Source: a virus
Taxonomy: Duplodnaviria; Heunggongvirae; Uroviricota; Caudoviricetes
DNA: 49,579 nt
Virus record (IMG/VR): IMGVR_UViG_3300021354_000001
Span: 64,067-113,645 of that record
Reading direction: 5' to 3' (one strand)
This document shows, piece by piece, positions 1-49,579 of this stretch. The first letter of the stretch is position 1; each line of letters starts with the position of its first letter. The notes beneath the pieces were generated by a model. It worked only from the letters and a program-made list of their open reading frames with translations. It did no database searches and was not told where the DNA came from. A program made the position numbers and the translations under genes.

Positions 1-3000
1 GAACAATTGTTTAAGGATATAGATACAGGTAAATTTAAAAAAGCTAAACTTTCAGAAAGTGTAAAAGACCTAGAACCATTATATAGTCCTGTTGAAGGAA
101 TCACTCCTAAGCAAACACATGAGTTTGTTCAAGATATGACTCTTAGAGCTAGAAACTTCTTATTCAATGAGAATAAAGAATCTATATATAATCCTGCTAA
201 AATGACAAGCAATGAACTATTTAGACAAATAGAAGCTGCTTATATTATAGAGGGAAAAAGAGAAAGACTAAGTGATAAAGCTTGGGTTGATCTTGTTCAA
301 AAGACTAAAGAGTCTTTAAGAACATCTCTAGGTTTGAAGTTTAATGAAGAGGGTATAGCTGATTTAAATGCTGAAGATGCTAATACTAGAGAATATGATA
401 GAGATCCATTTAGTATGGGTAGAAATGATGCTTCTCCTGCTATTAAGATTGGATTAATGCTTCCTATGGTTTCTAATAAAGCTACATTAGGAAAGCTTCC
501 TGAAAGACAAATGTCTAGTATTGATGGATATAAAATCCTACCATATGTTCAATCATTCTCTACAATCATGGATAAATTATCCAATACAAGTGATGTAGAT
601 TTAATTGTAAAGAAATTAGGAGAACTTGCTAAGAATGATCCTAATTATGTTAGAGTGTTTAAAGATATTGGTGGTGATCCTAATGGTTTTACATTCAGTC
701 AAGATAATTTATCAACTCCAGCTGATTGGAGATACTTTGTTGACTTCTATCAAACCTTTAGTAAAATGAGACCAAATGTGGTAGCTCAATATACTAATGG
801 TAATGAAGTTTATTTGGGGGCAGCTAACTTATATACAGCAGCTAAGGGTGTTCAAAAAGGATGGTTACAGAATATGAGAGACCTTGCTAAACAACCAGGT
901 TCTCTTATCAAGTTTGATTCTGAGACTAAAACATATGGTACTGATCCTGAGGTATTTAAGAATACCCCAATAGGAAATGATATTGCTAAGTTAAACTTCT
1001 TAAACCAATTAGGAGTTAATGTTACACCAGAGATGTTTGCTAAGTTTAGTGATAAAGATCAAGAAGAGGTAGCTATTCAAGCTAGCTTAATACATGAATA
1101 TTTAAAAGAAAAGAAAGATTTAGTAAGTCTTACCGATGGTACATTAGATGTTAAAGGTAGATTTGCAACTATAGCTGAGGTTGTAGTTAAGTCAACTAAT
1201 CCATTACAAGATGGTATATATACAGGTGTAGATGGTAAAACAAGACAAGCTAACTCACAAAATAATGCTCTATCTTTATTTGCAAATAGGTTTAATGAAT
1301 CTAATACATTAACTGAACTTAAACAAAATAGACCAGAACTTAATGATGTATTCTGTACACACTCTCTAACTCTTCAAAAAGGAGGACAATTCTTTGATAA
1401 AGATGGTGTTAAAATTCCAGGAAAAGAATTACAAGTGGGATTAATCAGTGGTGATTTAGATGAAGTGAAAGATAAAGGTAGAGGAGTTACTAAACTTTCT
1501 CTTGGTAAAAGACTTGCTGCAGAAATTAATCAAAATGTAAATGGTTCATTTTATGTTCTTAATCCAGGAGATAGTGCTTCTGAATGGCAAAAGAATTTAG
1601 GTATCAATGTTCCATTTAAAGATGTACAAGGAGGTATTGAAAGCGATATTCATAATATTTTTAAAGGTTATTTATTAGATGATGTTGCTCTAGCATTAGA
1701 TTATAAAAATAGACAAAAACTTGCTAACGTTGGTAAGAAAGCTAAAGAACTAAGATTCTTTAAGGATGTTCTTTCTGATAAAGAAGGTAATGCTAATGAT
1801 CAATTAGAAGCAATAAATAATATGATTATTGCAAATAAAAGCTATGATGAAATTAGTAAATATATTACAGATAATATTTCTAAGATTAACACTAGTATTA
1901 TTAAATACTTAGATAATTCTGCAAATATACTTAAAAATGCTTTAATAAAGAATGACCAAATCAAATTAGCTCCAACTAAAAAAGAAGGATCTGATGAAGT
2001 TTTTTATACATTTAAAGGATTAACAAATAAGTTTGCTGAAGAGGCTGGTATTAATAAACTTATGTTAAGTGAACAAGATGTTAATGATTTAGTTAAATTT
2101 ATTGATACAAATAAAACTATAGCAAATATTGAATTTCATAAAATATTATTTGGTGATCCTTATCAATTTAAAGTGAAAGTTGAGAATGGTAAAACTATTT
2201 TTGACCAAACTAAGCGTGTGAAATCTTTTGATTCTCCTGCTGCAACAACATTCAATAGTGATGCATTTAACAACTGGCATAATATAGAATATAATAAAAC
2301 TGGATTATTTGGTCAAGAAGGTAGAATTATAATAGAGAAAGGTACTCCAGGATATGATGAGTTCAAAGATTATATGAGCACTGTTACTACTAATGATGTA
2401 GATGTTATTGGTAGAGTGATGGGTAAATCTACAGAGAATGATGCTTCTTCTATATTGATTGATAGAGCATATAGACAAGTTAAACTTAGAAATGCTGATT
2501 GGGGTCCTGATGCTGAAGCTAACTTCCAATGGAATATGGCTTATACAAGAAGAGCTCTTAATATAAGAAAAGATGTTGAGTGGACCTATGGAGATAATGA
2601 TGCTTTAAAAGCTCATGATGAAGCATTGCTTGCTACACCAGAACCTAAATTTATTAGAGAGGTATTAAAACCTATTGTTAGAGGTAATAAGTATGGTAGT
2701 GATAGAATTGATCTTATATTAGATAAAGATTCTCAAATGCCTTTATATTATAAAGATGTAGAGAAAGATAACACTGTATTAGCAGATTTATATATTAAGA
2801 TGTTACAAGAAGGTAATAAAGATTATATTATTGCTAAGAGTGGTAGAAAGTTAGGTATTGAAGGAATTCATGAATTATATGTTGATGGTAAATTTAACAC
2901 TGCACCATTTGCTGATGACACTATTGTAAATGTTCCTTGGAGTATATATGGTATTCAAGTGGAAAATAATTATGATGCTAAAGGAGGAAAAGTTACCTCT

Positions 3001-6000
3001 TCTGTACAGGTTCCTAAAATTATTAACTTAGACTTATTTGCTAATGGTAAACCAGTTACAACAGATGTAAAAAGAGCAGCAATTATTCAAGCTGAATATG
3101 ATCGTGGTGTAAGAATTAAAAATGCTCTTAATCAAAATGGATATGAGAACTTATTAAATAAACTTGGAATAGATGAAAATTTTAATGTAATTAATAGACA
3201 AGCATTAGCTGATTCTTTAAATCATGAAATTCTTAGAACTGCTGTTTCAGAGAATGTAAAAGATGCTATTACATTAGATGATAATGGTAACTTCATTATT
3301 CCATTTGAAGCTACATTCTCATATAAGAAGATTAAGGACATCATCTATTCAATGTTAGATAAGTCTATCAACCATGCTAAAACAAGTGGTGATGCATATG
3401 TACAGGCTCCTGTAACTATGTGGGAAGATGCTAGTAAGGGTAGAAGAGTAGTAGAAATAAATGGTAAGAAAGTATTAACAGATGACACTCTTCATTTCCC
3501 TACCAAAGAAGATCCATATATGGAAGTGATGCTTCCTCATTGGTTTGGTGAAAAGATAAAAAATAATAAGAGATTTGATACTGATGAGAAAGTTCTTAAC
3601 TATTTAAACACTACAACAGAAGGAAAAGAGATTCTTAGTGGTATAGCTTTCCGTATTCCTTGTACAGGAATGAACTCTATAGATTCTATAAGAGTTGCAA
3701 AGTTCTTACCACAAGCTATGGGTAAAACTGTAGTGGTACCTTCTGAAATTACAGTTAAAGCAGGTTCTGATTTTGACGTAGATAAACTTACTACTTATTT
3801 AAAGAATGTATACATTGATAAAAATAATGATTTAAAACTTGTTAGATATCAAGGATCTGAAGAAGCTACAAGAGCTTTCTTTGCTAAAAATTGGGATGAT
3901 ATTATAGAGGTTAAGAAGTTTAAAAAAGCTGAATTATTAGAAGCTGCTCAAATCCTATCTTATGATCTTGAAGATCCAAAAGGATTAGTAGAAAAATATG
4001 CTAATATATTAGATCAATTTAATCCTGAAACTTTAAGTCAGCTTGAAAATGATATAATGACTTCACTTGAAAAATTAGGTGATATTGATGCACAAGCTAA
4101 ATTAAAAGCAGATTATATCAATGACCATTATAGAGCTGCATTAGAAAATGAATACTATGATCATTTAGAAAAAATGATTAATCTTCCAGAAGTTTATGAG
4201 CAAAGAATGACTCCTGTAGATGATGCTGGATTAGCTAAGTTTGCTGATGAAATAAATGATCTTGAAAATAATAAAGATGAAGATATTAAGAATAGAATGA
4301 TTAATGGTACCTATCTTACAGAACAAAGACATGCTTTTGCTATGGCTAAAGCTTGGATAGGTATTGTTGCTTCAAACATTGCTGCTCATTCTGTTGCTCA
4401 AAAAGGTAATATAATTTTAGATCCTACTAGATTTGATAATATTGATCCTGCAGATCTTAAATATCTTGGAGATGGTAAGATTAATATTCCTCATAATAAA
4501 ATAGAAATTAATGGTGTAACATATGCAACTCTTTCTGGAGTTACAACAGCTGATGGTTCAACTAATATATCTACAAGATTAAGTGGACATGGATCTGCTG
4601 TAGTAGATGTAGTTAAAGATCCATTTATTCTTAAGATTATTAATAGTAATCTTGCTCCTACAATTGCAATGTTCTTAGAAAGAATGGGTACTGGTGAAAC
4701 AGGACTTTTATTAATGAAACAACCAATTGTTAAAGATTTTTTAACTAGATTAGATAATCGTGGTGCTTCTTCATTATTTAATCAATTTGATATTGATGAT
4801 GCTTTTAGTAGATTTATAACCACTGAAAGTGCAATAATATCTGCAGATACATTGAATATTGATAAACTTGAAGAGAATATTAGAAAATATAATAGAGAAG
4901 GACTCACTTCTAAAGAAAATGCTGAACAGCATTTAATATTAAATGAGTTCTTGAAATATGCTAAGATGTCTGAATATATGTCTGACATTAACCAAGCTCT
5001 TACATATGACACAGCTAAATTTGGTAATGGAGAAGCTTTAAGCAAGAAGCAATATAGAACAGAAAGAGCATTAAGTAACAATATATTTGGTGGTGTTCAA
5101 GAGTTATTAGACAATACATTCTTAGGAGAACAATCTAAATTTCTTGATAAAGGTATAAATGCTATTGGTGAAATATTAAAACTTGAAGGTAGAGACTTTA
5201 GAAACATTACTAACCAAGTGTTAGATCCATACATGAAGAATAAGTATTTAGGAGCTAATGACTTTAATACTATTGGAAACAAGATTAAAATGTCTTTCTT
5301 AGACTACATCATTCAAATTAAAAGTGATATTAGTGATAGTATTAAACCTCTTATTGCTGACACACAAACATCAATTGCTTCTCAATTAGCTAAAGCTAAA
5401 GAAGAATATCCTGATATGGAGATATTAAAAGTGCTAGAATCTACACCTGCTATTAGAGAAGGTGGTCCAAGGTCTGTTACATTAAAAATTAATTTAAGAA
5501 ATGATGCAGCTACAGAGGATATCTTCACTGGATATATGAGAGAACTTAGAGATAATGTCGGAACTAATGAATTATATAATAATTTAGTAAAGGTGGCTAT
5601 TCTTCAAGGTATGTACAAGTCTCCAATATCTATTAGTAACATCATCCCTGTAGAAGATTTTAGTAAGTCTATTACACCTATTGTTACTGGTTTACATGTT
5701 GATAAAGAATTAGAAAACTTTACTAAAGGTTGGTTCCAAAGAAACAATTTTAAAGATAAAAGTGTATTTACTAGAATAGAGCCCAAATTTAAAGTGGGTT
5801 CATGGAGTGGTCCTTCTTGGGACCCTAATAGTATTCCTACAATTTATTATTCTATACAACATTTTCCTACAATAGAAACATATAACATTGCTTCTACAGA
5901 TAGAAAAATTCTTAAACTTAATGAGAAGTATAATTACCAGGGAACTAAATCTGACTATGTTCAATTTGCTAGAGGATTAGAAGTAACTAGAGGAGGTAAA

Positions 6001-7872
6001 CCTACAGGAGAAATAATTGATGTTCAAACAGGTAAGCCTATCAGTAAGAACCAATTAAGACTTATGAAAGAGAAAGGAGACACTTCTTTTAAAGACTTAT
6101 ATAACTATCAAAGAGTTACAAATGCAGATGGTTCACCATTCTATGTATATGAGGATGGAGATAAGATACATGTATATAAGCTAATTAATGTATATGGTGA
6201 CGGTAACTTAGTACATGAATACTATGACAGTTTCAAACCTTCTCCATTTAATACTGGTACAATACAAGTGAAAGAAGAACTTACAGATGAGCAAGTGAGA
6301 AATGCTTTATCATTTAAAGCTGATCCAGGTGCTGTTTCTATAGAATTAGCTATAAAAGATGTTAATAAACAAATTGTAATACAAGAAAAACCTATTGAAA
6401 CTCAACCAGTTAAAGAAAAGCCAATTGAGAAAGCTCAACCTACAAGAACTATTCTTGAGGCTAGACAAAATCCTATTGATTACACACCAGGACAAATTAA
6501 AGCTTTGAATCAAGTGGGAGCTTTAATTGATAAGAATGAGCAAGGGTATTATTTATTAGCTGGATATGCTGGTACAGGTAAGACAACTATTGCTGAAAAT
6601 ATAGCTAACTATGCTCAAGAAAATGGTAGACAAGTACATATATTAGCTCCTACAAATAAAGCTGCTAAGGTGTTAAATGACAAACTTAAAGCTACAGGAG
6701 TTAGAACAGATGCACAAACTATTCATAAAGCAATTTATGGAGAGCCTGATTCTAATACAGGAGAATGGATACCTAAGACTAACTTAAAGAATAGTGTTAT
6801 ACTAGTAGATGAGTCTTCTATGATATCTAAGGATGTGATGGCAGATCTTATTACTAATAGTAAAAACAATAATATTATTGTATTTATGGGTGATAGCTTT
6901 CAATTAGAACCTGTAGGAGATGATTCTAAATTATTTACAGGAGGAGTTCCTCAAGTGATAAACTCACAATCTCAACTTACTGAAGTAAAAAGACAATCTT
7001 TAGATAGTAATATATTAAAAGTGGCTACATTAGTTAGAACTGATAATAAAGGATATATTCCTGAACAATCTATGGATGATTTTAAAGTTAGTAAATCTAG
7101 AGGTGAGTTCATAAAAGAGTTTAGAGAAGCTATTAAGAATAATGAAAATGCTGTAGCTATTGTTGCAACAAACAATGAAAGACTTATAATGAATGATGCT
7201 GCTAGAATGGAGAAATTTGGACCAGATAGAAAAATATTAAATGATGGAGAAACATTAATTGCTGTAGCTAACTCTTCTGATATCCCTAACTCAGAGATAT
7301 TTAAAGCAGTTGAGATGAGAGGTGAACCTGAAAAACATGTATTAACATTTGACTTTAATGGTAAAGAATCTACATACAATATGTATTTAGTACATATTGT
7401 TGGAGAAGATGGTAAAGAGAGAAAGGTGATGCATTTTCCTGCATTAGATAAACCTAGTTTATATCACTCTCAAATATTAACAGCTATTCGTAATTCTAAT
7501 CCACAATTATTTAGTAATCTAGATAATGATAGTGATATTATTCATACCAAAAAAGGAGCTAAACTTTCTCCAGCAATTGTAATCTCTACATATGGATATG
7601 CTGTAACAGCTCATAAATCTCAAGGTTCTCAATGGGATAAGGTGTTTGTAAACCAAAACTATAATGCTCCAGGTTGGAATCCTGCTAGATGGTATTACAC
7701 AGCTATTACAAGAAGTGCTAAAGACTTAGTTGTTCTACCTTCAGCTAGTAATATTAGAATCAAAAATGCTGATATAGAAAGCAAGATAAATTCTATTGTT
7801 CCTGAAGAAAATGATATAACTTTGCAAATAGAAAATGAGACAGGTTTAAATACTAAAGACTTTAAATGTTAA
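1..7872 (+). CDS. Giant virion RNA polymerase (two-barrel, crAss-like) with C-terminal Dda/RecD-like SF1B helicase; 5'-truncated by the window edge
   Basis: GSDFDVDKL metal-binding loop (DFDVD at 3769-3783) preceded by FRIP; also LKPIVRG..DKDSQMPL and GIQVE. C-terminus has Walker A GYAGTGKT (6562-6585), LAPTNKAA, Walker B VDESSM, GDSFQLEPV, YAVTAHKSQGSQW and YTAITR. Frame is open to base 1. Confidence 0.85.
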   Translation, partial: EQLFKDIDTGKFKKAKLSESVKDLEPLYSPVEGITPKQTHEFVQDMTLRARNFLFNENKESIYNPAKMTSNELFRQIEAAYIIEGKRERLSDKAWVDLVQKTKESLRTSLGLKFNEEGIADLNAEDANTREYDRDPFSMGRNDASPAIKIGLMLPMVSNKATLGKLPERQMSSIDGYKILPYVQSFSTIMDKLSNTSDVDLIVKKLGELAKNDPNYVRVFKDIGGDPNGFTFSQDNLSTPADWRYFVDFYQTFSKMRPNVVAQYTNGNEVYLGAANLYTAAKGVQKGWLQNMRDLAKQPGSLIKFDSETKTYGTDPEVFKNTPIGNDIAKLNFLNQLGVNVTPEMFAKFSDKDQEEVAIQASLIHEYLKEKKDLVSLTDGTLDVKGRFATIAEVVVKSTNPLQDGIYTGVDGKTRQANSQNNALSLFANRFNESNTLTELKQNRPELNDVFCTHSLTLQKGGQFFDKDGVKIPGKELQVGLISGDLDEVKDKGRGVTKLSLGKRLAAEINQNVNGSFYVLNPGDSASEWQKNLGINVPFKDVQGGIESDIHNIFKGYLLDDVALALDYKNRQKLANVGKKAKELRFFKDVLSDKEGNANDQLEAINNMIIANKSYDEISKYITDNISKINTSIIKYLDNSANILKNALIKNDQIKLAPTKKEGSDEVFYTFKGLTNKFAEEAGINKLMLSEQDVNDLVKFIDTNKTIANIEFHKILFGDPYQFKVKVENGKTIFDQTKRVKSFDSPAATTFNSDAFNNWHNIEYNKTGLFGQEGRIIIEKGTPGYDEFKDYMSTVTTNDVDVIGRVMGKSTENDASSILIDRAYRQVKLRNADWGPDAEANFQWNMAYTRRALNIRKDVEWTYGDNDALKAHDEALLATPEPKFIREVLKPIVRGNKYGSDRIDLILDKDSQMPLYYKDVEKDNTVLADLYIKMLQEGNKDYIIAKSGRKLGIEGIHELYVDGKFNTAPFADDTIVNVPWSIYGIQVENNYDAKGGKVTSSVQVPKIINLDLFANGKPVTTDVKRAAIIQAEYDRGVRIKNALNQNGYENLLNKLGIDENFNVINRQALADSLNHEILRTAVSENVKDAITLDDNGNFIIPFEATFSYKKIKDIIYSMLDKSINHAKTSGDAYVQAPVTMWEDASKGRRVVEINGKKVLTDDTLHFPTKEDPYMEVMLPHWFGEKIKNNKRFDTDEKVLNYLNTTTEGKEILSGIAFRIPCTGMNSIDSIRVAKFLPQAMGKTVVVPSEITVKAGSDFDVDKLTTYLKNVYIDKNNDLKLVRYQGSEEATRAFFAKNWDDIIEVKKFKKAELLEAAQILSYDLEDPKGLVEKYANILDQFNPETLSQLENDIMTSLEKLGDIDAQAKLKADYINDHYRAALENEYYDHLEKMINLPEVYEQRMTPVDDAGLAKFADEINDLENNKDEDIKNRMINGTYLTEQRHAFAMAKAWIGIVASNIAAHSVAQKGNIILDPTRFDNIDPADLKYLGDGKINIPHNKIEINGVTYATLSGVTTADGSTNISTRLSGHGSAVVDVVKDPFILKIINSNLAPTIAMFLERMGTGETGLLLMKQPIVKDFLTRLDNRGASSLFNQFDIDDAFSRFITTESAIISADTLNIDKLEENIRKYNREGLTSKENAEQHLILNEFLKYAKMSEYMSDINQALTYDTAKFGNGEALSKKQYRTERALSNNIFGGVQELLDNTFLGEQSKFLDKGINAIGEILKLEGRDFRNITNQVLDPYMKNKYLGANDFNTIGNKIKMSFLDYIIQIKSDISDSIKPLIADTQTSIASQLAKAKEEYPDMEILKVLESTPAIREGGPRSVTLKINLRNDAATEDIFTGYMRELRDNVGTNELYNNLVKVAILQGMYKSPISISNIIPVEDFSKSITPIVTGLHVDKELENFTKGWFQRNNFKDKSVFTRIEPKFKVGSWSGPSWDPNSIPTIYYSIQHFPTIETYNIASTDRKILKLNEKYNYQGTKSDYVQFARGLEVTRGGKPTGEIIDVQTGKPISKNQLRLMKEKGDTSFKDLYNYQRVTNADGSPFYVYEDGDKIHVYKLINVYGDGNLVHEYYDSFKPSPFNTGTIQVKEELTDEQVRNALSFKADPGAVSIELAIKDVNKQIVIQEKPIETQPVKEKPIEKAQPTRTILEARQNPIDYTPGQIKALNQVGALIDKNEQGYYLLAGYAGTGKTTIAENIANYAQENGRQVHILAPTNKAAKVLNDKLKATGVRTDAQTIHKAIYGEPDSNTGEWIPKTNLKNSVILVDESSMISKDVMADLITNSKNNNIIVFMGDSFQLEPVGDDSKLFTGGVPQVINSQSQLTEVKRQSLDSNILKVATLVRTDNKGYIPEQSMDDFKVSKSRGEFIKEFREAIKNNENAVAIVATNNERLIMNDAARMEKFGPDRKILNDGETLIAVANSSDIPNSEIFKAVEMRGEPEKHVLTFDFNGKESTYNMYLVHIVGEDGKERKVMHFPALDKPSLYHSQILTAIRNSNPQLFSNLDNDSDIIHTKKGAKLSPAIVISTYGYAVTAHKSQGSQWDKVFVNQNYNAPGWNPARWYYTAITRSAKDLVVLPSASNIRIKNADIESKINSIVPEENDITLQIENETGLNTKDFKC

Positions 7873-7875
7873 TCA

Positions 7876-10800
7876 ATGATAGGTTGTCAAGACGGTATAC
7901 AAAATGCTATTAGAAAATATGTAGAGGATAAATCTTATTTAAGATTTGATGGAAAAGACTTTATAGAAGTTCTTACATCATATAAAGCAAGAGTAAATCC
8001 TTCTAATTATTATAGAGTGGCAGAATCTGTAGCTAAAAAACTAAACAAAGATATTAATACAGATCTTGTATTAGGTAAGATATTTTATCCAAAACAATAT
8101 TCAGATGGTGTAGGAGTTATAGCAGCTCCTACAAAAGAACAATTAGCATTATTAAATGCTGCTGGAGAAGCTGAATATAAACAAGCTTTAGATAGTCTTG
8201 ATGAAGTTATGCCTAAAAAGGATAGACTTGATTTAGAAAATAATACAAGCTTTGGTGTAAATAGTGAAGGAGATAGTATGTTACAAAAACCAGGAACTGA
8301 AAGTTCTTTAGCTTCTCCAGAAACAGTTAATTTAGTTAAAGACCTACTTACTAGATTAGGTGTTGATATTAAAGAAGTTGAAAAGATTTATAACAATGGT
8401 GTAAAACAAAATGCTAATGGTATAGCTAGACTAACACAAAGATTAGTAGAAGTGATTCAAGGAGCTGAGGCTAAATCTCTTGGTGAAGAAGGTATGCACT
8501 TTGTTGTAGCTATCATTAAACAAACTAATCCTCAGCTTTATAAACAACTATTAAAAGAAATTAATAGTTATGATATGCTTAATAGGGTGTATGAGAATTA
8601 TGGAACAGATCCTAACTATCAACTTAATGGTAAACCAGATGTATTAAAACTTAAAGAAGAAGCTATTGCTAAAGTTTTAATTGAACATATTATTGATAAA
8701 AATGAAGGATCTACAGAAAAACCTGAGAACTTAGCTAAAACAGAAACATGGTGGCAAAAAATTATTAATTTCATTAAAGGCTTATTTGCTAAAAATGGAT
8801 TTGATAAAGCTGCTATGGATATTATTACTGGAAAAGATATAGGTACAGCTGCTGATATTAGAGAAGAGGCAGGAAGAACATTTGAACAAAAGAAAACAGG
8901 AGATTCACAAACAGATACATTTGATCTTATAAAAGAGGAGGAAAGTAAAATGACTCCTCCAGATAATACTAAAAAAACTCCTTATACATATAATGGAAAA
9001 GATGTAGGTCTTAGAACAAGTGATGTCATAAAAGAATATTATAATGATGTATTTAGAGGTAGAAAAGGTGGAACAGATGAAGAATTTGCAGAAGCTATCA
9101 ACTCTATATATGCAGAAACAGGAACCACTTGGCATGCTGTTCAAGATAGTTTAGTAAAAAATGTATTCACTGATAAAGATGGTTATGTTAGAGAAATAGA
9201 AGGAGATGATAGTGATTATATATCCAACTTAGATGAAATAGATAGAGGGATATATACTATGTTAAAAGACAATATGCGAGATAGAATTAAATCACTTAAT
9301 GAGGATAGAAAGACTAGATTCTTAAGTGAGGTGATGATCATCAATCCTAAATATGGAAGAGCAGGTCTTGCAAGCACTGTAGACTTTATGGCAATTAAAA
9401 GTAATGGTAATATTATTCTTCTTGACTGGAAGTTTATGAAATTAAACACTGATAAATATCAAGATGTTCAATGGTATAAAATTGGTGCTTGGAATGAGCA
9501 AATGGATCTTATTAAGAATACACTTGTAAAAGCATACGGAATTAATCCAAATAGATTTGAACAAGCTATGATGATTCCTATTAGAGCTAATTATAGTAGT
9601 GTTAATAAAGCTAAAAATATTCTTCCTAGACTTTTAAGTATAGAAATAGGAGATGTTAATATTAAAAACATTGCTCTAGATTATTTAATACCTGTAGGCA
9701 TTGAATCTCAATCTACTGGTAAAGATCGTATAGATAGATTATTAAAATCATTAAATGCTGATTATAAGGCAATGGCTAATCAACCTGCAATAGGTTTTAC
9801 TGCTAAGTCTGAGAAGGCTGAGCAAATGAATGCTGCTTTTTCTGCTATAAGAAAATTACAAATGCAGCAAGATATTAAACCATTATTAAAGCAGGCTGAT
9901 ATATTAATGTATTATATCAAGAAAACAATAAATAATTATAAAACTAATTGGGAAGGAACAGATCCATTTATATATAGTGATGAAGTTATGAGTTCATTTT
10001 CTGATGAATTAAGAAATCATCAAGCTTCTTTAAATCCTTATTTAACATTAAATACAGCATTAGCAGAATTATTTGAAAATGATCTTGATAAAGATCAAAA
10101 AGAACTTAAAACAAGACTTAGAGATACAGTGTTTGAGGCAGCTGATCTAATGGAAAGTCTTAAAGAAACTCAAATAAAGTTTGGTGAAAACTTCTTAGCT
10201 GCAAGAGAAGGATTTGATGAATTAGCAAAAGCTGATAAAATAGTTAGAGGAATGGCATGGTTATTTAACTCAATCCCATTAATTCAAACTAGAGGAATAC
10301 AAGTATTTTTTGCTAAAGAAAATAGAACCTTAGCATTAGCTGCTCAAGAAATTTTTAATCAAGCAGAACAATTAAAAAGTATTAGTAAGGAATATCTTCC
10401 AATGGCTACTTCTAAAGGACTTACAAGAAAGAATATTCTTGATCCAATTAAGAAAAAAGATAAACATGAACTTATTGATGAATATAACCCTGAATTCTAT
10501 GAGCAATTAAAAACTAAAATAGAAGAAGGTGATATTAAATGGATTAGAGACAATGTAGATATTGATGCTACAAAAGCTTTATTGCAAGAAAGACTTGATA
10601 AAGAACTTGAAAGTGTTACTAATAGAGGTAATGCAGAAGGTCTATCTGAAGATGAACTTAATAGAAAATTAGATGCTAAACGTAGAGAATGGGATAGTTC
10701 TGAAAAAGGAGCTGGTTGGTTACAATATTATCAAGTTAAACAAAATCCTATAAGAGATAAGTGGGAGTCTCCAGAGTTTAAAAAATTAAATAGTCCTGGA

Positions 10801-12903
10801 TATGAACCAGCTAAAAGATTATATGATTACATAATAGAAAGAAATAAATATAATGCATCTATAGGGTATTTAAGTAAACAAGATGCTGCTAGAACATTTC
10901 TACCATGGATACCTATGGGTATTGTTGAAACTTTAGCTGCTGGTGGAGATTTAAAGATGGCAGAAAACTTATTACAGCATATATCTATAGATAGTGATGA
11001 AGCAGGGTTCAGTAATTATGATCCACGTTCTGGAAAAGAAATTAATAGAATCCCTATATATTTTACTAAAGAAGTTAAAGGAAAAGCTGCAAGTGAAGAC
11101 ATATTTAAAATAATGGCATTATATAATGCTGCAGCAATTAGATTTAAATTCATGCAGGATATTGAAGGACAAGCATTATTACTTTCAGATATAGAAGAGA
11201 ATAAAGATTCTATTAATACATCATGGTTTGGTAGATCAAGAATAAAAAATGGCAAGTTAGATATCATTGAAGGAGATAACACTAGTAACTCTGATTTATT
11301 AAAAGCCATGATTAAGATAGTATTATATAATCAAAGATATTTAGGCACTGCTAACTTTGATGCTTTATTAGGAAAGATCGGTGACTGGGGCCAAAATGTT
11401 AATAAAGCTTTAGGAATTAATATATTTCCAGAAGGGCAAATTAGTCTTAATCAAACTGTACATGCTTTAAATAATTATTTTAGACTTAAAACATTAGGTA
11501 TTAGTATTTTATCACCTATGTCTAACCTATTAGGAGGTACATTCCAATCTATGATTAACTCTGAGAAATATTTTACTAGAGCAGATCATATGAAATATCA
11601 AATAATAACTGCTGGTAAATTATTTGGAATTAGTTTTGAAAATAGAGAAAAGATACTTAAAGCACTAGATTATTTTCTTCCTTATTCAGAAAACTATACA
11701 GCAGAATATGCTAGAGAGCTTTCTTTAAATAAATTAGATGGAGATAAAATAAACCATTTTATGATGGGGCTTATGTCTAAATCTGAAAAAAGTGTTCAGT
11801 TTACAAATTTTTTAAGTTTTATTAATAATACAATAATTAAAGATAGTGTAGTTTTTAATACTAGAGAGTATGTAAGAACACTTCCTGAGTTTAAAAATAT
11901 GTTTATTGGTTCTCAATCAGAACAATTAAATAGAAGAGAAGCTTTTGATAATGAAGTGGATAGACTTAATAAAGAATTTGGTATATTAAAACTTGGAGAA
12001 ATAATCAACAATCAATTTGTTATTCCTGGTATAGAAAGATCTTCTGATAATATTATTAAGTTAAGAACACAAATACAGCAAATTAATACAGATGCATTAG
12101 GTACTATGACAGAGTCTCAAAAAAGAATGCTAAATGCTATGATTTTAACAGATTCTGCAGCGATGTTTAAAGGATGGATTCCACGAATGGTTGATGTAAG
12201 ATTTGGTGATCTTAAATATAACTCAGCATCTCAAGCTTGGGAGTTTGGTAGAATGAGAACATTTGCTAATGAAGTTACTAAAAGAAATTTTTATACATTA
12301 GGTAACTTAAAAGGATTACTATCAGGAACTGTTACAGAAGAAGGATTTAAAAGAATGAAAGAAGATTATGAAAAGAAGAAAGAAGACTATGAAAAACAAA
12401 CAGGAAGAAAGTTTAATATGACTGAAGATGAATTCATGAACTTATATCACAGAAACTTAAGAGGATCTATATTTGATGTATTAGCTAGTCTTACGTTTCT
12501 TGGAATCTTCTTAGGACTTAAAGCTAATGAGCCAGATAAAAATCAGGATGCACAAATTAGAAATAGCTATAAGTTTATGTTAAAAGCAGCTGATAAGTTT
12601 AGAGATGAGCTTACATATTTCTATGATCCATCCAGTATTAGTGGGTTAATTAGTACAGGGATATTTCCTACATTTAAATTAGTTACAGATTTTGAAAAGC
12701 TATTAGCTAATTTTATGAAATATAATTGGGGATTAATTCATGGAAAAAGTTCAGAAGATATGAAAGATATACATTTTATTAAATATTTTATGAATGAGAT
12801 TCCAGGAGTTAACCAAATGCAACCATATTTAACAATGGCTGTTCCTGATGTAGCTAAAGTGATGGGTATTCAACCACAATCTCAGTCTGGATTTAATAGG
12901 TAA
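7876..12903 (+). CDS. Large virion internal (ejected cargo) protein with degenerate zincin-like segment and PD-(D/E)xK nuclease-like domain
   Basis: 1675 aa directly after the vRNAP; EEGMH..EEAIAK (8485-8499); E..TVDF..LLDWK motif (E at 9328, DWK at 9424-9432); long helical C-terminal region. Confidence 0.6.
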   Translation: MIGCQDGIQNAIRKYVEDKSYLRFDGKDFIEVLTSYKARVNPSNYYRVAESVAKKLNKDINTDLVLGKIFYPKQYSDGVGVIAAPTKEQLALLNAAGEAEYKQALDSLDEVMPKKDRLDLENNTSFGVNSEGDSMLQKPGTESSLASPETVNLVKDLLTRLGVDIKEVEKIYNNGVKQNANGIARLTQRLVEVIQGAEAKSLGEEGMHFVVAIIKQTNPQLYKQLLKEINSYDMLNRVYENYGTDPNYQLNGKPDVLKLKEEAIAKVLIEHIIDKNEGSTEKPENLAKTETWWQKIINFIKGLFAKNGFDKAAMDIITGKDIGTAADIREEAGRTFEQKKTGDSQTDTFDLIKEEESKMTPPDNTKKTPYTYNGKDVGLRTSDVIKEYYNDVFRGRKGGTDEEFAEAINSIYAETGTTWHAVQDSLVKNVFTDKDGYVREIEGDDSDYISNLDEIDRGIYTMLKDNMRDRIKSLNEDRKTRFLSEVMIINPKYGRAGLASTVDFMAIKSNGNIILLDWKFMKLNTDKYQDVQWYKIGAWNEQMDLIKNTLVKAYGINPNRFEQAMMIPIRANYSSVNKAKNILPRLLSIEIGDVNIKNIALDYLIPVGIESQSTGKDRIDRLLKSLNADYKAMANQPAIGFTAKSEKAEQMNAAFSAIRKLQMQQDIKPLLKQADILMYYIKKTINNYKTNWEGTDPFIYSDEVMSSFSDELRNHQASLNPYLTLNTALAELFENDLDKDQKELKTRLRDTVFEAADLMESLKETQIKFGENFLAAREGFDELAKADKIVRGMAWLFNSIPLIQTRGIQVFFAKENRTLALAAQEIFNQAEQLKSISKEYLPMATSKGLTRKNILDPIKKKDKHELIDEYNPEFYEQLKTKIEEGDIKWIRDNVDIDATKALLQERLDKELESVTNRGNAEGLSEDELNRKLDAKRREWDSSEKGAGWLQYYQVKQNPIRDKWESPEFKKLNSPGYEPAKRLYDYIIERNKYNASIGYLSKQDAARTFLPWIPMGIVETLAAGGDLKMAENLLQHISIDSDEAGFSNYDPRSGKEINRIPIYFTKEVKGKAASEDIFKIMALYNAAAIRFKFMQDIEGQALLLSDIEENKDSINTSWFGRSRIKNGKLDIIEGDNTSNSDLLKAMIKIVLYNQRYLGTANFDALLGKIGDWGQNVNKALGINIFPEGQISLNQTVHALNNYFRLKTLGISILSPMSNLLGGTFQSMINSEKYFTRADHMKYQIITAGKLFGISFENREKILKALDYFLPYSENYTAEYARELSLNKLDGDKINHFMMGLMSKSEKSVQFTNFLSFINNTIIKDSVVFNTREYVRTLPEFKNMFIGSQSEQLNRREAFDNEVDRLNKEFGILKLGEIINNQFVIPGIERSSDNIIKLRTQIQQINTDALGTMTESQKRMLNAMILTDSAAMFKGWIPRMVDVRFGDLKYNSASQAWEFGRMRTFANEVTKRNFYTLGNLKGLLSGTVTEEGFKRMKEDYEKKKEDYEKQTGRKFNMTEDEFMNLYHRNLRGSIFDVLASLTFLGIFLGLKANEPDKNQDAQIRNSYKFMLKAADKFRDELTYFYDPSSISGLISTGIFPTFKLVTDFEKLLANFMKYNWGLIHGKSSEDMKDIHFIKYFMNEIPGVNQMQPYLTMAVPDVAKVMGIQPQSQSGFNR

Positions 12904-12973
12904 TAAAAGCTAGACTAATGCTATATTATGTAGCATAGTTTTATATAATACATTGAAACTAAATTAAATTCGT

Positions 12974-12981
12974 TACTTTTG
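12974..12981 (+). promoter_or_regulatory. Bacteroidota sigma-A -7 element (TACTTTTG) upstream of the fibre gene
   Basis: Matches TAnnTTTG in a 170-nt intergenic gap; no clear -33 TTTG. Confidence 0.55.
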
Positions 12982-12986
12982 CGTAT

Positions 12987-13020
12987 ATAGGTGTATATTG
13001 TTAGGATGTACACCTATTTT
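12987..13020 (+). terminator. Stem-loop with short U tract (terminator or 5' leader hairpin)
   Basis: ATAGGTGTATA / TGTACACCTAT 11-bp stem (one G-U pair), 9-nt loop, then TTT. Confidence 0.45.
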
Positions 13021-13074
13021 GCATACCACATAGCTGTGTGTTAATTATTTATACATTTTGATTATTTAATATAT

Positions 13075-16000
13075 ATGGAAATTAATTGCTCCGTTGAACC
13101 ATGTCCAGTGATACTAAATGCTACCTGCGTATTTTATGAAGGTGCTAACTTAGTATATACAGGTATCAATACAAATGATAGTGTCCAAACTGCTCTACAA
13201 AAAATAGATGCTAAGTTTGGTGATGCTGCCATTGGATATATATTTCAAAATGGTATAATACAAACTGGTCCAGGATTACCTGTACAACTAGGTGGAACCT
13301 TGATACAGAACACAGTGATTCTTAGTGGTGGTTATACATTTAAGATTACAGATTCTATTGAGTCTGGTGCATTAATAACAACAGGTGGTACATCTTCTGA
13401 TTTTGTAAAAGGAGATGGTAGTCTTGATCCTGGTCCATATCAACCTTCTGGTAATTATATATCAGCTCTAACAGGAGATGGTACAGCCACAGGTCCTGGT
13501 TCTAGTGTATTCACACTAGCTAGTGTAAATCCTAATCCTGGTACTTATGGAACAGCAACACAAGTTCCTATAGTAACAGTGAATACAAAAGGACTTGTAA
13601 CAAACATCACTCCTGTAACTATAACAGTTCCTTCAGGTATACTTATATTTGTGGGTGATGTAACAGGAATAGGTGTAACAGGTTCTCCTACAACACTAAC
13701 ATTAGCAAATGTTAATAGTAATATATATGGTGGTAATACATTCTTAAAATTCTCAGTGAATGCTAAAGGATTAGTTACATCAGCTACTCCTGTAGGCAGT
13801 TTAGATATTATATCTGCATTAGGATATACTCCTGTTCCAACAACTAGAACATTAACAATTAATGGTGTTACACAAAACTTAGCAGCTAATAGAAGTTGGG
13901 TTATCCCAGCAGGAACTAGTGGTACGTCTGGTACATCTGGTACATCAGGAACTAGTGGTTCTTCTGGAACTACAGGAACTAGTGGAAGCAGTGGTACAAG
14001 TGCAACAAGTGGAACTAGTGGCTCTAGTGGTTCTAGCGGTACTAGTGGTACAGATGGTACAAGTGGTACAACAGGTAGCTCAGGTACTTCAGGTTCATCA
14101 GGAACTAGTGGAACTACTGGTTCATCTGGAACTAGTGGAACTACTGGCACATCAGGAACTACAGGTACAAGTGGAAGCTCTGGTACATCAGGTTCTTCAG
14201 GAACTTCTGGTACTACAGGTACATCAGGAACATCTGGTACTAGTGGAAGCTCAGGTACTACAGGTACTAGTGGTAGTAGTGGAACTTCAGGATCAAGTGG
14301 AACAGCAGGAACAACAGGTACATCAGGTACATCAGGTACTGATGGAACAGGAGGAACCTCTGGTACAACTGGTACTAGTGGCTCTAGTGGAACATCAGGA
14401 TCTAGTGGCACATCAGGATCTAGTGGAACAAGTGGTACTAGTGGTACAAACGGAACTGGTGGTACATCAGGTACAACAGGAACTAGTGGTAGTTCAGGAA
14501 CCACTGGAACTAGTGGTTCTAGTGGTAGTTCAGGTACTAATGGTACAGGAGGTACTAGTGGAACATCTGGCTCTAGTGGAACTAGTGGCACCACTGGTAC
14601 ATCTGGAACAAGTGGTACCAATGGTACAGGTGGTACATCTGGAACAAGCGGAACTAGTGGTAGCTCTGGAACTACAGGTACAAGTGGAACTACAGGTACA
14701 AGTGGATCTAGTGGAACAAGTGCAACTAGTGGAACAAGTGGAACCGATGGTACAGGAGGAACTTCTGGCACATCAGGTACAACAGGCTCTAGTGGTTCTA
14801 GTGGAACAACAGGAACTAGTGGCTCAAGTGGAACTAGTGGAAGCTCAGGTACAAGTGGTACAACAGGAACATCAGGCTCAACAGGAACAAGTGGTAGCTC
14901 TGGAACAAGTGGAACTGATGGAACAGGTGGTACAAGTGGTACTGCTGGTACATCAGGAACAAGTGCTACATCAGGTACTAGTGGTTCAACAGGAACTAGT
15001 GGTAGCAGTGGTACTACAGGAACCTCTGGTTCAAGTGGAACAACAGGCACTAGTGGTACAAGCGGAACAGCAGGTACTTCAGGTATCAATGGTGTATCTG
15101 GAGGTCAAGTATATTGGATTAACCAATCAGTTGCAGCAAGTCCTGCAGTAAATACAGATAGACAATTATCACCAACACCAACAAGTACAACAACTCAAAC
15201 TGTTACTTCAACTATTGCAAGTGGTGCATCTAGTATTATAAATACATATATCACAGATGGCGGTGTACCAGGATTAACAAGTCTTTCAGGAGGTAACTGG
15301 GGATTTACTACTCATTTTACAATACAAAATAGTAATTCATCTTTTGATGTATATGGTAAGGTATATAAATATACAATTGGAGGAGTAAGTACATTATTAG
15401 GAACAACAAACTTAGTTCCAATAGCTTATAGTACACTTGTACAACAATTTTTCTATGATACATTTGTTGCTGGTCAAAGTTTAGCTTCAACAGACAGAAT
15501 ATATATAGAATTATGGGCAACCAATACTTCTAATCAATCTCACACAATAACTTTCTATACAGAGGATGGTTCTTACTATTCTTATGTACAAACAACATTC
15601 ACAGCTCCTTCTGGTACTAGTGGTACTTCTGGTACTTCTGGTGTTGGTGGAACTAGTGGCTCAAGTGGTACATCTGGCTCTACAGGAACTAGCGGTAGTA
15701 GTGGGGTGAGTGGTTCTAGTGGAACAACAGGCACAAGTGGAACAACAGGTACAAGTGGTTCATCAGGATCTAGTGGAACTTCTGCTACCAATGGTACAGG
15801 AGGTACATCAGGTACAAGTGGAACTACAGGTTCTAGTGGATCTTCAGGTACAACAGGAACAAGTGGTAGCTCTGGAACTTCTGCAACAAGTGGAACTAGT
15901 GGTACAACTGGCACATCTGGTTCTAGTGGAACTTCAGCTACATCAGGAACATCTGGTACTAATGGTACAGGTGGAACAAGCGGTACTAGTGGCACAACAG

Positions 16001-18819
16001 GAACATCAGGAACTACTGGAAGTTCTGGTACAAGTGGTATTAATGGAACATCAGGAACTTCTGGTTCTACAGGAACATCAGGTAGTTCAGGAACAAGTGG
16101 TACTTCTGGAATTAATGGTACATCAGGATCTTCAGGCAGTAGTGGAATTAATGGTACATCGGGTTCTTCAGGAACTAGTGGTATAAATGGAACTAATGGC
16201 ACATCAGGTAGCTCTGGTATAAATGGAACTAGTGGTACATCAGGAACATCTGGTACCACTGGTACAAGTGGATCTAGTGGTCTTAGTGGTTCTAGTGGAA
16301 CTTCTGGAACAACAGGTACTAGTGGTTCTTCTGGAACTTCTGGAACATCAGGAACTTCTGGAACAACAGGAACAAGTGGTACAAGTGGAACCAATGGAAC
16401 AGGTGGTACATCAGGAACCACAGGAACATCAGGCTCTAGTGGTACATCAGCTACAAGTGGCACCTCTGGTACAACAGGAACTTCTGGAACTAGCGGAGTT
16501 AATGGAACAAGTGGTAGCACTGGTACATCAGGAACAAGTGGAACTTCTGGTACTAGTGGAACCAATGCTTACTTTAGTGGTACACTTAATTATGTAGCTA
16601 AATTTACAGGTAGTGGAACAACAATAGGTAATAGTTTATTATTTGATAATGGTAGTGGTGTAACAGTGGGGAGTGCAACAGTGGTTAGGGCATTTAATAT
16701 TTATTCTGCCACTGCTGATAACCAATTATTAATAGCTGGACCTGCTCCTTCAGTTTCTTTAGCTGATGCATTAACAGGTGCTACCTACCAAGCAAAATTT
16801 GGTTTAGCCACAGGTGTAAATCAATTTGTAACCAATTCAGTTGCAGGTGATTTTGCTATTTCTTCACAAGGAACAAGTAATATCTTATTTGGTATTAATG
16901 GAGTAGAGGCAATGCGTGTTTTTGGTTCTACCAAGAATGTAAGCATAGGTGGAAATTCTACCGATTTAGGATTTAAATTGTATGTAAATGGTACATCAAA
17001 TATAACAGGTCAATTAAAATTAGGCTCTACAATTACCAATGGTACATATACCTATACCCTTCCTTCTGCAACAGGTACTTTGGCTTTAACTAGTGATATA
17101 CCAAGTGGTGCAATTACAGGAAGTGGAACTACCAACTACCTACCTAAATTTACAGGTGCAAGTACAATAGGGAATAGTTTAGTTTATGATAATGGAGCAA
17201 ATGCCGTTGCGGTTGGAACAAATAGCCCAAATGATTTTGGAGGTTCTTTTAAAATATTAGAAGTAAGAGGAACTAGTGGAGGTTATTTATTAGCATCAAA
17301 TTCAGATAACAGTACTATTGCACAAGTTGGTGTAGGTACAGGTATTGCATATTATGGATTAAGAACAGTTGGTAGTATTGCTTTTACTATTAATAGTTCT
17401 GAAAAAATGCGTCTTGACGCTTCAGGCAATTTAGGATTAGGAGTTACACCGAGTGCGTGGGGAAGTACACAAAAAGCTATTGAAGTTAATGGAGCAACAA
17501 TGTTTGGAGGAGGAGGATACAATGCCTATTATACTTCTAATGCATATTATAATGCAGGTTGGAAATATATAAATGCAGGTTCTTATGCTGCTGCGTTATA
17601 TGCAAGTGAAAATGGTTCTCACAATTGGTCGGTAGCAGCAGCAGGAACGGCAGGTAACGCTATATCCTTTACCCAAGCAATGACCTTGTTTAGTGATGGT
17701 AATTTACTTTTAACAAATAGTACAGTTACTAATGCAGGCTACAAACTAGATGTTAATGGTACAGGAAGGTTTAGTGGGGCATTAACAGGTACAACGGGTA
17801 GTTTTTCTAGTACAATGAATGCCGATTCTTATGGAATGGCAGGTGTTGCACAAGCAATGACTTGGACAACTAATACTTTAAGATTAGGACAAGGAAGTTA
17901 TTGGAATAATATAGAATTATGGGATGGTAGTGCTATTAGATTGAAAGTAGCAAGTGGTGGTAATGTAGGTATAGGAACAAGTAGTCCTAATGACCTTTTA
18001 CATATTAATGGAAGTGGCATTATAAAAATGCAAATACAAGGTAGTACAGAAGCACAATTAAGATTAAATAGTGGCTATGGTCAAATATCAAATGTAAGCG
18101 GAGATTTATATTATACTATTGAATCAGCATCGGGTAGCCAAATATTTAGGACAGGTTCTTCTACCGAAAGAATGCGTATTACAAGTGATGGTAAATTACT
18201 TTTGGGTACTTCAACGGCAGCAACATACTTACTAGATGTTAATGGTACAGGAAGGTTTAGTGGGCAAGTAAGATTTGGAACAGGTTTATATATTGAAACT
18301 AATGGTGATTTTTACCAACCATTTACAGGACAAATACAAATATCAGGAGTAGCAGGAAATACGACATATCCATCTTATGGCTTTTATGGAAATACAGGTA
18401 TAGGTATGTATAGAGAAAGTGCTGATGTTTTAGCATTTGTTACAAGTGGGGTTAAAAGACTTACCATATCATCCACAGGAGCAGCTACATTTAGTAGTAC
18501 AGTTACCGCTACTCAATTTAAGACAGGTGAAATGGTATATAGTGCTAATCAAATATATAGAAATAGTGCTAGTGAAATGTATGTAAACTATTCAGGTACA
18601 GGAGTAACGCATGTAGGAAATCCAACATCAGGACTTAGTTTTTATGGAACCGCAATATTTAGTAGTACAATAAAGACAGAAGCACCTACAACAGCACTAG
18701 CAGGAGCAATGAAATTTGGAGCAAGACAAGCAGGTCTAGCAGTAACACCAGCAGGATATTGGACAGTAAATATTGACGGAACAGATTATTATATTAACTT
18801 ATTTAACACATCACCATAA
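13075..18819 (+). CDS. Long tail/head fibre protein with two Gly-Thr-Ser repeat tracts and a modular beta-rich distal region
   Basis: 1914 aa; Cys-rich N-terminus; (G-T/S-S/T)n tracts; fibre-type repeats such as GNVGIGTSSP, ERMRITSDG, LDVNGTGRFSG. Confidence 0.8.
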   Translation: MEINCSVEPCPVILNATCVFYEGANLVYTGINTNDSVQTALQKIDAKFGDAAIGYIFQNGIIQTGPGLPVQLGGTLIQNTVILSGGYTFKITDSIESGALITTGGTSSDFVKGDGSLDPGPYQPSGNYISALTGDGTATGPGSSVFTLASVNPNPGTYGTATQVPIVTVNTKGLVTNITPVTITVPSGILIFVGDVTGIGVTGSPTTLTLANVNSNIYGGNTFLKFSVNAKGLVTSATPVGSLDIISALGYTPVPTTRTLTINGVTQNLAANRSWVIPAGTSGTSGTSGTSGTSGSSGTTGTSGSSGTSATSGTSGSSGSSGTSGTDGTSGTTGSSGTSGSSGTSGTTGSSGTSGTTGTSGTTGTSGSSGTSGSSGTSGTTGTSGTSGTSGSSGTTGTSGSSGTSGSSGTAGTTGTSGTSGTDGTGGTSGTTGTSGSSGTSGSSGTSGSSGTSGTSGTNGTGGTSGTTGTSGSSGTTGTSGSSGSSGTNGTGGTSGTSGSSGTSGTTGTSGTSGTNGTGGTSGTSGTSGSSGTTGTSGTTGTSGSSGTSATSGTSGTDGTGGTSGTSGTTGSSGSSGTTGTSGSSGTSGSSGTSGTTGTSGSTGTSGSSGTSGTDGTGGTSGTAGTSGTSATSGTSGSTGTSGSSGTTGTSGSSGTTGTSGTSGTAGTSGINGVSGGQVYWINQSVAASPAVNTDRQLSPTPTSTTTQTVTSTIASGASSIINTYITDGGVPGLTSLSGGNWGFTTHFTIQNSNSSFDVYGKVYKYTIGGVSTLLGTTNLVPIAYSTLVQQFFYDTFVAGQSLASTDRIYIELWATNTSNQSHTITFYTEDGSYYSYVQTTFTAPSGTSGTSGTSGVGGTSGSSGTSGSTGTSGSSGVSGSSGTTGTSGTTGTSGSSGSSGTSATNGTGGTSGTSGTTGSSGSSGTTGTSGSSGTSATSGTSGTTGTSGSSGTSATSGTSGTNGTGGTSGTSGTTGTSGTTGSSGTSGINGTSGTSGSTGTSGSSGTSGTSGINGTSGSSGSSGINGTSGSSGTSGINGTNGTSGSSGINGTSGTSGTSGTTGTSGSSGLSGSSGTSGTTGTSGSSGTSGTSGTSGTTGTSGTSGTNGTGGTSGTTGTSGSSGTSATSGTSGTTGTSGTSGVNGTSGSTGTSGTSGTSGTSGTNAYFSGTLNYVAKFTGSGTTIGNSLLFDNGSGVTVGSATVVRAFNIYSATADNQLLIAGPAPSVSLADALTGATYQAKFGLATGVNQFVTNSVAGDFAISSQGTSNILFGINGVEAMRVFGSTKNVSIGGNSTDLGFKLYVNGTSNITGQLKLGSTITNGTYTYTLPSATGTLALTSDIPSGAITGSGTTNYLPKFTGASTIGNSLVYDNGANAVAVGTNSPNDFGGSFKILEVRGTSGGYLLASNSDNSTIAQVGVGTGIAYYGLRTVGSIAFTINSSEKMRLDASGNLGLGVTPSAWGSTQKAIEVNGATMFGGGGYNAYYTSNAYYNAGWKYINAGSYAAALYASENGSHNWSVAAAGTAGNAISFTQAMTLFSDGNLLLTNSTVTNAGYKLDVNGTGRFSGALTGTTGSFSSTMNADSYGMAGVAQAMTWTTNTLRLGQGSYWNNIELWDGSAIRLKVASGGNVGIGTSSPNDLLHINGSGIIKMQIQGSTEAQLRLNSGYGQISNVSGDLYYTIESASGSQIFRTGSSTERMRITSDGKLLLGTSTAATYLLDVNGTGRFSGQVRFGTGLYIETNGDFYQPFTGQIQISGVAGNTTYPSYGFYGNTGIGMYRESADVLAFVTSGVKRLTISSTGAATFSSTVTATQFKTGEMVYSANQIYRNSASEMYVNYSGTGVTHVGNPTSGLSFYGTAIFSSTIKTEAPTTALAGAMKFGARQAGLAVTPAGYWTVNIDGTDYYINLFNTSP
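13912..15102 (+). repeat. Degenerate 9-bp tandem repeat encoding G-X-X (GTS/GSS/GTT) tract 1
   Basis: Gly almost every third residue; synonymous positions highly varied. Confidence 0.95.
15613..16566 (+). repeat. Degenerate 9-bp tandem repeat encoding G-X-X tract 2
   Basis: Same pattern as tract 1, with added GIN/NGT units. Confidence 0.95.
17745..18264 (+). repeat. Perfect 34-nt direct repeat (17745-17778 and 18231-18264) in the fibre gene
   Basis: ACTAGATGTTAATGGTACAGGAAGGTTTAGTGGG twice, encoding LDVNGTGRFSG. Confidence 0.9.
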
Positions 18820-18831
18820 AAAAATAAAATT

Positions 18832-19215
18832 ATGAAATTAATTCAACCAGTAACTTCTTGGGCAAATGGGCAATCCGTAGAAGCAAAAATTTTAAATGCC
18901 TATTCAATAAATGACAACTTAGTAAATTCAGCTAATTTCTACTATGCTCTTTTAGAAGAGAATGCAGATGAAAGCGTAGGTGCAATGGTAGCACAAGGAA
19001 ATCTTACAATGACAGGAGATGATTATACAAATTATGAAACTAACCTTTATGCTTGGGATTGGGTAGCAGCACAATTAAATCTTACTATCATAGGCGATTA
19101 TGTCCCACCAGTACCAAGTACAACAACCACAACAACTGAAGCTCCAGTGGAAACAACAACAACTACCACCACCACTGAAGAACCATTAACCACCACTACT
19201 ACTACTACTATTTAA
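18832..19215 (+). CDS. Fibre-associated small protein with mucin-like poly-Thr C-terminal tail
   Basis: Follows the fibre gene; ends PSTTTTTTEAPVETTTTTTTTEEPLTTTTTTTI. Confidence 0.7.
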   Translation: MKLIQPVTSWANGQSVEAKILNAYSINDNLVNSANFYYALLEENADESVGAMVAQGNLTMTGDDYTNYETNLYAWDWVAAQLNLTIIGDYVPPVPSTTTTTTEAPVETTTTTTTTEEPLTTTTTTTI

Positions 19216-19220
19216 AATAA

Positions 19221-19252
19221 TTTGGTAAATTAAATTATTTAAAATAGCTTTG
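19221..19252 (+). promoter_or_regulatory. Bacteroidota-type promoter (-33 TTTG, -7 TAGCTTTG)
   Basis: TTTG 19221-19224 and TAGCTTTG 19245-19252. Confidence 0.7.
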
Positions 19253-19270
19253 TAGGAAAATCAAAACATT

Positions 19271-19606
19271 ATGAAAACAGTTAAATTAAAGGTGATTAAA
19301 GAAAACATTGGTGGTAGAGATACAATCTTAACTACATATGATCTACTTAAATCAACAATAAACAACCCAAAAGAGGGTGGTTTTAATGTAGATGAAATGA
19401 TTAAAAGATTAAGACTTCTTGAGAAATTAGATGCTCATAAAGAAACATTCTCAATAAAAGAAGCTGATCTTGAAAACTCTTTAGCTATAACAGCAGAACT
19501 TTCTCTTGAAGATGCTGATTACAATGATTTAAAAGAGCTTTTAAAAGGTATGAAATGGGGAGTTATCTCTCAAGCTATTGTTGATTTAGCTAACGAGTTT
19601 AAATAG
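19271..19606 (+). CDS. Hypothetical protein (possible fibre chaperone)
   Basis: 111-aa helical ORF with A-rich start, downstream of the fibre genes. Confidence 0.6.
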   Translation: MKTVKLKVIKENIGGRDTILTTYDLLKSTINNPKEGGFNVDEMIKRLRLLEKLDAHKETFSIKEADLENSLAITAELSLEDADYNDLKELLKGMKWGVISQAIVDLANEFK

Positions 19607-22600
19607 TTTATTAATCACTCTACTTGCTTTAATACCCCTATGACATTCAAAATGTTTAGGGGTATTTTTGTTAATAGGGCACCAATCCCAATCCCCTTTA
19701 TCAAATTTAAAATTAGGATTGTTCCAGCATCCATGACATAAACTCTCATCTGTAATTCTAATACAATTAGATTGAAACTCATGGTCCTTGTTGGTAAAAT
19801 TAGAGATCATTACCACCTTTGTTCCTACAGCCCAAGCTAACCAGCTAAGCCCTGAACTAAGTCCTATGAAGAATTCACTATGATAGATTACACTCATGGT
19901 GTTCTCAATGCTTATATCATCTATCTTAATGCAATTATCAAATGGATTATTCTCTTTGGATACATTGATGATTTTATATCCTTCATTGTGTAAATAGTTA
20001 ATCACTTCCTGCCAACCTTCTCTGGTCCAGAACTTACATCCTGTTGTAGAATTAGTAGCTATTGTAACATACCTACCATATTTATTATTACCACGATCAA
20101 ACTTTATATTAGGTCTAATCTCTTGAAAATCAAGACCTAAGATGTTGGTAGCTGCTTGTTGAAGTGGAATAGTGTTTGGTAAAACTGGTTCTTTATTACT
20201 ATTGTATTTCCAACCAAGAACATATTGTCCATATGTATTCACTGTAGATCCTGGTTCTACAAATTCAAGCTCAGGATAGTCCAGTATTTTATTCCAAAAA
20301 GTGGACACAACCACTATACAATTATGTTTCTTTTTAAACTCTAAGCAATAAGGTATCCAAGCTAATGTATCTCCCAGACTCTCACTATCAAAATGTATAA
20401 ACACTGTCTTACTTGTATAATCTAATGTGTAATTATATATAAGCTTATCATCTTGCCAAACCTTTGTTGTCCATTTAGTATAATATTCTCTATTTAATTT
20501 AACCCAATGGTTTATTTTTATATTAAATTCAGTAGAAAGACTACCATTTTCTTCATAAAAACAAACTTTAAACAGACTACCACTCACTCCTTTTATTTCT
20601 AAAAAGGGTTGAATAACAAAATGTTGTTTAATATCCACCCTTTGTTCTTGGAGAGGAATATTCATTACAGTGTTATAAAAGTTTTTATAGGCATTTGTAT
20701 AATCATCTAATTGATTTGGAATACTATATGTAGCTTTTATATCATGTAAGTTTGTATCTATGGGCTGTATGTAGTCAGTAAACATATCTTCATACTGCTC
20801 TAGGTTTCTAGCTACAATAGGTAAGCCATAACCAATTGCTTCTCTAAGAACTAGAGGATTACATTCCCATGTACTATTGAACATAAATATATCAGTAGCC
20901 TCCATAAATAGTTGTGTATCAGCTCTTTCTCCCCATATGGTTATATTAGGTGGTAGGTCTTTCATTAATGGTTCCCAATAATATTTGAAATTAACAGCTT
21001 GGTTACCTACAAAATGAAAATCCATATCAGGATAGTTACGAGCTATCTCAAGTCCTTCTCCCTGATTCTTACCTTGTGTCCACAGTCCTACATTCAATAC
21101 ATTAGTCCTAACTAAACTGATTCCTAATTTAACCTTTGCTTTATGTTTAACTATATCAGATACAACATTGTTCTCTATAGGAAACTCAATCACCTCTTTA
21201 TATGATGGTAAGTTAGCAAATGTCTTTAAGTGATATGGTGTACAGAAAGCATATGCATCAGGATGAAATATCTTTTCATTAGGATTAAAACTCACATCAT
21301 GACAGGTTTCTACAATCCTATAAGTTCTATTAGGATTGTATAGTTCTGTAATCATTTCTCTATCAAATCTTTCAGCTGGCTCATGTATATGAATAATGTC
21401 TGGTTGAATATGATAGATGAGATCAAATAGTTCCATTTTGTTCTCATATAATGTATATACATCTACTAGTTCTTTAATAGCATTACGCTGTACAACATAG
21501 TCTAAGCTATGACATTGATATTCAATTACACTTATATGTACGTAATTCTGTAGCACCTCTACAGTTTTCTGAAGGAAAGCAGGCATTCCTCCTGTGGATA
21601 GATGTGGAGCTAAAAACATTATATTTAGCTTTTTGTCTTTAAGCTTATCAATCATCTTGTACATAACATCTGGTCTCTTTTCCCCATGATAGAATAATAG
21701 ATTTTCTTTTTTAGGAAGTTTAAACCACTGCCAATGCTCCTTATCAAATTCATATTCATCTATCTTATTAAGAATATCAAGACTGGCATTAGTGTATAAA
21801 TATGGTAGACAATCTGTATGTCCATTTTTCCATAAGAGAACATTTGCAATAGTTTCTTCATGAAAGGGAGCATAGAGTTTAAAATCTTCTTTAATTTTAG
21901 GGTGAGTACACATCCAATACCATTCATCTAAAAATGGTATACAATCCTGATTAGCTATAAAATATCCTGTTTGTCTATAAGAACCTCTTTCTGCATCAAA
22001 GAACTCACAAGCTGGAAGCTCAAGATTAGCTTTTCCATTTAACATCATCACATCATATATACTATCTACAAATAGTGGATAGTCAGTAATAGAGAAGTCA
22101 AATATTCTATCTACTAGTGGTGTAGCTACACTATCACTATCTACATAAGCCACTGTATTAGCATATTTAAGACAGTCTTTAACAATCATTGGACGCTCTA
22201 TAAGGATGTTGTAAATCCTATCATCTGTTCTATTAATATAGAATTGATCTTTAGTATTGTATTCTATCTCTTTGATATTACAATCCCATCTGATGGTGGT
22301 AGCTTTATATATCTTTGCATCAGAGTTGAGCATGTATACAAACACTGGATGTTTACTAAATGTAACTAGAGAGTTTACACAAGCTGTTACAATATCATAA
22401 TAAGCCTCTGTAGCATATAGTACAAAAGCTTTATCAATCATCTTTCTTTCTATGTAATATCCATAAAACATATTTCCATAGAGGAGTTCTAATGTGGGAT
22501 AGCGTTCACTCATCACCTCTGTTGTCAAATCTGGTTGTAGATGAGTTTCATATATATTACCCTCATATGTTCCTTGTTCCATCATGTAAGGAATAGCAAC

Positions 22601-22942
22601 TAAACATTGCTTCCCAGCATTCTTCACATCTTGTATAAGCTTCTGTCCTTCCTCAGCTGTTAAATGTTCTAACACATCTCCTAAAATAAGGAAGTCATAA
22701 TTTGACCAATCAAATGTACGTATGTCTCCATCATAAATAACATCATAATAATTCCACAATTCATATTGATCAATATAAGGAGCCCATATCTCAAGAGCAT
22801 CTATGTCATATTCAAGATGTTCTAACAACTTACCATATGTACCTTCTCCAGCACCTACATCTAGTATTCTTGTATTAGCAGGAACATTGTTCTTGAACCA
22901 TTCCTTCACCTCATTTTTAAAGAATTTATAACTAGTAGGCAT
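19586..22942 (-). CDS. Four-domain polyprotein: class I SAM methyltransferase + GT-A glycosyltransferase + GT4-like GT-B + autotransporter O-heptosyltransferase (Aah/TibC-like)
   Basis: ILDVGAGEG (MTase); YVDSD DxD and HEETIAN (GT-A); APHLSTGGMP and ECNPLVLREA (GT4); SLGDTLAW, FFIGLSSGLSWLAW and CHGCWN..DWCP..FEC (BAHT Cys motif). ATG at 22942 preferred over the upstream ORF-track start. Confidence 0.8.
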   Translation of the reverse strand: MPTSYKFFKNEVKEWFKNNVPANTRILDVGAGEGTYGKLLEHLEYDIDALEIWAPYIDQYELWNYYDVIYDGDIRTFDWSNYDFLILGDVLEHLTAEEGQKLIQDVKNAGKQCLVAIPYMMEQGTYEGNIYETHLQPDLTTEVMSERYPTLELLYGNMFYGYYIERKMIDKAFVLYATEAYYDIVTACVNSLVTFSKHPVFVYMLNSDAKIYKATTIRWDCNIKEIEYNTKDQFYINRTDDRIYNILIERPMIVKDCLKYANTVAYVDSDSVATPLVDRIFDFSITDYPLFVDSIYDVMMLNGKANLELPACEFFDAERGSYRQTGYFIANQDCIPFLDEWYWMCTHPKIKEDFKLYAPFHEETIANVLLWKNGHTDCLPYLYTNASLDILNKIDEYEFDKEHWQWFKLPKKENLLFYHGEKRPDVMYKMIDKLKDKKLNIMFLAPHLSTGGMPAFLQKTVEVLQNYVHISVIEYQCHSLDYVVQRNAIKELVDVYTLYENKMELFDLIYHIQPDIIHIHEPAERFDREMITELYNPNRTYRIVETCHDVSFNPNEKIFHPDAYAFCTPYHLKTFANLPSYKEVIEFPIENNVVSDIVKHKAKVKLGISLVRTNVLNVGLWTQGKNQGEGLEIARNYPDMDFHFVGNQAVNFKYYWEPLMKDLPPNITIWGERADTQLFMEATDIFMFNSTWECNPLVLREAIGYGLPIVARNLEQYEDMFTDYIQPIDTNLHDIKATYSIPNQLDDYTNAYKNFYNTVMNIPLQEQRVDIKQHFVIQPFLEIKGVSGSLFKVCFYEENGSLSTEFNIKINHWVKLNREYYTKWTTKVWQDDKLIYNYTLDYTSKTVFIHFDSESLGDTLAWIPYCLEFKKKHNCIVVVSTFWNKILDYPELEFVEPGSTVNTYGQYVLGWKYNSNKEPVLPNTIPLQQAATNILGLDFQEIRPNIKFDRGNNKYGRYVTIATNSTTGCKFWTREGWQEVINYLHNEGYKIINVSKENNPFDNCIKIDDISIENTMSVIYHSEFFIGLSSGLSWLAWAVGTKVVMISNFTNKDHEFQSNCIRITDESLCHGCWNNPNFKFDKGDWDWCPINKNTPKHFECHRGIKASRVINKLFKLVS
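19631..19669 (+). terminator. Intrinsic terminator embedded in the 3' end of the convergent glycosyltransferase gene
   Basis: AATACCCCTA / TAGGGGTATT 10-bp stem followed by TTT. Confidence 0.65.
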
Positions 22943-22950
22943 ATGATTAT

Positions 22951-22988
22951 TTTGTACAAATTTAAGAAAGATTAGGTATATTTGCAAA
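22951..22988. promoter_or_regulatory. Overlapping divergent Bacteroidota-type promoters
   Basis: + strand: TTTG 22951-22954 and TATATTTG 22977-22984. - strand: TTTG 22988-22985 and TAAATTTG 22964-22957. Confidence 0.7.
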
Positions 22989-22996
22989 AAAACATT

Positions 22997-23371
22997 ATGA
23001 AAATAGAAGTGAGTATAGGAGAGATAGTAGACAAGTTCACCATCTTAACTATTAAAAGTGAAAGAATAACAGATGAGGATAAGTTAAAGAATGTTACAAA
23101 AGAACTAGGTTATCTGTTAGGAAAAGTTCTTGAATTTGGTATAGATCTGGAAGATGAACTAGTAACAAGTCTTCTTGATGTAAATAAAGACTTATGGAAC
23201 ATAGAAAATAGTCTTAGAATCTGTGAAAAATATAAACTATTTGATAATGAATTCATTGAATTAGCCAGATTTGTATACATATTGAATGATAAAAGAGCTG
23301 ATATTAAGAAAAAGATTAATATAGCTTATGGTTCTCAGTTTGTAGAAGAGAAGTCATATGATACATATTAA
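22997..23371 (+). CDS. DUF6165-like protein (phage glycosyltransferase-linked)
   Basis: MKIEVSIGEIVDKFTILTIK..LWNIEN.LR..ARFVY.LNDKRADIKKKIN..GSQFVEEKSY pattern. Confidence 0.7.
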   Translation: MKIEVSIGEIVDKFTILTIKSERITDEDKLKNVTKELGYLLGKVLEFGIDLEDELVTSLLDVNKDLWNIENSLRICEKYKLFDNEFIELARFVYILNDKRADIKKKINIAYGSQFVEEKSYDTY

Positions 23372-23379
23372 AAAAAAGA

Positions 23380-23411
23380 TTTGGTAATTTCAACTGTTTT
23401 ACATAGCTTTG
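23380..23411 (+). promoter_or_regulatory. Bacteroidota-type promoter upstream of the lysis cassette
   Basis: TTTG 23380-23383 and TAGCTTTG 23404-23411. Confidence 0.7.
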
Positions 23412-23448
23412 CGTGTACTACTATAATTACCTAAACTAAATAGCACAT

Positions 23449-23470
23449 ATCTCCTTAATAGGGGATTTTT
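23449..23470 (+). terminator. Terminator-like hairpin between that promoter and the lysis genes
   Basis: ATCTCCT-TAAT-AGGGGAT followed by TTTT. Confidence 0.5.
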
Positions 23471-23498
23471 GTGTTATATACATCCCTCTTAATCCATT

Positions 23499-23846
23499 AT
23501 GGAAACAAATAACTTCAAACAAGAATTAATCAATATGGATCTTAGACTTACAGAGATGGAAGAGAAAATTGACTCTATTAACACAAAGTTAACTCAAGTG
23601 GTGGATGCAATTATTGGGAATCCATTAACAAAGGTGGGGGGGTTCATTGGTGAGATTGAAATCATGAAGGCAAAAATTCTTGAATTAGAGAAGCAGCAAG
23701 TTAAATATGAAGAGTTTAAAAAGAAAACACTGTGGACTATAGGTGTAATAATGGCTATAGGAGCATTAATTCAATACGCTACAAGCATTTATTCAAATGT
23801 TAACACTGTAAAAACAGCTGAATCCACGCAAATCAAAACTCCATGA
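23499..23846 (+). CDS. Coiled-coil membrane protein, holin/antiholin-like
   Basis: Coiled coil plus one C-terminal hydrophobic helix; first gene of the lysis cassette. Confidence 0.5.
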   Translation: METNNFKQELINMDLRLTEMEEKIDSINTKLTQVVDAIIGNPLTKVGGFIGEIEIMKAKILELEKQQVKYEEFKKKTLWTIGVIMAIGALIQYATSIYSNVNTVKTAESTQIKTP

Positions 23847-24184
23847 AATTAAAAGACATAGCATTTGTTACTATTATTGTAATATTAGTGACAAAGATTT
23901 TATTCTTTTCACCAAATAAAGCAACAAAGTCTCTTCAGGAAGAAAACAAAGCTTTGACAGACTTAATAGCTCTCTCCATTAAAACTATAGACAGTCTTAA
24001 TATTGCTCAAGCTGTAGAAACAAAGCAAATAGATAGTCTAATTAAGCTTCGTAATGTTATAAAGATAAAATACAAAACTATATATGAAGAATATCAAACC
24101 AAAGATTCTCTTGTTAATAGCCTGTCTGTTGACAGTATTGTTGGGCTATGGACAAAAAGATACAGTTATTATCAAACCAAATGA
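23843..24184 (+). CDS. Putative inner-membrane spanin component
   Basis: N-terminal TM followed by coiled coil; overlaps the next ORF by about 100 nt. Confidence 0.5.
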   Translation: MKLKDIAFVTIIVILVTKILFFSPNKATKSLQEENKALTDLIALSIKTIDSLNIAQAVETKQIDSLIKLRNVIKIKYKTIYEEYQTKDSLVNSLSVDSIVGLWTKRYSYYQTK

Positions 24185-24512
24185 TTCTTTGGTAATTATC
24201 ACCAAAGGAATGGCAATTGATATAACAAAAGACTTAGTTAAGAAAGACTATCTAGAGCAAAAGGTGATTCTTTTAGAGAAAGATACAGCAGTTTTGTCGC
24301 AAATGTTTGCTAAATATGTGACAGAATTAGCTATAGCTAATAAGAAAGAAGAAGCTTATAAGTCTATTATAGCTGATGATAAAAAGATAATAGGTAATTT
24401 TAATAACTATATCACTAAACAAGATAGAACATTAAAACTTACAAAGATTAAATCAACCACTGCACAAATATTTCTTTTAGTTTCAACTATATTTATAATA
24501 GTAAAAATTTAG
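24084..24512 (+). CDS. Putative second spanin component (signal peptide/possible lipobox, coiled coil, C-terminal TM)
   Basis: MKNIKPKILLLIAC signal; out-of-frame overlap with the upstream gene; hydrophobic C-terminus. Confidence 0.45.
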   Translation: MKNIKPKILLLIACLLTVLLGYGQKDTVIIKPNDSLVIITKGMAIDITKDLVKKDYLEQKVILLEKDTAVLSQMFAKYVTELAIANKKEEAYKSIIADDKKIIGNFNNYITKQDRTLKLTKIKSTTAQIFLLVSTIFIIVKI

Positions 24513-24514
24513 AT

Positions 24515-24718
24515 ATGAAATTTGGATGGTCACATTACTGGGAATCTACACCTAAAGGTGTTAGAAAGATAGCAGATGCAATAGTATCTGCTTGTGTATT
24601 TGCAGGTGGTCTTACATCACTCAATGGACATCCTATTGTAGGAACCATCATATTTGCTACAGGATTTGTAGCTAAAGCAGTATCAAATTTCTTCACTGAT
24701 GATACCTCTGCAGCATGA
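24515..24718 (+). CDS. Putative holin
   Basis: 67 aa with two hydrophobic helices, coupled (ATGA) to the lysozyme. Confidence 0.6.
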   Translation: MKFGWSHYWESTPKGVRKIADAIVSACVFAGGLTSLNGHPIVGTIIFATGFVAKAVSNFFTDDTSAA

Positions 24719-25188
24719 TTATAATAAACGATGAGTGTATAGACTTAATAAAATCCTTTGAAGGATTCTCTGCAAAAGCTTATCATGATGATATTGATCC
24801 TCCAGGAGTAGATACAATTGGATATGGCACCATAGTTTATCCACCTACTTATATGGGAGGTAAACGTGTGAAGGTTGGTGATACACCAATCACTGAGGCT
24901 CAAGCAGTTGCATTTCTTAAATGGGAAGTGGAGCTTAAAACTAAAGCAGTGGATATACTACTTAGAGATGACCTTACAGCTAATCAGTTTGGAGCTCTTG
25001 TAAGTTTTACATATAACCTAGGTGAGGGTTCTTTAAAAGGCTCTACACTACGTAAGAAGGTTAATGTTGATCCAACTGATCCAACTATACTACTTGAGTT
25101 TCTTAAATGGGATATGGCTAGTGGGGTTCATTTAAAAGGATTACAAAGAAGAAGACAAGCTGAAGCTGATTTATATTTTAAAAAATAA
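24715..25188 (+). CDS. Endolysin, GH24 lysozyme
   Basis: IKSFEG..AY.D..TIGYG; QFGALVSFTYNLG; GLQRRRQAEADLY. Confidence 0.93.
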   Translation: MIIINDECIDLIKSFEGFSAKAYHDDIDPPGVDTIGYGTIVYPPTYMGGKRVKVGDTPITEAQAVAFLKWEVELKTKAVDILLRDDLTANQFGALVSFTYNLGEGSLKGSTLRKKVNVDPTDPTILLEFLKWDMASGVHLKGLQRRRQAEADLYFKK

Positions 25189-25193
25189 CAATA

Positions 25194-25814
25194 ATGATCA
25201 TACAACCATTTCCACGTCCTATTAACCCTAAACTAAAAAGACAAACTGATGATCAGCTTGCTAAGGTGGGGCAATTAAACCAATTAGTTAGAGACATCAA
25301 TAATCTAAATGTAGATGGTTCAACTCCTACAGGTATTCCATTTGACTGGTTTCCACCTGCTGGATTAACTAATGGTGGTCCTAAGTTTACTTACACAGAT
25401 GGTGTAGAGCTTATCTCTTATCATATTAGAGGTATACAGTCAATTTCTAATAATCCTGCTACAGGTTTTAGTGAATATTTATGTACAATAAGTGTTCAAC
25501 CATATCCTGCACCCATCTTTCCAGGAAGTTTAACAGGCATGTTTATAAGTGGAACAGGTAATGATCTTATTACTAGTCCATTAGCTATTGGAGGATTAAT
25601 AGAGATAAATAGTGTTCACGTACCATTAACTTCTCTTGCATTTACCTTATATTACTATTATGATAATCCTCAACCAGATGGTTCACTTTGGTATGCTCTT
25701 GTAGCAGAAGGTTATACAGATGAATCTTCAGGAAATTTAACAGCATTGATGTCATATGATTTTGAAATGTTATTACCAAACTTTATTCCAGCTCCAACTA
25801 TTTTCCAAGACTAA
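25194..25814 (+). CDS. Hypothetical, probable virion accessory protein
   Basis: 206-aa ORF; short N-terminal helical module followed by a beta-rich domain. Confidence 0.6.
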   Translation: MIIQPFPRPINPKLKRQTDDQLAKVGQLNQLVRDINNLNVDGSTPTGIPFDWFPPAGLTNGGPKFTYTDGVELISYHIRGIQSISNNPATGFSEYLCTISVQPYPAPIFPGSLTGMFISGTGNDLITSPLAIGGLIEINSVHVPLTSLAFTLYYYYDNPQPDGSLWYALVAEGYTDESSGNLTALMSYDFEMLLPNFIPAPTIFQD

Positions 25815-25825
25815 ATTATATAATC

Positions 25826-25933
25826 ATGGCATATCCATTCACTAAACAACCTGAACCTGTACACTCTGAACAAGTAAAAGCTATTCTTGATAGATTAACT
25901 ACTAGTACAACAACCACTCAAACTCCACAATAA
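25826..25933 (+). CDS. 35-aa micro-protein with Thr-rich tail (below the ORF-track cutoff)
   Basis: MAYPFTKQPEPVHSEQVKAILDRLTTSTTTTQTPQ; TAATG coupling to the next ORF. Confidence 0.55.
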   Translation: MAYPFTKQPEPVHSEQVKAILDRLTTSTTTTQTPQ

Positions 25934-26055
25934 TGGCAAAAACAACTGGTGACTCAAGAAAAACCACATTTGGTAAAAGAAAAGGTGGTAAAGCTAAGAA
26001 AAGCAAAGGTCCTAAAGAGAAAAATGTGAGCAAATACCGTTCACAAGGTAGATAA
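25933..26055 (+). CDS. 40-aa Lys/Arg-rich micro-protein
   Basis: MAKTTGDSRKTTFGKRKGGKAKKSKGPKEKNVSKYRSQGR. Confidence 0.55.
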   Translation: MAKTTGDSRKTTFGKRKGGKAKKSKGPKEKNVSKYRSQGR

Positions 26056-26076
26056 CCAAACAAAAATATATGGAAA

Positions 26077-26283
26077 GTGACAGTAAAACAATTAAGAAGA
26101 TTAAAAGAAGCATCTTTAATGTTAGCGATGTTCTTCCTACCATTTGGATACGATTTCCTTTTCAAGCTGATAATGGATCTAAGTGGCTCCTATTGGATAG
26201 CAGACATTACCTTCTACTCAATTTCAGGATCATTTTGGCTCTCGTATATCTTGTTATCCAAACGCTTAAATAAGTATAACTAA
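26077..26283 (+). CDS. Small two-helix membrane protein
   Basis: LMLAMFFLPFGYD..YWIADITFYSISGSFWLSYILL; start codon uncertain. Confidence 0.5.
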   Translation: MTVKQLRRLKEASLMLAMFFLPFGYDFLFKLIMDLSGSYWIADITFYSISGSFWLSYILLSKRLNKYN

Positions 26284-26384
26284 CTTAGTTATAATAGATT
26301 TAATTAATTTGCTTATAGTGAATTAATTAGACTCATTGTAATTATTAAATAATCATATACCTTTACGCATTAATTTTATTAATC

Positions 26385-26822
26385 ATGGCAATACCTTCTA
26401 GACAGATAGGATGGGGCACAGAAGAGAATCTCTTATGGCAGATATCCAAACAATTGGAATACCTCACAGGGGTGGCATATGCTGCTGGATCAGCATCTTC
26501 TACAACAACATTTCCAGTTCCTGCAGCTGCTAGTACAGTTAGTACAACTGCTGGTGCAGGCACTACAATTATTAATTTTGAAGGGCCCATTGCTAATAGT
26601 TTTACATTAGATGTAACAACAGCACCTGGTGCTCAATTGGGAAATAAGATTTATTTGATGATTACAGGTGGAAATCCTAGTGGAACAATAACATTTGCAG
26701 GAGATCTTAATAATATTGAATGTGGTACTTCTTATAATACATATATTCCTGATAATAATACAAGAAATGTTATTGAATTTGTATATGATGGTCTAGTTTG
26801 GACTGGAATAGATAACTGTTAA
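26385..26822 (+). CDS. MAIPSRQIGW-module protein with Ser/Thr linker and beta domain
   Basis: First ~30 aa nearly identical to those of the next ORF. Confidence 0.75.
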   Translation: MAIPSRQIGWGTEENLLWQISKQLEYLTGVAYAAGSASSTTTFPVPAAASTVSTTAGAGTTIINFEGPIANSFTLDVTTAPGAQLGNKIYLMITGGNPSGTITFAGDLNNIECGTSYNTYIPDNNTRNVIEFVYDGLVWTGIDNC

Positions 26823-26832
26823 AAATAAAGAA

Positions 26833-27015
26833 ATGGCAATACCATCAAGACAAATAGGTTGGAGTACAAAAAGCAATTTGCTTTGGCAGATATCTAAGCA
26901 ATTAGAAGCTTTGACAGGAGTGATGGCTAGGAACCTTCCTGCTACCACCACCACTACAACTAGTAGTAGTACTAGCACAAGCACTACGACCACAACTACT
27001 ACAGCTACTCCATAA
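26833..27015 (+). CDS. MAIPSRQIGW-module protein with poly-Thr/Ser tail
   Basis: MAIPSRQIGWSTKSNLLWQISKQLEALTGV + ATTTTTTSSSTSTSTTTTTTTATP. Confidence 0.75.
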   Translation: MAIPSRQIGWSTKSNLLWQISKQLEALTGVMARNLPATTTTTTSSSTSTSTTTTTTTATP

Positions 27016-27039
27016 GAATAAAACAAACCAAAACTACAT

Positions 27040-28056
27040 ATGAAGGATTTAAAATTTATCTGTGCCCAACCAGATGATACTTATTACACTTGGCAGGTAC
27101 ATGCTTGGTTAGAAAGTCTTAAGAATATTGGGCACTCAGATAAAGCTATTGTACTTGTGTACACTCCTAGCTTTAGACAGAAAAGTGATAAATGGCAAAA
27201 GATTGAAGACCTCTATCCAGAAGCAGAGTTTGCTTATTACAAGGATGGGGGGGAGGTCAGTCAGCTCTTAGGAACTTATATTCCTGTTCTGCGTCCTTAC
27301 AGTCTTATGAGATACTTCCAGGATAATCCTGAAATGTCTACAAAAGCTGTCTTCTATTGTGATTGTGATATATTATTTACAGATAAATTTAATGTAGATG
27401 CTTATATAGATGATGACACATGTTATCTCTCTGACACAAACAGCTACATAAATGCTTCATACTTTGATAGTAAGATAAAGGATGTGCTTCCTGATATGAT
27501 AGAAGCATATAAAAAGATTGATGTTTTAGAGCAGCTTGCTTCTAAAATTGGTATTTCAAGAAAGATAGCTGAGGCTAACAATAACAACTCAGGAGGAGCA
27601 CAATACTTCTTAAAGAATGTAGATGGTGCTTTCTGGGAAAAGGTGATGAAAGATTGTATAACAATACGTTTGTATTTACAAACTATAAATAAACAATATT
27701 TCGCAAATGAGAATAAAGGGTTTCAAAGCTGGTGTGCAGATATGTGGGGAGTGTTATGGAACCTTTGGTTGATAGAAAAAGAAACTAAAAATATACCTGA
27801 AATGGACTTTTCCTGGGCATCAGATCCAATTGAGAAGGTGCAAAAGCTTGGAATGTTCCACAATGCAGGTATAACTAGTAGAGACATGGATGGTTATCCT
27901 GCTTTTTACAAAGGGGCTTACCACACTGGTAAAGATCCATTTGAAGATACACATATGCTCACAGTGGCTAATGATGTAAATGCTAAAGGTAGAGGAACAC
28001 ATTACTATGTCACAAAACTTATTGAATTAAAAAACAAATATAATTTAAATTACTAA
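27040..28056 (+). CDS. GT-A glycosyltransferase, resembling peptidyl Ser/Hyp O-glycosyltransferases (GT96/GT95-like)
   Basis: YYTWQ near the N-terminus, LRPYSL, DCD DxD (27361-27369), GGAQY, WCADMW; family is my recollection of motifs. Confidence 0.55.
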   Translation: MKDLKFICAQPDDTYYTWQVHAWLESLKNIGHSDKAIVLVYTPSFRQKSDKWQKIEDLYPEAEFAYYKDGGEVSQLLGTYIPVLRPYSLMRYFQDNPEMSTKAVFYCDCDILFTDKFNVDAYIDDDTCYLSDTNSYINASYFDSKIKDVLPDMIEAYKKIDVLEQLASKIGISRKIAEANNNNSGGAQYFLKNVDGAFWEKVMKDCITIRLYLQTINKQYFANENKGFQSWCADMWGVLWNLWLIEKETKNIPEMDFSWASDPIEKVQKLGMFHNAGITSRDMDGYPAFYKGAYHTGKDPFEDTHMLTVANDVNAKGRGTHYYVTKLIELKNKYNLNY

Positions 28057-28058
28057 TT

Positions 28059-28301
28059 ATGGCCCAAAATAATAATCGCCCTCTCAAAGCTTATGTACGC
28101 TTTGATGGTACTGGAAGAATAGTTCCAAGCAGCCTAATTTTACGGAGAAAGAAACCAAAGGTGGGTAAATGGGTAGAAATTCCAGCTTATGAATGCTGCA
28201 ATTATGTTCCTACAACAACCACTACAAGTACAAGTAGTACAACAACAACCACTACCACAACTGCTACTCCTACCACTACAACAACAACAACTGTACTTTA
28301 A
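28059..28301 (+). CDS. LKAYVR-module protein with poly-Thr tail
   Basis: LKAYVRFDGTGRIVPSSLILRRKKPKVGKWVEIPAYECC + PTTTTTSTSSTTTTTTTTATPTTTTTTTVL. Confidence 0.75.
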   Translation: MAQNNNRPLKAYVRFDGTGRIVPSSLILRRKKPKVGKWVEIPAYECCNYVPTTTTTSTSSTTTTTTTTATPTTTTTTTVL

Positions 28302-28313
28302 AATTAAATAAAA

Positions 28314-28739
28314 ATGGCAAATAGCAATAATAGATTAAAAGCATATGTACGTTATGATGGTACAGGACGTGTTATAGCAGGTAGTTTAATTCTACAAAGA
28401 TCCAAACCAAAGATTGGTAACTGGCATGAGATTCCTGCACATGAGTGTTGTAATCCTGCTCCTACAGTACTATTATTTAGTCCAAATCTTCCTTATTCAT
28501 ATCCTGCTGTAACTATCTATTGTGATGAAGTGAATGTAGCTTATGCATATGTACAAGATAATACAGAGATTACAACTATAGATCAATTAGTAGAAGCACT
28601 TAATGCAAATGAAAATACTCGTGCATTTGGAACATATTCAAACGCAGGACCAGGAGGTCTTCAATTAACAGTTCCATTATCAGTTAAGAATAACTTATGT
28701 CCTAATGGAATTTTAACGTTTTCATCTCAAGCAGACTAA
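28314..28739 (+). CDS. LKAYVR-module protein with C-terminal beta domain
   Basis: LKAYVRYDGTGRVIAGSLILQRSKPKIGNWHEIPAHECC, paralog of the preceding ORF. Confidence 0.75.
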   Translation: MANSNNRLKAYVRYDGTGRVIAGSLILQRSKPKIGNWHEIPAHECCNPAPTVLLFSPNLPYSYPAVTIYCDEVNVAYAYVQDNTEITTIDQLVEALNANENTRAFGTYSNAGPGGLQLTVPLSVKNNLCPNGILTFSSQAD

Positions 28740-28754
28740 TAAAAACCAAATAAA

Positions 28755-29180
28755 ATGGCAATCAAATCACTATTTCCTGATGAAATGATGGAAAATGCAA
28801 TAGGAAATGCACTTACACTAGAAACAATTTCTGGTAAGCTGTCATATTTCTATGAGCAATTACATCTATTACATTTCCAAACTACATCATTTGCTGAGCA
28901 CGAAGCTTTAGGTAAAATATATGATAAGGTGGGAGATTTTCAAGATGAGATTGTTGAGAAAATTATGGGTTATTCAGGAAGAAGAATCAAAGCATATAAA
29001 ATTGATGTTTTAAAAGATTATTCTTCAGGTGCACCCAATCAAGTGGTAAAAGAATTAGTTTCTTTTGCTAAACAGTTAGAAGAATTTGGAGAGGCTAATA
29101 ACATGCCTGATATTGAAAATGTAGCACAATCCCTATCTGGAGAAGCTGCTCAAACTTTATATCGTCTAACATTGTCTTAA
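28755..29180 (+). CDS. Ferritin/Dps-like four-helix protein (DUF5856-like)
   Basis: QLHLLHFQTTSFAEHEALGKIYD..D..DEIVE pattern; ends LYRLTLS. Confidence 0.75.
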   Translation: MAIKSLFPDEMMENAIGNALTLETISGKLSYFYEQLHLLHFQTTSFAEHEALGKIYDKVGDFQDEIVEKIMGYSGRRIKAYKIDVLKDYSSGAPNQVVKELVSFAKQLEEFGEANNMPDIENVAQSLSGEAAQTLYRLTLS

Positions 29181-29465
29181 ATGCAATTAAGTAAAAAGTT
29201 TTTCCCAGAGGTGATGCAAGATAATGAAACAACTTATTTTGCTCACCTTTTTGGAATTATAGATTCTATTGATGAACTTTCTACATTAGAAATAACTAAA
29301 AATCCTTCAGCATATCACTTTAGGTTGGCAGCATCTCTTCCAAAATATAATGAGATGCTATTAGAAGAGATATTAAAGCTTCACAACATCTTCCAGATAC
29401 ACATTGATATGAGTAAGAGTATTAAAAGCTCTGCTACAATAGTGTTTGAAATCGAATTAAACTAA
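29181..29465 (+). CDS. Hypothetical protein
   Basis: ORF abutting neighbours in the + strand operon. Confidence 0.6.
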   Translation: MQLSKKFFPEVMQDNETTYFAHLFGIIDSIDELSTLEITKNPSAYHFRLAASLPKYNEMLLEEILKLHNIFQIHIDMSKSIKSSATIVFEIELN

Positions 29466-29470
29466 AAAAT

Positions 29471-30358
29471 ATGCCTACATTTATTAAAACAGGATTTTGG
29501 GAGAAAGTAGCTAAAGGTTACAAAGGTTGGTTAAATCTTGATGATTTAATTCATTCTATTGCTAATACAAGTTCATCTAGTAGTAATTTTCCTACAGTAC
29601 AAAAAGAAACAGAAGTATTTAATGATGTTACATTAGCTGGTATAGATATACCAACATATACTAGCATATATTCTACTTCTTTTTTATTTCCAAACTTAAC
29701 AAATGTAATAGATGGTATAAATATTAGTTCAAATAATTCAGATAATTTTCAACTTTTAGATTTTCCAAATCTTGAAACTATTAATGGTAGTTTTTATATG
29801 GATACATCTTCATTAAGAGTATTAAATGTTCCAAAATTAAGTTTTATAAAAAATGCTTTTCAAGTTAGTAATAATTACGTTATGTCAGCATTAGCTCTTT
29901 CTAGTTTAATCACTTTAGGTGATGATCCTTACAGTGATGCTTTTCGTATAGAGAGTTGTAGCGATATAGTAACTATAAACCTATCTAATTTAACCACTGT
30001 AATTGGATTAATTAATATTAATGATTTACAATCTTTAACCACTCTTAATACATCTAGTTTAGAAAGTGTACGAGGTAGTATTATAATAACATATTGTCCT
30101 AATTTAAATACAATTAATTTACCAAACCTTAATACTTTTCTTCCCCCATCAGCTCCAACATTTGATGTTGGTTATAATGGATTAACAGAAACATGCATAA
30201 ATGCATTATTAGCTAAACTTGTAGAAATTGCAACAGTTTATATTACTGTTGATTGGATAATTAAAATGGAAGGAGGAACAAATGCTGCTCCTTCTGGTCA
30301 AGGTATATTAGATGTAGCTACATTAGAAAGCAAGGGTTGCACTGTAACCACAAACTAA
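29471..30358 (+). CDS. Leucine-rich/receptor-L-domain-like beta-solenoid protein with a short N-terminal module
   Basis: Repeats of FPNLTNV / FPNLETI / VPKLSFI / LSNLTTV / LPNLNTF. Confidence 0.65.
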   Translation: MPTFIKTGFWEKVAKGYKGWLNLDDLIHSIANTSSSSSNFPTVQKETEVFNDVTLAGIDIPTYTSIYSTSFLFPNLTNVIDGINISSNNSDNFQLLDFPNLETINGSFYMDTSSLRVLNVPKLSFIKNAFQVSNNYVMSALALSSLITLGDDPYSDAFRIESCSDIVTINLSNLTTVIGLININDLQSLTTLNTSSLESVRGSIIITYCPNLNTINLPNLNTFLPPSAPTFDVGYNGLTETCINALLAKLVEIATVYITVDWIIKMEGGTNAAPSGQGILDVATLESKGCTVTTN

Positions 30359-30359
30359 A

Positions 30360-30392
30360 TTTGGAAAATTAAAATAGTTTTCCCTATCTTTG
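30360..30392 (+). promoter_or_regulatory. Bacteroidota-type promoter
   Basis: TTTG 30360-30363 and TATCTTTG 30385-30392. Confidence 0.7.
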
Positions 30393-30417
30393 TAATTAAA
30401 CCAAAAAAATAAATTAT

Positions 30418-30672
30418 ATGTCAGAAGTAGTAAATGAAAAACCAGCATTTGATCCAAATAAGAAATACACATGGTCAATGGATACAGAATTTGTATTAAG
30501 TGGTAGTGAGTTTGGTCTTGTTTTAAATGCTTTACGTAGCATAGTTAGTACACCAGAAGCTCAATCTATCTTCTTAGCTAATAAAGCTGTAGATATGATT
30601 GAAACAACTCTTGGAAAAGCAATTGAAGCTGGTAGTGTTCAAGAAATAGTTGAGAACAAAGCAAGTTTATAA
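30418..30672 (+). CDS. Hypothetical protein
   Basis: 84-aa ORF after the promoter. Confidence 0.6.
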   Translation: MSEVVNEKPAFDPNKKYTWSMDTEFVLSGSEFGLVLNALRSIVSTPEAQSIFLANKAVDMIETTLGKAIEAGSVQEIVENKASL

Positions 30673-30690
30673 AAAATTAAAAACATTAAT

Positions 30691-30888
30691 ATGGCAACAG
30701 TTAAAAAGTCTGGAGGTAGTCTTTCAGGATTAAAAGCTTCTAATAAGCGTGTAGGTCCTGTAGATCCTAAAGGTGCTTGGACTAAGGTTCAAAAGAAAAC
30801 ATTAGCACATGCTAAAGGAAAAGCTAAGCTTACACCTGATAAAGAGTTAGGTGCTACAAAAATGAAAAGTAAAGCTAAAAGTAAATAA
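30691..30888 (+). CDS. Lys-rich small basic protein (MATVKK family)
   Basis: MATVKKSGG start, very basic. Confidence 0.65.
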   Translation: MATVKKSGGSLSGLKASNKRVGPVDPKGAWTKVQKKTLAHAKGKAKLTPDKELGATKMKSKAKSK

Positions 30889-30890
30889 TC

Positions 30891-31049
30891 ATGGCTACCG
30901 CTAAGAAAGATAAAAAATGGATTCAAAAGGCTGTAAATCCTGCACATAAGGGATTTTGCACACCCCTTTCTAAAGCTACATGTACTCCTAAAAGGAAAGC
31001 ATTAGCTAAGACATTCAAAGCAATGGGTAGAGCTAGAAAAGCAAGCTAA
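30891..31049 (+). CDS. 52-aa basic micro-protein
   Basis: MATAKKDKKWIQKAVNPAHKGFCTPLSKATCTPKRKALAKTFKAMGRARKAS; coupled to the next ORF. Confidence 0.65.
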   Translation: MATAKKDKKWIQKAVNPAHKGFCTPLSKATCTPKRKALAKTFKAMGRARKAS

Positions 31050-31240
31050 TGATATTTGAACCTCAAAATAGGGTGGAAGTTAGTACACCTAAAGGTGATG
31101 GAATAATATGGATGGTTATAGATTATGGTCATGAGACAGATACAATTTACACAGTGATTATAAATGACACTGGTGAATTCTGGCAATTTACTCATAAGAA
31201 TATTAGAGCTAAAAAAAATATAACATTTAATAGAAAATAA
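31049..31240 (+). CDS. Hypothetical small beta protein
   Basis: V.TPKGDG....IDYG.E.D pattern; TAATG coupling. Confidence 0.6.
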   Translation: MIFEPQNRVEVSTPKGDGIIWMVIDYGHETDTIYTVIINDTGEFWQFTHKNIRAKKNITFNRK

Positions 31241-31241
31241 A

Positions 31242-32213
31242 ATGAGTAGAAATCCAAAGTTAAAACCTTATGCAAGATTTTTAAAAAATAATGAAATAGT
31301 ATCAGGAAGTCTTGGTTTATACACTCATGCTCCTACTGTTGGTATTTGGAAGGAAGTTCAACCAATTGAATATTTTAATAAAACTACTAAACATTATAGT
31401 GAGGTAGTTAATGCTACATATCCAAATGCTTTATTAGCTAACAATGTTGCTTATAAATTAGTAAGTTTTCTTGATGGTTTAGGTGCTGATGCATATAATA
31501 CTGTTTTGAATTCTACAGTTTGTTCAGATGATGTTAATGCTTCTGAGTTTGCTAATATATTTAACATAGGTCAAAATCCTCCAGCATTAAATAACTATCT
31601 TGGACCATTTATGGGTGGTGGACTTGCTGGATATCCTCACACAGGTATATTAGGAGCACAAGCTTGGCAAAGTCACACTACATCAGATGATAATGCAAAT
31701 GGACCATTATTATTAATTAACATGCCTCATATAGGAATTACACAACAAGCTGACCTTATTGCAGCTAATGATAATGTAGGTAGAATGTTAAGAAGAGGTA
31801 AGAGTTCTGCTACAGCTGATAATACATGTGGAGCTGTTGCTACAGCTATTGCTGATGCAATTACATTAAATGGTGTTGCACCAGTGGCTACAAATGCTCC
31901 TTTTGTAAACAATTATCAAAGATATCAACTTGCATTAATTGTTTATGCTTCTTATACTTATTATAATACACATACATATTCACAGAATATGATTCAAGCT
32001 ACAGAACTTATAAGAGTTGCAAGTTATAATATATTACATAATACAATTATTCCTGCATTAGGATCTGTAAACAATTTATATTTGTTTAGTGGTACATTTA
32101 TTAATGCTGATGATGGTTATTCTGCATTTATTAATATTAATTCATTAGAAGTAAGAACTGGATCAACTTGGACATCTCTTACAACAAGTTTTTTAAATTT
32201 TGTAAATGGCTAG
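31242..32213 (+). CDS. LKAYVR-like N-terminal module fused to an LCIB/theta-type carbonic anhydrase domain
   Basis: NTVLNSTVCSDD, GGLAGYPHTG..G..A..SH, PHIGI, VGRMLRRG, DNTCGA; Zn ligands Cys94/His163/Cys196 present. Confidence 0.75.
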   Translation: MSRNPKLKPYARFLKNNEIVSGSLGLYTHAPTVGIWKEVQPIEYFNKTTKHYSEVVNATYPNALLANNVAYKLVSFLDGLGADAYNTVLNSTVCSDDVNASEFANIFNIGQNPPALNNYLGPFMGGGLAGYPHTGILGAQAWQSHTTSDDNANGPLLLINMPHIGITQQADLIAANDNVGRMLRRGKSSATADNTCGAVATAIADAITLNGVAPVATNAPFVNNYQRYQLALIVYASYTYYNTHTYSQNMIQATELIRVASYNILHNTIIPALGSVNNLYLFSGTFINADDGYSAFININSLEVRTGSTWTSLTTSFLNFVNG

Positions 32214-32613
32214 TATTAAAAAACCTGGTCCTTATAACCCACAGAAAGCAACAGCTTATGTAGGGAAAGGTGTTCTTAAGAATGGTGGTGGTATCACTCC
32301 TGTTCCTAATGGTCCTTTAGTTAAAAAGAAAGGAGAGTTTAAAGGAAGCACATTAAAAAATGGTGGATCTACACCTGCTTGGACTAGAAAAGAGGGTAAG
32401 AATCCAAAAGGTGGATTGAACGCTAAAGGAAGAGCTTCATACAATGCAGCTAATCCTGGTTCTCATCTTAAAGCTCCTCAACCAGAAGGTGGTCCTCGTA
32501 AGAGATCATTCTGTGCTAGGATGTCAGGAATGAAGAAGAAGCTTACAAGCTCTAAAACAGCTAATGATCCTAATTCACGCATAAATAAAAGTTTGAGAAA
32601 GTGGAAGTGCTAA
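32206..32613 (+). CDS. DUF6321-like basic protein
   Basis: AWTRKEGKNPKGGLNAKGRASYN..RKRSFCARM..SRINKSLRKWKC. Confidence 0.75.
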   Translation: MASIKKPGPYNPQKATAYVGKGVLKNGGGITPVPNGPLVKKKGEFKGSTLKNGGSTPAWTRKEGKNPKGGLNAKGRASYNAANPGSHLKAPQPEGGPRKRSFCARMSGMKKKLTSSKTANDPNSRINKSLRKWKC

Positions 32614-33224
32614 TTAGTAATGAAAATAAACAAAAATACTTTTCTGAAAAACAAAAAGGAGGAGTTATTTATAAAATTACTAATAAGATAGATGGTAAGT
32701 TTTATATAGGAAGTACAAACAATCTGATAAAAAGATATTATACTCATATAAATCATATAAGAACTAATAAAAATACTTGTGTTAAACTAATTAGAGCAGT
32801 TAATAAACATGGAGAAGATAACTTTAAGTTTGAGATTATTTGTGAATGTTCTACAGAAGAAGTTCTTAAATTTGAACAGAAATATTTAGACAGCCTAAAG
32901 CCACATTATAATGTTGCTAAAATTGCTGGAAGTAATCTTGGAATTAAAAGAACACAAGAAGTTAAACTTAAAAAGTCAGTTTCCCAAAAAGAAAATTGGA
33001 AAGATGAGTCTTATAGAGTTAAACATCTAGAAAATTTATCAAAGAACTGGAAAAGTGGAACCAGTCATAAAATGGCTAAACTTACAGAAGAACAAGTAAT
33101 TCAAATTAAAAAACAATTATTAATTGGTCTTCTTCCTAAACAAGTTGCAGATACTCTTAAAGTAAGTTATTACTCTGTAAAAGATATTCATAGAGGAAAA
33201 ACTTGGAAAAATATAATTGTATGA
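32601..33224 (+). CDS. Free-standing GIY-YIG homing endonuclease with C-terminal HTH
   Basis: GVIYKITN..FYIGST..KRY..H..E..Y..YN catalytic module; KLTEEQV..V.DI.RGKTW DNA-binding tail. Confidence 0.88.
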   Translation: MEVLISNENKQKYFSEKQKGGVIYKITNKIDGKFYIGSTNNLIKRYYTHINHIRTNKNTCVKLIRAVNKHGEDNFKFEIICECSTEEVLKFEQKYLDSLKPHYNVAKIAGSNLGIKRTQEVKLKKSVSQKENWKDESYRVKHLENLSKNWKSGTSHKMAKLTEEQVIQIKKQLLIGLLPKQVADTLKVSYYSVKDIHRGKTWKNIIV

Positions 33225-33361
33225 AAAAGAAAGTAAACAAATTAGGAGTTGAAAACTCCCTTTGGAATAACATAAGAGCTGCTAAAGGCTCTGGTAAGAA
33301 ACCTACAACACAAATGCTTAAGCAAGAAAAGAAAATTAAATTACAATCTAAAAAGAAATAA
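33221..33361 (+). CDS. 46-aa basic micro-protein
   Basis: MKKKVNKLGVENSLWNNIRAAKGSGKKPTTQMLKQEKKIKLQSKKK; ATGA overlap with the endonuclease. Confidence 0.6.
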   Translation: MKKKVNKLGVENSLWNNIRAAKGSGKKPTTQMLKQEKKIKLQSKKK

Positions 33362-33363
33362 AA

Positions 33364-33795
33364 ATGGCTACTGTTAAAAAATCAATGAAAAAAGCAGCTC
33401 CTAAGAAAATGATGGCTGCTCCTCAACAATCTGCTCCAATGCAAGCTCCTCCTATGGGTGGTCCAATGATGAAGAAAGGTGGTAAAATGAAAAAGGCACA
33501 AGATGGTACAAGTGTATCAGAATTCTTAGCAAAAAGAAAAGCTGCTTCTAAAGATAGTACACCAAAATATGATAGAGGTGAAGCTATGAAGAAGTATGGT
33601 ATTGCTAAAGGAGAAAGTCAAGCATCTAAAGATAGTACTTCTGCTGCATATGAACCTACTCGTGAAGCAGGTATGAAATCAATGGGATATAGTAAGAACA
33701 AACCTGCAGGTTATAAAGCAGGTGGTAAAATAGCTAAAGCTATGAAAGTGGTAAAAGCTGTTAAAGCTGTTAAAAAAGCAATTAAATCTAAATAA
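33364..33795 (+). CDS. Lys-rich GG-motif protein
   Basis: MATVKK, MKKGG, KKAQDG, YKAGG. Confidence 0.7.
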   Translation: MATVKKSMKKAAPKKMMAAPQQSAPMQAPPMGGPMMKKGGKMKKAQDGTSVSEFLAKRKAASKDSTPKYDRGEAMKKYGIAKGESQASKDSTSAAYEPTREAGMKSMGYSKNKPAGYKAGGKIAKAMKVVKAVKAVKKAIKSK

Positions 33796-33797
33796 TT

Positions 33798-34043
33798 ATG
33801 GCAACTATTAAGAAGCTTGCAAAAGCACAAATGGGAAAAGATGTTCCTAAAGACAAAGCTAGAACAGAAATGGGTGATCTTGTTGATAGAAAAGAATTCT
33901 TAAAAAGACAAGATTCTATGGCTGATAATCTAGATAGACTATCTGGGAAAGGTAAATATGCTCCTAAAGCTAATCCTGCTATCAATAACAAACCTGTTGT
34001 TAAAAAACCTATGAAAATGGGTGGTAAAATGAAAAAGAAATAA
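33798..34043 (+). CDS. Lys-rich GG-motif protein
   Basis: MATIKK, KAQMG, MKMGGKMKKK. Confidence 0.7.
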   Translation: MATIKKLAKAQMGKDVPKDKARTEMGDLVDRKEFLKRQDSMADNLDRLSGKGKYAPKANPAINNKPVVKKPMKMGGKMKKK

Positions 34044-34064
34044 AAACTAATAAAATTAATTAAT

Positions 34065-34523
34065 ATGGCAACTATTAAAAAATCTATAAAAAAGATTAAA
34101 AAAGCTCAAAATGGTGCACCAATACGTAACGGTGAACGAACTGCAGATAGTTCAAATTATTATACCAAAAAAATATTGGATAATATAGAAGCAGGTTCTA
34201 ATCTTAGAAAAGCAGGGGTTAGTGAAAAAAATCTTGCTGGATATACAAGAGAGGCTATCAAAGCAGAAGATAATTTAGACAGACAAAGTTATAAAGGAAT
34301 GGCTGGTTTTGATAAAAATGGATTTCCTGTACTTAAGAAAAAAAATGGTGGTAAAATGGCAAAAGCAAAATCTGGTGGTTCATTTCCTGATTTAAACAAA
34401 GATGGTAAAATCACCAAAGCTGATATTCTTAAAGGACGTGGTGTTATTGCTAAGAAAGGTGCAAAGGTTGGAAAAGCTAAAATGGGATGTATGTCTTGTG
34501 GTGGCAAAATGAAAAAGAAATAA
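34065..34523 (+). CDS. Lys-rich GG-motif protein with an EF-hand-like DLNKDG loop
   Basis: MATIKK, KKAQNG, KNGG, KSGG, FPDLNKDGKITKADILKGRG, GGKMKKK. Confidence 0.7.
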   Translation: MATIKKSIKKIKKAQNGAPIRNGERTADSSNYYTKKILDNIEAGSNLRKAGVSEKNLAGYTREAIKAEDNLDRQSYKGMAGFDKNGFPVLKKKNGGKMAKAKSGGSFPDLNKDGKITKADILKGRGVIAKKGAKVGKAKMGCMSCGGKMKKK

Positions 34524-34546
34524 TTAATAATTTAAAATAAAATAAA

Positions 34547-34822
34547 ATGGCTATTGCTAAAAAAGTTAAGAAATATCAAACTGGTGGTAATATAGGTGGT
34601 TCTTCTGCATCTAAAGGTCCTAAACAAACTGCAGCTCAAGATAGTGCTACAAATAAAAAAATGAATAGTGCAGTTAAATCATCTATTGGAGATGATTTTA
34701 AAAAAGCAGGAATGATACCTATAAGTGATACTGCTGGTATGAGAAAAGCAGGTATAGATATAAATAAAAGATACAAAGCTGGTGGCAAAGTTGTTAAAAA
34801 AGTAGTTTCTAAAAAGAAATAA
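34547..34822 (+). CDS. Lys-rich GG-motif protein
   Basis: MAIAKK, KYQTGG, RYKAGG. Confidence 0.7.
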   Translation: MAIAKKVKKYQTGGNIGGSSASKGPKQTAAQDSATNKKMNSAVKSSIGDDFKKAGMIPISDTAGMRKAGIDINKRYKAGGKVVKKVVSKKK

Positions 34823-34823
34823 T

Positions 34824-35000
34824 ATGGCAGTAAAAGCTATGACAGCTGGTAAAGCTAAGAAATCAGGTGCACCTCGTAAGGCACCAAAGGTAGCTCCTCC
34901 TAAACCTATCAATGGTAATTATATGAAGGAGAGTGACAGTCCTAAGACCAAAGGAAAATCTCCTATGGCTCCTATGACTGGTAAAAAGTTATCAAAATGA
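34824..35000 (+). CDS. 58-aa Lys/Pro-rich micro-protein
   Basis: MAVKAMTAGKAKKSGAPRKAPKVAPPKPINGNYMKE..; 1-nt gap after the upstream stop. Confidence 0.6.
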   Translation: MAVKAMTAGKAKKSGAPRKAPKVAPPKPINGNYMKESDSPKTKGKSPMAPMTGKKLSK

Positions 35001-35086
35001 TCTGTGCTGTACATGAGATTCTTCTCATTGAAGGAGAATGTCCTAAATGTATGGAACAAAGTAATAAAAAGGCCCCTATAAATTAG
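34997..35086 (+). CDS. 29-aa Cys/His micro-peptide (possible Zn knuckle)
   Basis: MICAVHEILLIEGECPKCMEQSNKKAPIN (CxxH..CxxC); ATGA coupling. Confidence 0.4.
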   Translation: MICAVHEILLIEGECPKCMEQSNKKAPIN

Positions 35087-35095
35087 GGGCTTTTT
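35066..35095. terminator. Bidirectional intrinsic terminator at the convergence of the late and replication blocks
   Basis: AAAAAG-GCCCCTA-TAAAT-TAGGGGC-TTTTT. Confidence 0.85.
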
Positions 35096-35632
35096 CTATT
35101 TCTTTATTCCCCAAAAATATAAATCTTGAGGCCATGTTTCTCTAGCAATAAATTCATGCTCAGAGAAATGGTTTTCCATATCTATCTCTTCACGAACATC
35201 TTGTTCTGTGAGATTCATGTAATAATCATTTTCTATTAAGGATGTAAATGGAGAGTCTTGAGGACTTGTTCTACGTGTACCATGTTCAGGTCTTCCTGTT
35301 GTAGCACAGCTAAACAAAAACACTCCCCCTAGTTTAGTTAAAGCAATACAGTTTTTAATTGTATCCTTCCAGAACTCATCATGTTCAAAGCACTCAGCTG
35401 ATATAACAATATCAAATCCTTCAGAGTCTTTGAATTCATGTCCTCTACATACAATATCTACATTCTTTCCTGCACCAATATCTACACCAATGTATTTATA
35501 ATCTGTAAATAAATATCTATTGTTTCCATTAATATCTAATGAACCAATATCTAGCACTCTACAATTAACAAACTTTTCAGGAAACTTATCTTTTACATAT
35601 GTCATGAATGTTCTTTGTTCTGGATGTGCCAT
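35096..35632 (-). CDS. Class I SAM-dependent methyltransferase
   Basis: VLDIGSLDING, GVDIGAGKNVD, FDIVISAECFEHD. Confidence 0.85.
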   Translation of the reverse strand: MAHPEQRTFMTYVKDKFPEKFVNCRVLDIGSLDINGNNRYLFTDYKYIGVDIGAGKNVDIVCRGHEFKDSEGFDIVISAECFEHDEFWKDTIKNCIALTKLGGVFLFSCATTGRPEHGTRRTSPQDSPFTSLIENDYYMNLTEQDVREEIDMENHFSEHEFIARETWPQDLYFWGIKK

Positions 35633-35633
35633 T

Positions 35634-36377
35634 TTATAAGTTTAAATATGTCTTTAATAAATCTACATAGTCTATCTTCCAACAAGGATTTAATTGAACA
35701 TCTCCTGTAGGAATATTTCCTTTACTTCTTTCTCTTTCAATATGAGCACTGTGTCTTTGTATAGCATTGAGTTTTCCAGAATGATCTGTACCTTCACCAC
35801 TCATATGATAACCTCTACCTCCCCACATATAGAACCAACTTGCTTCTTCTTTAGGAGGTTTAGCAAACAGTCTTCCTCCATATGCATTAATGCGTTCAAT
35901 GAATGTCATATCATATCCAGCATTCTCAAGAGGATGTCCTCCTATAGCTTTCCAAGCTGACTTTCTAAACACAATACCAGAGTTACCTATCCAACCAACC
36001 TGTTCAATACCTGTAACATGACATAACACTCCTGTTTCCCAATGAATAATATTCACCTTATCAGTCATGTATTTAGCTACATTTTTTAAATGGTGTGGTA
36101 GAGCTACATCATCATCATCCCATTGACATATTATATCTCCTTGGCATAATTCTGTTGCATAGTTTTCCTTTTCACCTATAGTATCAAATGTTTTGTCTAG
36201 GTTAAATATCTTAATTTGAGGATGATCAAATACAAGAGTTTGTAAAGGATAATCATTAACTATTATAAGCTCACATCTATCTGCAGGATAGTCTTGCTTG
36301 AGGAAAGATTCAACACTCTCCTCAAGCGTAACTATTCTACCATAGGTTATACATTTACATGATATAAATGGATACAT
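35634..36377 (-). CDS. GT2-family glycosyltransferase
   Basis: TYGR..LEE..SFLKQDY, ELIIVND, WDDDD motif; ATG at 36377 preferred. Confidence 0.85.
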   Translation of the reverse strand: MYPFISCKCITYGRIVTLEESVESFLKQDYPADRCELIIVNDYPLQTLVFDHPQIKIFNLDKTFDTIGEKENYATELCQGDIICQWDDDDVALPHHLKNVAKYMTDKVNIIHWETGVLCHVTGIEQVGWIGNSGIVFRKSAWKAIGGHPLENAGYDMTFIERINAYGGRLFAKPPKEEASWFYMWGGRGYHMSGEGTDHSGKLNAIQRHSAHIERERSKGNIPTGDVQLNPCWKIDYVDLLKTYLNL

Positions 36378-36378
36378 A

Positions 36379-36642
36379 TTAATTGATTGCTCTAAATTTA
36401 ATAATGTCATCACCCTCTAGTGTAATCTCTGATTGATACACCTTACGTTCTCTCTTATATCCCTTCATCTTATTAGTCTTAGGATCAATTTCTGGAACAT
36501 TTTCACTACGCTCATGCATATCATCTAATAGGATTAAAAGACTGTTGTCTTCCATTTCTACAGACCTAATCACTTTGTTTAGATTAAAGCTATCTGTATA
36601 GCTTTTGTCATCTGTCTTTCTTGTGTAAAAGAATTGGCTCAT
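36379..36642 (-). CDS. Hypothetical protein
   Basis: ORF packed within the - strand operon. Confidence 0.6.
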   Translation of the reverse strand: MSQFFYTRKTDDKSYTDSFNLNKVIRSVEMEDNSLLILLDDMHERSENVPEIDPKTNKMKGYKRERKVYQSEITLEGDDIIKFRAIN

Positions 36643-37076
36643 TTTATTTTGTTTATTTGGTTATAAAATCCTTCTGAGAGATATTGCATTTCATATGCAT
36701 ACACTTCTTCTGTAGTGTCATTAAATGGTACACCAGCCCAATGCATTATATCAATTGTAGCATGTAAAAGCTCATGATTAATAACAGATATATTAGCATT
36801 ATATGGAATCCATATAATAGGAGATTTACCATCTATTGTAGTGAATGTAGTGGCTCTAGAATCAAATGCTTCTGATATAATTGTACTATCTAGATTCTCT
36901 CTAACATATCTAAGAGCAAATGCTGTATCATCTGTAACAATCACTTTTACGTTAAGATCAAATGTACCACTATTGATTGTAATCAATTGATATCTAGTAC
37001 CTAATCCACTATTTTTACAAGAACATATTCCTATTATTCCTGCAATTACAAATAGTAATTTAAATTTATTTACCAT
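36639..37076 (-). CDS. Lipoprotein with HExxH zinc-peptidase motif
   Basis: Signal peptide ending IGICSC; NHELLH and downstream EEVYAY. Confidence 0.6.
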   Translation of the reverse strand: MVNKFKLLFVIAGIIGICSCKNSGLGTRYQLITINSGTFDLNVKVIVTDDTAFALRYVRENLDSTIISEAFDSRATTFTTIDGKSPIIWIPYNANISVINHELLHATIDIMHWAGVPFNDTTEEVYAYEMQYLSEGFYNQINKIK

Positions 37077-37719
37077 ATTCTAGTTCTAATATTTTACCTA
37101 CTAAATCAGATCTATGATTTTCTTTAAGCTTAATCCATTTAACTTCTTCTAGTTTTTTAGAAAGCTCAATAGCATAAGATAGTCCATTCATACCATGAGT
37201 GCTAATATCAGTTTGTTCATTATCGCCATTGATAATAATCTTACCTGTCTTACCTAACCTAGTTAGAATAGCAAGCATTTCAGCTTTAGATAAATTCTGG
37301 GCTTCTTCTACAATAAGAAGATCATCCACTGTCTTACCCCTGATAAACTGTACAGGATACGCTAGAATTTTCTTCTCAGCTACAAGTTCCTCCACCTTTA
37401 ACTTCTCATGGCATTTAATTAGGTTTTCCATAAAAGCTTCTAAATAAGGATTAAACTTGTCCTCTAAAGCCCCAGGTAAAAATCCCATAGAATTACCCAC
37501 TTCTATAGTGGCTCTAGTAACAAACACCTTGTCACATTCTTTTTTAAACAAAAAGTCTAAAGCACACTGAGCTGAGACTAAAGATTTACCACATCCAGCT
37601 CTACCTGTTATAACTACTATTTGATTCTCTCTAATAAGCCTTTTAGCTTCTTTTTGTTCATCATTTAATTGTAACTTATACTTGATATCATTTTTACGTT
37701 CTCTATTGGGTTCTTTCAT
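37066..37719 (-). CDS. phoH: PhoH-family ATPase
   Basis: GRAGCGKS Walker A, GFLPG, FIRGKT, IVEEAQN, LTRLG, GD..QTD, HRS. Confidence 0.93.
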   Translation of the reverse strand: MKEPNRERKNDIKYKLQLNDEQKEAKRLIRENQIVVITGRAGCGKSLVSAQCALDFLFKKECDKVFVTRATIEVGNSMGFLPGALEDKFNPYLEAFMENLIKCHEKLKVEELVAEKKILAYPVQFIRGKTVDDLLIVEEAQNLSKAEMLAILTRLGKTGKIIINGDNEQTDISTHGMNGLSYAIELSKKLEEVKWIKLKENHRSDLVGKILELEYGK

Positions 37720-38110
37720 ATTTCTTTTTTAAATATTCACGTCTTTTATTTATTTCATCATACTTGTATATATCACTTTCCACATTAGTGTGTTCATCCA
37801 GTGTCAAAAGTATGATATTTTCCTCATCTAATTTAGCTTGAGGGTATTTTTCTTTAGGAAGAATATGATGAAAGAATGTAGATAGAGGTTCTTTTCCTAA
37901 ATGGTCTCCACTAACCTCAGACTTATGCGTTCTTTCTTTCCATATAGATAGAAAGAAATCTTGCATCTGTTGAATACTCTCAATATTTTGGGCAGACTTA
38001 TTTGGAATAATCAACATTTTAGTCTGAGCTAGTGGTTTCCTGGTTTTATGGATAAAACAATGGGTTCCTTCACAATTTTTACCACAGGTTAAACATTTAC
38101 TTTTAGCCAT
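37703..38110 (-). CDS. Zn-finger + degenerate HNH (NinG-like) protein
   Basis: CxxC..C..C..H N-terminus; HHILPK..NIILLT..EH. Confidence 0.5.
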   Translation of the reverse strand: MAKSKCLTCGKNCEGTHCFIHKTRKPLAQTKMLIIPNKSAQNIESIQQMQDFFLSIWKERTHKSEVSGDHLGKEPLSTFFHHILPKEKYPQAKLDEENIILLTLDEHTNVESDIYKYDEINKRREYLKKKYERTQ

Positions 38111-38490
38111 TATTTAACTCCTGAATAGTGATACAAGCAAGTTCTGTCTCTATTAATCAACTTAGCTGCTTTGCGAATATTAATTTTATTATATAGTATT
38201 AAAGAAGAATATTCCATTACAGCTTTTTTCTCTTTATCATACTCACTGTATTGTAATCTATGTTTTCTATCTCGTATTATATTAATATCAGCTTTATGTT
38301 TTGTTACACATTCATCAAGTAGCTGTTGTGGATCCAAAGGTCTTCTATCATCTTCACCTCTCACTATTATACCTCTCTCATATCTAGGTAGGCCCTTCAT
38401 AGCCATCCAATCAATATGTAACTTCTTATCATATAGAGCTAAGAACTCACGTTGGTATTCTTTAATCTTTGTTAATTCTACTGAATCCAT
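38110..38490 (-). CDS. Hypothetical protein with DnaA-C-terminal-like HTH
   Basis: AAKLINRDRTCLYHY resembles the RDHxTVxH helix. Confidence 0.45.
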   Translation of the reverse strand: MDSVELTKIKEYQREFLALYDKKLHIDWMAMKGLPRYERGIIVRGEDDRRPLDPQQLLDECVTKHKADINIIRDRKHRLQYSEYDKEKKAVMEYSSLILYNKINIRKAAKLINRDRTCLYHYSGVK

Positions 38491-38708
38491 TATTTGATTT
38501 TTTCATAATATGTATATCCCACTCTAGTGTTATACATATCAATTAGGAAATTAATGTCTTTCTTCCATTCCTTATACTCTTTAGTACGTTTGTTTGCAGG
38601 AGTTATTGAATCAAGTCTCTTGATTTCTTCTCTTACATCAGGAAGGTTAACATATTGTTTTTTAAAAAGCTTTATATCAGCTTCTGTAACATTTGATATT
38701 ATACTCAT
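38490..38708 (-). CDS. Hypothetical protein
   Basis: ORF packed within the operon. Confidence 0.55.
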   Translation of the reverse strand: MSIISNVTEADIKLFKKQYVNLPDVREEIKRLDSITPANKRTKEYKEWKKDINFLIDMYNTRVGYTYYEKIK

Positions 38709-38713
38709 AGCAT

Positions 38714-39154
38714 TTATTTGATTCCTGTACTACCAAATCCACCAGTTCCTCTAGTGCTATTTGATAATTCATCTGTTTCTACAAATTTAACACTCATCAC
38801 TTCTTCAAAATATATCTGTGCCACTCTATCACCTACACCATAAGGAAGAGGATTACTAGTCATATCTTCTTTCAAAGATGATAGTATTATCATCCATTCA
38901 CCACGATAGTCACTATCAATAACACCAAAGCTATTATTCATAACCCATTCATGTTTTGTTAGATTGCTTCTGGGAACAATGATTCCTTTATATCCTTCAG
39001 GGATTTCTGTAGAGAACCCTAGTCCTATACAAATTTTGTTAGGACTAGGAAATGTTATACTATGAGCATATACATCATAACATGCTGCATTTTCAGAACC
39101 TTTTACAGGCATTAATGTATTATATTCCTTCTTCTTAAATTTCACTAATAACAT
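38714..39154 (-). CDS. dut: Trimeric dUTPase
   Basis: AACYDV, PRSN, GVIDSDYRGE, GDRVAQ, RGTGGFGSTG. Confidence 0.95.
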   Translation of the reverse strand: MLLVKFKKKEYNTLMPVKGSENAACYDVYAHSITFPSPNKICIGLGFSTEIPEGYKGIIVPRSNLTKHEWVMNNSFGVIDSDYRGEWMIILSSLKEDMTSNPLPYGVGDRVAQIYFEEVMSVKFVETDELSNSTRGTGGFGSTGIK

Positions 39155-40172
39155 CTTCTTCAATTTTGATTTCAGTTTTATTAATTTTGTTTATAATTTG
39201 CTCTTTAACAGAAGCATAGAATTCTTCATTATCCATTAACATTGCTTTGAACTCTTCAAGATCATATTTAATCTCATTAAAAGTGAATGTTTTACCATAC
39301 TTTCTACCAAGTTCAAAATCATTTAAAAGATCCATGATTTCCTTTAGTTTATCAATACCTACACCATAAACAATTTCAAATTGTGTTAATCTATAAGGAG
39401 CAGACATTTTGTTCTTAGTACATTTCACCTTAGTGATGTTACCATATTGAACATCTCCTTCTTTAGCTGCAGATTTACTCACCTCAATTCTTACATCACT
39501 GTAAAACTTAAGAGCATGTCCTCCTTGTGTAGTGGTTGGATTACCAAACATCATACCTATCTTCTCACGATATTGACTAACAACAATAACACAAACATTG
39601 TGTTCTGATAGAGCACTCTTTAATTTTGGATAGGCATTACTATTTAACAATGCTTTCTTACCAATTGAGCTATCACCAACATCACCATCTAACACCTTCT
39701 TAGGAATCAATGATGAATCTGAATCAATGATAACAAGATCAATGTCTCCTGTGTTAATCATATCCATAGCAACCTGGAAACCTTCCTCACCACAACTTGG
39801 TTGAGCAATTAACATTTTAGATGTATCAACACCAATAGCCTCAAAATACTTTTTGTCTACAGCATGCTCACCATCAATGTATAACACTGTTCCACCCTTC
39901 TTTTGGCACTCAGCAACAGCATGTCCACATATTGTAGACTTACCTGAACCTTCCCAGCCCATCAACTCATAGAGCTTACCCTTAACAAACCCACCAACAC
40001 CAAGTGTAATACTATCAAAGCCTACACTACCAGTGGAAATTAAATCATAATTACCATTTGATTTACTGTCTAATGTAAGAACAGTTCCTTCACCATAAGC
40101 TTTATTTAGCTTATCTAGTGCATCTTGAAATTTAGAGATTGAGCCCTCTTGAGCCTTAGCTGCTTTTGCCAT
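39135..40172 (-). CDS. recA: RecA-family recombinase
   Basis: GWEGSGKST, YIDGEHA, SQYREKIGMMFGNPTTTQGGHALKFYSDVRI, KNKMSAP. Confidence 0.95.
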   Translation of the reverse strand: MAKAAKAQEGSISKFQDALDKLNKAYGEGTVLTLDSKSNGNYDLISTGSVGFDSITLGVGGFVKGKLYELMGWEGSGKSTICGHAVAECQKKGGTVLYIDGEHAVDKKYFEAIGVDTSKMLIAQPSCGEEGFQVAMDMINTGDIDLVIIDSDSSLIPKKVLDGDVGDSSIGKKALLNSNAYPKLKSALSEHNVCVIVVSQYREKIGMMFGNPTTTQGGHALKFYSDVRIEVSKSAAKEGDVQYGNITKVKCTKNKMSAPYRLTQFEIVYGVGIDKLKEIMDLLNDFELGRKYGKTFTFNEIKYDLEEFKAMLMDNEEFYASVKEQIINKINKTEIKIEEDVISEI

Positions 40173-40193
40173 ATTTAATTGTTTTTGTGTTTA

Positions 40194-40201
40194 CAAATAT
40201 A
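40194..40201 (-). promoter_or_regulatory. -7 element TATATTTG upstream of recA
   Basis: CAAATATA on the + strand, 22 nt before the ATG; -33 element not evident. Confidence 0.55.
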
Positions 40202-40250
40202 CTAATTTTTCTGTGAATATTGACATCTTTTCTACATTACTTTATGAAAT

Positions 40251-40282
40251 AAAAAACCCCAGAATAGATATTCCAGGGTTTT
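40251..40282 (-). terminator. Intrinsic terminator after the HNH gene
   Basis: AAAACCC..GAATA/TATTC..GGGTTTT stem with a U tract on the - strand. Confidence 0.65.
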
Positions 40283-40328
40283 GACAAATCACAATTAAAA
40301 TGAAAGAAAACAAACGAACACACAAATA

Positions 40329-40838
40329 TTATACTATTTCACATGCACCTATCAACTTGCACACATTTATGAAATAAGTTTGATCAAAATTATTTTTCAT
40401 TCTGTTAACATCTTTATGAACAAGTTGAACATTATCTAGAGTATACTCTTTTAAACTATCTATTCTATCTATAGAACAAGTATGACCTTTACCATCATCA
40501 CAAAATCCTATAGTTACTCTTGAGAGTGCACATTTTTTATTTTGTTTTATCCAAAGAGCATGTATATCTTGAATAGTTATATCTCCAGTTCTTTTGTTAT
40601 TAGTTCTTTTGTTAGCTCTCTTAAAATATTTACTAAACCAACCATATGGAATTTCTTCATATCCTTTCCATTGACTGTTGTTTTCTTTTTTAGTATTTCT
40701 TTTAGAGCTTTTATTAGCTATTACACTTCTACAAGATTTACACATACCATTTCTATTCTTAGCTGTCCAATAAGATTTATAACTCTGATACTCAATCTCA
40801 ACACTACATATTCTGCAGGTATGTTTATACGTTTTCAT
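40329..40838 (-). CDS. Free-standing HNH-type endonuclease with Zn-finger N-terminus
   Basis: CxxC..CxxC; CAL..SIDRIDS..Y..DNVQLVHKDVN.MK. Confidence 0.8.
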   Translation of the reverse strand: MKTYKHTCRICSVEIEYQSYKSYWTAKNRNGMCKSCRSVIANKSSKRNTKKENNSQWKGYEEIPYGWFSKYFKRANKRTNNKRTGDITIQDIHALWIKQNKKCALSRVTIGFCDDGKGHTCSIDRIDSLKEYTLDNVQLVHKDVNRMKNNFDQTYFINVCKLIGACEIV

Positions 40839-40843
40839 ACCTG

Positions 40844-40874
40844 CAAATATATGTATAATGTTTATATCTTCAAA
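40844..40874 (-). promoter_or_regulatory. Bacteroidota-type promoter for the HNH gene
   Basis: TTTG 40874-40871 and TATATTTG 40851-40844. Confidence 0.65.
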
Positions 40875-40911
40875 GGAAGATATGTTAATAAATTGTTAAC
40901 CTTTGAAGATA

Positions 40912-42858
40912 TTACTCAATTGAGCATTGCCCACCAGCACATGCTTGTATAGAACCAAAATCTACATAATCATCTACTTCAGAAACTTTAGTTAAGTCAA
41001 TTGAAGTTAATGAATTGATTCTTCTTTCGTATTCTTCTTTAGTGATATCAAAGAAAGGTGGTTGTACGTAAGAACCTCCATCATAGTTCAAAACTGACAA
41101 ACCGTTGTACACATTTCTATTCTCCCACATCCATTCTCCTACAACTTCCCATTCATCTAAAGAGTCCTCTAAAAATTCCTCTATTATAGGATTTGAATGG
41201 TTATCTATAATAACATCAGTCTTAAATACAGAAGGATAAGTTCTATTCTTATCAATAGAAATTGTAGCACTTACATTATGTGTATTAGCACCATCAGTGT
41301 GTCCTGGAATGATCCATTCTTTAGAGAACTTCTTAACACGCTCAAGTGTATCAATTGCTGATTCAGTTCTGAATATACTTCCTTCTGGAGCTTTAACAGG
41401 AATACGTACACATAATGTATCTTTTGGACGTAGAATATCATCTTCACATAGTTCAGGATGATTTATCTCTAGATACATAGCTATGTCTTCATTCTTATTA
41501 AAACGCATAGTTCTTAAATAATAAGGAGCATGCCACGCATGAATACCACTTGCTGTTCCTAACACCAATGATGTTGTACCAGAAGGTTTAATACATGTAA
41601 GTCTAGCAGCTTCATTAGTTCCTATTATAGCAGATATATCACTATTAACTGTTTTAGCTGTATGTGCCACTAGTTCTAGGTTGTATTTAAGAATTTCTCC
41701 ACTTCCTATACCAGTCATACCAATTCCCAATAAAGCGTCTTTAGCAGTGGTCTTAGACCATATAGGACGTAAGTAGTGGAAATCATAGAAACCTGCCTGT
41801 AATGTACCAAAGAATGATGCTACAGCCACTCTATCGTTAAGATCTGACTGATCTACCAAATCTGACACATTTAGCTCGCACAGATTACAGAATTGAAAAG
41901 GTCTTAAGCCTATTTCACAACAAGGATTAGTTCCCCAATCTTTATCATTTGTCCAATAGATTCCTGGTTCTCCAGATCCACTAGCCTCAATTCTTTTCCA
42001 TAGAGCTTTAAACTCTTCTTCTCCTACAGAACCTCTTTCTAAAACAGCACTATTATTACTTCTACCTCTTTGTTCATTTAGTTCCCACCATGCTCCATAT
42101 TTGCATGTAATCATTTCCTCATCATCATGACTGAACAAACTAATCATTGCACTTCTTCTAATACCACCTGCAAGAACAGAATTAGCTATATGACACATAA
42201 TATCATGAGCTTCTAAAGAAGATAGTTTACTACCATCTTCTTTTCTTTCCATAATAGCATCAATATGACTTAACGCAATCTTTAATGGTTCTGGTCCAGG
42301 TGCTTTACCACCAGCTGTTACTAATCTAGCTCCTTTATGACGAATAGATCTAAAATCAAACTTAGGCTTAAATCCTCCTTCAAAATAAAACTTCATTAAC
42401 ATCTTAACTGAATCAGCCCATCCCATGATAGAATCCTCAATTAAATAATTACGCTGTTTATATGTTTGTTGTTTCTTAATAGCTGGTAATTGCTCTACAT
42501 GATGCTTTTGTACAGAAAATCCTACACCAGATCCACCTAATAATAAAAACATAGTCTCACTGAAACTATACAAGCTATCAACAGGTAGGTAAGCACAGTT
42601 ATAACCTCTTGCATTATTCACTTCCATAGCTGGTCCTGCAAACTGTAGAGCTCTCATAGATGGTAACACCTTCTTATCTCTGATAAACTTAGCACTTTCT
42701 ATTATTGCTTCTTCTAATTTAGGATATTTCTTGATCATCATTGCTTGATACCTGTCAACTATCTCATCCCAAGTTTCTCTTCGTTTAAGCTTTGGGTTGT
42801 ATTTAGCGTATTTGCTAAACACTGTAATTTTACTTAATGCTTCTAATCCTAAATCCAT
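40912..42858 (-). CDS. nrdJ: Class II (B12-dependent) ribonucleotide reductase, monomeric RTPR type
   Basis: PSMRAL, YNCA, GGIRRSA, TNPCCEI, CNL, KPSGTTS, C-terminal CAGGQC; ATG at 42858. Confidence 0.93.
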   Translation of the reverse strand: MDLGLEALSKITVFSKYAKYNPKLKRRETWDEIVDRYQAMMIKKYPKLEEAIIESAKFIRDKKVLPSMRALQFAGPAMEVNNARGYNCAYLPVDSLYSFSETMFLLLGGSGVGFSVQKHHVEQLPAIKKQQTYKQRNYLIEDSIMGWADSVKMLMKFYFEGGFKPKFDFRSIRHKGARLVTAGGKAPGPEPLKIALSHIDAIMERKEDGSKLSSLEAHDIMCHIANSVLAGGIRRSAMISLFSHDDEEMITCKYGAWWELNEQRGRSNNSAVLERGSVGEEEFKALWKRIEASGSGEPGIYWTNDKDWGTNPCCEIGLRPFQFCNLCELNVSDLVDQSDLNDRVAVASFFGTLQAGFYDFHYLRPIWSKTTAKDALLGIGMTGIGSGEILKYNLELVAHTAKTVNSDISAIIGTNEAARLTCIKPSGTTSLVLGTASGIHAWHAPYYLRTMRFNKNEDIAMYLEINHPELCEDDILRPKDTLCVRIPVKAPEGSIFRTESAIDTLERVKKFSKEWIIPGHTDGANTHNVSATISIDKNRTYPSVFKTDVIIDNHSNPIIEEFLEDSLDEWEVVGEWMWENRNVYNGLSVLNYDGGSYVQPPFFDITKEEYERRINSLTSIDLTKVSEVDDYVDFGSIQACAGGQCSIE

Positions 42859-42882
42859 GTGTTTTTGTTTAATTGTTATAAA

Positions 42883-42916
42883 TAAGGGGGCTGCAAAAGT
42901 AATGCATACCCCCTTA
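42883..42916 (-). promoter_or_regulatory. Hairpin containing a -7 promoter element (TACTTTTG, 42901-42894) upstream of nrdJ
   Basis: TAAGGGGG/CCCCCTTA outer stem, TGCA/TGCA inner stem. Confidence 0.6.
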
Positions 42917-42939
42917 CCATCCAAGAGAATTGAAAAATT

Positions 42940-43242
42940 CTAACTAACTAAATTTCTTATTTTTTCTCCTAGTTCTGCATTATTAGAATGCTGTTTAACC
43001 AAGTTGGTTATTTCTTTATTTAAGCTCATTAGCTTTTGTAAATAAAGAGTGGCATCCATTAATTCTTCCTGGAGATGTTTAAGATAGTTGTCATGATTAT
43101 TCTGTTCTAGTGTGGTACCATATTTAAGAATACCAACACCACTTCTCTGAGAATATTTTTCAATCACTTCTAACACTATTTGATCACTGTCTTGATTTTC
43201 CCACATTTTTACATTTGGATCTATATCATTATTGTATATCAT
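42940..43242 (-). CDS. Small all-alpha NTP-pyrophosphatase-like (MazG-like) phage protein
   Basis: G..KYGTTL..HLQEELMDATLY. Confidence 0.5.
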   Translation of the reverse strand: MIYNNDIDPNVKMWENQDSDQIVLEVIEKYSQRSGVGILKYGTTLEQNNHDNYLKHLQEELMDATLYLQKLMSLNKEITNLVKQHSNNAELGEKIRNLVS

Positions 43243-43616
43243 AACTTATCATTTAAAATTTTAAATGCTTCTGTTACAGCTGCTAATTCAGCTTCTTTTC
43301 TTGTATTGTATTTAATATATTCTGTATGCATCACATCTAGATTTCTAACAGTGTATGTAAATGTTACACTCTCTTCATGATCTAAAAGTATTTCTATATA
43401 CACTTCATGATTATCAAACACATCAAACAATCCCCTAGGAGCTGAATCTATAATAGCTCCTATTTTATCATTATCAATTCCTTGCTCTCTAACAAAATCT
43501 TTAAAATTATCTGGTAGATTATCATCATTTAATGATTCTAACATAAATTCTAAATAATAACGCTTGATAATAGCAGCTGATTTGTCATAAGTTTCTAATA
43601 ATTCTAAACTATTCAT
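43239..43616 (-). CDS. Hypothetical protein
   Basis: ORF packed within the operon. Confidence 0.6.
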   Translation of the reverse strand: MNSLELLETYDKSAAIIKRYYLEFMLESLNDDNLPDNFKDFVREQGIDNDKIGAIIDSAPRGLFDVFDNHEVYIEILLDHEESVTFTYTVRNLDVMHTEYIKYNTRKEAELAAVTEAFKILNDKL

Positions 43617-43822
43617 ACTTTTTCTTTTTTAAGGTTGATTACTCTTGTACCTTCTAATTTTTTACCATTTTCTTTCCACCAATCTCTCTCAAAATCAAAT
43701 TCATTCTCATTGTTGCTATCCATTAACAATGAATTCTTTACACTTTCCATTTGACAGAATATGATGGTGTTTTCTTCACCAAATTGTCTTATTAGCTCTG
43801 CTAATATTTCTTTGTTATACAT
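43613..43822 (-). CDS. Hypothetical protein
   Basis: ATG at 43822 (MYNKEILAEL) removes the long overlap with the upstream gene. Confidence 0.55.
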   Translation of the reverse strand: MYNKEILAELIRQFGEENTIIFCQMESVKNSLLMDSNNENEFDFERDWWKENGKKLEGTRVINLKKEKV

Positions 43823-44366
43823 GTTGTTTAATTTTATCAAGGTTAAGAATCTCATCTTCTTCAATAAAACCACCCCAGACTTCCATTTCATCATCAAAAT
43901 CCACACCAAGTCTTTCTTGCCAATATTCTTTCATATCAGCAGTTTTATTGAAAACTCTCCATTGTAAACTGATTTCATCTTTATGTAAACCATTTAATTT
44001 TAATTTAACAATCTTTGGAAATATTTCTTGAAACTTCTTAGAGGTTTTAGAATATTTACCTTGTTTTATTAACTCAATATCTGCTTTAAGTTTTTCATGA
44101 AGCTTGTATACAATTACAACAAAACCATCTTCATAATCATAATCATCCACTATAGACTTAGTTCTTTCATATTCTTCATCCAAAAAGTCTCTAAATTTAT
44201 CCAGATCTTTTGGTTTGAATAATAAATAAACACAACTGTCATATTGGACATCTTTTCTTTCATCTTTTACATATCCATTAATATATCCATTGTCCAACAA
44301 CTTTTCTCTTCCGATACTCAGTGTTGGTACAATAAATATACTAGTGATGGTCTTTTTTATATCCAT
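43815..44366 (-). CDS. Hypothetical phage protein
   Basis: 183-aa ORF in the replication operon. Confidence 0.65.
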   Translation of the reverse strand: MDIKKTITSIFIVPTLSIGREKLLDNGYINGYVKDERKDVQYDSCVYLLFKPKDLDKFRDFLDEEYERTKSIVDDYDYEDGFVVIVYKLHEKLKADIELIKQGKYSKTSKKFQEIFPKIVKLKLNGLHKDEISLQWRVFNKTADMKEYWQERLGVDFDDEMEVWGGFIEEDEILNLDKIKQHV

Positions 44367-44371
44367 TACAC

Positions 44372-45436
44372 TTATAAGTTTACAACTCCATTATTAATAT
44401 AATTATCTCTAGAAATATTCCATACATCATTTTCAACAGCCCAATCAAGACTATCAATGATAGAATAAACTCCTGGATAATCTTTCCCTTTGTGTGAAAA
44501 GCCTTCTTCTGCAAGCTTCATAGAATCAGCACTCATTGTATAAATCAATGGACTCATATAATTTGTGCTATCACAAACTATGAATTGTGGAAAGAGAATA
44601 GTATAATCACCATAACCCATTTCACTAGCCCAAGATGCTGCAGCATGAAAATATAGATAGCCTTGGATGTATGCTCTACGATAGAGATAGTATTCTTCAT
44701 AGAATCCTTCTACAGACCATGTACATTTCAAATCATACACTTGAACTGTTTTCTTCTGATGATCAACTACTAATTTATCCATCATACTTTTGAACAAATG
44801 TCCATTGACACTATATCCTTCAACCTGTAATTGATTATACACTGAATATCGTGAACTATTAACTAAGTTTACAATTTCTGCAGTGATAGGATTAGTCTTT
44901 AGTTCTTCTACAATCTTTGTAGCATTATCAATCTCTTGTGTTGTTACCACTGTAAGACCTTTAGCCCTAACTTCTCTTATCTCTTTATAATACACTTCTG
45001 CATCACTTCCTATGAATTTAGCAAGAACAGCATCTAATTTGATTTTAAATCCACTATCAATATGTGCATCTCTAGCTATTTCTTCAAAGTTTCTGGTAAC
45101 ATTACCATCATCATCTGTAGCTTCTGCTGTGTGTTTATACAATGCTTCTACAAAAGCTAACATTAAACTTGTAGGAGCTGTTAAACATACAGATAGATGG
45201 AACTTATCATCAAATAACTCAGGTTCTAAAAGTAGTGTTTCTACTACCCTTCCTGTTGTAGCAGCTTTATTATCTTCTTCTTCCACTCTTTCATTAAGAA
45301 TATACTTCTTATAGTATTTCTTTCTATTCATTGAAAACTCTTTCAAACTTGAAGAGCTATCCATTATTACAGCTCTATATTGAGCTTCTGTCTTAACTTG
45401 TCCTTGTATCATTCTGTTTCTGTTTAAATGCGTCAA
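44372..45436 (-). CDS. PD-(D/E)xK exonuclease (RecE/ExoVIII-like)
   Basis: SSSSLK, KSMMDKLV..VYDLKCT, Y.QGYLY; start may be at 45412. Confidence 0.75.
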   Translation of the reverse strand: MTHLNRNRMIQGQVKTEAQYRAVIMDSSSSLKEFSMNRKKYYKKYILNERVEEEDNKAATTGRVVETLLLEPELFDDKFHLSVCLTAPTSLMLAFVEALYKHTAEATDDDGNVTRNFEEIARDAHIDSGFKIKLDAVLAKFIGSDAEVYYKEIREVRAKGLTVVTTQEIDNATKIVEELKTNPITAEIVNLVNSSRYSVYNQLQVEGYSVNGHLFKSMMDKLVVDHQKKTVQVYDLKCTWSVEGFYEEYYLYRRAYIQGYLYFHAAASWASEMGYGDYTILFPQFIVCDSTNYMSPLIYTMSADSMKLAEEGFSHKGKDYPGVYSIIDSLDWAVENDVWNISRDNYINNGVVNL

Positions 45437-45448
45437 TAATTACCAAAT

Positions 45449-45691
45449 TTATTTTTCAAAAGTTTGAAGAAAAGCATCAATTACATAAGGATACATTGCT
45501 CTTATTTCTCTTGGTACATGTTGAAAAAACCATTTCACTTCTATGCCATATTCATTTCCATGAGGATCAACTCCTTGTGGATGTATTAACCAGAATTGAT
45601 GTGTTTCTTCACCCAGTGTAACAGATCCTTCATACCAAACTTCTGTAAATGAAGGTGTTTTGTTGATTTCAATCTTTACTTGATCACTCAT
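45449..45691 (-). CDS. Hypothetical protein
   Basis: ORF packed within the operon. Confidence 0.55.
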   Translation of the reverse strand: MSDQVKIEINKTPSFTEVWYEGSVTLGEETHQFWLIHPQGVDPHGNEYGIEVKWFFQHVPREIRAMYPYVIDAFLQTFEK

Positions 45692-46083
45692 TTTTTATCT
45701 AATTTTGTTTTTACATCATGACATGCTGTACAAAGCACTTGTAAGTTATCCTGCTCACAAAATAATCTATTAACAAATCCTGGTAGGTCATTAGCACAAT
45801 TCAATGAACCAGCTCCTACAATATGATCAACGTTAATATTCTTCTCTGCAAACCATTCCTTACATTGATTACACTTGTATTCAAACTTTTGTCGTTTATT
45901 AGGACCTTTATATGCTCTACGAGCTTTCATTTTACATTCTGTAATAGGTTTCCACCATCTGCTCTTCTGCCTAAGACCACTTCTAATAAAACTCCAAAAA
46001 GCTGATTCAGTCATTGTACCAGCATTTCTAACCTTAGCAGTTTTAACTCTAGGTGTTCTCTTTGTAACTTTCTTCTTTATCAT
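45688..46083 (-). CDS. HNH endonuclease (CxxC..DH..N..CxxCH)
   Basis: YKCNQC, NVDHI, NLQVLCTACHDVKT. Confidence 0.85.
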   Translation of the reverse strand: MIKKKVTKRTPRVKTAKVRNAGTMTESAFWSFIRSGLRQKSRWWKPITECKMKARRAYKGPNKRQKFEYKCNQCKEWFAEKNINVDHIVGAGSLNCANDLPGFVNRLFCEQDNLQVLCTACHDVKTKLDKK

Positions 46084-46098
46084 AGTTAATAATTAAAA

Positions 46099-46136
46099 TA
46101 GCCCTAGAGAAATTAATCCCTAGGGCTACAAATTTA
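46099..46136 (-). terminator. rII terminator hairpin immediately preceded by a -7 promoter element
   Basis: TAGCCCTAG/CTAGGGCTA 9-bp stem plus U tract; TAAATTTG (46136-46129) begins with the rIIB stop codon. Confidence 0.7.
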
Positions 46137-47636
46137 ATCTATTTCTACGATTCTTTTAGAAATTTCATGCTTAATTTCATCAAGACTCTTTACAATAGTG
46201 TACATCTCTACAGCAGATAAAGCTGGTAGATTGAAATCATGCTTCTTAGCTTCAGCAGTGAAACCTTCTTTAGCTTTCTCAGCTAAATTATCTAATTCAC
46301 GCACAGCATAAGCTTCATCAAGTTCTAATGTATCAAATTCAAGGTCATGTAAAATCTCTGTTGCTTCATCACGAGGAACAGTCATGATTGGTAAATATTC
46401 ATAACATCTACCTTTAGCAGTACCAATACCTACCACCTTCATAGGATTGATGAGAACAAGCACGCTTGTATCACCACATCCTACATAATGAATTTGGTCA
46501 CTAGTAAAATGTAATCCTGCAGCAGCACAATCTTGTGTACTCCAGTTACAATCACTCATTGGCATACTTACAGGTCTACCAATACGAATATCAAATGTTT
46601 TGGTCCAATCATCTGTAAATCTATTCTCTGCTCTATTAGGCAAATCTAGATATAGTTCTGTTAGGTTACCAATCTTCTCACCATGATCAACAGTGACAAT
46701 ATCCTCATATCTACCTTCACCATCACATTCTGGACAATTAGTATCTTCATCATATTCTGGATCTATTCCTCTTCCATCACAATATTCACAAACCATCATT
46801 CCACCTTCATACATAGCTTCTGTATGAACTAGTTTATATTCACCATTCTGTAAGAAGACAAAATACTCATTAGGCTTCTTCTTCCATACAGCTTTCACTT
46901 TATTATAAGCATTGCTTATGAAATGTACAAGCTCAGGAGATCCATGTAATGTAACAACATTACGAAGAGCTACAAAGAAACCTTGTTTAGTGATTCTGAA
47001 GCTGTTGTCTTTTAAGAATCTATACAACTCATTAGCAACCTCAGCTCTTGGATTCAAGCAACACCACATGAAGAAGCGTTTTAAAGCTACATACTCTTCA
47101 TCTTGTTTGATTAAATCATTTAACTCACGTTCATCTAATGTACTGCTAAATGGATAACTACCGATGATTGATAAGAACTCTTCTACCATAATTGTAGGAA
47201 GACTTCTGTTGATTCCTTTTATATACAAAGAACCACCAATCATTTCAAAATCATCAAACTTAGCTAGATATTCAGCACCTTGTTGAACAGCTTTAGCTTT
47301 CTTATATTCAGCCTCTGCTTTCACTCTTTCTTCTACCACTTCTGCTGCACCTACAATATTCAATAAGCAAAGTTCTGTTTTACACTCCCTAGCTTTATGA
47401 AAATCTGCTGATGTTGCACTAGACTTGGTAAGAATACTACCATCATTTAACACAATAGTTAAATTGTCATTTACCATTTTGATGTTAGCATAAGGCTTAC
47501 CACCTGCAGAGATGGAAGAAGGAGCTTCTGCTCCCTCTTCTTTACCTAATTCATCGAACGCTTGTTCAATTTTGTTCTCTACTACTTTTTCGATTGTGCG
47601 TTCAATAGCACTTTTAAACCACTTTAAACTTAGCAT
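46134..47636 (-). CDS. rIIB-like protein with inserted DnaJ-type Zn finger
   Basis: NP..ELYRFL..ITKQGFFVALR; IG.PVSMP..C..GLH; VLINP..V; CEYCDGRG..CPECDGEG. Confidence 0.75.
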   Translation of the reverse strand: MLSLKWFKSAIERTIEKVVENKIEQAFDELGKEEGAEAPSSISAGGKPYANIKMVNDNLTIVLNDGSILTKSSATSADFHKARECKTELCLLNIVGAAEVVEERVKAEAEYKKAKAVQQGAEYLAKFDDFEMIGGSLYIKGINRSLPTIMVEEFLSIIGSYPFSSTLDERELNDLIKQDEEYVALKRFFMWCCLNPRAEVANELYRFLKDNSFRITKQGFFVALRNVVTLHGSPELVHFISNAYNKVKAVWKKKPNEYFVFLQNGEYKLVHTEAMYEGGMMVCEYCDGRGIDPEYDEDTNCPECDGEGRYEDIVTVDHGEKIGNLTELYLDLPNRAENRFTDDWTKTFDIRIGRPVSMPMSDCNWSTQDCAAAGLHFTSDQIHYVGCGDTSVLVLINPMKVVGIGTAKGRCYEYLPIMTVPRDEATEILHDLEFDTLELDEAYAVRELDNLAEKAKEGFTAEAKKHDFNLPALSAVEMYTIVKSLDEIKHEISKRIVEID

Positions 47637-47648
47637 GTTTTTGTTTTT

Positions 47649-49579
47649 TTAAATTGTTTGTAATTGTTCAATAGATTCATCTGTCAGAGTTTCTTCCAAG
47701 GAAGCATCTTCATTAAGCTTAATTGTGTAATGTTCAAGATTCACTCTATGTTTGTGATACTTAAACAAATCAGCAATAGCAACATTTAATACATCTGTAT
47801 AATCAACCACATCACTAGTAGGATATGGTAGTTGATACATTATTGCATTCAAGAAAGGAAGCTTTGTAAACACTTCTTTCACACCCTTATATATGGTGTA
47901 TATTTCTTGATCGAATAGGTTGTGCTCTGTAGCTAAATCTATGATTTCTTTCTTTGTACTATCATCTGCATATCTTTGTTGATATTTACTATGATAGTTT
48001 TGTAAAAGAGTTAATTTATCACTTAAGTCTTTAGATATAGAAGAAATTCTTATTCTTCTGTCAAATGTGGCTTTATGTTGTCTTATAAATTCCTCAATAA
48101 GAAACTCTGTAGCCATTGTTCTAAATGGTCTGTTCTTACCTTCCATAAATTTTTCCATAGTTATCCAGTTATGTAAATCTGCCTCTTTTAAAGTTTTAAA
48201 TGTACTATCTGCAACAAGAACTAAATTAATTTGCTGATTAAAAGCAGACCAAAGACAATCCATCTTCTTTCTGTCTTCTTCTTTAGCATATACATACAAC
48301 TTCTTTAGTTTATGAGCTTCTTCTAATTTAAATGTTGTAGGAACAAACTTACAATACTGATCACTTACAGACTTTTCTAAACGTGAACCCACCTTACCAG
48401 AGAACTCACCTTTAAGTCTCACCTTCCTTTGACCACTAGCAGTGGTAGTAGAAGATAACACTTTCATTCTTTTAGCCTTTTGTTGATCTATCCATGTTTG
48501 TGGAATATCAATAGCATCTAAATCAATGAAATCTTTAGCAATCATGCTTACAATAAGCTGAAACTCCTTAATCACTTGTCTCCATTGAGCTTTTGGATAA
48601 AGACCAAGATCTAAAACAGAATAGTAAGTTTTGTAATCAGTCTTACTAGCTTTACCTAATTTGAAAGTTTCTTTCTTACAAAACCAGTGATTTTTATTAT
48701 CACTTGCTATTTGAGTTCTTAGATAGTCTTGTTTACCTTTAGTAAGCTTATCAGAAAACAAATAAACATTTCCTGCATTATAGCTTGTAAGATCTTCTGT
48801 TCTAATACAGTCATAATAGTAGTTCTTAACAGCATTAAATCTTCCGCCATTAAACTTAAACTTAAGTTTATATTCACCTAATGTATAATCTTTAGTGGTG
48901 GTAGCAAGTCTTTCTAGGTTTAATAACTCAATTCCTTCTAGTTTAGGTTGTATCATAGGAATAGTTGCATATTTCATAAGCTCCTTGATATCCACTCTAT
49001 CTTTACCACTATTAAAGAAACTATCAACACTTCTTTTTCTACTACCATAGAATTCTAAAACAGATTTTGCATCAGCTTTTACAGAAATAGATTCATTAAA
49101 TTTCTCCATGAATACATCTGCCACCTTAGCTATTTTAGCTAATATTGTCTTTTTAGCCTCTTGTGTATATCTGATAGCCTCTCTATTAGGAGTTGGGAAT
49201 AAACCATCACTCAATGTAAATCTCAATGCTACAGGAATATCTATTCTATCAATACCAAGCTTTTCCCAATCAATAGGATAGCTAACATTGTCCAAGCATA
49301 AATGCATATAATCATTCTGTGCTAATCCAGAGAATTGAAAATGTTCAGCTCTATGGATAACAAAATCATTAGGAACAGCATAACCAATAGATTGGTCTAC
49401 ATCAAAATATACACTCTCAAAATAAGCTAATTGCTCTTTGATCTTTTTAGTAAATGAATGTCTGTCATAATATGCTACAGGAACAATCACCTTTACACCA
49501 TTGCACTCATGTGTTTTTGTTTCATACAAAAGGTCAATACTGTTTGTATCTTCTCCTTCGTACATCATATACTTACGTT
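47649..49579 (-). CDS. rIIA-like protein, C-terminal part (N-terminus beyond the window)
   Basis: Directly upstream of rIIB; GVKVIVPV and PNREAIRY motifs; frame open to the window end. Confidence 0.7.
   Translation of the reverse strand, partial: RKYMMYEGEDTNSIDLLYETKTHECNGVKVIVPVAYYDRHSFTKKIKEQLAYFESVYFDVDQSIGYAVPNDFVIHRAEHFQFSGLAQNDYMHLCLDNVSYPIDWEKLGIDRIDIPVALRFTLSDGLFPTPNREAIRYTQEAKKTILAKIAKVADVFMEKFNESISVKADAKSVLEFYGSRKRSVDSFFNSGKDRVDIKELMKYATIPMIQPKLEGIELLNLERLATTTKDYTLGEYKLKFKFNGGRFNAVKNYYYDCIRTEDLTSYNAGNVYLFSDKLTKGKQDYLRTQIASDNKNHWFCKKETFKLGKASKTDYKTYYSVLDLGLYPKAQWRQVIKEFQLIVSMIAKDFIDLDAIDIPQTWIDQQKAKRMKVLSSTTTASGQRKVRLKGEFSGKVGSRLEKSVSDQYCKFVPTTFKLEEAHKLKKLYVYAKEEDRKKMDCLWSAFNQQINLVLVADSTFKTLKEADLHNWITMEKFMEGKNRPFRTMATEFLIEEFIRQHKATFDRRIRISSISKDLSDKLTLLQNYHSKYQQRYADDSTKKEIIDLATEHNLFDQEIYTIYKGVKEVFTKLPFLNAIMYQLPYPTSDVVDYTDVLNVAIADLFKYHKHRVNLEHYTIKLNEDASLEETLTDESIEQLQTI

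Follow-up and report, generated by a model that had tools for sequence, protein, structure and literature searches.

A Dda-type helicase fused in frame to a crAss-like virion RNA polymerase homologue occupies an optional cassette slot

Few known viruses are as abundant as the crAss-like phages. In the phage genome described here, a homologue of their virion RNA polymerase (RNAP) is followed in the same chain by a helicase, which raises the question of whether the two form one machine or whether the helicase is an exchangeable passenger. The DNA analyzed (the window) is a stretch of 49,579 nucleotides, positions 64,067 to 113,645 of IMG/VR record IMGVR_UViG_3300021354_000001; the source genome is complete (113,645 bp, with direct terminal repeats). 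Frame 1 of the plus strand contains no stop codon from base 1 up to the TAA at window 7870-7872. The preliminary description took this stretch for one uninterrupted ORF, and it is indeed open over positions 1-7872, but the ORF is 5'-open: window 1..7872 (+) holds only the C-terminal part of a giant gene (the last 2,623 codons plus the stop), whose start was found 5,301 nt upstream when the whole genome was checked. The full gene spans genome positions 58766-71938 and its product is 4,390 aa. Genes matching virion structural PHROGs are located upstream of it, and on its downstream side are a 1,675-aa gene and one for a collagen-like fibre. The gene is thus part of a block of giant genes beside virion structural genes, and the gene order matches that of phage phi14:2.

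The two-barrel RNAP core, a homologue of phi14:2 gp66, was mapped to window 2338..4860 (+), residues 2547-3387 of the full protein, by profile search, AF2 modeling and Foldseek. Nothing in Pfam or PHROGs matched the RNAP part and a single-sequence PDB search missed 6VR4, so that a profile was needed for detection; the profile matched 6VR4_A among PDB sequences with an E-value of 6.3e-32 and the DFDxD loops aligned. A tblastn match to phi14:2 g066 was also obtained (E 6e-10), with only about 22-24% identity between the RNAP core and gp66. The catalytic (Mg-binding) loop DFDVD (GATTTTGACGTAGAT, window 3769..3783, +) aligns to 1361-DFDID of gp66 in both profile and BLASTP alignments, and S-D-F-D-x-D-K is invariant in 56 homologues. 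In Foldseek the AF2 model of the core (pLDDT 77.6) hit 6vr4_A first (E 2.5e-20, TMq 0.61), QDE-1 next (E 8e-5), and then beta-prime subunits. The preliminary description had named phi14:2 gp66 as the model and made the case depend on a double-psi beta-barrel around DFDVD; the match to 6vr4_A, with the loop aligned to the DFDID of gp66, bears this out. The DFDVD region is truly homologous to phi14:2 gp66, and the protein is a homologue of the crAss-type virion RNAPs. By analogy solely with the proteomics of phi14:2 and crAss001, the protein would be present in the virion and would carry out rifampicin-resistant early transcription.

The known system closest to this locus is the g067-g066-g065 block of phi14:2 (PDB 6VR4; Drobysheva et al., bioRxiv 10.1101/2020.03.07.982082), which resembles it in the two-barrel RNAP, whose DFDxD loop can be aligned, and in the gene order, with giant neighbors. 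The difference is that the proteins in the g067 and g066 positions are here contained in one chain of 4,390 aa, i.e., a gp67-position cargo part fused to a gp66-type two-barrel RNAP; fused polyprotein forms have been reported for some crAss-like phages (bioRxiv 10.1101/2020.03.07.982082). The equivalence to gp67, and likewise that of the downstream protein to gp65, is one of position and size only, because neither the N-terminal part (against g067) nor the 1,675-aa protein (against g065) gave a significant match in pairwise BLASTP. The N-terminal 1,767 aa of the giant protein had no match in Pfam or PHROGs. A single HELFH is found at residue 1672 of the full protein, where most relatives have HExxE; no HExxH is present in the 1,675-aa protein, and no Pfam peptidase match was found in the cargo proteins searched. 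The gp67-position part of the gene had been overlooked in the preliminary description.

The C-terminal domain (window 6442..7824, +) is a complete Dda-type SF1B helicase by Pfam, PHROG, PDB sequence matches, AF2 and Foldseek. Pfam detected AAA_30 (5.9e-28) and UvrD_C_2 (2e-12), PHROG 325 (Dda-like helicase) matched at 4e-68, and the PDB sequence matches were to Dda-like, RecD2, Dda and RecD proteins. The SF1B motif set is full (GTGKT, DESSM, GDSFQLEPV, EVKRQ, ATNNER and VTAHKSQG...TAITRS, including motif III, the Arg finger and motifs V and VI), with Walker A GYAGTGKT at window 6562..6585, Walker B DESSM at 6808..6822 and motif VI VTAHKSQG at 7603..7626, all on the plus strand. The motif coordinates first reported, for DFDVD (3769-3783) and for the helicase set, proved exact. 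The motifs are invariant among fused homologues even at 54% overall identity over the aligned tail (alignment A2); the two Walker motifs, motif III, the Arg finger and motif VI also show no variation in alignment A4 of 45 sequences, standalone helicases included, and the set as a whole is invariant or nearly so in both alignments. The AF2 model (pLDDT 91.2) has T4 Dda (3upu_A) as its top Foldseek match (E 4e-22, TM 0.65/0.68) over the whole length of Dda, with two RecA domains and accessory domains as in Dda, a complete fold (TMt 0.68). The in-frame fusion of an RNAP to a complete Dda/RecD-like helicase was thus correctly recognized. This full-length fold match with all core motifs relates the domain to T4 Dda (PDB 3UPU) and the RecD2, RecD and Pif1 helicases of SF1B; in contrast to T4 Dda, to which it is ~21% identical, it is the C-terminal domain of a giant predicted virion protein and not a free 440-aa enzyme. 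The domain is intact and apparently active, and from family membership only it would be expected to translocate 5' to 3' on single-stranded DNA at the expense of ATP. In a PF13604 search of its own genome the fused copy was the only SF1B helicase; the one other hit was a 217-aa P-loop ORF.

Is the join real? The two domains are separated by a Pro/Glu/Lys/Gln-rich linker (about window 6337..6441, +) that contains no Met codon and, in alignment A2, varies in length and sequence between homologues. The alternative is a chimeric assembly, or two separate genes read through as one, and two related ENA scaffolds do carry 100-N gaps exactly at the linker; such an origin is nevertheless scarcely credible, given that the identical in-frame join occurs at the assembly level on independent JGI, ENA, Logan and IMG/VR assemblies, that base composition is uniform across the junction, and that the junction has neither a stop nor a Met codon, no terminator, and promoter-like sites not above chance. 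Among the independent contigs with the same join (JGI, ENA, IMG/VR) helicase identity ranges from 58 to 88%. Proteins P0229 and P0231, considered as close standalone helicases, were rejected as such: they are fused forms split by the 100-N scaffold gaps. Conversely, MT835724, the best GenBank phage match to the helicase, encodes a standalone 679-aa helicase and was rejected as a fusion.

As the comparison with relatives shows, the helicase is an optional add-on, a cassette that the polymerase does not always carry. BLASTP homology in 120 relatives ends at about residue 3854-3879 of the full protein (~3866 for the family; window ~6300-6340), the last conserved segment being ...QVKEELTDEQVRNALSFKADP (window 6297..6336, +). 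Beyond this core the relatives carry tails of 24-695 aa, and the 78 tails of at least 80 aa fall into 37 sequence clusters. Pfam recognized NADAR, 2OG-FeII_Oxy_2 (AlkB-like) and His_Phos_1 among these tails; other relatives have unrecognized modules or no cassette. In sister lineages the helicase slot holds NADAR (P0006, the nearest-relative cassette, matching Pfam NADAR and Phage_30_3) or no cassette (P0007), and at least five changes of the helicase label are needed on the RNAP-core tree. By blastn, the two nearest relatives with NADAR or an empty slot are 79-82% identical to the window up to position 6342 or 6359, show no similarity from there to 8296, and are 78-80% identical from 8297 onward; the edges are sharp and the right edge (8297) is common to both comparisons. 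The swapped island (window 6343..8296) comprises the linker, the helicase, a short end peptide, the boundary between the two genes and the first part of the downstream gene, and only short imperfect matches were found as direct repeats flanking it. The hypervariable island thus straddles the junction with the next cargo gene, whose N-terminal module of ~137 aa (window 7876..8296, +) is a second cassette slot: in 66 related loci the homology of this gene starts at about residue 137 here versus residue 16-687 in the relatives, and some relatives have a Pfam ART-PolyVal domain at this place.

These observations bear on the integrated RNAP-helicase machine put forward in the preliminary description, in which the two would be obligatorily coupled as a motor for promoter opening or for ratcheting the genome into the cell. 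A covalent tether is present in the form of the linker, the helicase recurs in RNAP-bearing chains, and gp66 has a preference for single-stranded template, all of which would suit such a motor. However, the RNAP cores of the nearest relatives are 75-79% identical even though they have NADAR or nothing in the generic slot, linker length and helicase position vary freely, and three complete relatives without the fusion have no PF13604 match anywhere in their genomes. The five reference Crassvirales also have no SF1B helicase anywhere in their genomes; its absence from phi14:2 agrees with the expectation in the preliminary description that gp66 has no helicase domain. Since most relatives and these references are without such a helicase, the polymerase has no need of one, which also counts against the reading favored below. 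We regard the obligate motor as improbable.

Whether the fusion is already routine, which the preliminary description had listed as a ground for refutation, has a two-sided answer. It is a minority form (found in 8 among the best 120 relatives and at 3 among 80 IMG/VR loci), but the fused helicase recurs in more than 100 clusters of giant proteins from uncultured phages, and in more distant giants it lies in the same chain as a DFDxD motif, either before or after it. The closest helicase relatives (at least 50% identity) are almost all within giant proteins or fragments thereof. We found no paper in which a helicase, NADAR, AlkB or polyvalent proteins are connected with a crAss-like RNAP; an earlier depiction is possible (Yutin 2021, Figure 3).

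What, then, might an optional helicase do in such a chain? We are inclined to favor, with some confidence, a single-chain crAss-like cargo block whose optional helicase is injected and acts on the incoming DNA, possibly supplying single-stranded template. The whole chain would be packaged inside the capsid and ejected into the host before the DNA; the helicase would refold inside the cell and load on the entering phage DNA, and its ATP-driven 5'-to-3' translocation would open the duplex and strip bound proteins. The most likely gain would be a single-stranded template for an RNAP preferring it, and a closely related one would be protection of the incoming DNA. The record annotation of phi14:2 g065-g067 is derived from MS/MS proteomics, and the crAss001 homologues were found in virions (PMC10172136). 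In vitro, gp66 prefers a single-stranded template (bioRxiv 10.1101/2020.03.07.982082). A parallel is offered by RNA silencing in Neurospora, where QDE-1, the next-best fold match to the RNAP core, requires the helicase QDE-3 and the single-strand-binding protein RPA on DNA (bioRxiv 10.1101/2020.03.07.982082), except that QDE-3 is a separate RecQ-type (SF2) protein of a eukaryotic system and not an SF1B domain in the same chain. Two points weigh on the template-supply part of this reading. Polyprotein cleavage has been proposed in the gp66 paper (bioRxiv 10.1101/2020.03.07.982082), and possible cleavage after ejection would uncouple helicase and polymerase and thus counts against it; the presence in the same slot of enzymes unrelated to strand opening favors a general cargo role over one specific to transcription.

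Delivery of the helicase-bearing chain into the host together with DNA would be expected from the homologues. A comparable group is that of the polyvalent proteins (Iyer et al. 2017, PMC5512222; among them N4-like vRNAP fusions and P1 DarB), giant multi-domain proteins that are encoded among late or virion genes and unite unrelated enzymes, and whose injection along with the DNA is predicted. Here RNAP and helicase share one chain, and relatives add NADAR, AlkB-like, His_Phos_1 and ART-PolyVal domains. Unlike the present protein, the polymerase treated in that paper is the T7-like N4 type and not the two-barrel crAss type, and crAss, SF1, NADAR and AlkB are all absent from its text. A possible, though on balance unlikely, alternative is that the helicase is a counter-defence effector with no role in transcription, which rids the entering DNA of host nucleases and DNA-bound immune complexes or outcompetes them there, or occupies DNA ends against RecBCD-type enzymes, much like P1 DarB, which is injected and bears a helicase. 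Helicases do occur in described polyvalent injected proteins (PMC5512222), but these are of SWI2/SNF2 type paired with methylases, or UvrD-like, and not SF1B. One of the modules that fill this slot in sister lineages is NADAR, whose action against DarTG1 as a counter-defence in T4-like phages is established (T4 gp30.3 type; PMC11825919), although this likeness concerns the alternative cassette and not the helicase, and the NADAR in question is part of a virion protein instead of the product of a free early gene. The ART-PolyVal domain of the neighboring slot and the patchy, quickly swapped distribution usual for arms-race genes point the same way, but nothing here links the cassette to a host defence repertoire. 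To our knowledge, no defence system is countered by a Dda-type helicase.

T4 Dda, the best structural match, acts at origins, and polyvalent proteins have been proposed to jump-start replication (PMC5512222); the domain might therefore be a replication or recombination starter delivered early, with the RNAP chain as a mere delivery route. It is the sole SF1B helicase of its genome, but relatives replicate without it. Replication genes are usually expressed after entry, so little would obviously be gained by injecting the helicase, and this role appears very unlikely.

Nature provides a near-isogenic set of phages (helicase, NADAR or nothing at one slot), which is a handle on how a polymerase preferring single-stranded DNA starts on an entering duplex, and on what injected accessory enzymes give a phage. 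The sharp island edges mark where these giant genes accept new domains, which can help in the annotation of metagenomic giants and in the search for new counter-defence enzymes among the numerous unrecognized cassettes.

The junction with the next cargo gene has one further feature. The helicase is followed by a short end peptide (window 7825..7872, +) whose last residue is Cys (TGT 7867-7869, before the stop TAA), and the next gene (window 7876..12903, +; 1,675 aa, positionally equivalent to phi14:2 g065) has its sole Cys at residue 4 (TGT 7885-7887). We found no paper on terminal-cysteine pairs of cargo proteins. It is conceivable, if rather doubtful, that the pair forms a disulfide in the virion and links the cargo into a thread for ejection, that reduction in the cytoplasm frees the proteins, that the helicase as the last folded unit of the RNAP chain opens the duplex for the RNAP, and that NADAR and AlkB-like cassettes clean the template of ADP-ribosyl and alkyl lesions. 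If true, this would account for the way in which crAss-type virion polymerases initiate on injected dsDNA, and would reveal a programmable payload slot in a very abundant phage group. The Cys-Cys joint itself is conserved: the RNAP chain has Cys as its last residue and the following protein begins M-x(1-3)-C, these cysteines being almost the only ones across thousands of residues, and in the phi14:2 block cysteines are likewise found almost solely at the protein ends.

The giant gene starts at base 58766 of the viral record, which is a complete virus of 113,645 bp with direct terminal repeats and of which the window covers bases 64067-113645, and its product is a protein of 4,390 aa. Frame 1 is open from window base 1 to the TAA at 7870-7872 and the 5' end of the ORF lies outside the window; the single uninterrupted ORF of the preliminary description thus stands as far as the TAA, with its start moved from base 1 to a point upstream. 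Motif searches on the plus strand placed DFDVD (3769-3783), Walker A (6562), DESSM (6808) and VTAHKSQG (7603) in line with the coordinates first given. Base composition is even along the gene, the linker before the helicase is free of Met codons, and between the RNAP and helicase domains no terminator was found and promoter-like sites are not in excess. Upstream of the window, the full protein has a single HELFH string, at residue 1672 (locus L002 5014-5028; genome 63779-63793); relatives keep HE-x-x-(E/H) at this position, and because most of them have HExxE, the motif probably falls short of a canonical zincin signature.

Ahead of the helicase, no match came from Pfam, from PHROGs or from a PDB search with the single sequence. 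A tblastn search with residues 900-2100 of P0001 (the window-encoded part of the protein) matched 105 crAss-like phage records, among them phi14:2 g066 (E 6e-10), which is annotated "catalytic RNA polymerase subunit", and a 56-homologue profile matched the gp66 structure, PDB 6VR4 (E 6.3e-32), in an alignment that pairs TKAGSDFDIDK with TKTGSDFDIDK. The AlphaFold model of residues 2547-3387 (pLDDT 77.6) has 6vr4_A as its best structural match (E 2.5e-20, TMq 0.61), followed by QDE-1 and then bacterial beta-prime subunits; the DFDVD region therefore models as a two-barrel polymerase, in agreement with the double-psi barrel expected of it. By every feature testable here, the giant protein belongs to the gp66 polymerase family. 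In phi14:2 the genes are ordered g067 (1,797 aa), g066 (2,180 aa) and g065 (1,421 aa), and all three products are found in virions; the 4,390-aa gene, with a 1,675-aa gene behind it (window 7876-12903), fits a g067-g066 fusion, and fused polyproteins have been reported in some crAss-like phages (bioRxiv 10.1101/2020.03.07.982082). Pairwise matches between the parts flanking the RNAP and their phi14:2 counterparts were not significant.

Residues 3915-4375 (window 6442-7824, plus strand) match AAA_30 (5.9e-28), AAA_19 (2e-22) and UvrD_C_2 (2e-12) in Pfam, PHROG 325 "Dda-like helicase" (4e-68), and, among PDB sequences, a Dda-like enzyme (9KWF), DSH9, RecD2, T4 Dda and RecD. All catalytic motifs are invariant across seven fused homologues (54-86% identity over the aligned C-terminal tail), in which the preceding Pro/Glu/Lys/Gln linker varies in length and sequence, and the catalytic residues are likewise invariant in a 45-sequence alignment including standalone helicases. 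The best structural match of the helicase model (pLDDT 91.2) is full-length T4 Dda (E 4e-22, TM 0.65/0.68), followed by DSH9, RecD2, RecD and Pif1. The domain is a complete helicase under purifying selection, SF1B by every feature testable here, and its in-frame join to the polymerase, noted at the outset, is upheld.

The helicase is nonetheless an optional cassette. The RNAP core retrieved 688 relatives, most of 3,700-4,560 aa, with homology from residue 1 to about 3854-3879 and tails of 24-695 aa beyond. Among the 120 best relatives the tail is nearly absent in 42 and longer in 78 (37 sequence clusters); eight carry the query-type helicase, others NADAR, an AlkB-like 2OG-Fe(II) oxygenase, histidine phosphatase or AlkB + NADAR, and many show no recognisable family. 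A core tree of 105 rows, 13 with helicase, requires at least five gains or losses. In the clade to which the query belongs, the helicase is shared with P0004 and P0005; NADAR stands there instead in P0006 (79% core identity), and P0007 (75%) has only linker and end peptide. Read as an obligately coupled unit, the RNAP-helicase machine originally proposed is unlikely because the nearest relatives swap this cassette for NADAR or for nothing. The contigs of P0006 and P0007 remain 79-82% similar in DNA as far as window 6359 and 6342, respectively, where the similarity is lost; it resumes at exactly 8297 in both, and the exchanged island therefore comprises linker, helicase, end peptide, gene junction and, in the next gene, the first ~137 codons. 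It is two-sided, since the downstream proteins of 66 related loci become alignable at about residue 137 of the query's and at residue 16-687 of their own. This second variable slot (window 7876-8296) is filled by unrelated residues in relatives, in some loci by ART-PolyVal, and by a module of no recognisable family in the query phage. We found no paper describing a two-barrel virion polymerase with an SF1B cassette, nor one on the defined two-sided island or the sister cassettes; figures in Yutin et al. could show parts of this. In two ENA scaffolds of related phages a 100-N gap falls exactly on the pre-helicase linker (L089 ~9900-10020, L090 ~9890-10010); assemblies may break at the island, possibly from several cassette variants coexisting in one population. 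The cr130_1 genome (L093, NC_055901) has its RNAP match in a 5,801-aa giant gene, which is labelled "DprA-like DNA recombination-mediator protein", and the tail of P0103, of the present family, matches DprA weakly; a further cassette type may be DprA-like.

PF13604 was matched in none of three complete relatives without the fusion (whole genomes), nor was a helicase of this type found in four reference gut Crassvirales or in phi14:2, whose gp66 had been said to lack a helicase domain. In the query genome PF13604 matches only the fused copy and, weakly, a 217-aa ORF (window 37066-37719, minus strand; AAA_30 matched twice, both times weakly, 34.5 bits in total), which is a small P-loop ATPase and not a helicase. 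The survey of homologues divides the question of whether the fusion is already routine: besides the 8/120 best relatives, only three giants among 80 IMG/VR loci have the helicase, two of them in a divergent version, but the arrangement is widespread, with a related helicase in 111 clusters of proteins of 1,442-4,591 aa. NADAR, AlkB-like, ART-PolyVal or Kinase-PolyVal domains often share the protein, and many clusters also have DFDxD, which the helicase precedes in some and follows in others. About 35 of the 150 best 50%-identity representatives from an exhaustive search exceed 2,000 aa, and nearly all those with at least 50% identity to the query helicase are giants or their fragments; close "standalone" helicases were rejected as scaffold-gap artefacts. 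The 2,778-aa relative P0146, which bears the helicase, comes from an assembly labelled as eukaryotic (eukprot, SAG31 node) and probably represents phage DNA within a single-cell sample.

The virion-borne gp66 transcribes early genes and uses single-stranded or denatured DNA well and native duplex poorly, and its structural relative QDE-1 requires a helicase and RPA (bioRxiv 10.1101/2020.03.07.982082). Cargo proteins of crAss001 are believed to leave the virion in a partly unfolded state, before the DNA (PMC10172136). We favour a reading in which the chain would be packed in the virion and ejected, and the helicase would refold and work on the incoming DNA, opening template and clearing proteins for the tethered polymerase. 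The main rival is a counter-defence role independent of transcription; NADAR is a proven phage counter-measure against DarTG1 (PMC11825919). The giant protein also fits the described theme of injected multi-enzyme "polyvalent proteins", although these were described without the two-barrel polymerase type and the SF1B helicase class (PMC5512222).

The 4,390-aa protein has three Cys, one being its last residue (window 7867-7869), and the sole Cys of the 1,675-aa protein is residue 4 (window 7885-7887). A Cys lies within the last six residues in 120/120 relatives of the RNAP protein, and in 69/69 loci (L007-L086) the protein after it begins with M-x(1-3)-C, usually with no other Cys; both junctions of phi14:2 g067/g066/g065 (L087) and of cr111_1 gp032/033/034 (L092) have the same pattern. 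The crAss001 tail is known to contain disulfides; none are reported for cargo proteins. The conserved pairing suggests a disulfide or metal joint stringing the cargo proteins together, and the cassettes sit on either side of it. Directly upstream of the giant gene, three ORFs of 607, 1,074 and 888 aa (L003 10946-18767; genome 50945-58766), with no Cys and no Pfam or PHROG match, are probably ejected cargo proteins as well. One of them has a counterpart in the P0006 phage with a histidine-phosphatase domain (L095 1-897).

Follow-up and report, generated by a model that had tools for sequence, protein, structure and literature searches.

The window, a 49,579-nucleotide stretch (positions 64,067 to 113,645 of IMG/VR record IMGVR_UViG_3300021354_000001), belongs to a complete 114-kb genome of an environmental phage, whose large terminase is 25-27% identical to those of crAss phages and 39% identical to that of a Leptolyngbya phage; the crAss-like label given to it earlier therefore stands as a distant kinship and no closer. 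Glycosyltransferase (GT) genes lie at three loci (Table 1; genes are named by their first coordinate), and domain calls on the 19586, 27040, 35634 and 35096 ORFs, made from Pfam, NCBIfam, folds and phrog matches, bear out the predicted total of five GT and two methyltransferase (MTase) domains. The description of these loci as interleaved with structural genes is correct in part, as lysis genes and genes without a known role also lie between them. No membrane segment is visible in the translation of any GT, and a search for three families of sugar-nucleotide synthesis genes found none in the phage.

Table 1. Coordinates in the window of the genes and domains discussed in the text
Position	Strand	Feature	Basis or remark
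13075..18819	+	Fibre protein, 1914 aa, two long collagen-like tracts	Translation
18832..19215	+	127-aa protein, C-terminal poly-Thr tail (T6-7 blocks with E/A/P between)	Translation
19586..22942	-	Four-domain polyprotein, 1118 aa	Pfam, NCBIfam, fold
about 22894-22586	-	SAM MTase domain of polyprotein	Pfam MetW-like, residues 17-119
about 22387-21548	-	GT-A domain of polyprotein	Fold; residues 186-465
about 21523-20747	-	GT4 domain of polyprotein	Pfam GT1/GT4, residues 625-724
about 20512-19604	-	TibC/Aah-family GT domain of polyprotein	TIGR04414, residues 811-1113
22982..23371	+	DUF6165 protein, divergent from polyprotein	PF19662, 39 bits
25826..25933	+	35-aa ORF, weak TTSTTTT tail, doubtful gene	Translation, conservation
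26385..26822	+	145-aa paralogue, N-terminal anchor (MAIPSRQIGW...QISKQLE), globular payload, no Thr tail	Sequence comparison
26833..27015	+	60-aa protein, roughly 35-aa anchor and poly-Thr/Ser tail	Directly upstream of GT-A
27040..28056	+	GT-A glycosyltransferase, 338 aa, cytoplasmic, phrog_4417	phrog match, fold
28059..28301	+	80-aa protein, roughly 50-aa N-terminal module and poly-Thr tail	Directly downstream of GT-A
28314..28739	+	141-aa paralogue, N-terminal module of 28059, globular payload, no Thr tail	Sequence comparison
35096..35632	-	SAM-dependent MTase, 178 aa	phrog_32762, E=4e-55
35634..36377	-	GT2-family glycosyltransferase	PF00535, 41 bits

Four small proteins had been credited with Thr-rich tails, and three of them (18832, 26833 and 28059) carry such a tail; the 25826 ORF is doubtful, because it is short, weakly tailed and conserved only in the closest relatives, as copies at least 94% identical. 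The anchor of 26385 is also that of 26833, and homologues of 18832, with tails of variable length, occur at 26 of 80 related loci. Over the whole genome, runs of seven Thr codons number 20 on the late-gene strand and 0 on the other, compared with 1 per strand in a reversed-sequence control; poly-Thr tracts greatly exceed what chance would give and are confined to late-gene proteins. Further poly-Thr proteins encoded outside the window are a 380-aa protein adjoining the capsid genes, a tail-fibre-like protein and a homologue of the crAss muzzle protein.

The 27040 enzyme is without a Pfam match, and its model adopts a GT-A fold (pLDDT 91) with an invariant D108-x-D110 motif. Its nearest fold is plant peptidyl-Ser alpha-galactosyltransferase (TM 0.62), Hyp O-arabinosyltransferases are also close (TM about 0.6), and PDB matches of the model are UGGT, glycogenin and GT6 enzymes. 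The best structural matches, plant SGT1 (GT96) and HPAT (GT95) at TM 0.57-0.62, start O-glycans on Ser/Hyp-rich repetitive proteins (extensin/arabinogalactan); unlike the phage enzyme, they are membrane-anchored Golgi proteins, and their sequence identity to it is only 12-14%, the likeness being structural. The 27040 enzyme is proposed to be a poly-Thr O-glycosyltransferase.

The expectation that GTs co-occur with poly-Thr ORFs holds for this phrog_4417 enzyme, which is flanked by them in about 80% of 80 relatives, and fails for the polyprotein, discussed below. Counting no further than 400 nt from the GT-A gene, 59 of 74 relatives have a poly-Thr ORF upstream and 64 of 78 have one downstream; the 6-kb flanks hold 187 poly-Thr ORFs, of which 169 sit within 1 kb of the gene. 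Distant homologues are found in phages of Enterococcus, Lactococcus, Lactobacillus, Clostridium, Staphylococcus, Arcanobacterium and Chryseobacterium, so that the hosts of isolate carriers span Firmicutes, Bacteroidota and Actinomycetota. Twelve isolate phages with homologues 21-35% identical to the phage enzyme were sampled, and in ten of them poly-Thr ends major capsid, major tail or small proteins, usually encoded directly upstream of the GT-A homologue (phiFL1A gp45/gp50, Lactococcus 1706 orf10/orf13, iLp84, bIL285, phiCTP1, TPWB06, PT94, Semele and MA9V-3 are examples); none was found near the homologue in SAC12B and LP65. When 80 arbitrary viral loci were selected for a (Thr)9 run alone, the phrog_4417 family was present in five, each time directly downstream of the poly-Thr ORF, and absent from the fetched stretch in the other 75. 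One relative, G010 (99% complete), is without the GT-A gene and has zero T7 runs, its anchor ORF ending where the Thr tail would start; in another, G023, a 79%-complete fragment, poly-Thr is present and the GT-A gene was not detected. Adjacency and co-occurrence, here and for the polyprotein below, might instead reflect co-transfer of neighbouring genes.

The C-terminal domain of the polyprotein scores 245.5 bits against NCBIfam TIGR04414 (Aah/TibC heptosyltransferase; curated cut-off 200 bits) and matches TibC crystal structures at E=6e-45. With residue roles taken from work on TibC (PMC4358343), the catalytic Asp110, the four Cys of the iron finger and the sugar-binding Thr226, Lys230 and Trp305 are kept, whereas Thr replaces Arg286, the fourth sugar-binding residue, and there are changes at Ser294 and Pro300, the stereoselectivity positions. 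Because of these substitutions, the donor of the TibC-like domain may be other than ADP-heptose. The middle domain, without a Pfam match, is modelled as a GT-A of GT6/GT8 type (pLDDT 86) with an invariant DxD. Of 80 relatives, 74-78 have the GT-A/GT4/BAHT core as a fusion, and 35 have the MTase domain. The DUF6165 protein adjoins the polyprotein at 21 of 80 loci and is possibly an accessory of it.

The tracts of the fibre, originally noted as long and Thr/Ser-rich, are indeed so, and their nature is that of collagen-like G-X-Y triplets, Pro-free and of the form (Gly-Thr/Ser-Thr/Ser)n. Among 19 kin genomes, the collagen-like T/S pattern occurs in seven of seven relatives with a TibC-like domain and in none of 12 without it (Fisher p=2e-5), although these genomes are not independent samples, since their terminases are 83-88% identical. 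Furthermore, 47 polyprotein loci had a flank of 8 kb or more, and in 35 of them a T/S-collagen ORF in convergent orientation follows the polyprotein at a median of 1 kb downstream; no collagen-like ORF was present within 10 kb in the other 12. Loci with both include jumbo-phage contigs of up to 321 kb that are without poly-Thr. Among arbitrary viral (G-T-x)5 loci, 34 extended at least 4 kb downstream, and 6 of these carried a TibC-like gene (38-67% identity). What the polyprotein tracks is the collagen-like fibre, not poly-Thr, and the fibre is its proposed acceptor. To our knowledge, BAHT acceptors have so far been beta-helical autotransporters, not collagen-like helices.

The GT2/MTase pair lies on the opposite strand among early or metabolic genes and has no linked acceptor. 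GT2 occurs in 10 of 19 relatives without correlation to the TibC-like domain and has no homologue in the isolate phage collection; the neighbouring MTase reaches 24 bits against Methyltransf_23, below the cut-off. The pair makes up a third accessory, and its inheritance is independent.

The direct findings are which domains are present, how they fold, that catalytic residues are conserved, and which genes adjoin and co-occur. Taken with gene distribution, sequence and folds make it most likely, and on balance we think it probable, that the phage has two or more cytoplasmic modules for protein O-glycosylation, separate from one another, each an enzyme with its own acceptor gene or genes, that target particle proteins; sugar attachment, modified residues, donors and benefit we infer from the same evidence. 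Both modules would act before or during assembly. In module A, the 27040 GT-A, a DxD enzyme and probably retaining, would draw on a host nucleotide sugar and place sugars on Thr of poly-Thr 'glyco-tags', namely the tails of the predicted acceptors 26833, 28059 and 18832, small anchor proteins, and, beyond the window, the tails or linkers of larger proteins from the late block. In module B, the polyprotein would decorate Thr/Ser in the fibre's (G-T/S-T/S)n tracts with a short glycan, possibly methylated; the TibC-like domain is the likely initiating protein O-transferase. The benefit may lie in fibre solubility or stiffness, in shielding from proteases or antibodies, or in adhesion; the original prediction named shielding or mimicry of the host surface as candidate roles.

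The original prediction joined these parts into one pathway, in which the TibC-like enzyme starts, the other GTs extend and the MTases cap O-glycans on the small poly-Thr proteins as a single glycocalyx. That every component lies within one 18-kb late-gene stretch, that 18832 sits between the fibre gene and the polyprotein, and that giant-virus GTs and MTases jointly build one capsid glycan (PMC9614988) all speak for it; however, the loci are inherited independently in the 19 close relatives (GT-A in 17, TibC-like in 7, GT2 in 10), and it is the collagen-like fibre that the polyprotein tracks. Because poly-Thr occurs in relatives with the GT-A and without the TibC-like polyprotein, and is plentiful in six relatives lacking the latter, and because polyprotein-bearing jumbo phages, among them a complete 321-kb phage, have no poly-Thr, the single pathway is unsupported, and we regard it as quite improbable.

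The same prediction held the GTs to be protein-directed rather than aimed at DNA or LPS, and family and fold matches together with gene linkage argue for this, the likely acceptors being Thr/Ser-rich parts of virion proteins. Were the poly-Thr and G-T-S tracts instead sugar-free flexible or structural linkers, the GTs would, during infection, modify the LPS, capsule or surface proteins of the host envelope, for example against superinfection, in keeping with the mostly lipid-linked or polysaccharide acceptors of GT2, GT4 and GT9 enzymes, the unlinked GT2/MTase pair and the lack of sugar-nucleotide synthesis genes (three families searched). This reading is unlikely, as it leaves unexplained the presence of phrog_4417, in phages infecting three bacterial phyla, next to capsid and tail genes whose products end in poly-Thr, the joint loss of tail and GT in G010 and the exact co-occurrence of TibC-like domain and collagen-like repeats; moreover, the TibC-like family is known only for protein O-glycosyltransferases (PMC4358343), and the GTs show no membrane segment. 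Glycosylation of modified bases in phage DNA, which would evade restriction, has precedents in phage GTs and MTases that hypermodify DNA (PMC13326640; 10.1101/2023.12.21.572611). It is nevertheless highly improbable here, where the complete genome has no thymidylate-synthase/dCMP-hydroxymethylase-like enzyme or C5 DNA methyltransferase, protein O-GTs are the top matches by structure and by family, and the linked genes encode Thr-rich proteins; a search for Tet/JBP gave no match, and its control was uninformative.

The glycosylation sites on mycobacteriophage particles are reportedly the C-termini of capsid and tail-tube subunits. GTs of Che8, Corndog and Myrna glycosylate these proteins, according to the summary in PMC12363180 of Freeman et al. 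2023 (Cell Host Microbe 31:1216). The two modules would likewise have phage cytoplasmic GTs act on the phage's own structural proteins, with C-terminal tails as predicted acceptors. They differ from the mycobacteriophage systems in their hosts (those of an environmental, distant crAss relative and of Firmicutes, Bacteroidota and Actinomycetota isolates), in their enzymes (a phrog_4417 GT-A and a TibC-like fusion), and in the homopolymeric poly-Thr tag and proposed second module for a collagen-like fibre.

TibC/Aah enzymes (BAHT, TIGR04414; PMC4358343) resemble the C-terminal 300 aa of the polyprotein, which lie above the curated cut-off, in the catalytic Asp, the four-Cys iron finger and all but one of the four sugar-binding residues, and in cytoplasmic action, predicted here, on Ser/Thr of a long fibrous protein with repeats whose gene is close by. 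The phage domain departs from them in being phage-encoded and fused to MTase, GT-A and GT4 domains, in its linked G-T/S-T/S fibre in place of a beta-helical autotransporter passenger, and in the changed Arg286 and stereoselectivity positions, which leave its donor uncertain. PBCV-1 A064R, a GT-GT-MTase enzyme acting on the major capsid protein (PMC9614988), is likewise a viral multi-domain enzyme with two or more GT domains and a SAM methyltransferase, and its virion-protein glycan is built and methylated in the cytoplasm, as is proposed for the polyprotein. A064R, however, extends an N-linked glycan in a eukaryotic virus, and its domain order and GT families differ.

Collagen-like G-X-Y surface proteins with dedicated glycosylation enzymes, as predicted here, have counterparts in bacteria and in giant viruses. 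The spore-surface protein BclA of Bacillus anthracis carries O-glycans on Thr in GPT repeats, and its glycosylation enzymes are rhamnosyltransferases. Mimivirus L230 and its collagen-like proteins offer a further precedent (PMC9614988), the L230 route, unlike module B, being through hydroxylysine; unlike both, the phage has G-T/S-T/S triplets free of Pro and a linked enzyme of the TibC-like kind. Signs of these modules in many unrelated phages suggest that self-glycosylation extends well beyond the mycobacteriophages, in which it was first shown.

The original prediction joined all glycosyltransferase (GT) genes of the window in a single pathway that glycosylates the virion. The enzymes themselves were confirmed by Pfam, NCBIfam, PHROG and predicted folds, with GT2 and an adjacent SAM methyltransferase (MTase) gene bringing the total to five GT and two MTase domains. 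The proposed kind of function, self-glycosylation of particle proteins, also stands as a prediction from sequence, predicted folds and gene distribution, but the wiring was wrong, because the genes appear to form two acceptor-specific modules, one pairing a GT-A enzyme with poly-Thr tracts and one pairing a polyprotein with a collagen-like fibre, plus one unlinked locus. The underlying observation was confirmed and lies far beyond what chance would give.

Features of the window discussed in the text, in order of position
Feature	Position	Strand	Assignment or basis
Single ORF, 4390 aa	1-7872 (genome 58766-71938)
Collagen-like fibre	13075-18819
Small Thr-tailed ORF	18832
Polyprotein	19586-22942	(-)	four domains
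MetW-like SAM methyltransferase	polyprotein N-terminus	(-)	Pfam
GT-A, GT6/GT8 type	polyprotein residues 186-465	(-)	predicted fold, pLDDT 86
GT4	polyprotein, third domain	(-)	Pfam
TibC/Aah-like	polyprotein residues 811-1113	(-)	TIGR04414, 245.5 bits
DUF6165 protein	22982-23371	(+)
Likely lysis cassette	23499-25188	(+)	translations read by eye
Lysozyme-family endolysin	24715-25188		NCBIfam BgtA-like, 93 bits, under model cut-off
Doubtful ORF, 35 aa	25826
ORFs with shared N-terminal modules	26385-28739
Small Thr-tailed ORF	26833
GT-A, 338 aa	27040-28056		phrog_4417
Small Thr-tailed ORF	28059
DUF5856 protein	28755-29180	(+)	phrog_858, 'starvation-inducible regulator' (Dps/ferritin-like)
Lys-rich ORFs (about 8, 52-152 aa)	30691-35000	(+)
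LCIB/LCIC-like protein, 323 aa	31242-32213	(+)	PF18599, 67 bits
GIY-YIG homing endonuclease	32601-33224		phrog_314
SAM MTase	35096-35632	(-)
GT2	35634-36377	(-)

The window makes up the final 49.6 kb of a phage genome that is complete at 113,645 bp and bears direct terminal repeats. The other half of the genome encodes a terminase, a portal and a major head protein; genes for rIIA/rIIB, UvsX, ribonucleotide reductase, PhoH and dUTPase lie within the window. The crAss-like label first given to the phage appears to hold as distant kinship, through a 1684-aa protein in the other half with a Pfam match of 87 bits to PF25731, the crAss muzzle-protein family, but not as family membership. By its large terminase, which shares 39% identity with that of Leptolyngbya phage Lbo-JY46, 33% with that of Cellulophaga phi4:1 and 25-27% with those of crAss-like phages, the phage is only distantly crAss-like and probably lies outside any described crAss family. 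Megablast of positions 19000-37000 against isolate phages gave no match, and the phage thus has no close cultured relative; its relatives in IMG/VR number in the hundreds. The 4390-aa ORF that enters the window has ORFs of 1675 and 1914 aa behind it, and its position and size recall the giant virion proteins known from crAss-like phages. Between the GT loci lies a likely lysis cassette, consisting of several small ORFs with hydrophobic, membrane-like segments and ending in an endolysin gene. The small Lys-rich ORFs all start with MA(T/I/V)xKK and may encode packaged DNA-binding or internal proteins; their array is broken by the homing endonuclease gene. The protein matching the LCIB/LCIC beta-carbonic-anhydrase family is an odd enzyme for a phage.

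The GT-A enzyme of the first module belongs to a PHROG family labelled 'unknown function'. Searches of Pfam, NCBIfam and PDB sequences returned no match, and folding alone identified it as GT-A. Its AlphaFold2 model (pLDDT 91) has a GT-A Rossmann-like fold, and the D108-x-D110 motif is invariant in 51 diverse homologues. Against the PDB the model gave 269 matches at E<=1e-3, the best 50 of which are all GT-A-fold enzymes (WbbM, UGGT, GT6, glycogenin), and the best match among Swiss-Prot structures was a plant peptidyl-serine alpha-galactosyltransferase (TM 0.62), followed by hydroxyproline O-arabinosyltransferases. The likeness to the plant peptide O-GTs of families GT95/GT96 is structural only (TM 0.57-0.62, 12-14% identity), and sequence does not place the protein in either. 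The phrog_4417 family comprises 757 clusters at 50% identity and is rare, with at least 585 stretches among 2.9 million contigs; sequenced isolate phages contribute 77 members, almost all of them from phages infecting Gram-positive bacteria.

Long Thr-rich tails close three small ORFs in the window; the fourth small Thr-tailed protein originally proposed is a doubtful ORF. The whole genome has 20 runs of seven Thr codons (T7), all on the late-gene strand, as compared to one per strand in a reversed-sequence control, and the codons are mixed (ACA, ACT and ACC). Other poly-Thr carriers in the genome are a 380-aa protein beside the capsid genes, a tail-fibre-like protein, two small proteins and the muzzle-protein homologue; the Thr tails are carried by the 380-aa late-block protein and the small proteins. 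A PHROG match of ORF 18832 to 'major tail protein' was discounted, as it rests on the low-complexity Thr tail.

The poly-Thr tracts are closely linked to GT-A. Among 80 viral contigs with a GT-A 62-96% identical to that of the window and 6-kb flanks, a poly-Thr ORF lies no more than 400 nt upstream of GT-A in 59 of 74 relatives and downstream in 64 of 78, and 169 of the 187 poly-Thr ORFs in the flanks fall within 1 kb of GT-A. Nineteen long relatives, 79-100% complete and picked by terminase similarity, include 17 with GT-A, and T7 runs are present in 15 of those 17; in the other two, an anchor ORF of 42 aa ends in a short tail, T6 or TTSTTTT. A 99%-complete genome (G010) has neither GT-A nor a T7 run, and its syntenic anchor ORF, of 36 aa, ends where the tail would begin, while in one 79%-complete fragment poly-Thr is present and GT-A was not detected. 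In the reverse test, 80 arbitrary viral loci were chosen on the sole criterion of nine consecutive Thr codons, and a phrog_4417-family GT was found in five, where it always comes directly after the poly-Thr ORF, on the downstream side.

Two short N-terminal modules, 'M.IP.RQIGW..LLWQISKQLE' and 'K.LKA(Y/F)VR.DG.GR...KPKVGKW.E...(Y/F).CC', precede very different payloads in the window and in three further loci (L374:5631-6187, L375:1345-4536, L376:1188-4235). The payloads include poly-Thr tails, small globular domains and, in relatives, domains of 245-422 aa, and from their sequences the modules look like interchangeable anchors. The LCIB/LCIC-like protein opens with the ~45-aa N-terminal module of the 28059 and 28314 ORFs, and the DUF5856 gene is kept beside the GT-A module in relatives.

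Because a search of viral contigs with a 14-sequence GT-A profile returned the same lineage only, independent lineages were drawn from the isolate phage collection, as 12 phrog_4417 loci from different genera. At 10 of the 12, poly-Thr is found at the end of or inside proteins adjoining the GT. For instance, in Enterococcus phage phiFL1A poly-Thr closes both the major head protein and the major tail protein beside the GT-A homologue, and in Lactococcus phage 1706 the capsid/protease and a 'major structural protein' both terminate in TTTTTTTTT(T)HHD. Poly-Thr is found on head, tail and 125-aa proteins in Lactobacillus phage iLp84, on tail proteins in bIL285, phiCTP1 and Arcanobacterium phage TPWB06, on small proteins in Staphylococcus phage PT94 and Lactobacillus phage Semele, and on two proteins near the GT in Chryseobacterium phage MA9V-3. 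Annotated major head or major tail proteins beside the GT-A homologue are thus poly-Thr-ended in phiFL1A, 1706, iLp84, bIL285 and TPWB06. The small poly-Thr proteins Semele gp075 and iLp84_8 are also annotated 'major tail protein', though the true tail-tube gene is separate (iLp84_14); this label probably stems from a low-complexity match to phrog_14018.

The polyprotein of the second module includes a middle domain for which Pfam, NCBIfam and PDB-sequence searches named no family; here too the GT-A assignment came from folding alone. The best structural matches of its model are GT6, GT8 and GT31 enzymes, and the DxD motif, within 'VDSDS', is invariant across 16 homologues. A paralogous origin with the phrog_4417 GT-A was rejected because profile comparison found no relationship. 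The C-terminal domain scores above the curated cut-off of 200 on the Aah/TibC O-heptosyltransferase equivalog, and matches the TibC crystal structure 4rap at E=6e-45 (phmmer). TibC and Aah are cytoplasmic, iron-containing heptosyltransferases that act on autotransporters, and Asp110 is the catalytic base of TibC (PMC4358343). This base is kept, in an LGD motif aligned with TibC G109-D110, as are all four iron-finger cysteines (Cys339/342/358/370, aligned to C-H-G-C ... W-C-P ... F-E-C). Of the sugar-binding residues, Thr226, Lys230 and Trp305 are kept and Arg286 is Thr; together with Ser294 to Glu and Pro300 to Ser, this change makes the donor sugar uncertain, and a donor other than ADP-heptose may be used. 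The alignment begins at TibC residue 62 (profile position 49), inside the N-terminal beta-barrel span 1-97, and the ~40 residues ahead of it are beta-rich as judged by eye. By sequence the domain belongs to the bacterial autotransporter heptosyltransferase family with a different predicted acceptor: the linked gene encodes a collagen-like phage fibre rather than the expected autotransporter passenger.

Of 80 related loci, 74-78 have GT-A, GT4 and the TibC-like domain fused as one core, and the MTase occurs in 35. The fusion also has unfused forms, as TibC-like genes 38-43% identical are separate ORFs beside a GT4 gene and a collagen-like fibre in three loci (L405, L443, L456). At 21 of 80 related loci the TibC-like gene is accompanied by a homologue of the DUF6165 gene, which in the window is divergent from the polyprotein; another homologue occurs in an unrelated collagen locus (L397), and the product may be a partner of the TibC-like module.

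The long Thr/Ser tracts originally described in the fibre are indeed T/S-rich, but take the form of hundreds of uninterrupted, Pro-free G-X-Y triplets in which T or S fills most X and Y positions, repeats by which the protein is classed from its sequence as collagen-like. When T/S-collagen ORFs were defined by at least 30 G-X-Y triplets with at least 70% of X/Y positions T or S, 35 of the 47 loci whose flank reached at least 8 kb had a convergent one downstream of the polyprotein, at a median of 1 kb; the jumbo-phage contigs are among them. An eight-triplet G-T/S-T/S pattern is present in 7/7 of the relatives with the TibC-like domain and 0/12 of those without, with a Fisher p=2e-5 that overstates independence because the 19 genomes are related. 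A TibC-like gene was also found at six of 34 arbitrary viral (G-T-x)5 loci with at least 4 kb downstream, and three of the six are only 38-43% identical and encoded apart from GT4.

The initial expectation that the TibC-like enzyme acts on poly-Thr was dropped, since six relatives have poly-Thr and GT-A without the polyprotein and a complete 321-kb phage has the polyprotein without a T7 run. Co-occurrence of GTs and poly-Thr across relatives, the check originally put forward, came out for GT-A, whereas the polyprotein tracks the collagen-like fibre instead. GT2, on the other strand amid metabolic genes, is present in 10 of the 19 relatives irrespective of the TibC-like domain; no homologue was found in isolate phages and no acceptor gene could be linked to it. 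This independent inheritance of the GT-A, polyprotein and GT2 loci contradicts a single pathway. GT2 may modify the host envelope, but such a function would not explain why the other two loci are linked to acceptor genes. Glycosylation of DNA by the phage GTs is unlikely, as the complete genome has no thymidylate-synthase-like enzyme and no C5 DNA MTase; a Tet/JBP search also gave no match, but its control was uninformative.

We favour a scheme with two separate enzymes and acceptors. The phrog_4417 GT-A would O-glycosylate poly-Thr tags on capsids, tail tubes and small anchor proteins, a glyco-tag that phages of at least three bacterial phyla would use, and the TibC-like fusion enzyme would glycosylate Pro-free collagen-like phage fibres. 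Genes of the SIS_2 (GmhA-type), NTP_transferase and epimerase families were sought in the phage genome and none was found, so the system would depend on nucleotide sugars supplied by the host. That both parts hold jointly, a portable poly-Thr glyco-tag for GT-A and a separate TibC-like fusion acting on phage collagen, we judge an even chance.

To our knowledge, some mycobacteriophages are the only phages whose own enzymes have been shown to glycosylate the virion, and the authors of the Freeman 2023 study reportedly saw little evidence of it in the wider phage population. Capsid and tail glycosylation by phage-encoded enzymes is established for mycobacteriophages Che8, Corndog and Myrna (PMC12363180). 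In giant viruses, chlorovirus A064R is a GT-GT-MTase enzyme making a methylated capsid glycan, and mimivirus L230 glycosylates collagen-like proteins (PMC9614988). The present phage has its logic in common with these systems and with TibC/Aah, but differs in its enzymes and in its predicted acceptors, one a homopolymeric Thr tag and the other a collagen-like fibre free of Pro. The mycobacteriophage arrangement, in which a phage GT is paired with C-terminal acceptor sites on subunits of the capsid or tail tube, is seen at the level of sequence in the five isolate phages with poly-Thr-ended major head or tail proteins; in the present phage the tails sit on the 380-aa protein and on small proteins. 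The literature searched held no prior description of either pairing, none of poly-Thr together with phage glycosylation, and nothing relevant on TibC together with phage.

If this scheme is true, the autotransporter heptosyltransferase family would gain its first member encoded by a phage, and a phage collagen would for the first time be known to be glycosylated. A large phage protein family now labelled 'unknown' would receive a function, and glyco-engineers would have a compact enzyme and tag pair. Each module has a simple signature, a phrog_4417 GT beside capsid or tail genes whose products end in poly-Thr for one and a TibC-like fusion beside G-T/S-T/S collagen fibres for the other. With these, the question could be tested in Enterococcus, Lactococcus, Lactobacillus and Staphylococcus phages, which are easy to grow. 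Several carrier phages matter for dairy fermentation or phage therapy, settings in which surface glycans could alter how the particles adsorb, how stable they are and how the immune system recognises them. Under this scheme, glycosylated virions would be a common and modular trait of phages, and not a mycobacteriophage oddity.

Follow-up and report, generated by a model that had tools for sequence, protein, structure and literature searches.

The window, a stretch of 49,579 nucleotides covering positions 64,067 to 113,645 of IMG/VR record IMGVR_UViG_3300021354_000001 (a crAss-like phage genome of 113.6 kb), contains three plus-strand ORFs packed tightly at positions 26833-28301, with intergenic gaps of 24 and 2 bases. 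The middle ORF (27040-28056) encodes a soluble 338-aa protein that belongs to phrog_4417 by HMM and has the fold of GT-A glycosyltransferases by AF2, and it is our candidate poly-Thr O-glycosyltransferase. Upstream lies the gene of a 60-aa protein (26833-27015), composed of a family-A anchor of ~30 aa (anchor HMM E 5e-25) and a Thr/Ser tail ending in TTTTTTTATP, and downstream that of an 80-aa protein (28059-28301), in which a family-B anchor of ~48 aa (anchor HMM E 1e-32) is followed by a poly-Thr tail. An earlier note on this DNA had described a DxD enzyme of 338 aa between two ORFs made of an anchor plus a Thr tail, both containing TTTTTTTATP, and both observations were confirmed here. Judged from the sequence, both small flanking ORFs are real genes. 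The N-terminus of the 60-aa ORF is paralogous to the adjoining larger plus-strand gene at 26385-26822, which encodes a 145-aa family-A protein with anchor, Ser/Thr/Ala-rich linker and globular C-terminal payload (anchor HMM and alignment), and the two differ by 11 synonymous versus 4 replacement changes in 30 codons. Similarly, the N-terminus of the 80-aa ORF is paralogous to the adjoining plus-strand gene at 28314-28739 (14 synonymous versus 11 replacement changes in 40 codons), which encodes a 141-aa family-B protein with anchor and globular payload but without a Thr run (anchor HMM and alignment). A third family-B anchor is fused to an LCIB-type carbonic-anhydrase domain in a 323-aa protein (31242-32213, plus strand; PF18599 E 1.8e-18, anchor HMM E 5e-22, alignment). 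The family-B anchor was modelled as a small beta unit (pLDDT ~92 for residues 10-40) with a tail predicted to be disordered. A fold search with a 56-residue anchor model led to one homologue, in Virus NIOZ-UU157, and otherwise to noise. As the codons of the Thr tracts are mixed (ACA 16, ACT 13, ACC 8, ACG 1), the tracts are under selection as protein sequence and do not represent slippage repeats. Tail-only forms resembling the 60-aa protein were detected in four relatives, and tail-only forms of the family-B protein in five others.

A Pfam search with the 338-aa enzyme gave no match at E<=1, and PDB sequence searches with the enzyme and with its profile gave noise only. The phrog_4417 HMM, which carries no functional annotation in PHROG, aligned with residues 4-307 of the enzyme (E 6.4e-51; profile positions 1-274 of 293). 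The AF2 model (pLDDT 97.6) is a single Rossmann-like alpha/beta/alpha GT-A domain, with its first beta strand beginning at residue 4 and with neither an N-terminal extension nor a membrane anchor. Foldseek analysis against the PDB led to 244 chains at E<=0.001, with GT8 and GT6 enzymes leading (probability 1.0). The closest solved folds (VIA Z) were glycogenin (13.9, over 237 residues), Skp1 alpha-galactosyltransferase (13.8) and LgtC (13.3), and including WbbM, UGGT and GlyE the best neighbours span Z 12.9-13.9. Across 81 homologues of 30-48% identity, Y80, D108, D110, Y136, F257, H274 and K291 are invariant; D108 and D110 form the DxD motif between strands E103-106 and E111-113, and H274 and K291 presumably stand at the positions expected for the GT8 metal and phosphate ligands (H..G..K motif). 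Pfam Glyco_transf_8 (PF01501) matched neither the enzyme nor the 81 relatives, and the GT8 likeness is one of fold only. In phages and bacteria the family amounts to over 750 clusters (50% identity), and homologues occur fused to GT2, GT6, O-FucT, PF11397 GlcNAc-transferase or methyltransferase domains; a related-locus scan with the protein P0141 led to no loci. The product of ORF 27040-28056 is most likely a metal-dependent (DxD) glycosyltransferase that acts in the cytoplasm and uses nucleotide sugars.

Poly-Thr ORFs adjoin this enzyme also in other genomes. Among its close relatives, a poly-Thr ORF was detected at gene -1 in 33/79, at gene +1 in 61/80 and at gene +2 in 34/78 loci, and in a second clade (~35% identical) at gene -1 in 32/80 loci, about half of the loci of that clade being without a Thr run beside the enzyme under the strict pattern. 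More than two genes away from the enzyme the rate was 11/1094 and 7/745 (~1%) in the two clades. The pairing is thus more than chance, with 40-76% of adjoining positions versus ~1% elsewhere, and as the related loci are phylogenetically non-independent these counts overstate the statistical weight. Contigs from bacterial genomes gave 11/77 versus 5/526. In a reverse test, 80 IMG/VR loci were chosen solely for ten consecutive ACN codons, and six of them hold the enzyme, in all six cases ~240-620 bp downstream of the ACN run and on the same strand. On Bacteroidota chromosomes a second GT domain is fused to the enzyme domain, and the clusters concerned also encode LanC-like proteins, C39-peptidase ABC exporters and GG-leader peptides bearing TTTTTTSS tracts, a context which again suggests a peptide as the acceptor.

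Cultured phages showed the same association. In all six that were examined (Enterococcus phiFL2B, Clostridium phiCTP1, Lactococcus 1706, Lactobacillus Lpa804, Staphylococcus PT94 and Chryseobacterium MA9V-3) poly-Thr is encoded by one or more genes immediately upstream of the enzyme. The Thr tails are on the capsid and tail-tube proteins of phiFL2B and 1706, whereas in phiCTP1 the tail-tube protein carries one and so does a small protein of the head module. Comparison of 20 Enterococcus-phage loci, orthologous by a 64-100% identical tail-tube protein, revealed nine with the enzyme, the capsid tail and the tail-tube tail and eleven with none of the three (Fisher p = 6e-6, uncorrected for relatedness). 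At the loci without the enzyme the tails are absent from two separate genes, the remainder of these proteins being 64-88% identical. From adjacency and co-variation, the proposal of the earlier note that the locus would encode a peptide O-glycosyltransferase with its Thr-rich acceptors beside it is strongly supported comparatively.

In the phage studied here, poly-Thr tracts are not confined to the two genes flanking the enzyme but were detected in at least ten ORFs of the genome, including those of a tail-fibre protein and of a 1684-aa virion protein with eight tracts. Orthologues of the latter were collected from 80 loci, all of close relatives (66-99% identical), and 47 of the 49 complete ones keep between one and nine Thr tracts; the enzyme is present in all three long contigs with such an orthologue that also belong to the enzyme-locus set. 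Further candidates within the window are a 127-aa protein with three poly-Thr tracts at its end (18832-19215, plus strand), a putative acceptor, and a putatively coding 35-aa ORF ending in TTSTTTTQTPQ (25826-25933, plus strand), possibly a tail-only mini-protein. The major capsid protein (33743-35296 of the genome) is without a Thr tail, and the capsid/tail-tube pattern of the Firmicutes phages is for this reason not directly transferable. The window also encodes other glycosyltransferase and methyltransferase domains, all on the minus strand. A 1133-aa multidomain protein (19586-22987) combines a MetW-like methyltransferase (PF07021), a GT1/GT4-type domain (PF00534/PF13692) and a heptosyltransferase-like GT9 domain (PF01075), with a weak match to phrog_2170, and is from its domains a candidate either for a glycan-extending enzyme or for a rival initiating enzyme. 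A 259-aa GT2-family glycosyltransferase (35634-36413; PF00535 E 1.9e-10) adjoins the gene of a 178-aa methyltransferase-like protein (35096-35632; weak PF13489 match of 24.4 bits versus a cut-off of 27, E 2.7e-5).

From the comparative data, the enzyme most likely puts the first sugar on Thr hydroxyls in the poly-Thr tracts of phage proteins, and phages with both the enzyme and Thr tails would probably sugar-coat their own particles. We infer the acceptor residue and the initiating role, as well as a retaining mechanism and a UDP-sugar donor, which the GT8, GT77, GT6 and GT24 fold neighbours suggest. Likely acceptors in this phage would be the two flanking mini-proteins, each a folded anchor with a disordered Thr tail, and in addition no fewer than eight other proteins with Thr linkers or tails, among them the tail fibre and the 1684-aa virion protein. 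The other glycosyltransferase and methyltransferase domains (19586-22987 and 35096-36413) may then lengthen the glycan or methylate it. Provided that the anchors attach to the particle, as we suppose, this would result in a mucin-like glycan brush on the virion, with shielding against proteases or antibodies, hydration or adhesion as possible benefits. An even chance may be given to the wider reading that poly-Thr serves as a portable tag for glycosylation, which a single enzyme family reads in phages of Firmicutes and Bacteroidota and in bacterial peptide-maturation clusters, with the anchor-plus-tail mini-proteins of crAss-like phages dedicated to planting a glycan brush on the virion.

Instead of initiating, the enzyme might extend a glycan whose first sugar is attached to Thr by the GT9 domain of 19586-22987, which resembles autotransporter heptosyltransferases, or by a host enzyme. 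The GT1/4, GT9 and GT2 domains encoded by this phage, the frequent fusion of homologues to further GT domains and the activity of the fold neighbours GlyE, Skp1 GalT and LARGE1, which add sugars to pre-existing glycans, would fit such a role. Against it, glycogenin as the top fold match acts directly on a protein hydroxyl, and the tails are tracked by this enzyme and not by any other glycosyltransferase. In addition, three small siphophages with Thr-tailed tail-tube and head proteins (phiFL2B, phiCTP1 and 1706) hold the enzyme, and no GT2, GT1/4 or GT9 gene was found in them; there the enzyme would have to initiate, being the sole phage-encoded candidate, and we regard a purely extending role as improbable. 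A different objection is that the Thr tracts stay unmodified as flexible spacers and that the enzyme has another target, for example phage DNA or glycans of the host envelope, and owes its position only to co-inheritance in late or structural blocks. Modification of DNA and of host serotype antigens by phage glycosyltransferases is indeed known (PMC12619734). Yet the enrichment is confined to the immediately adjoining genes and falls to background beyond two genes instead of covering the whole structural block, the tails on two genes are gone exactly where the enzyme is absent, although the proteins are otherwise conserved, and the same domain adjoins Thr-tract precursor peptides in bacterial peptide-maturation clusters, which leaves the spacer explanation very little room.

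The initiation of O-glycans on Thr, as preferred here, is to be separated from the ancestry of the enzyme, which the earlier note had placed with the plant families GT95 (HPAT) and GT96 (SGT1). The motifs named in support of this are present (YYTWQ, RPYS, D108-x-D110 and WCADMW), and Skp1 GalT, one of the top fold neighbours, belongs to GT77, the family of the plant enzymes extending Hyp-arabinosides. In the ESM-Atlas, 22 of the 30 nearest Pfam-named clusters carry the HPAT domain PF23452, and in the two of these clusters that were displayed (cosine 0.96-0.97) it is present in 10% and 58% of the members; these neighbours are the sole pointer to HPAT, and a lead, not a test. The profile searches did not confirm the kinship. 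PF23452 (gathering score 23.9 bits) did not match the enzyme at E<=1, nor any of ~100 relatives, namely the 81 homologues (E<=0.01), ten more (E<=1) and five bacterial fusion proteins (E<=0.01). A six-frame search of this phage's genome and of the phage records of five relatives gave none at E<=10, and the genome of this phage also lacks a match to DUF7164. Five Bacteroidota genomes holding homologues gave no PF23452 match either, the best hit being of E 0.36 and elsewhere in the genome, and the same was true for 401 sampled Bacteroidota genomes. A second homology search, seeded with a distant family member, returned no HPAT-annotated protein. GT95 or GT96 chains were absent among the PDB fold matches, the nearest being GT8 glycogenin, which acts on protein and not on lipid, and the GT77 Skp1 galactosyltransferase; we know of no solved structure of a GT95 or GT96 member. 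The missing membrane anchor and Thr, instead of Hyp or Ser, as the likely acceptor also speak against true membership in GT95/GT96, that is, an ancestry closer to these than to GT8/GT77 and possibly acquired by gene transfer, which we consider less likely than not. A plant origin is not needed for a family of such size in phages and bacteria, and with more than 750 clusters there and no membrane anchor the labels 'plant-type' and 'viral relative' used earlier are misleading.

Phage particles are usually regarded as unglycosylated (PMC11256854). The only measured exception that we could find are mycobacteriophages, the glycans of which shield the particle from antibodies. A literature search gave no description of the present enzyme family, none of poly-Thr tails serving phages as a tag for glycosylation, and no report of a glycan on virion proteins for this family. 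The module occurs in hundreds of enzyme clusters, including those of Enterococcus, Lactobacillus, Lactococcus, Staphylococcus, Clostridium and crAss-like phages. If our reading is true, glycosylation of the virion would be modular and widespread among environmental and gut-associated phages and not a peculiarity of mycobacteriophages, and because of this distribution the modelling of virion surfaces would be affected as well (unexplained density, odd gel mobility or peptides missing from virion proteomics). For therapeutic phages, immunogenicity and clearance would be concerned too. If confirmed, the module would provide biotechnology with a short O-glycosylation tag that can be genetically encoded, together with the soluble enzyme that matches it.

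Compared to known systems, the enzyme shares the GT-A fold and the DxD motif with GT8 glycogenin (1zcu/3u2t), the GT77 Skp1 alpha-galactosyltransferase AgtA (6mw8), LgtC, GlyE, UGGT and WbbM over 212-249 aligned residues, and several of these GT8/GT77-type neighbours act on proteins or protein-bound glycans. It differs from them by an identity of only 9-13%, TM-scores of 0.40-0.47 and ~80 additional residues with extra helices. Like HPAT (GT95, PF23452) and the peptidyl-serine alpha-galactosyltransferase SGT1 (GT96), it would start O-glycans on repetitive tracts of hydroxy amino acids in structural proteins. Plant HPATs carry a type II membrane (Golgi) anchor N-terminal to the catalytic domain, whereas the phage enzyme is soluble and not Golgi-anchored, has Thr as its presumed acceptor and shows no HMM match to them. 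The pathway for streptococcal serine-rich-repeat adhesins (GtfA/B with GlyD/GlyE-type GT8 enzymes) is similar in the cytoplasmic O-glycosylation of long disordered Ser/Thr-rich repeats by several soluble glycosyltransferases, and GlyE (PDB 5gvv, Z 12.9) is itself a fold neighbour. Glycosylation of these adhesins is started by a GT-B enzyme, and unlike that bacterial pathway the present one belongs to phages, with one GT-A enzyme tracking the tag. The closest known system is the virion glycosylation of mycobacteriophages, reportedly described by Freeman et al. in 2023 (Cell Host Microbe 31:1216). A tblastn search of a phage collection with the enzyme gave 77 matching records, no mycobacteriophage among them. 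The acceptor here would be a recognisable poly-Thr tag, which the present crAss-like phage has on dedicated mini-proteins of anchor and tail, on fibres and on a giant virion protein, but not on the major capsid protein. Both have in common that a phage glycosyltransferase is genetically tied to the tagged structural proteins, here by adjacency and by joint presence or absence. In Che8, Corndog and Myrna, phage-encoded glycosyltransferases reportedly modify the phages' own structural proteins, with glycans on the C-terminal ends of capsid and tail-tube subunits (cited in PMC12619734, PMC12363180, PMC11256854), and these glycan sites match exactly the sites of the Thr tails in the Firmicutes-phage relatives.

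The phage record comprises 113,645 bp with direct terminal repeats, and the window (bases 64067-113645 of it) is AT-rich, with a GC content of ~31%, and encodes giant ORFs of 2623, 1675 and 1914 aa as well as an endolysin, rIIA/rIIB-like genes, a UvsX-type recombinase, ribonucleotide reductase and PhoH. On its plus strand, ORF reading gave a 60-aa protein made of an anchor and a Thr tail (26833-27015), the 338-aa candidate glycosyltransferase (27040-28056) and an 80-aa protein, again anchor and Thr tail (28059-28301). As these ORFs, spaced by 24 and 2 bases, belong to a same-strand gene run with equally short gaps, they probably share a transcript. A GIY-YIG-type homing endonuclease gene was also found within the late gene block (32601-33224; phrog_314, E 7e-25).

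The 60-aa protein has its first 30 residues in common with the preceding 145-aa ORF (26385-26822), and the 80-aa protein its first ~48 residues with the following 141-aa ORF (28314-28739). The N-terminus of the latter mini-protein more distantly matches a 323-aa ORF (31242-32213), whose C-terminal payload is an LCIB-type carbonic anhydrase. HMMs built from relatives detected exactly two anchors of family A and three of family B, the two anchor families around the enzyme, in the genome. Synonymous exceeded replacement differences between paralogues (11 vs 4 and 14 vs 11), indicating that the short ORFs are under protein-level selection, and the family-B anchor was modelled as a small beta unit (pLDDT ~92) followed by a tail predicted to be disordered. 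The anchor-plus-tail make-up proposed in the earlier note is thus confirmed by anchors shared with paralogues, by selection and by the predicted fold with its disordered tail. Slippage or recent duplication as the origin of the tails could be ruled out, since all four Thr codons are in use and DNA identity between tails is only ~75%. Tail-only versions of both families, with tails of ~10 to ~130 residues, recur among relatives. Across 26385-32213 the anchors bear interchangeable payloads, namely a bare Thr tail, small globular domains or the carbonic anhydrase; in relatives, payload length varies between 52 and 996 aa, and the gene for the enzyme usually lies between one family-A and one family-B gene. 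One protein of Virus NIOZ-UU157 shares 70% identity with the family-B anchor, and another, of 985 aa, has a GT1 domain (BFVD entries A0A7S9SUE7 and A0A7S9XE01); this virus may thus be related to the phage described here.

A Pfam search with the 338-aa protein gave no matches even at E<=1, and its PHROG match (phrog_4417, 6e-51) has no annotated function. The family is nevertheless large, with 1473 clusters at 90% identity (E<=1e-5) and 757 at 50% identity (E<=0.001). An AlphaFold2 model (mean pLDDT 97.6, pTM 0.94), calculated from an alignment of 81 homologues with 30-48% identity, has its first strand beginning at residue 4, which predicts a cytoplasmic enzyme without signal peptide or membrane anchor. 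Residues Y80, D108, D110, Y136, F257, H274 and K291 are invariant in this alignment; D108-x-D110 sits between two strands of the model, as expected of a GT-A DxD motif, and by the GT8 motif H274 and K291 would be expected to occupy the sites of the GT8-type metal and phosphate ligands. In longer homologues the domain is fused to GT2, GT6, O-fucosyltransferase, PF11397 GlcNAc-transferase or methyltransferase domains, which places it among glycan-building enzymes.

Foldseek returned 244 PDB matches at E<=0.001, led by GT8 glycogenin and GT6 alpha-1,3-galactosyltransferase (probability 1.0, TM 0.40-0.47). When the model was searched against all structural representatives, glycogenin again ranked first (Z 13.9, 237 residues aligned), followed by Skp1 alpha-galactosyltransferase (6mw8; 13.8), LgtC (13.3), WbbM (13.2), the UGGT catalytic domain (13.1), GlyE (12.9) and LARGE1 (12.6), with the PBCV-1 capsid-glycosylating A64R at 11.2. 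The earlier note had proposed the enzyme as a relative of the plant-type families GT95 (HPAT) and GT96 (SGT1). As the PDB results contained no GT95/96 structure, the fold comparison speaks neither for nor against this; the best match is in GT8, but to glycogenin, which acts on protein and not on lipid. The HPAT profile (PF23452) matched neither the enzyme nor any relative tested, but of the 30 closest ESM-Atlas clusters with a Pfam name, 22 contain HPAT (in 10% and 58% of the members of the two shown). From these neighbours a remote relationship to GT95/GT96 is plausible, if on balance rather doubtful.

What the enzyme acts on is suggested by its gene context, where five independent lines link it to Thr tracts. 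With greedy gene calls, and a tract defined as a run of at least six Thr/Ser including at least five Thr, 80 close relatives in IMG/VR (63-97% identity) had tracts in the gene at -1 in 33/79, at +1 in 61/80 and at +2 in 34/78 cases, compared to 11 of 1094 more than two genes away. In a second clade (80 loci, only ~35% identical to the query) the gene directly upstream, often encoding a protein of 500-2000 aa with many Thr linkers, had a tract in 32/80 loci vs 7/745 elsewhere. When, in reverse, 80 IMG/VR loci were chosen solely for ten consecutive ACN codons, the enzyme was found in six, always on the same strand and ~240-620 bp downstream. All six cultured phages opened showed the pairing. In Enterococcus phiFL2B, Clostridium phiCTP1 and Lactococcus 1706 the enzyme gene directly follows the tail-tube gene, ahead of the tail chaperones; Thr-only tails end both capsid and tail-tube proteins in phiFL2B and 1706, whereas in phiCTP1 they are found on the tail-tube protein and on a small protein of the head module. 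The phiFL2B genome has no Thr tracts outside the genes for capsid and tail tube. In Lactobacillus Lpa804, Staphylococcus PT94 and Chryseobacterium MA9V-3, one or two Thr-tract proteins are encoded immediately upstream of the enzyme. PT94 also has HNH-like insertions between enzyme and tail genes. In MA9V-3, which as a cultured Bacteroidota phage is open to experiments, three consecutive upstream genes (L001:3615-6004) share a third type of N-terminal module (G-K-x-x-Y..E.D..TG.PTGN), and Thr/Ser linkers of 20-70 residues occur in two of these.

Orthologues of the phiFL2B tail-tube gene were compared in 20 IMG/VR loci (64-100% identity): tube tail, capsid tail and enzyme were all present in nine and all absent in eleven (Fisher's p = 6e-6, relatedness ignored), and the tailless proteins still align up to the exact start of the tails. 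One tailed, enzyme-positive locus (83% identity) lies among untailed, enzyme-negative ones (80-88%); the trait has therefore either arisen or disappeared repeatedly or travels as a module. As phiFL2B, phiCTP1 and 1706 have no GT2, GT1/4 or GT9 gene, the enzyme is the only phage candidate in these three small siphophages, where glycan initiation would have to fall to it.

In chromosomes of Sphingobacterium, Chitinophaga, Pedobacter and Mucilaginibacter (examples from Sphingobacterium, Mucilaginibacter and Chitinophaga are L353:5609-7575, L308:5596-9672, L311:6001-10823 and L301:6001-8940) the enzyme domain usually forms the N-terminus of a longer protein, which reaches at least 480 aa in 57 of 80 bacterial-genome loci; of five fused proteins scanned, two have a second GT2/GT7C-like domain. 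Several opened loci lie in clusters that also encode LanC-like proteins and an ABC exporter with a C39 peptidase, and at least two loci further encode peptides of 82 aa in which a double-glycine leader precedes a core with TTTTTTSS-type tracts and cysteines. The enzyme domain is here again set beside Thr-tract peptides, in clusters that appear to be devoted to glycosylated ribosomal peptides.

Thr tracts are not limited to the two enzyme neighbours; at least ten ORFs of the phage genome have them, including a tail-fibre protein (phrog_8469), a 380-aa structural-block protein, a 127-aa ORF (18832-19215) and a 1684-aa virion structural protein (phrog_37948; genome 45008-50062, L168:12009-17063) with eight poly-Thr linkers, of whose complete orthologues (1426 to 2070 aa) 47/49 keep one to nine tracts. 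The major capsid protein (phrog_11589) has no Thr tract. The phage also carries a GT2 enzyme, a methyltransferase-like protein and a 1133-aa protein with MetW-like methyltransferase, GT1/GT4-type and GT9 heptosyltransferase-like domains, whose gene (19586-22987, minus strand) runs antisense inside the plus-strand late block.

From the gene context, it is likely that this soluble GT-A DxD enzyme O-glycosylates poly-Thr tracts of phage proteins; that it initiates the glycan in this particular phage is somewhat less so, because of the GT9-like domain. It would act in the cytoplasm, either ahead of assembly or in its course, and transfer a sugar, probably from a UDP-sugar and in alpha linkage as in its retaining fold neighbours, to Thr hydroxyls of the disordered tracts. 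Further processing of the glycan may fall to the 1133-aa protein, the GT2 enzyme and the methyltransferase-like protein. In this scheme the tail-only mini-proteins would serve as dedicated glycan carriers, forming a mucin-like brush on the particle provided that their anchors attach to it.

Phages are not typically glycosylated (PMC11256854), and a literature search, in which subscription papers were under-covered, yielded no paper on this family of enzymes or on phages using poly-Thr tails as a glycosylation tag. The closest described system is that of mycobacteriophages, whose glycosyltransferases, as reported in citing papers, modify capsid and tail-tube subunits at their C-termini, the glycans shielding the particle from antibodies (Freeman et al. 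2023, via PMC12619734, PMC12363180 and PMC11256854). The enzyme and poly-Thr module would likewise be a form of phage virion glycosylation, but differs in that phrog_4417-type enzymes were not found in mycobacteriophages by tblastn, and in that the enzyme family described here appears to use a recognisable homopolymeric tag.
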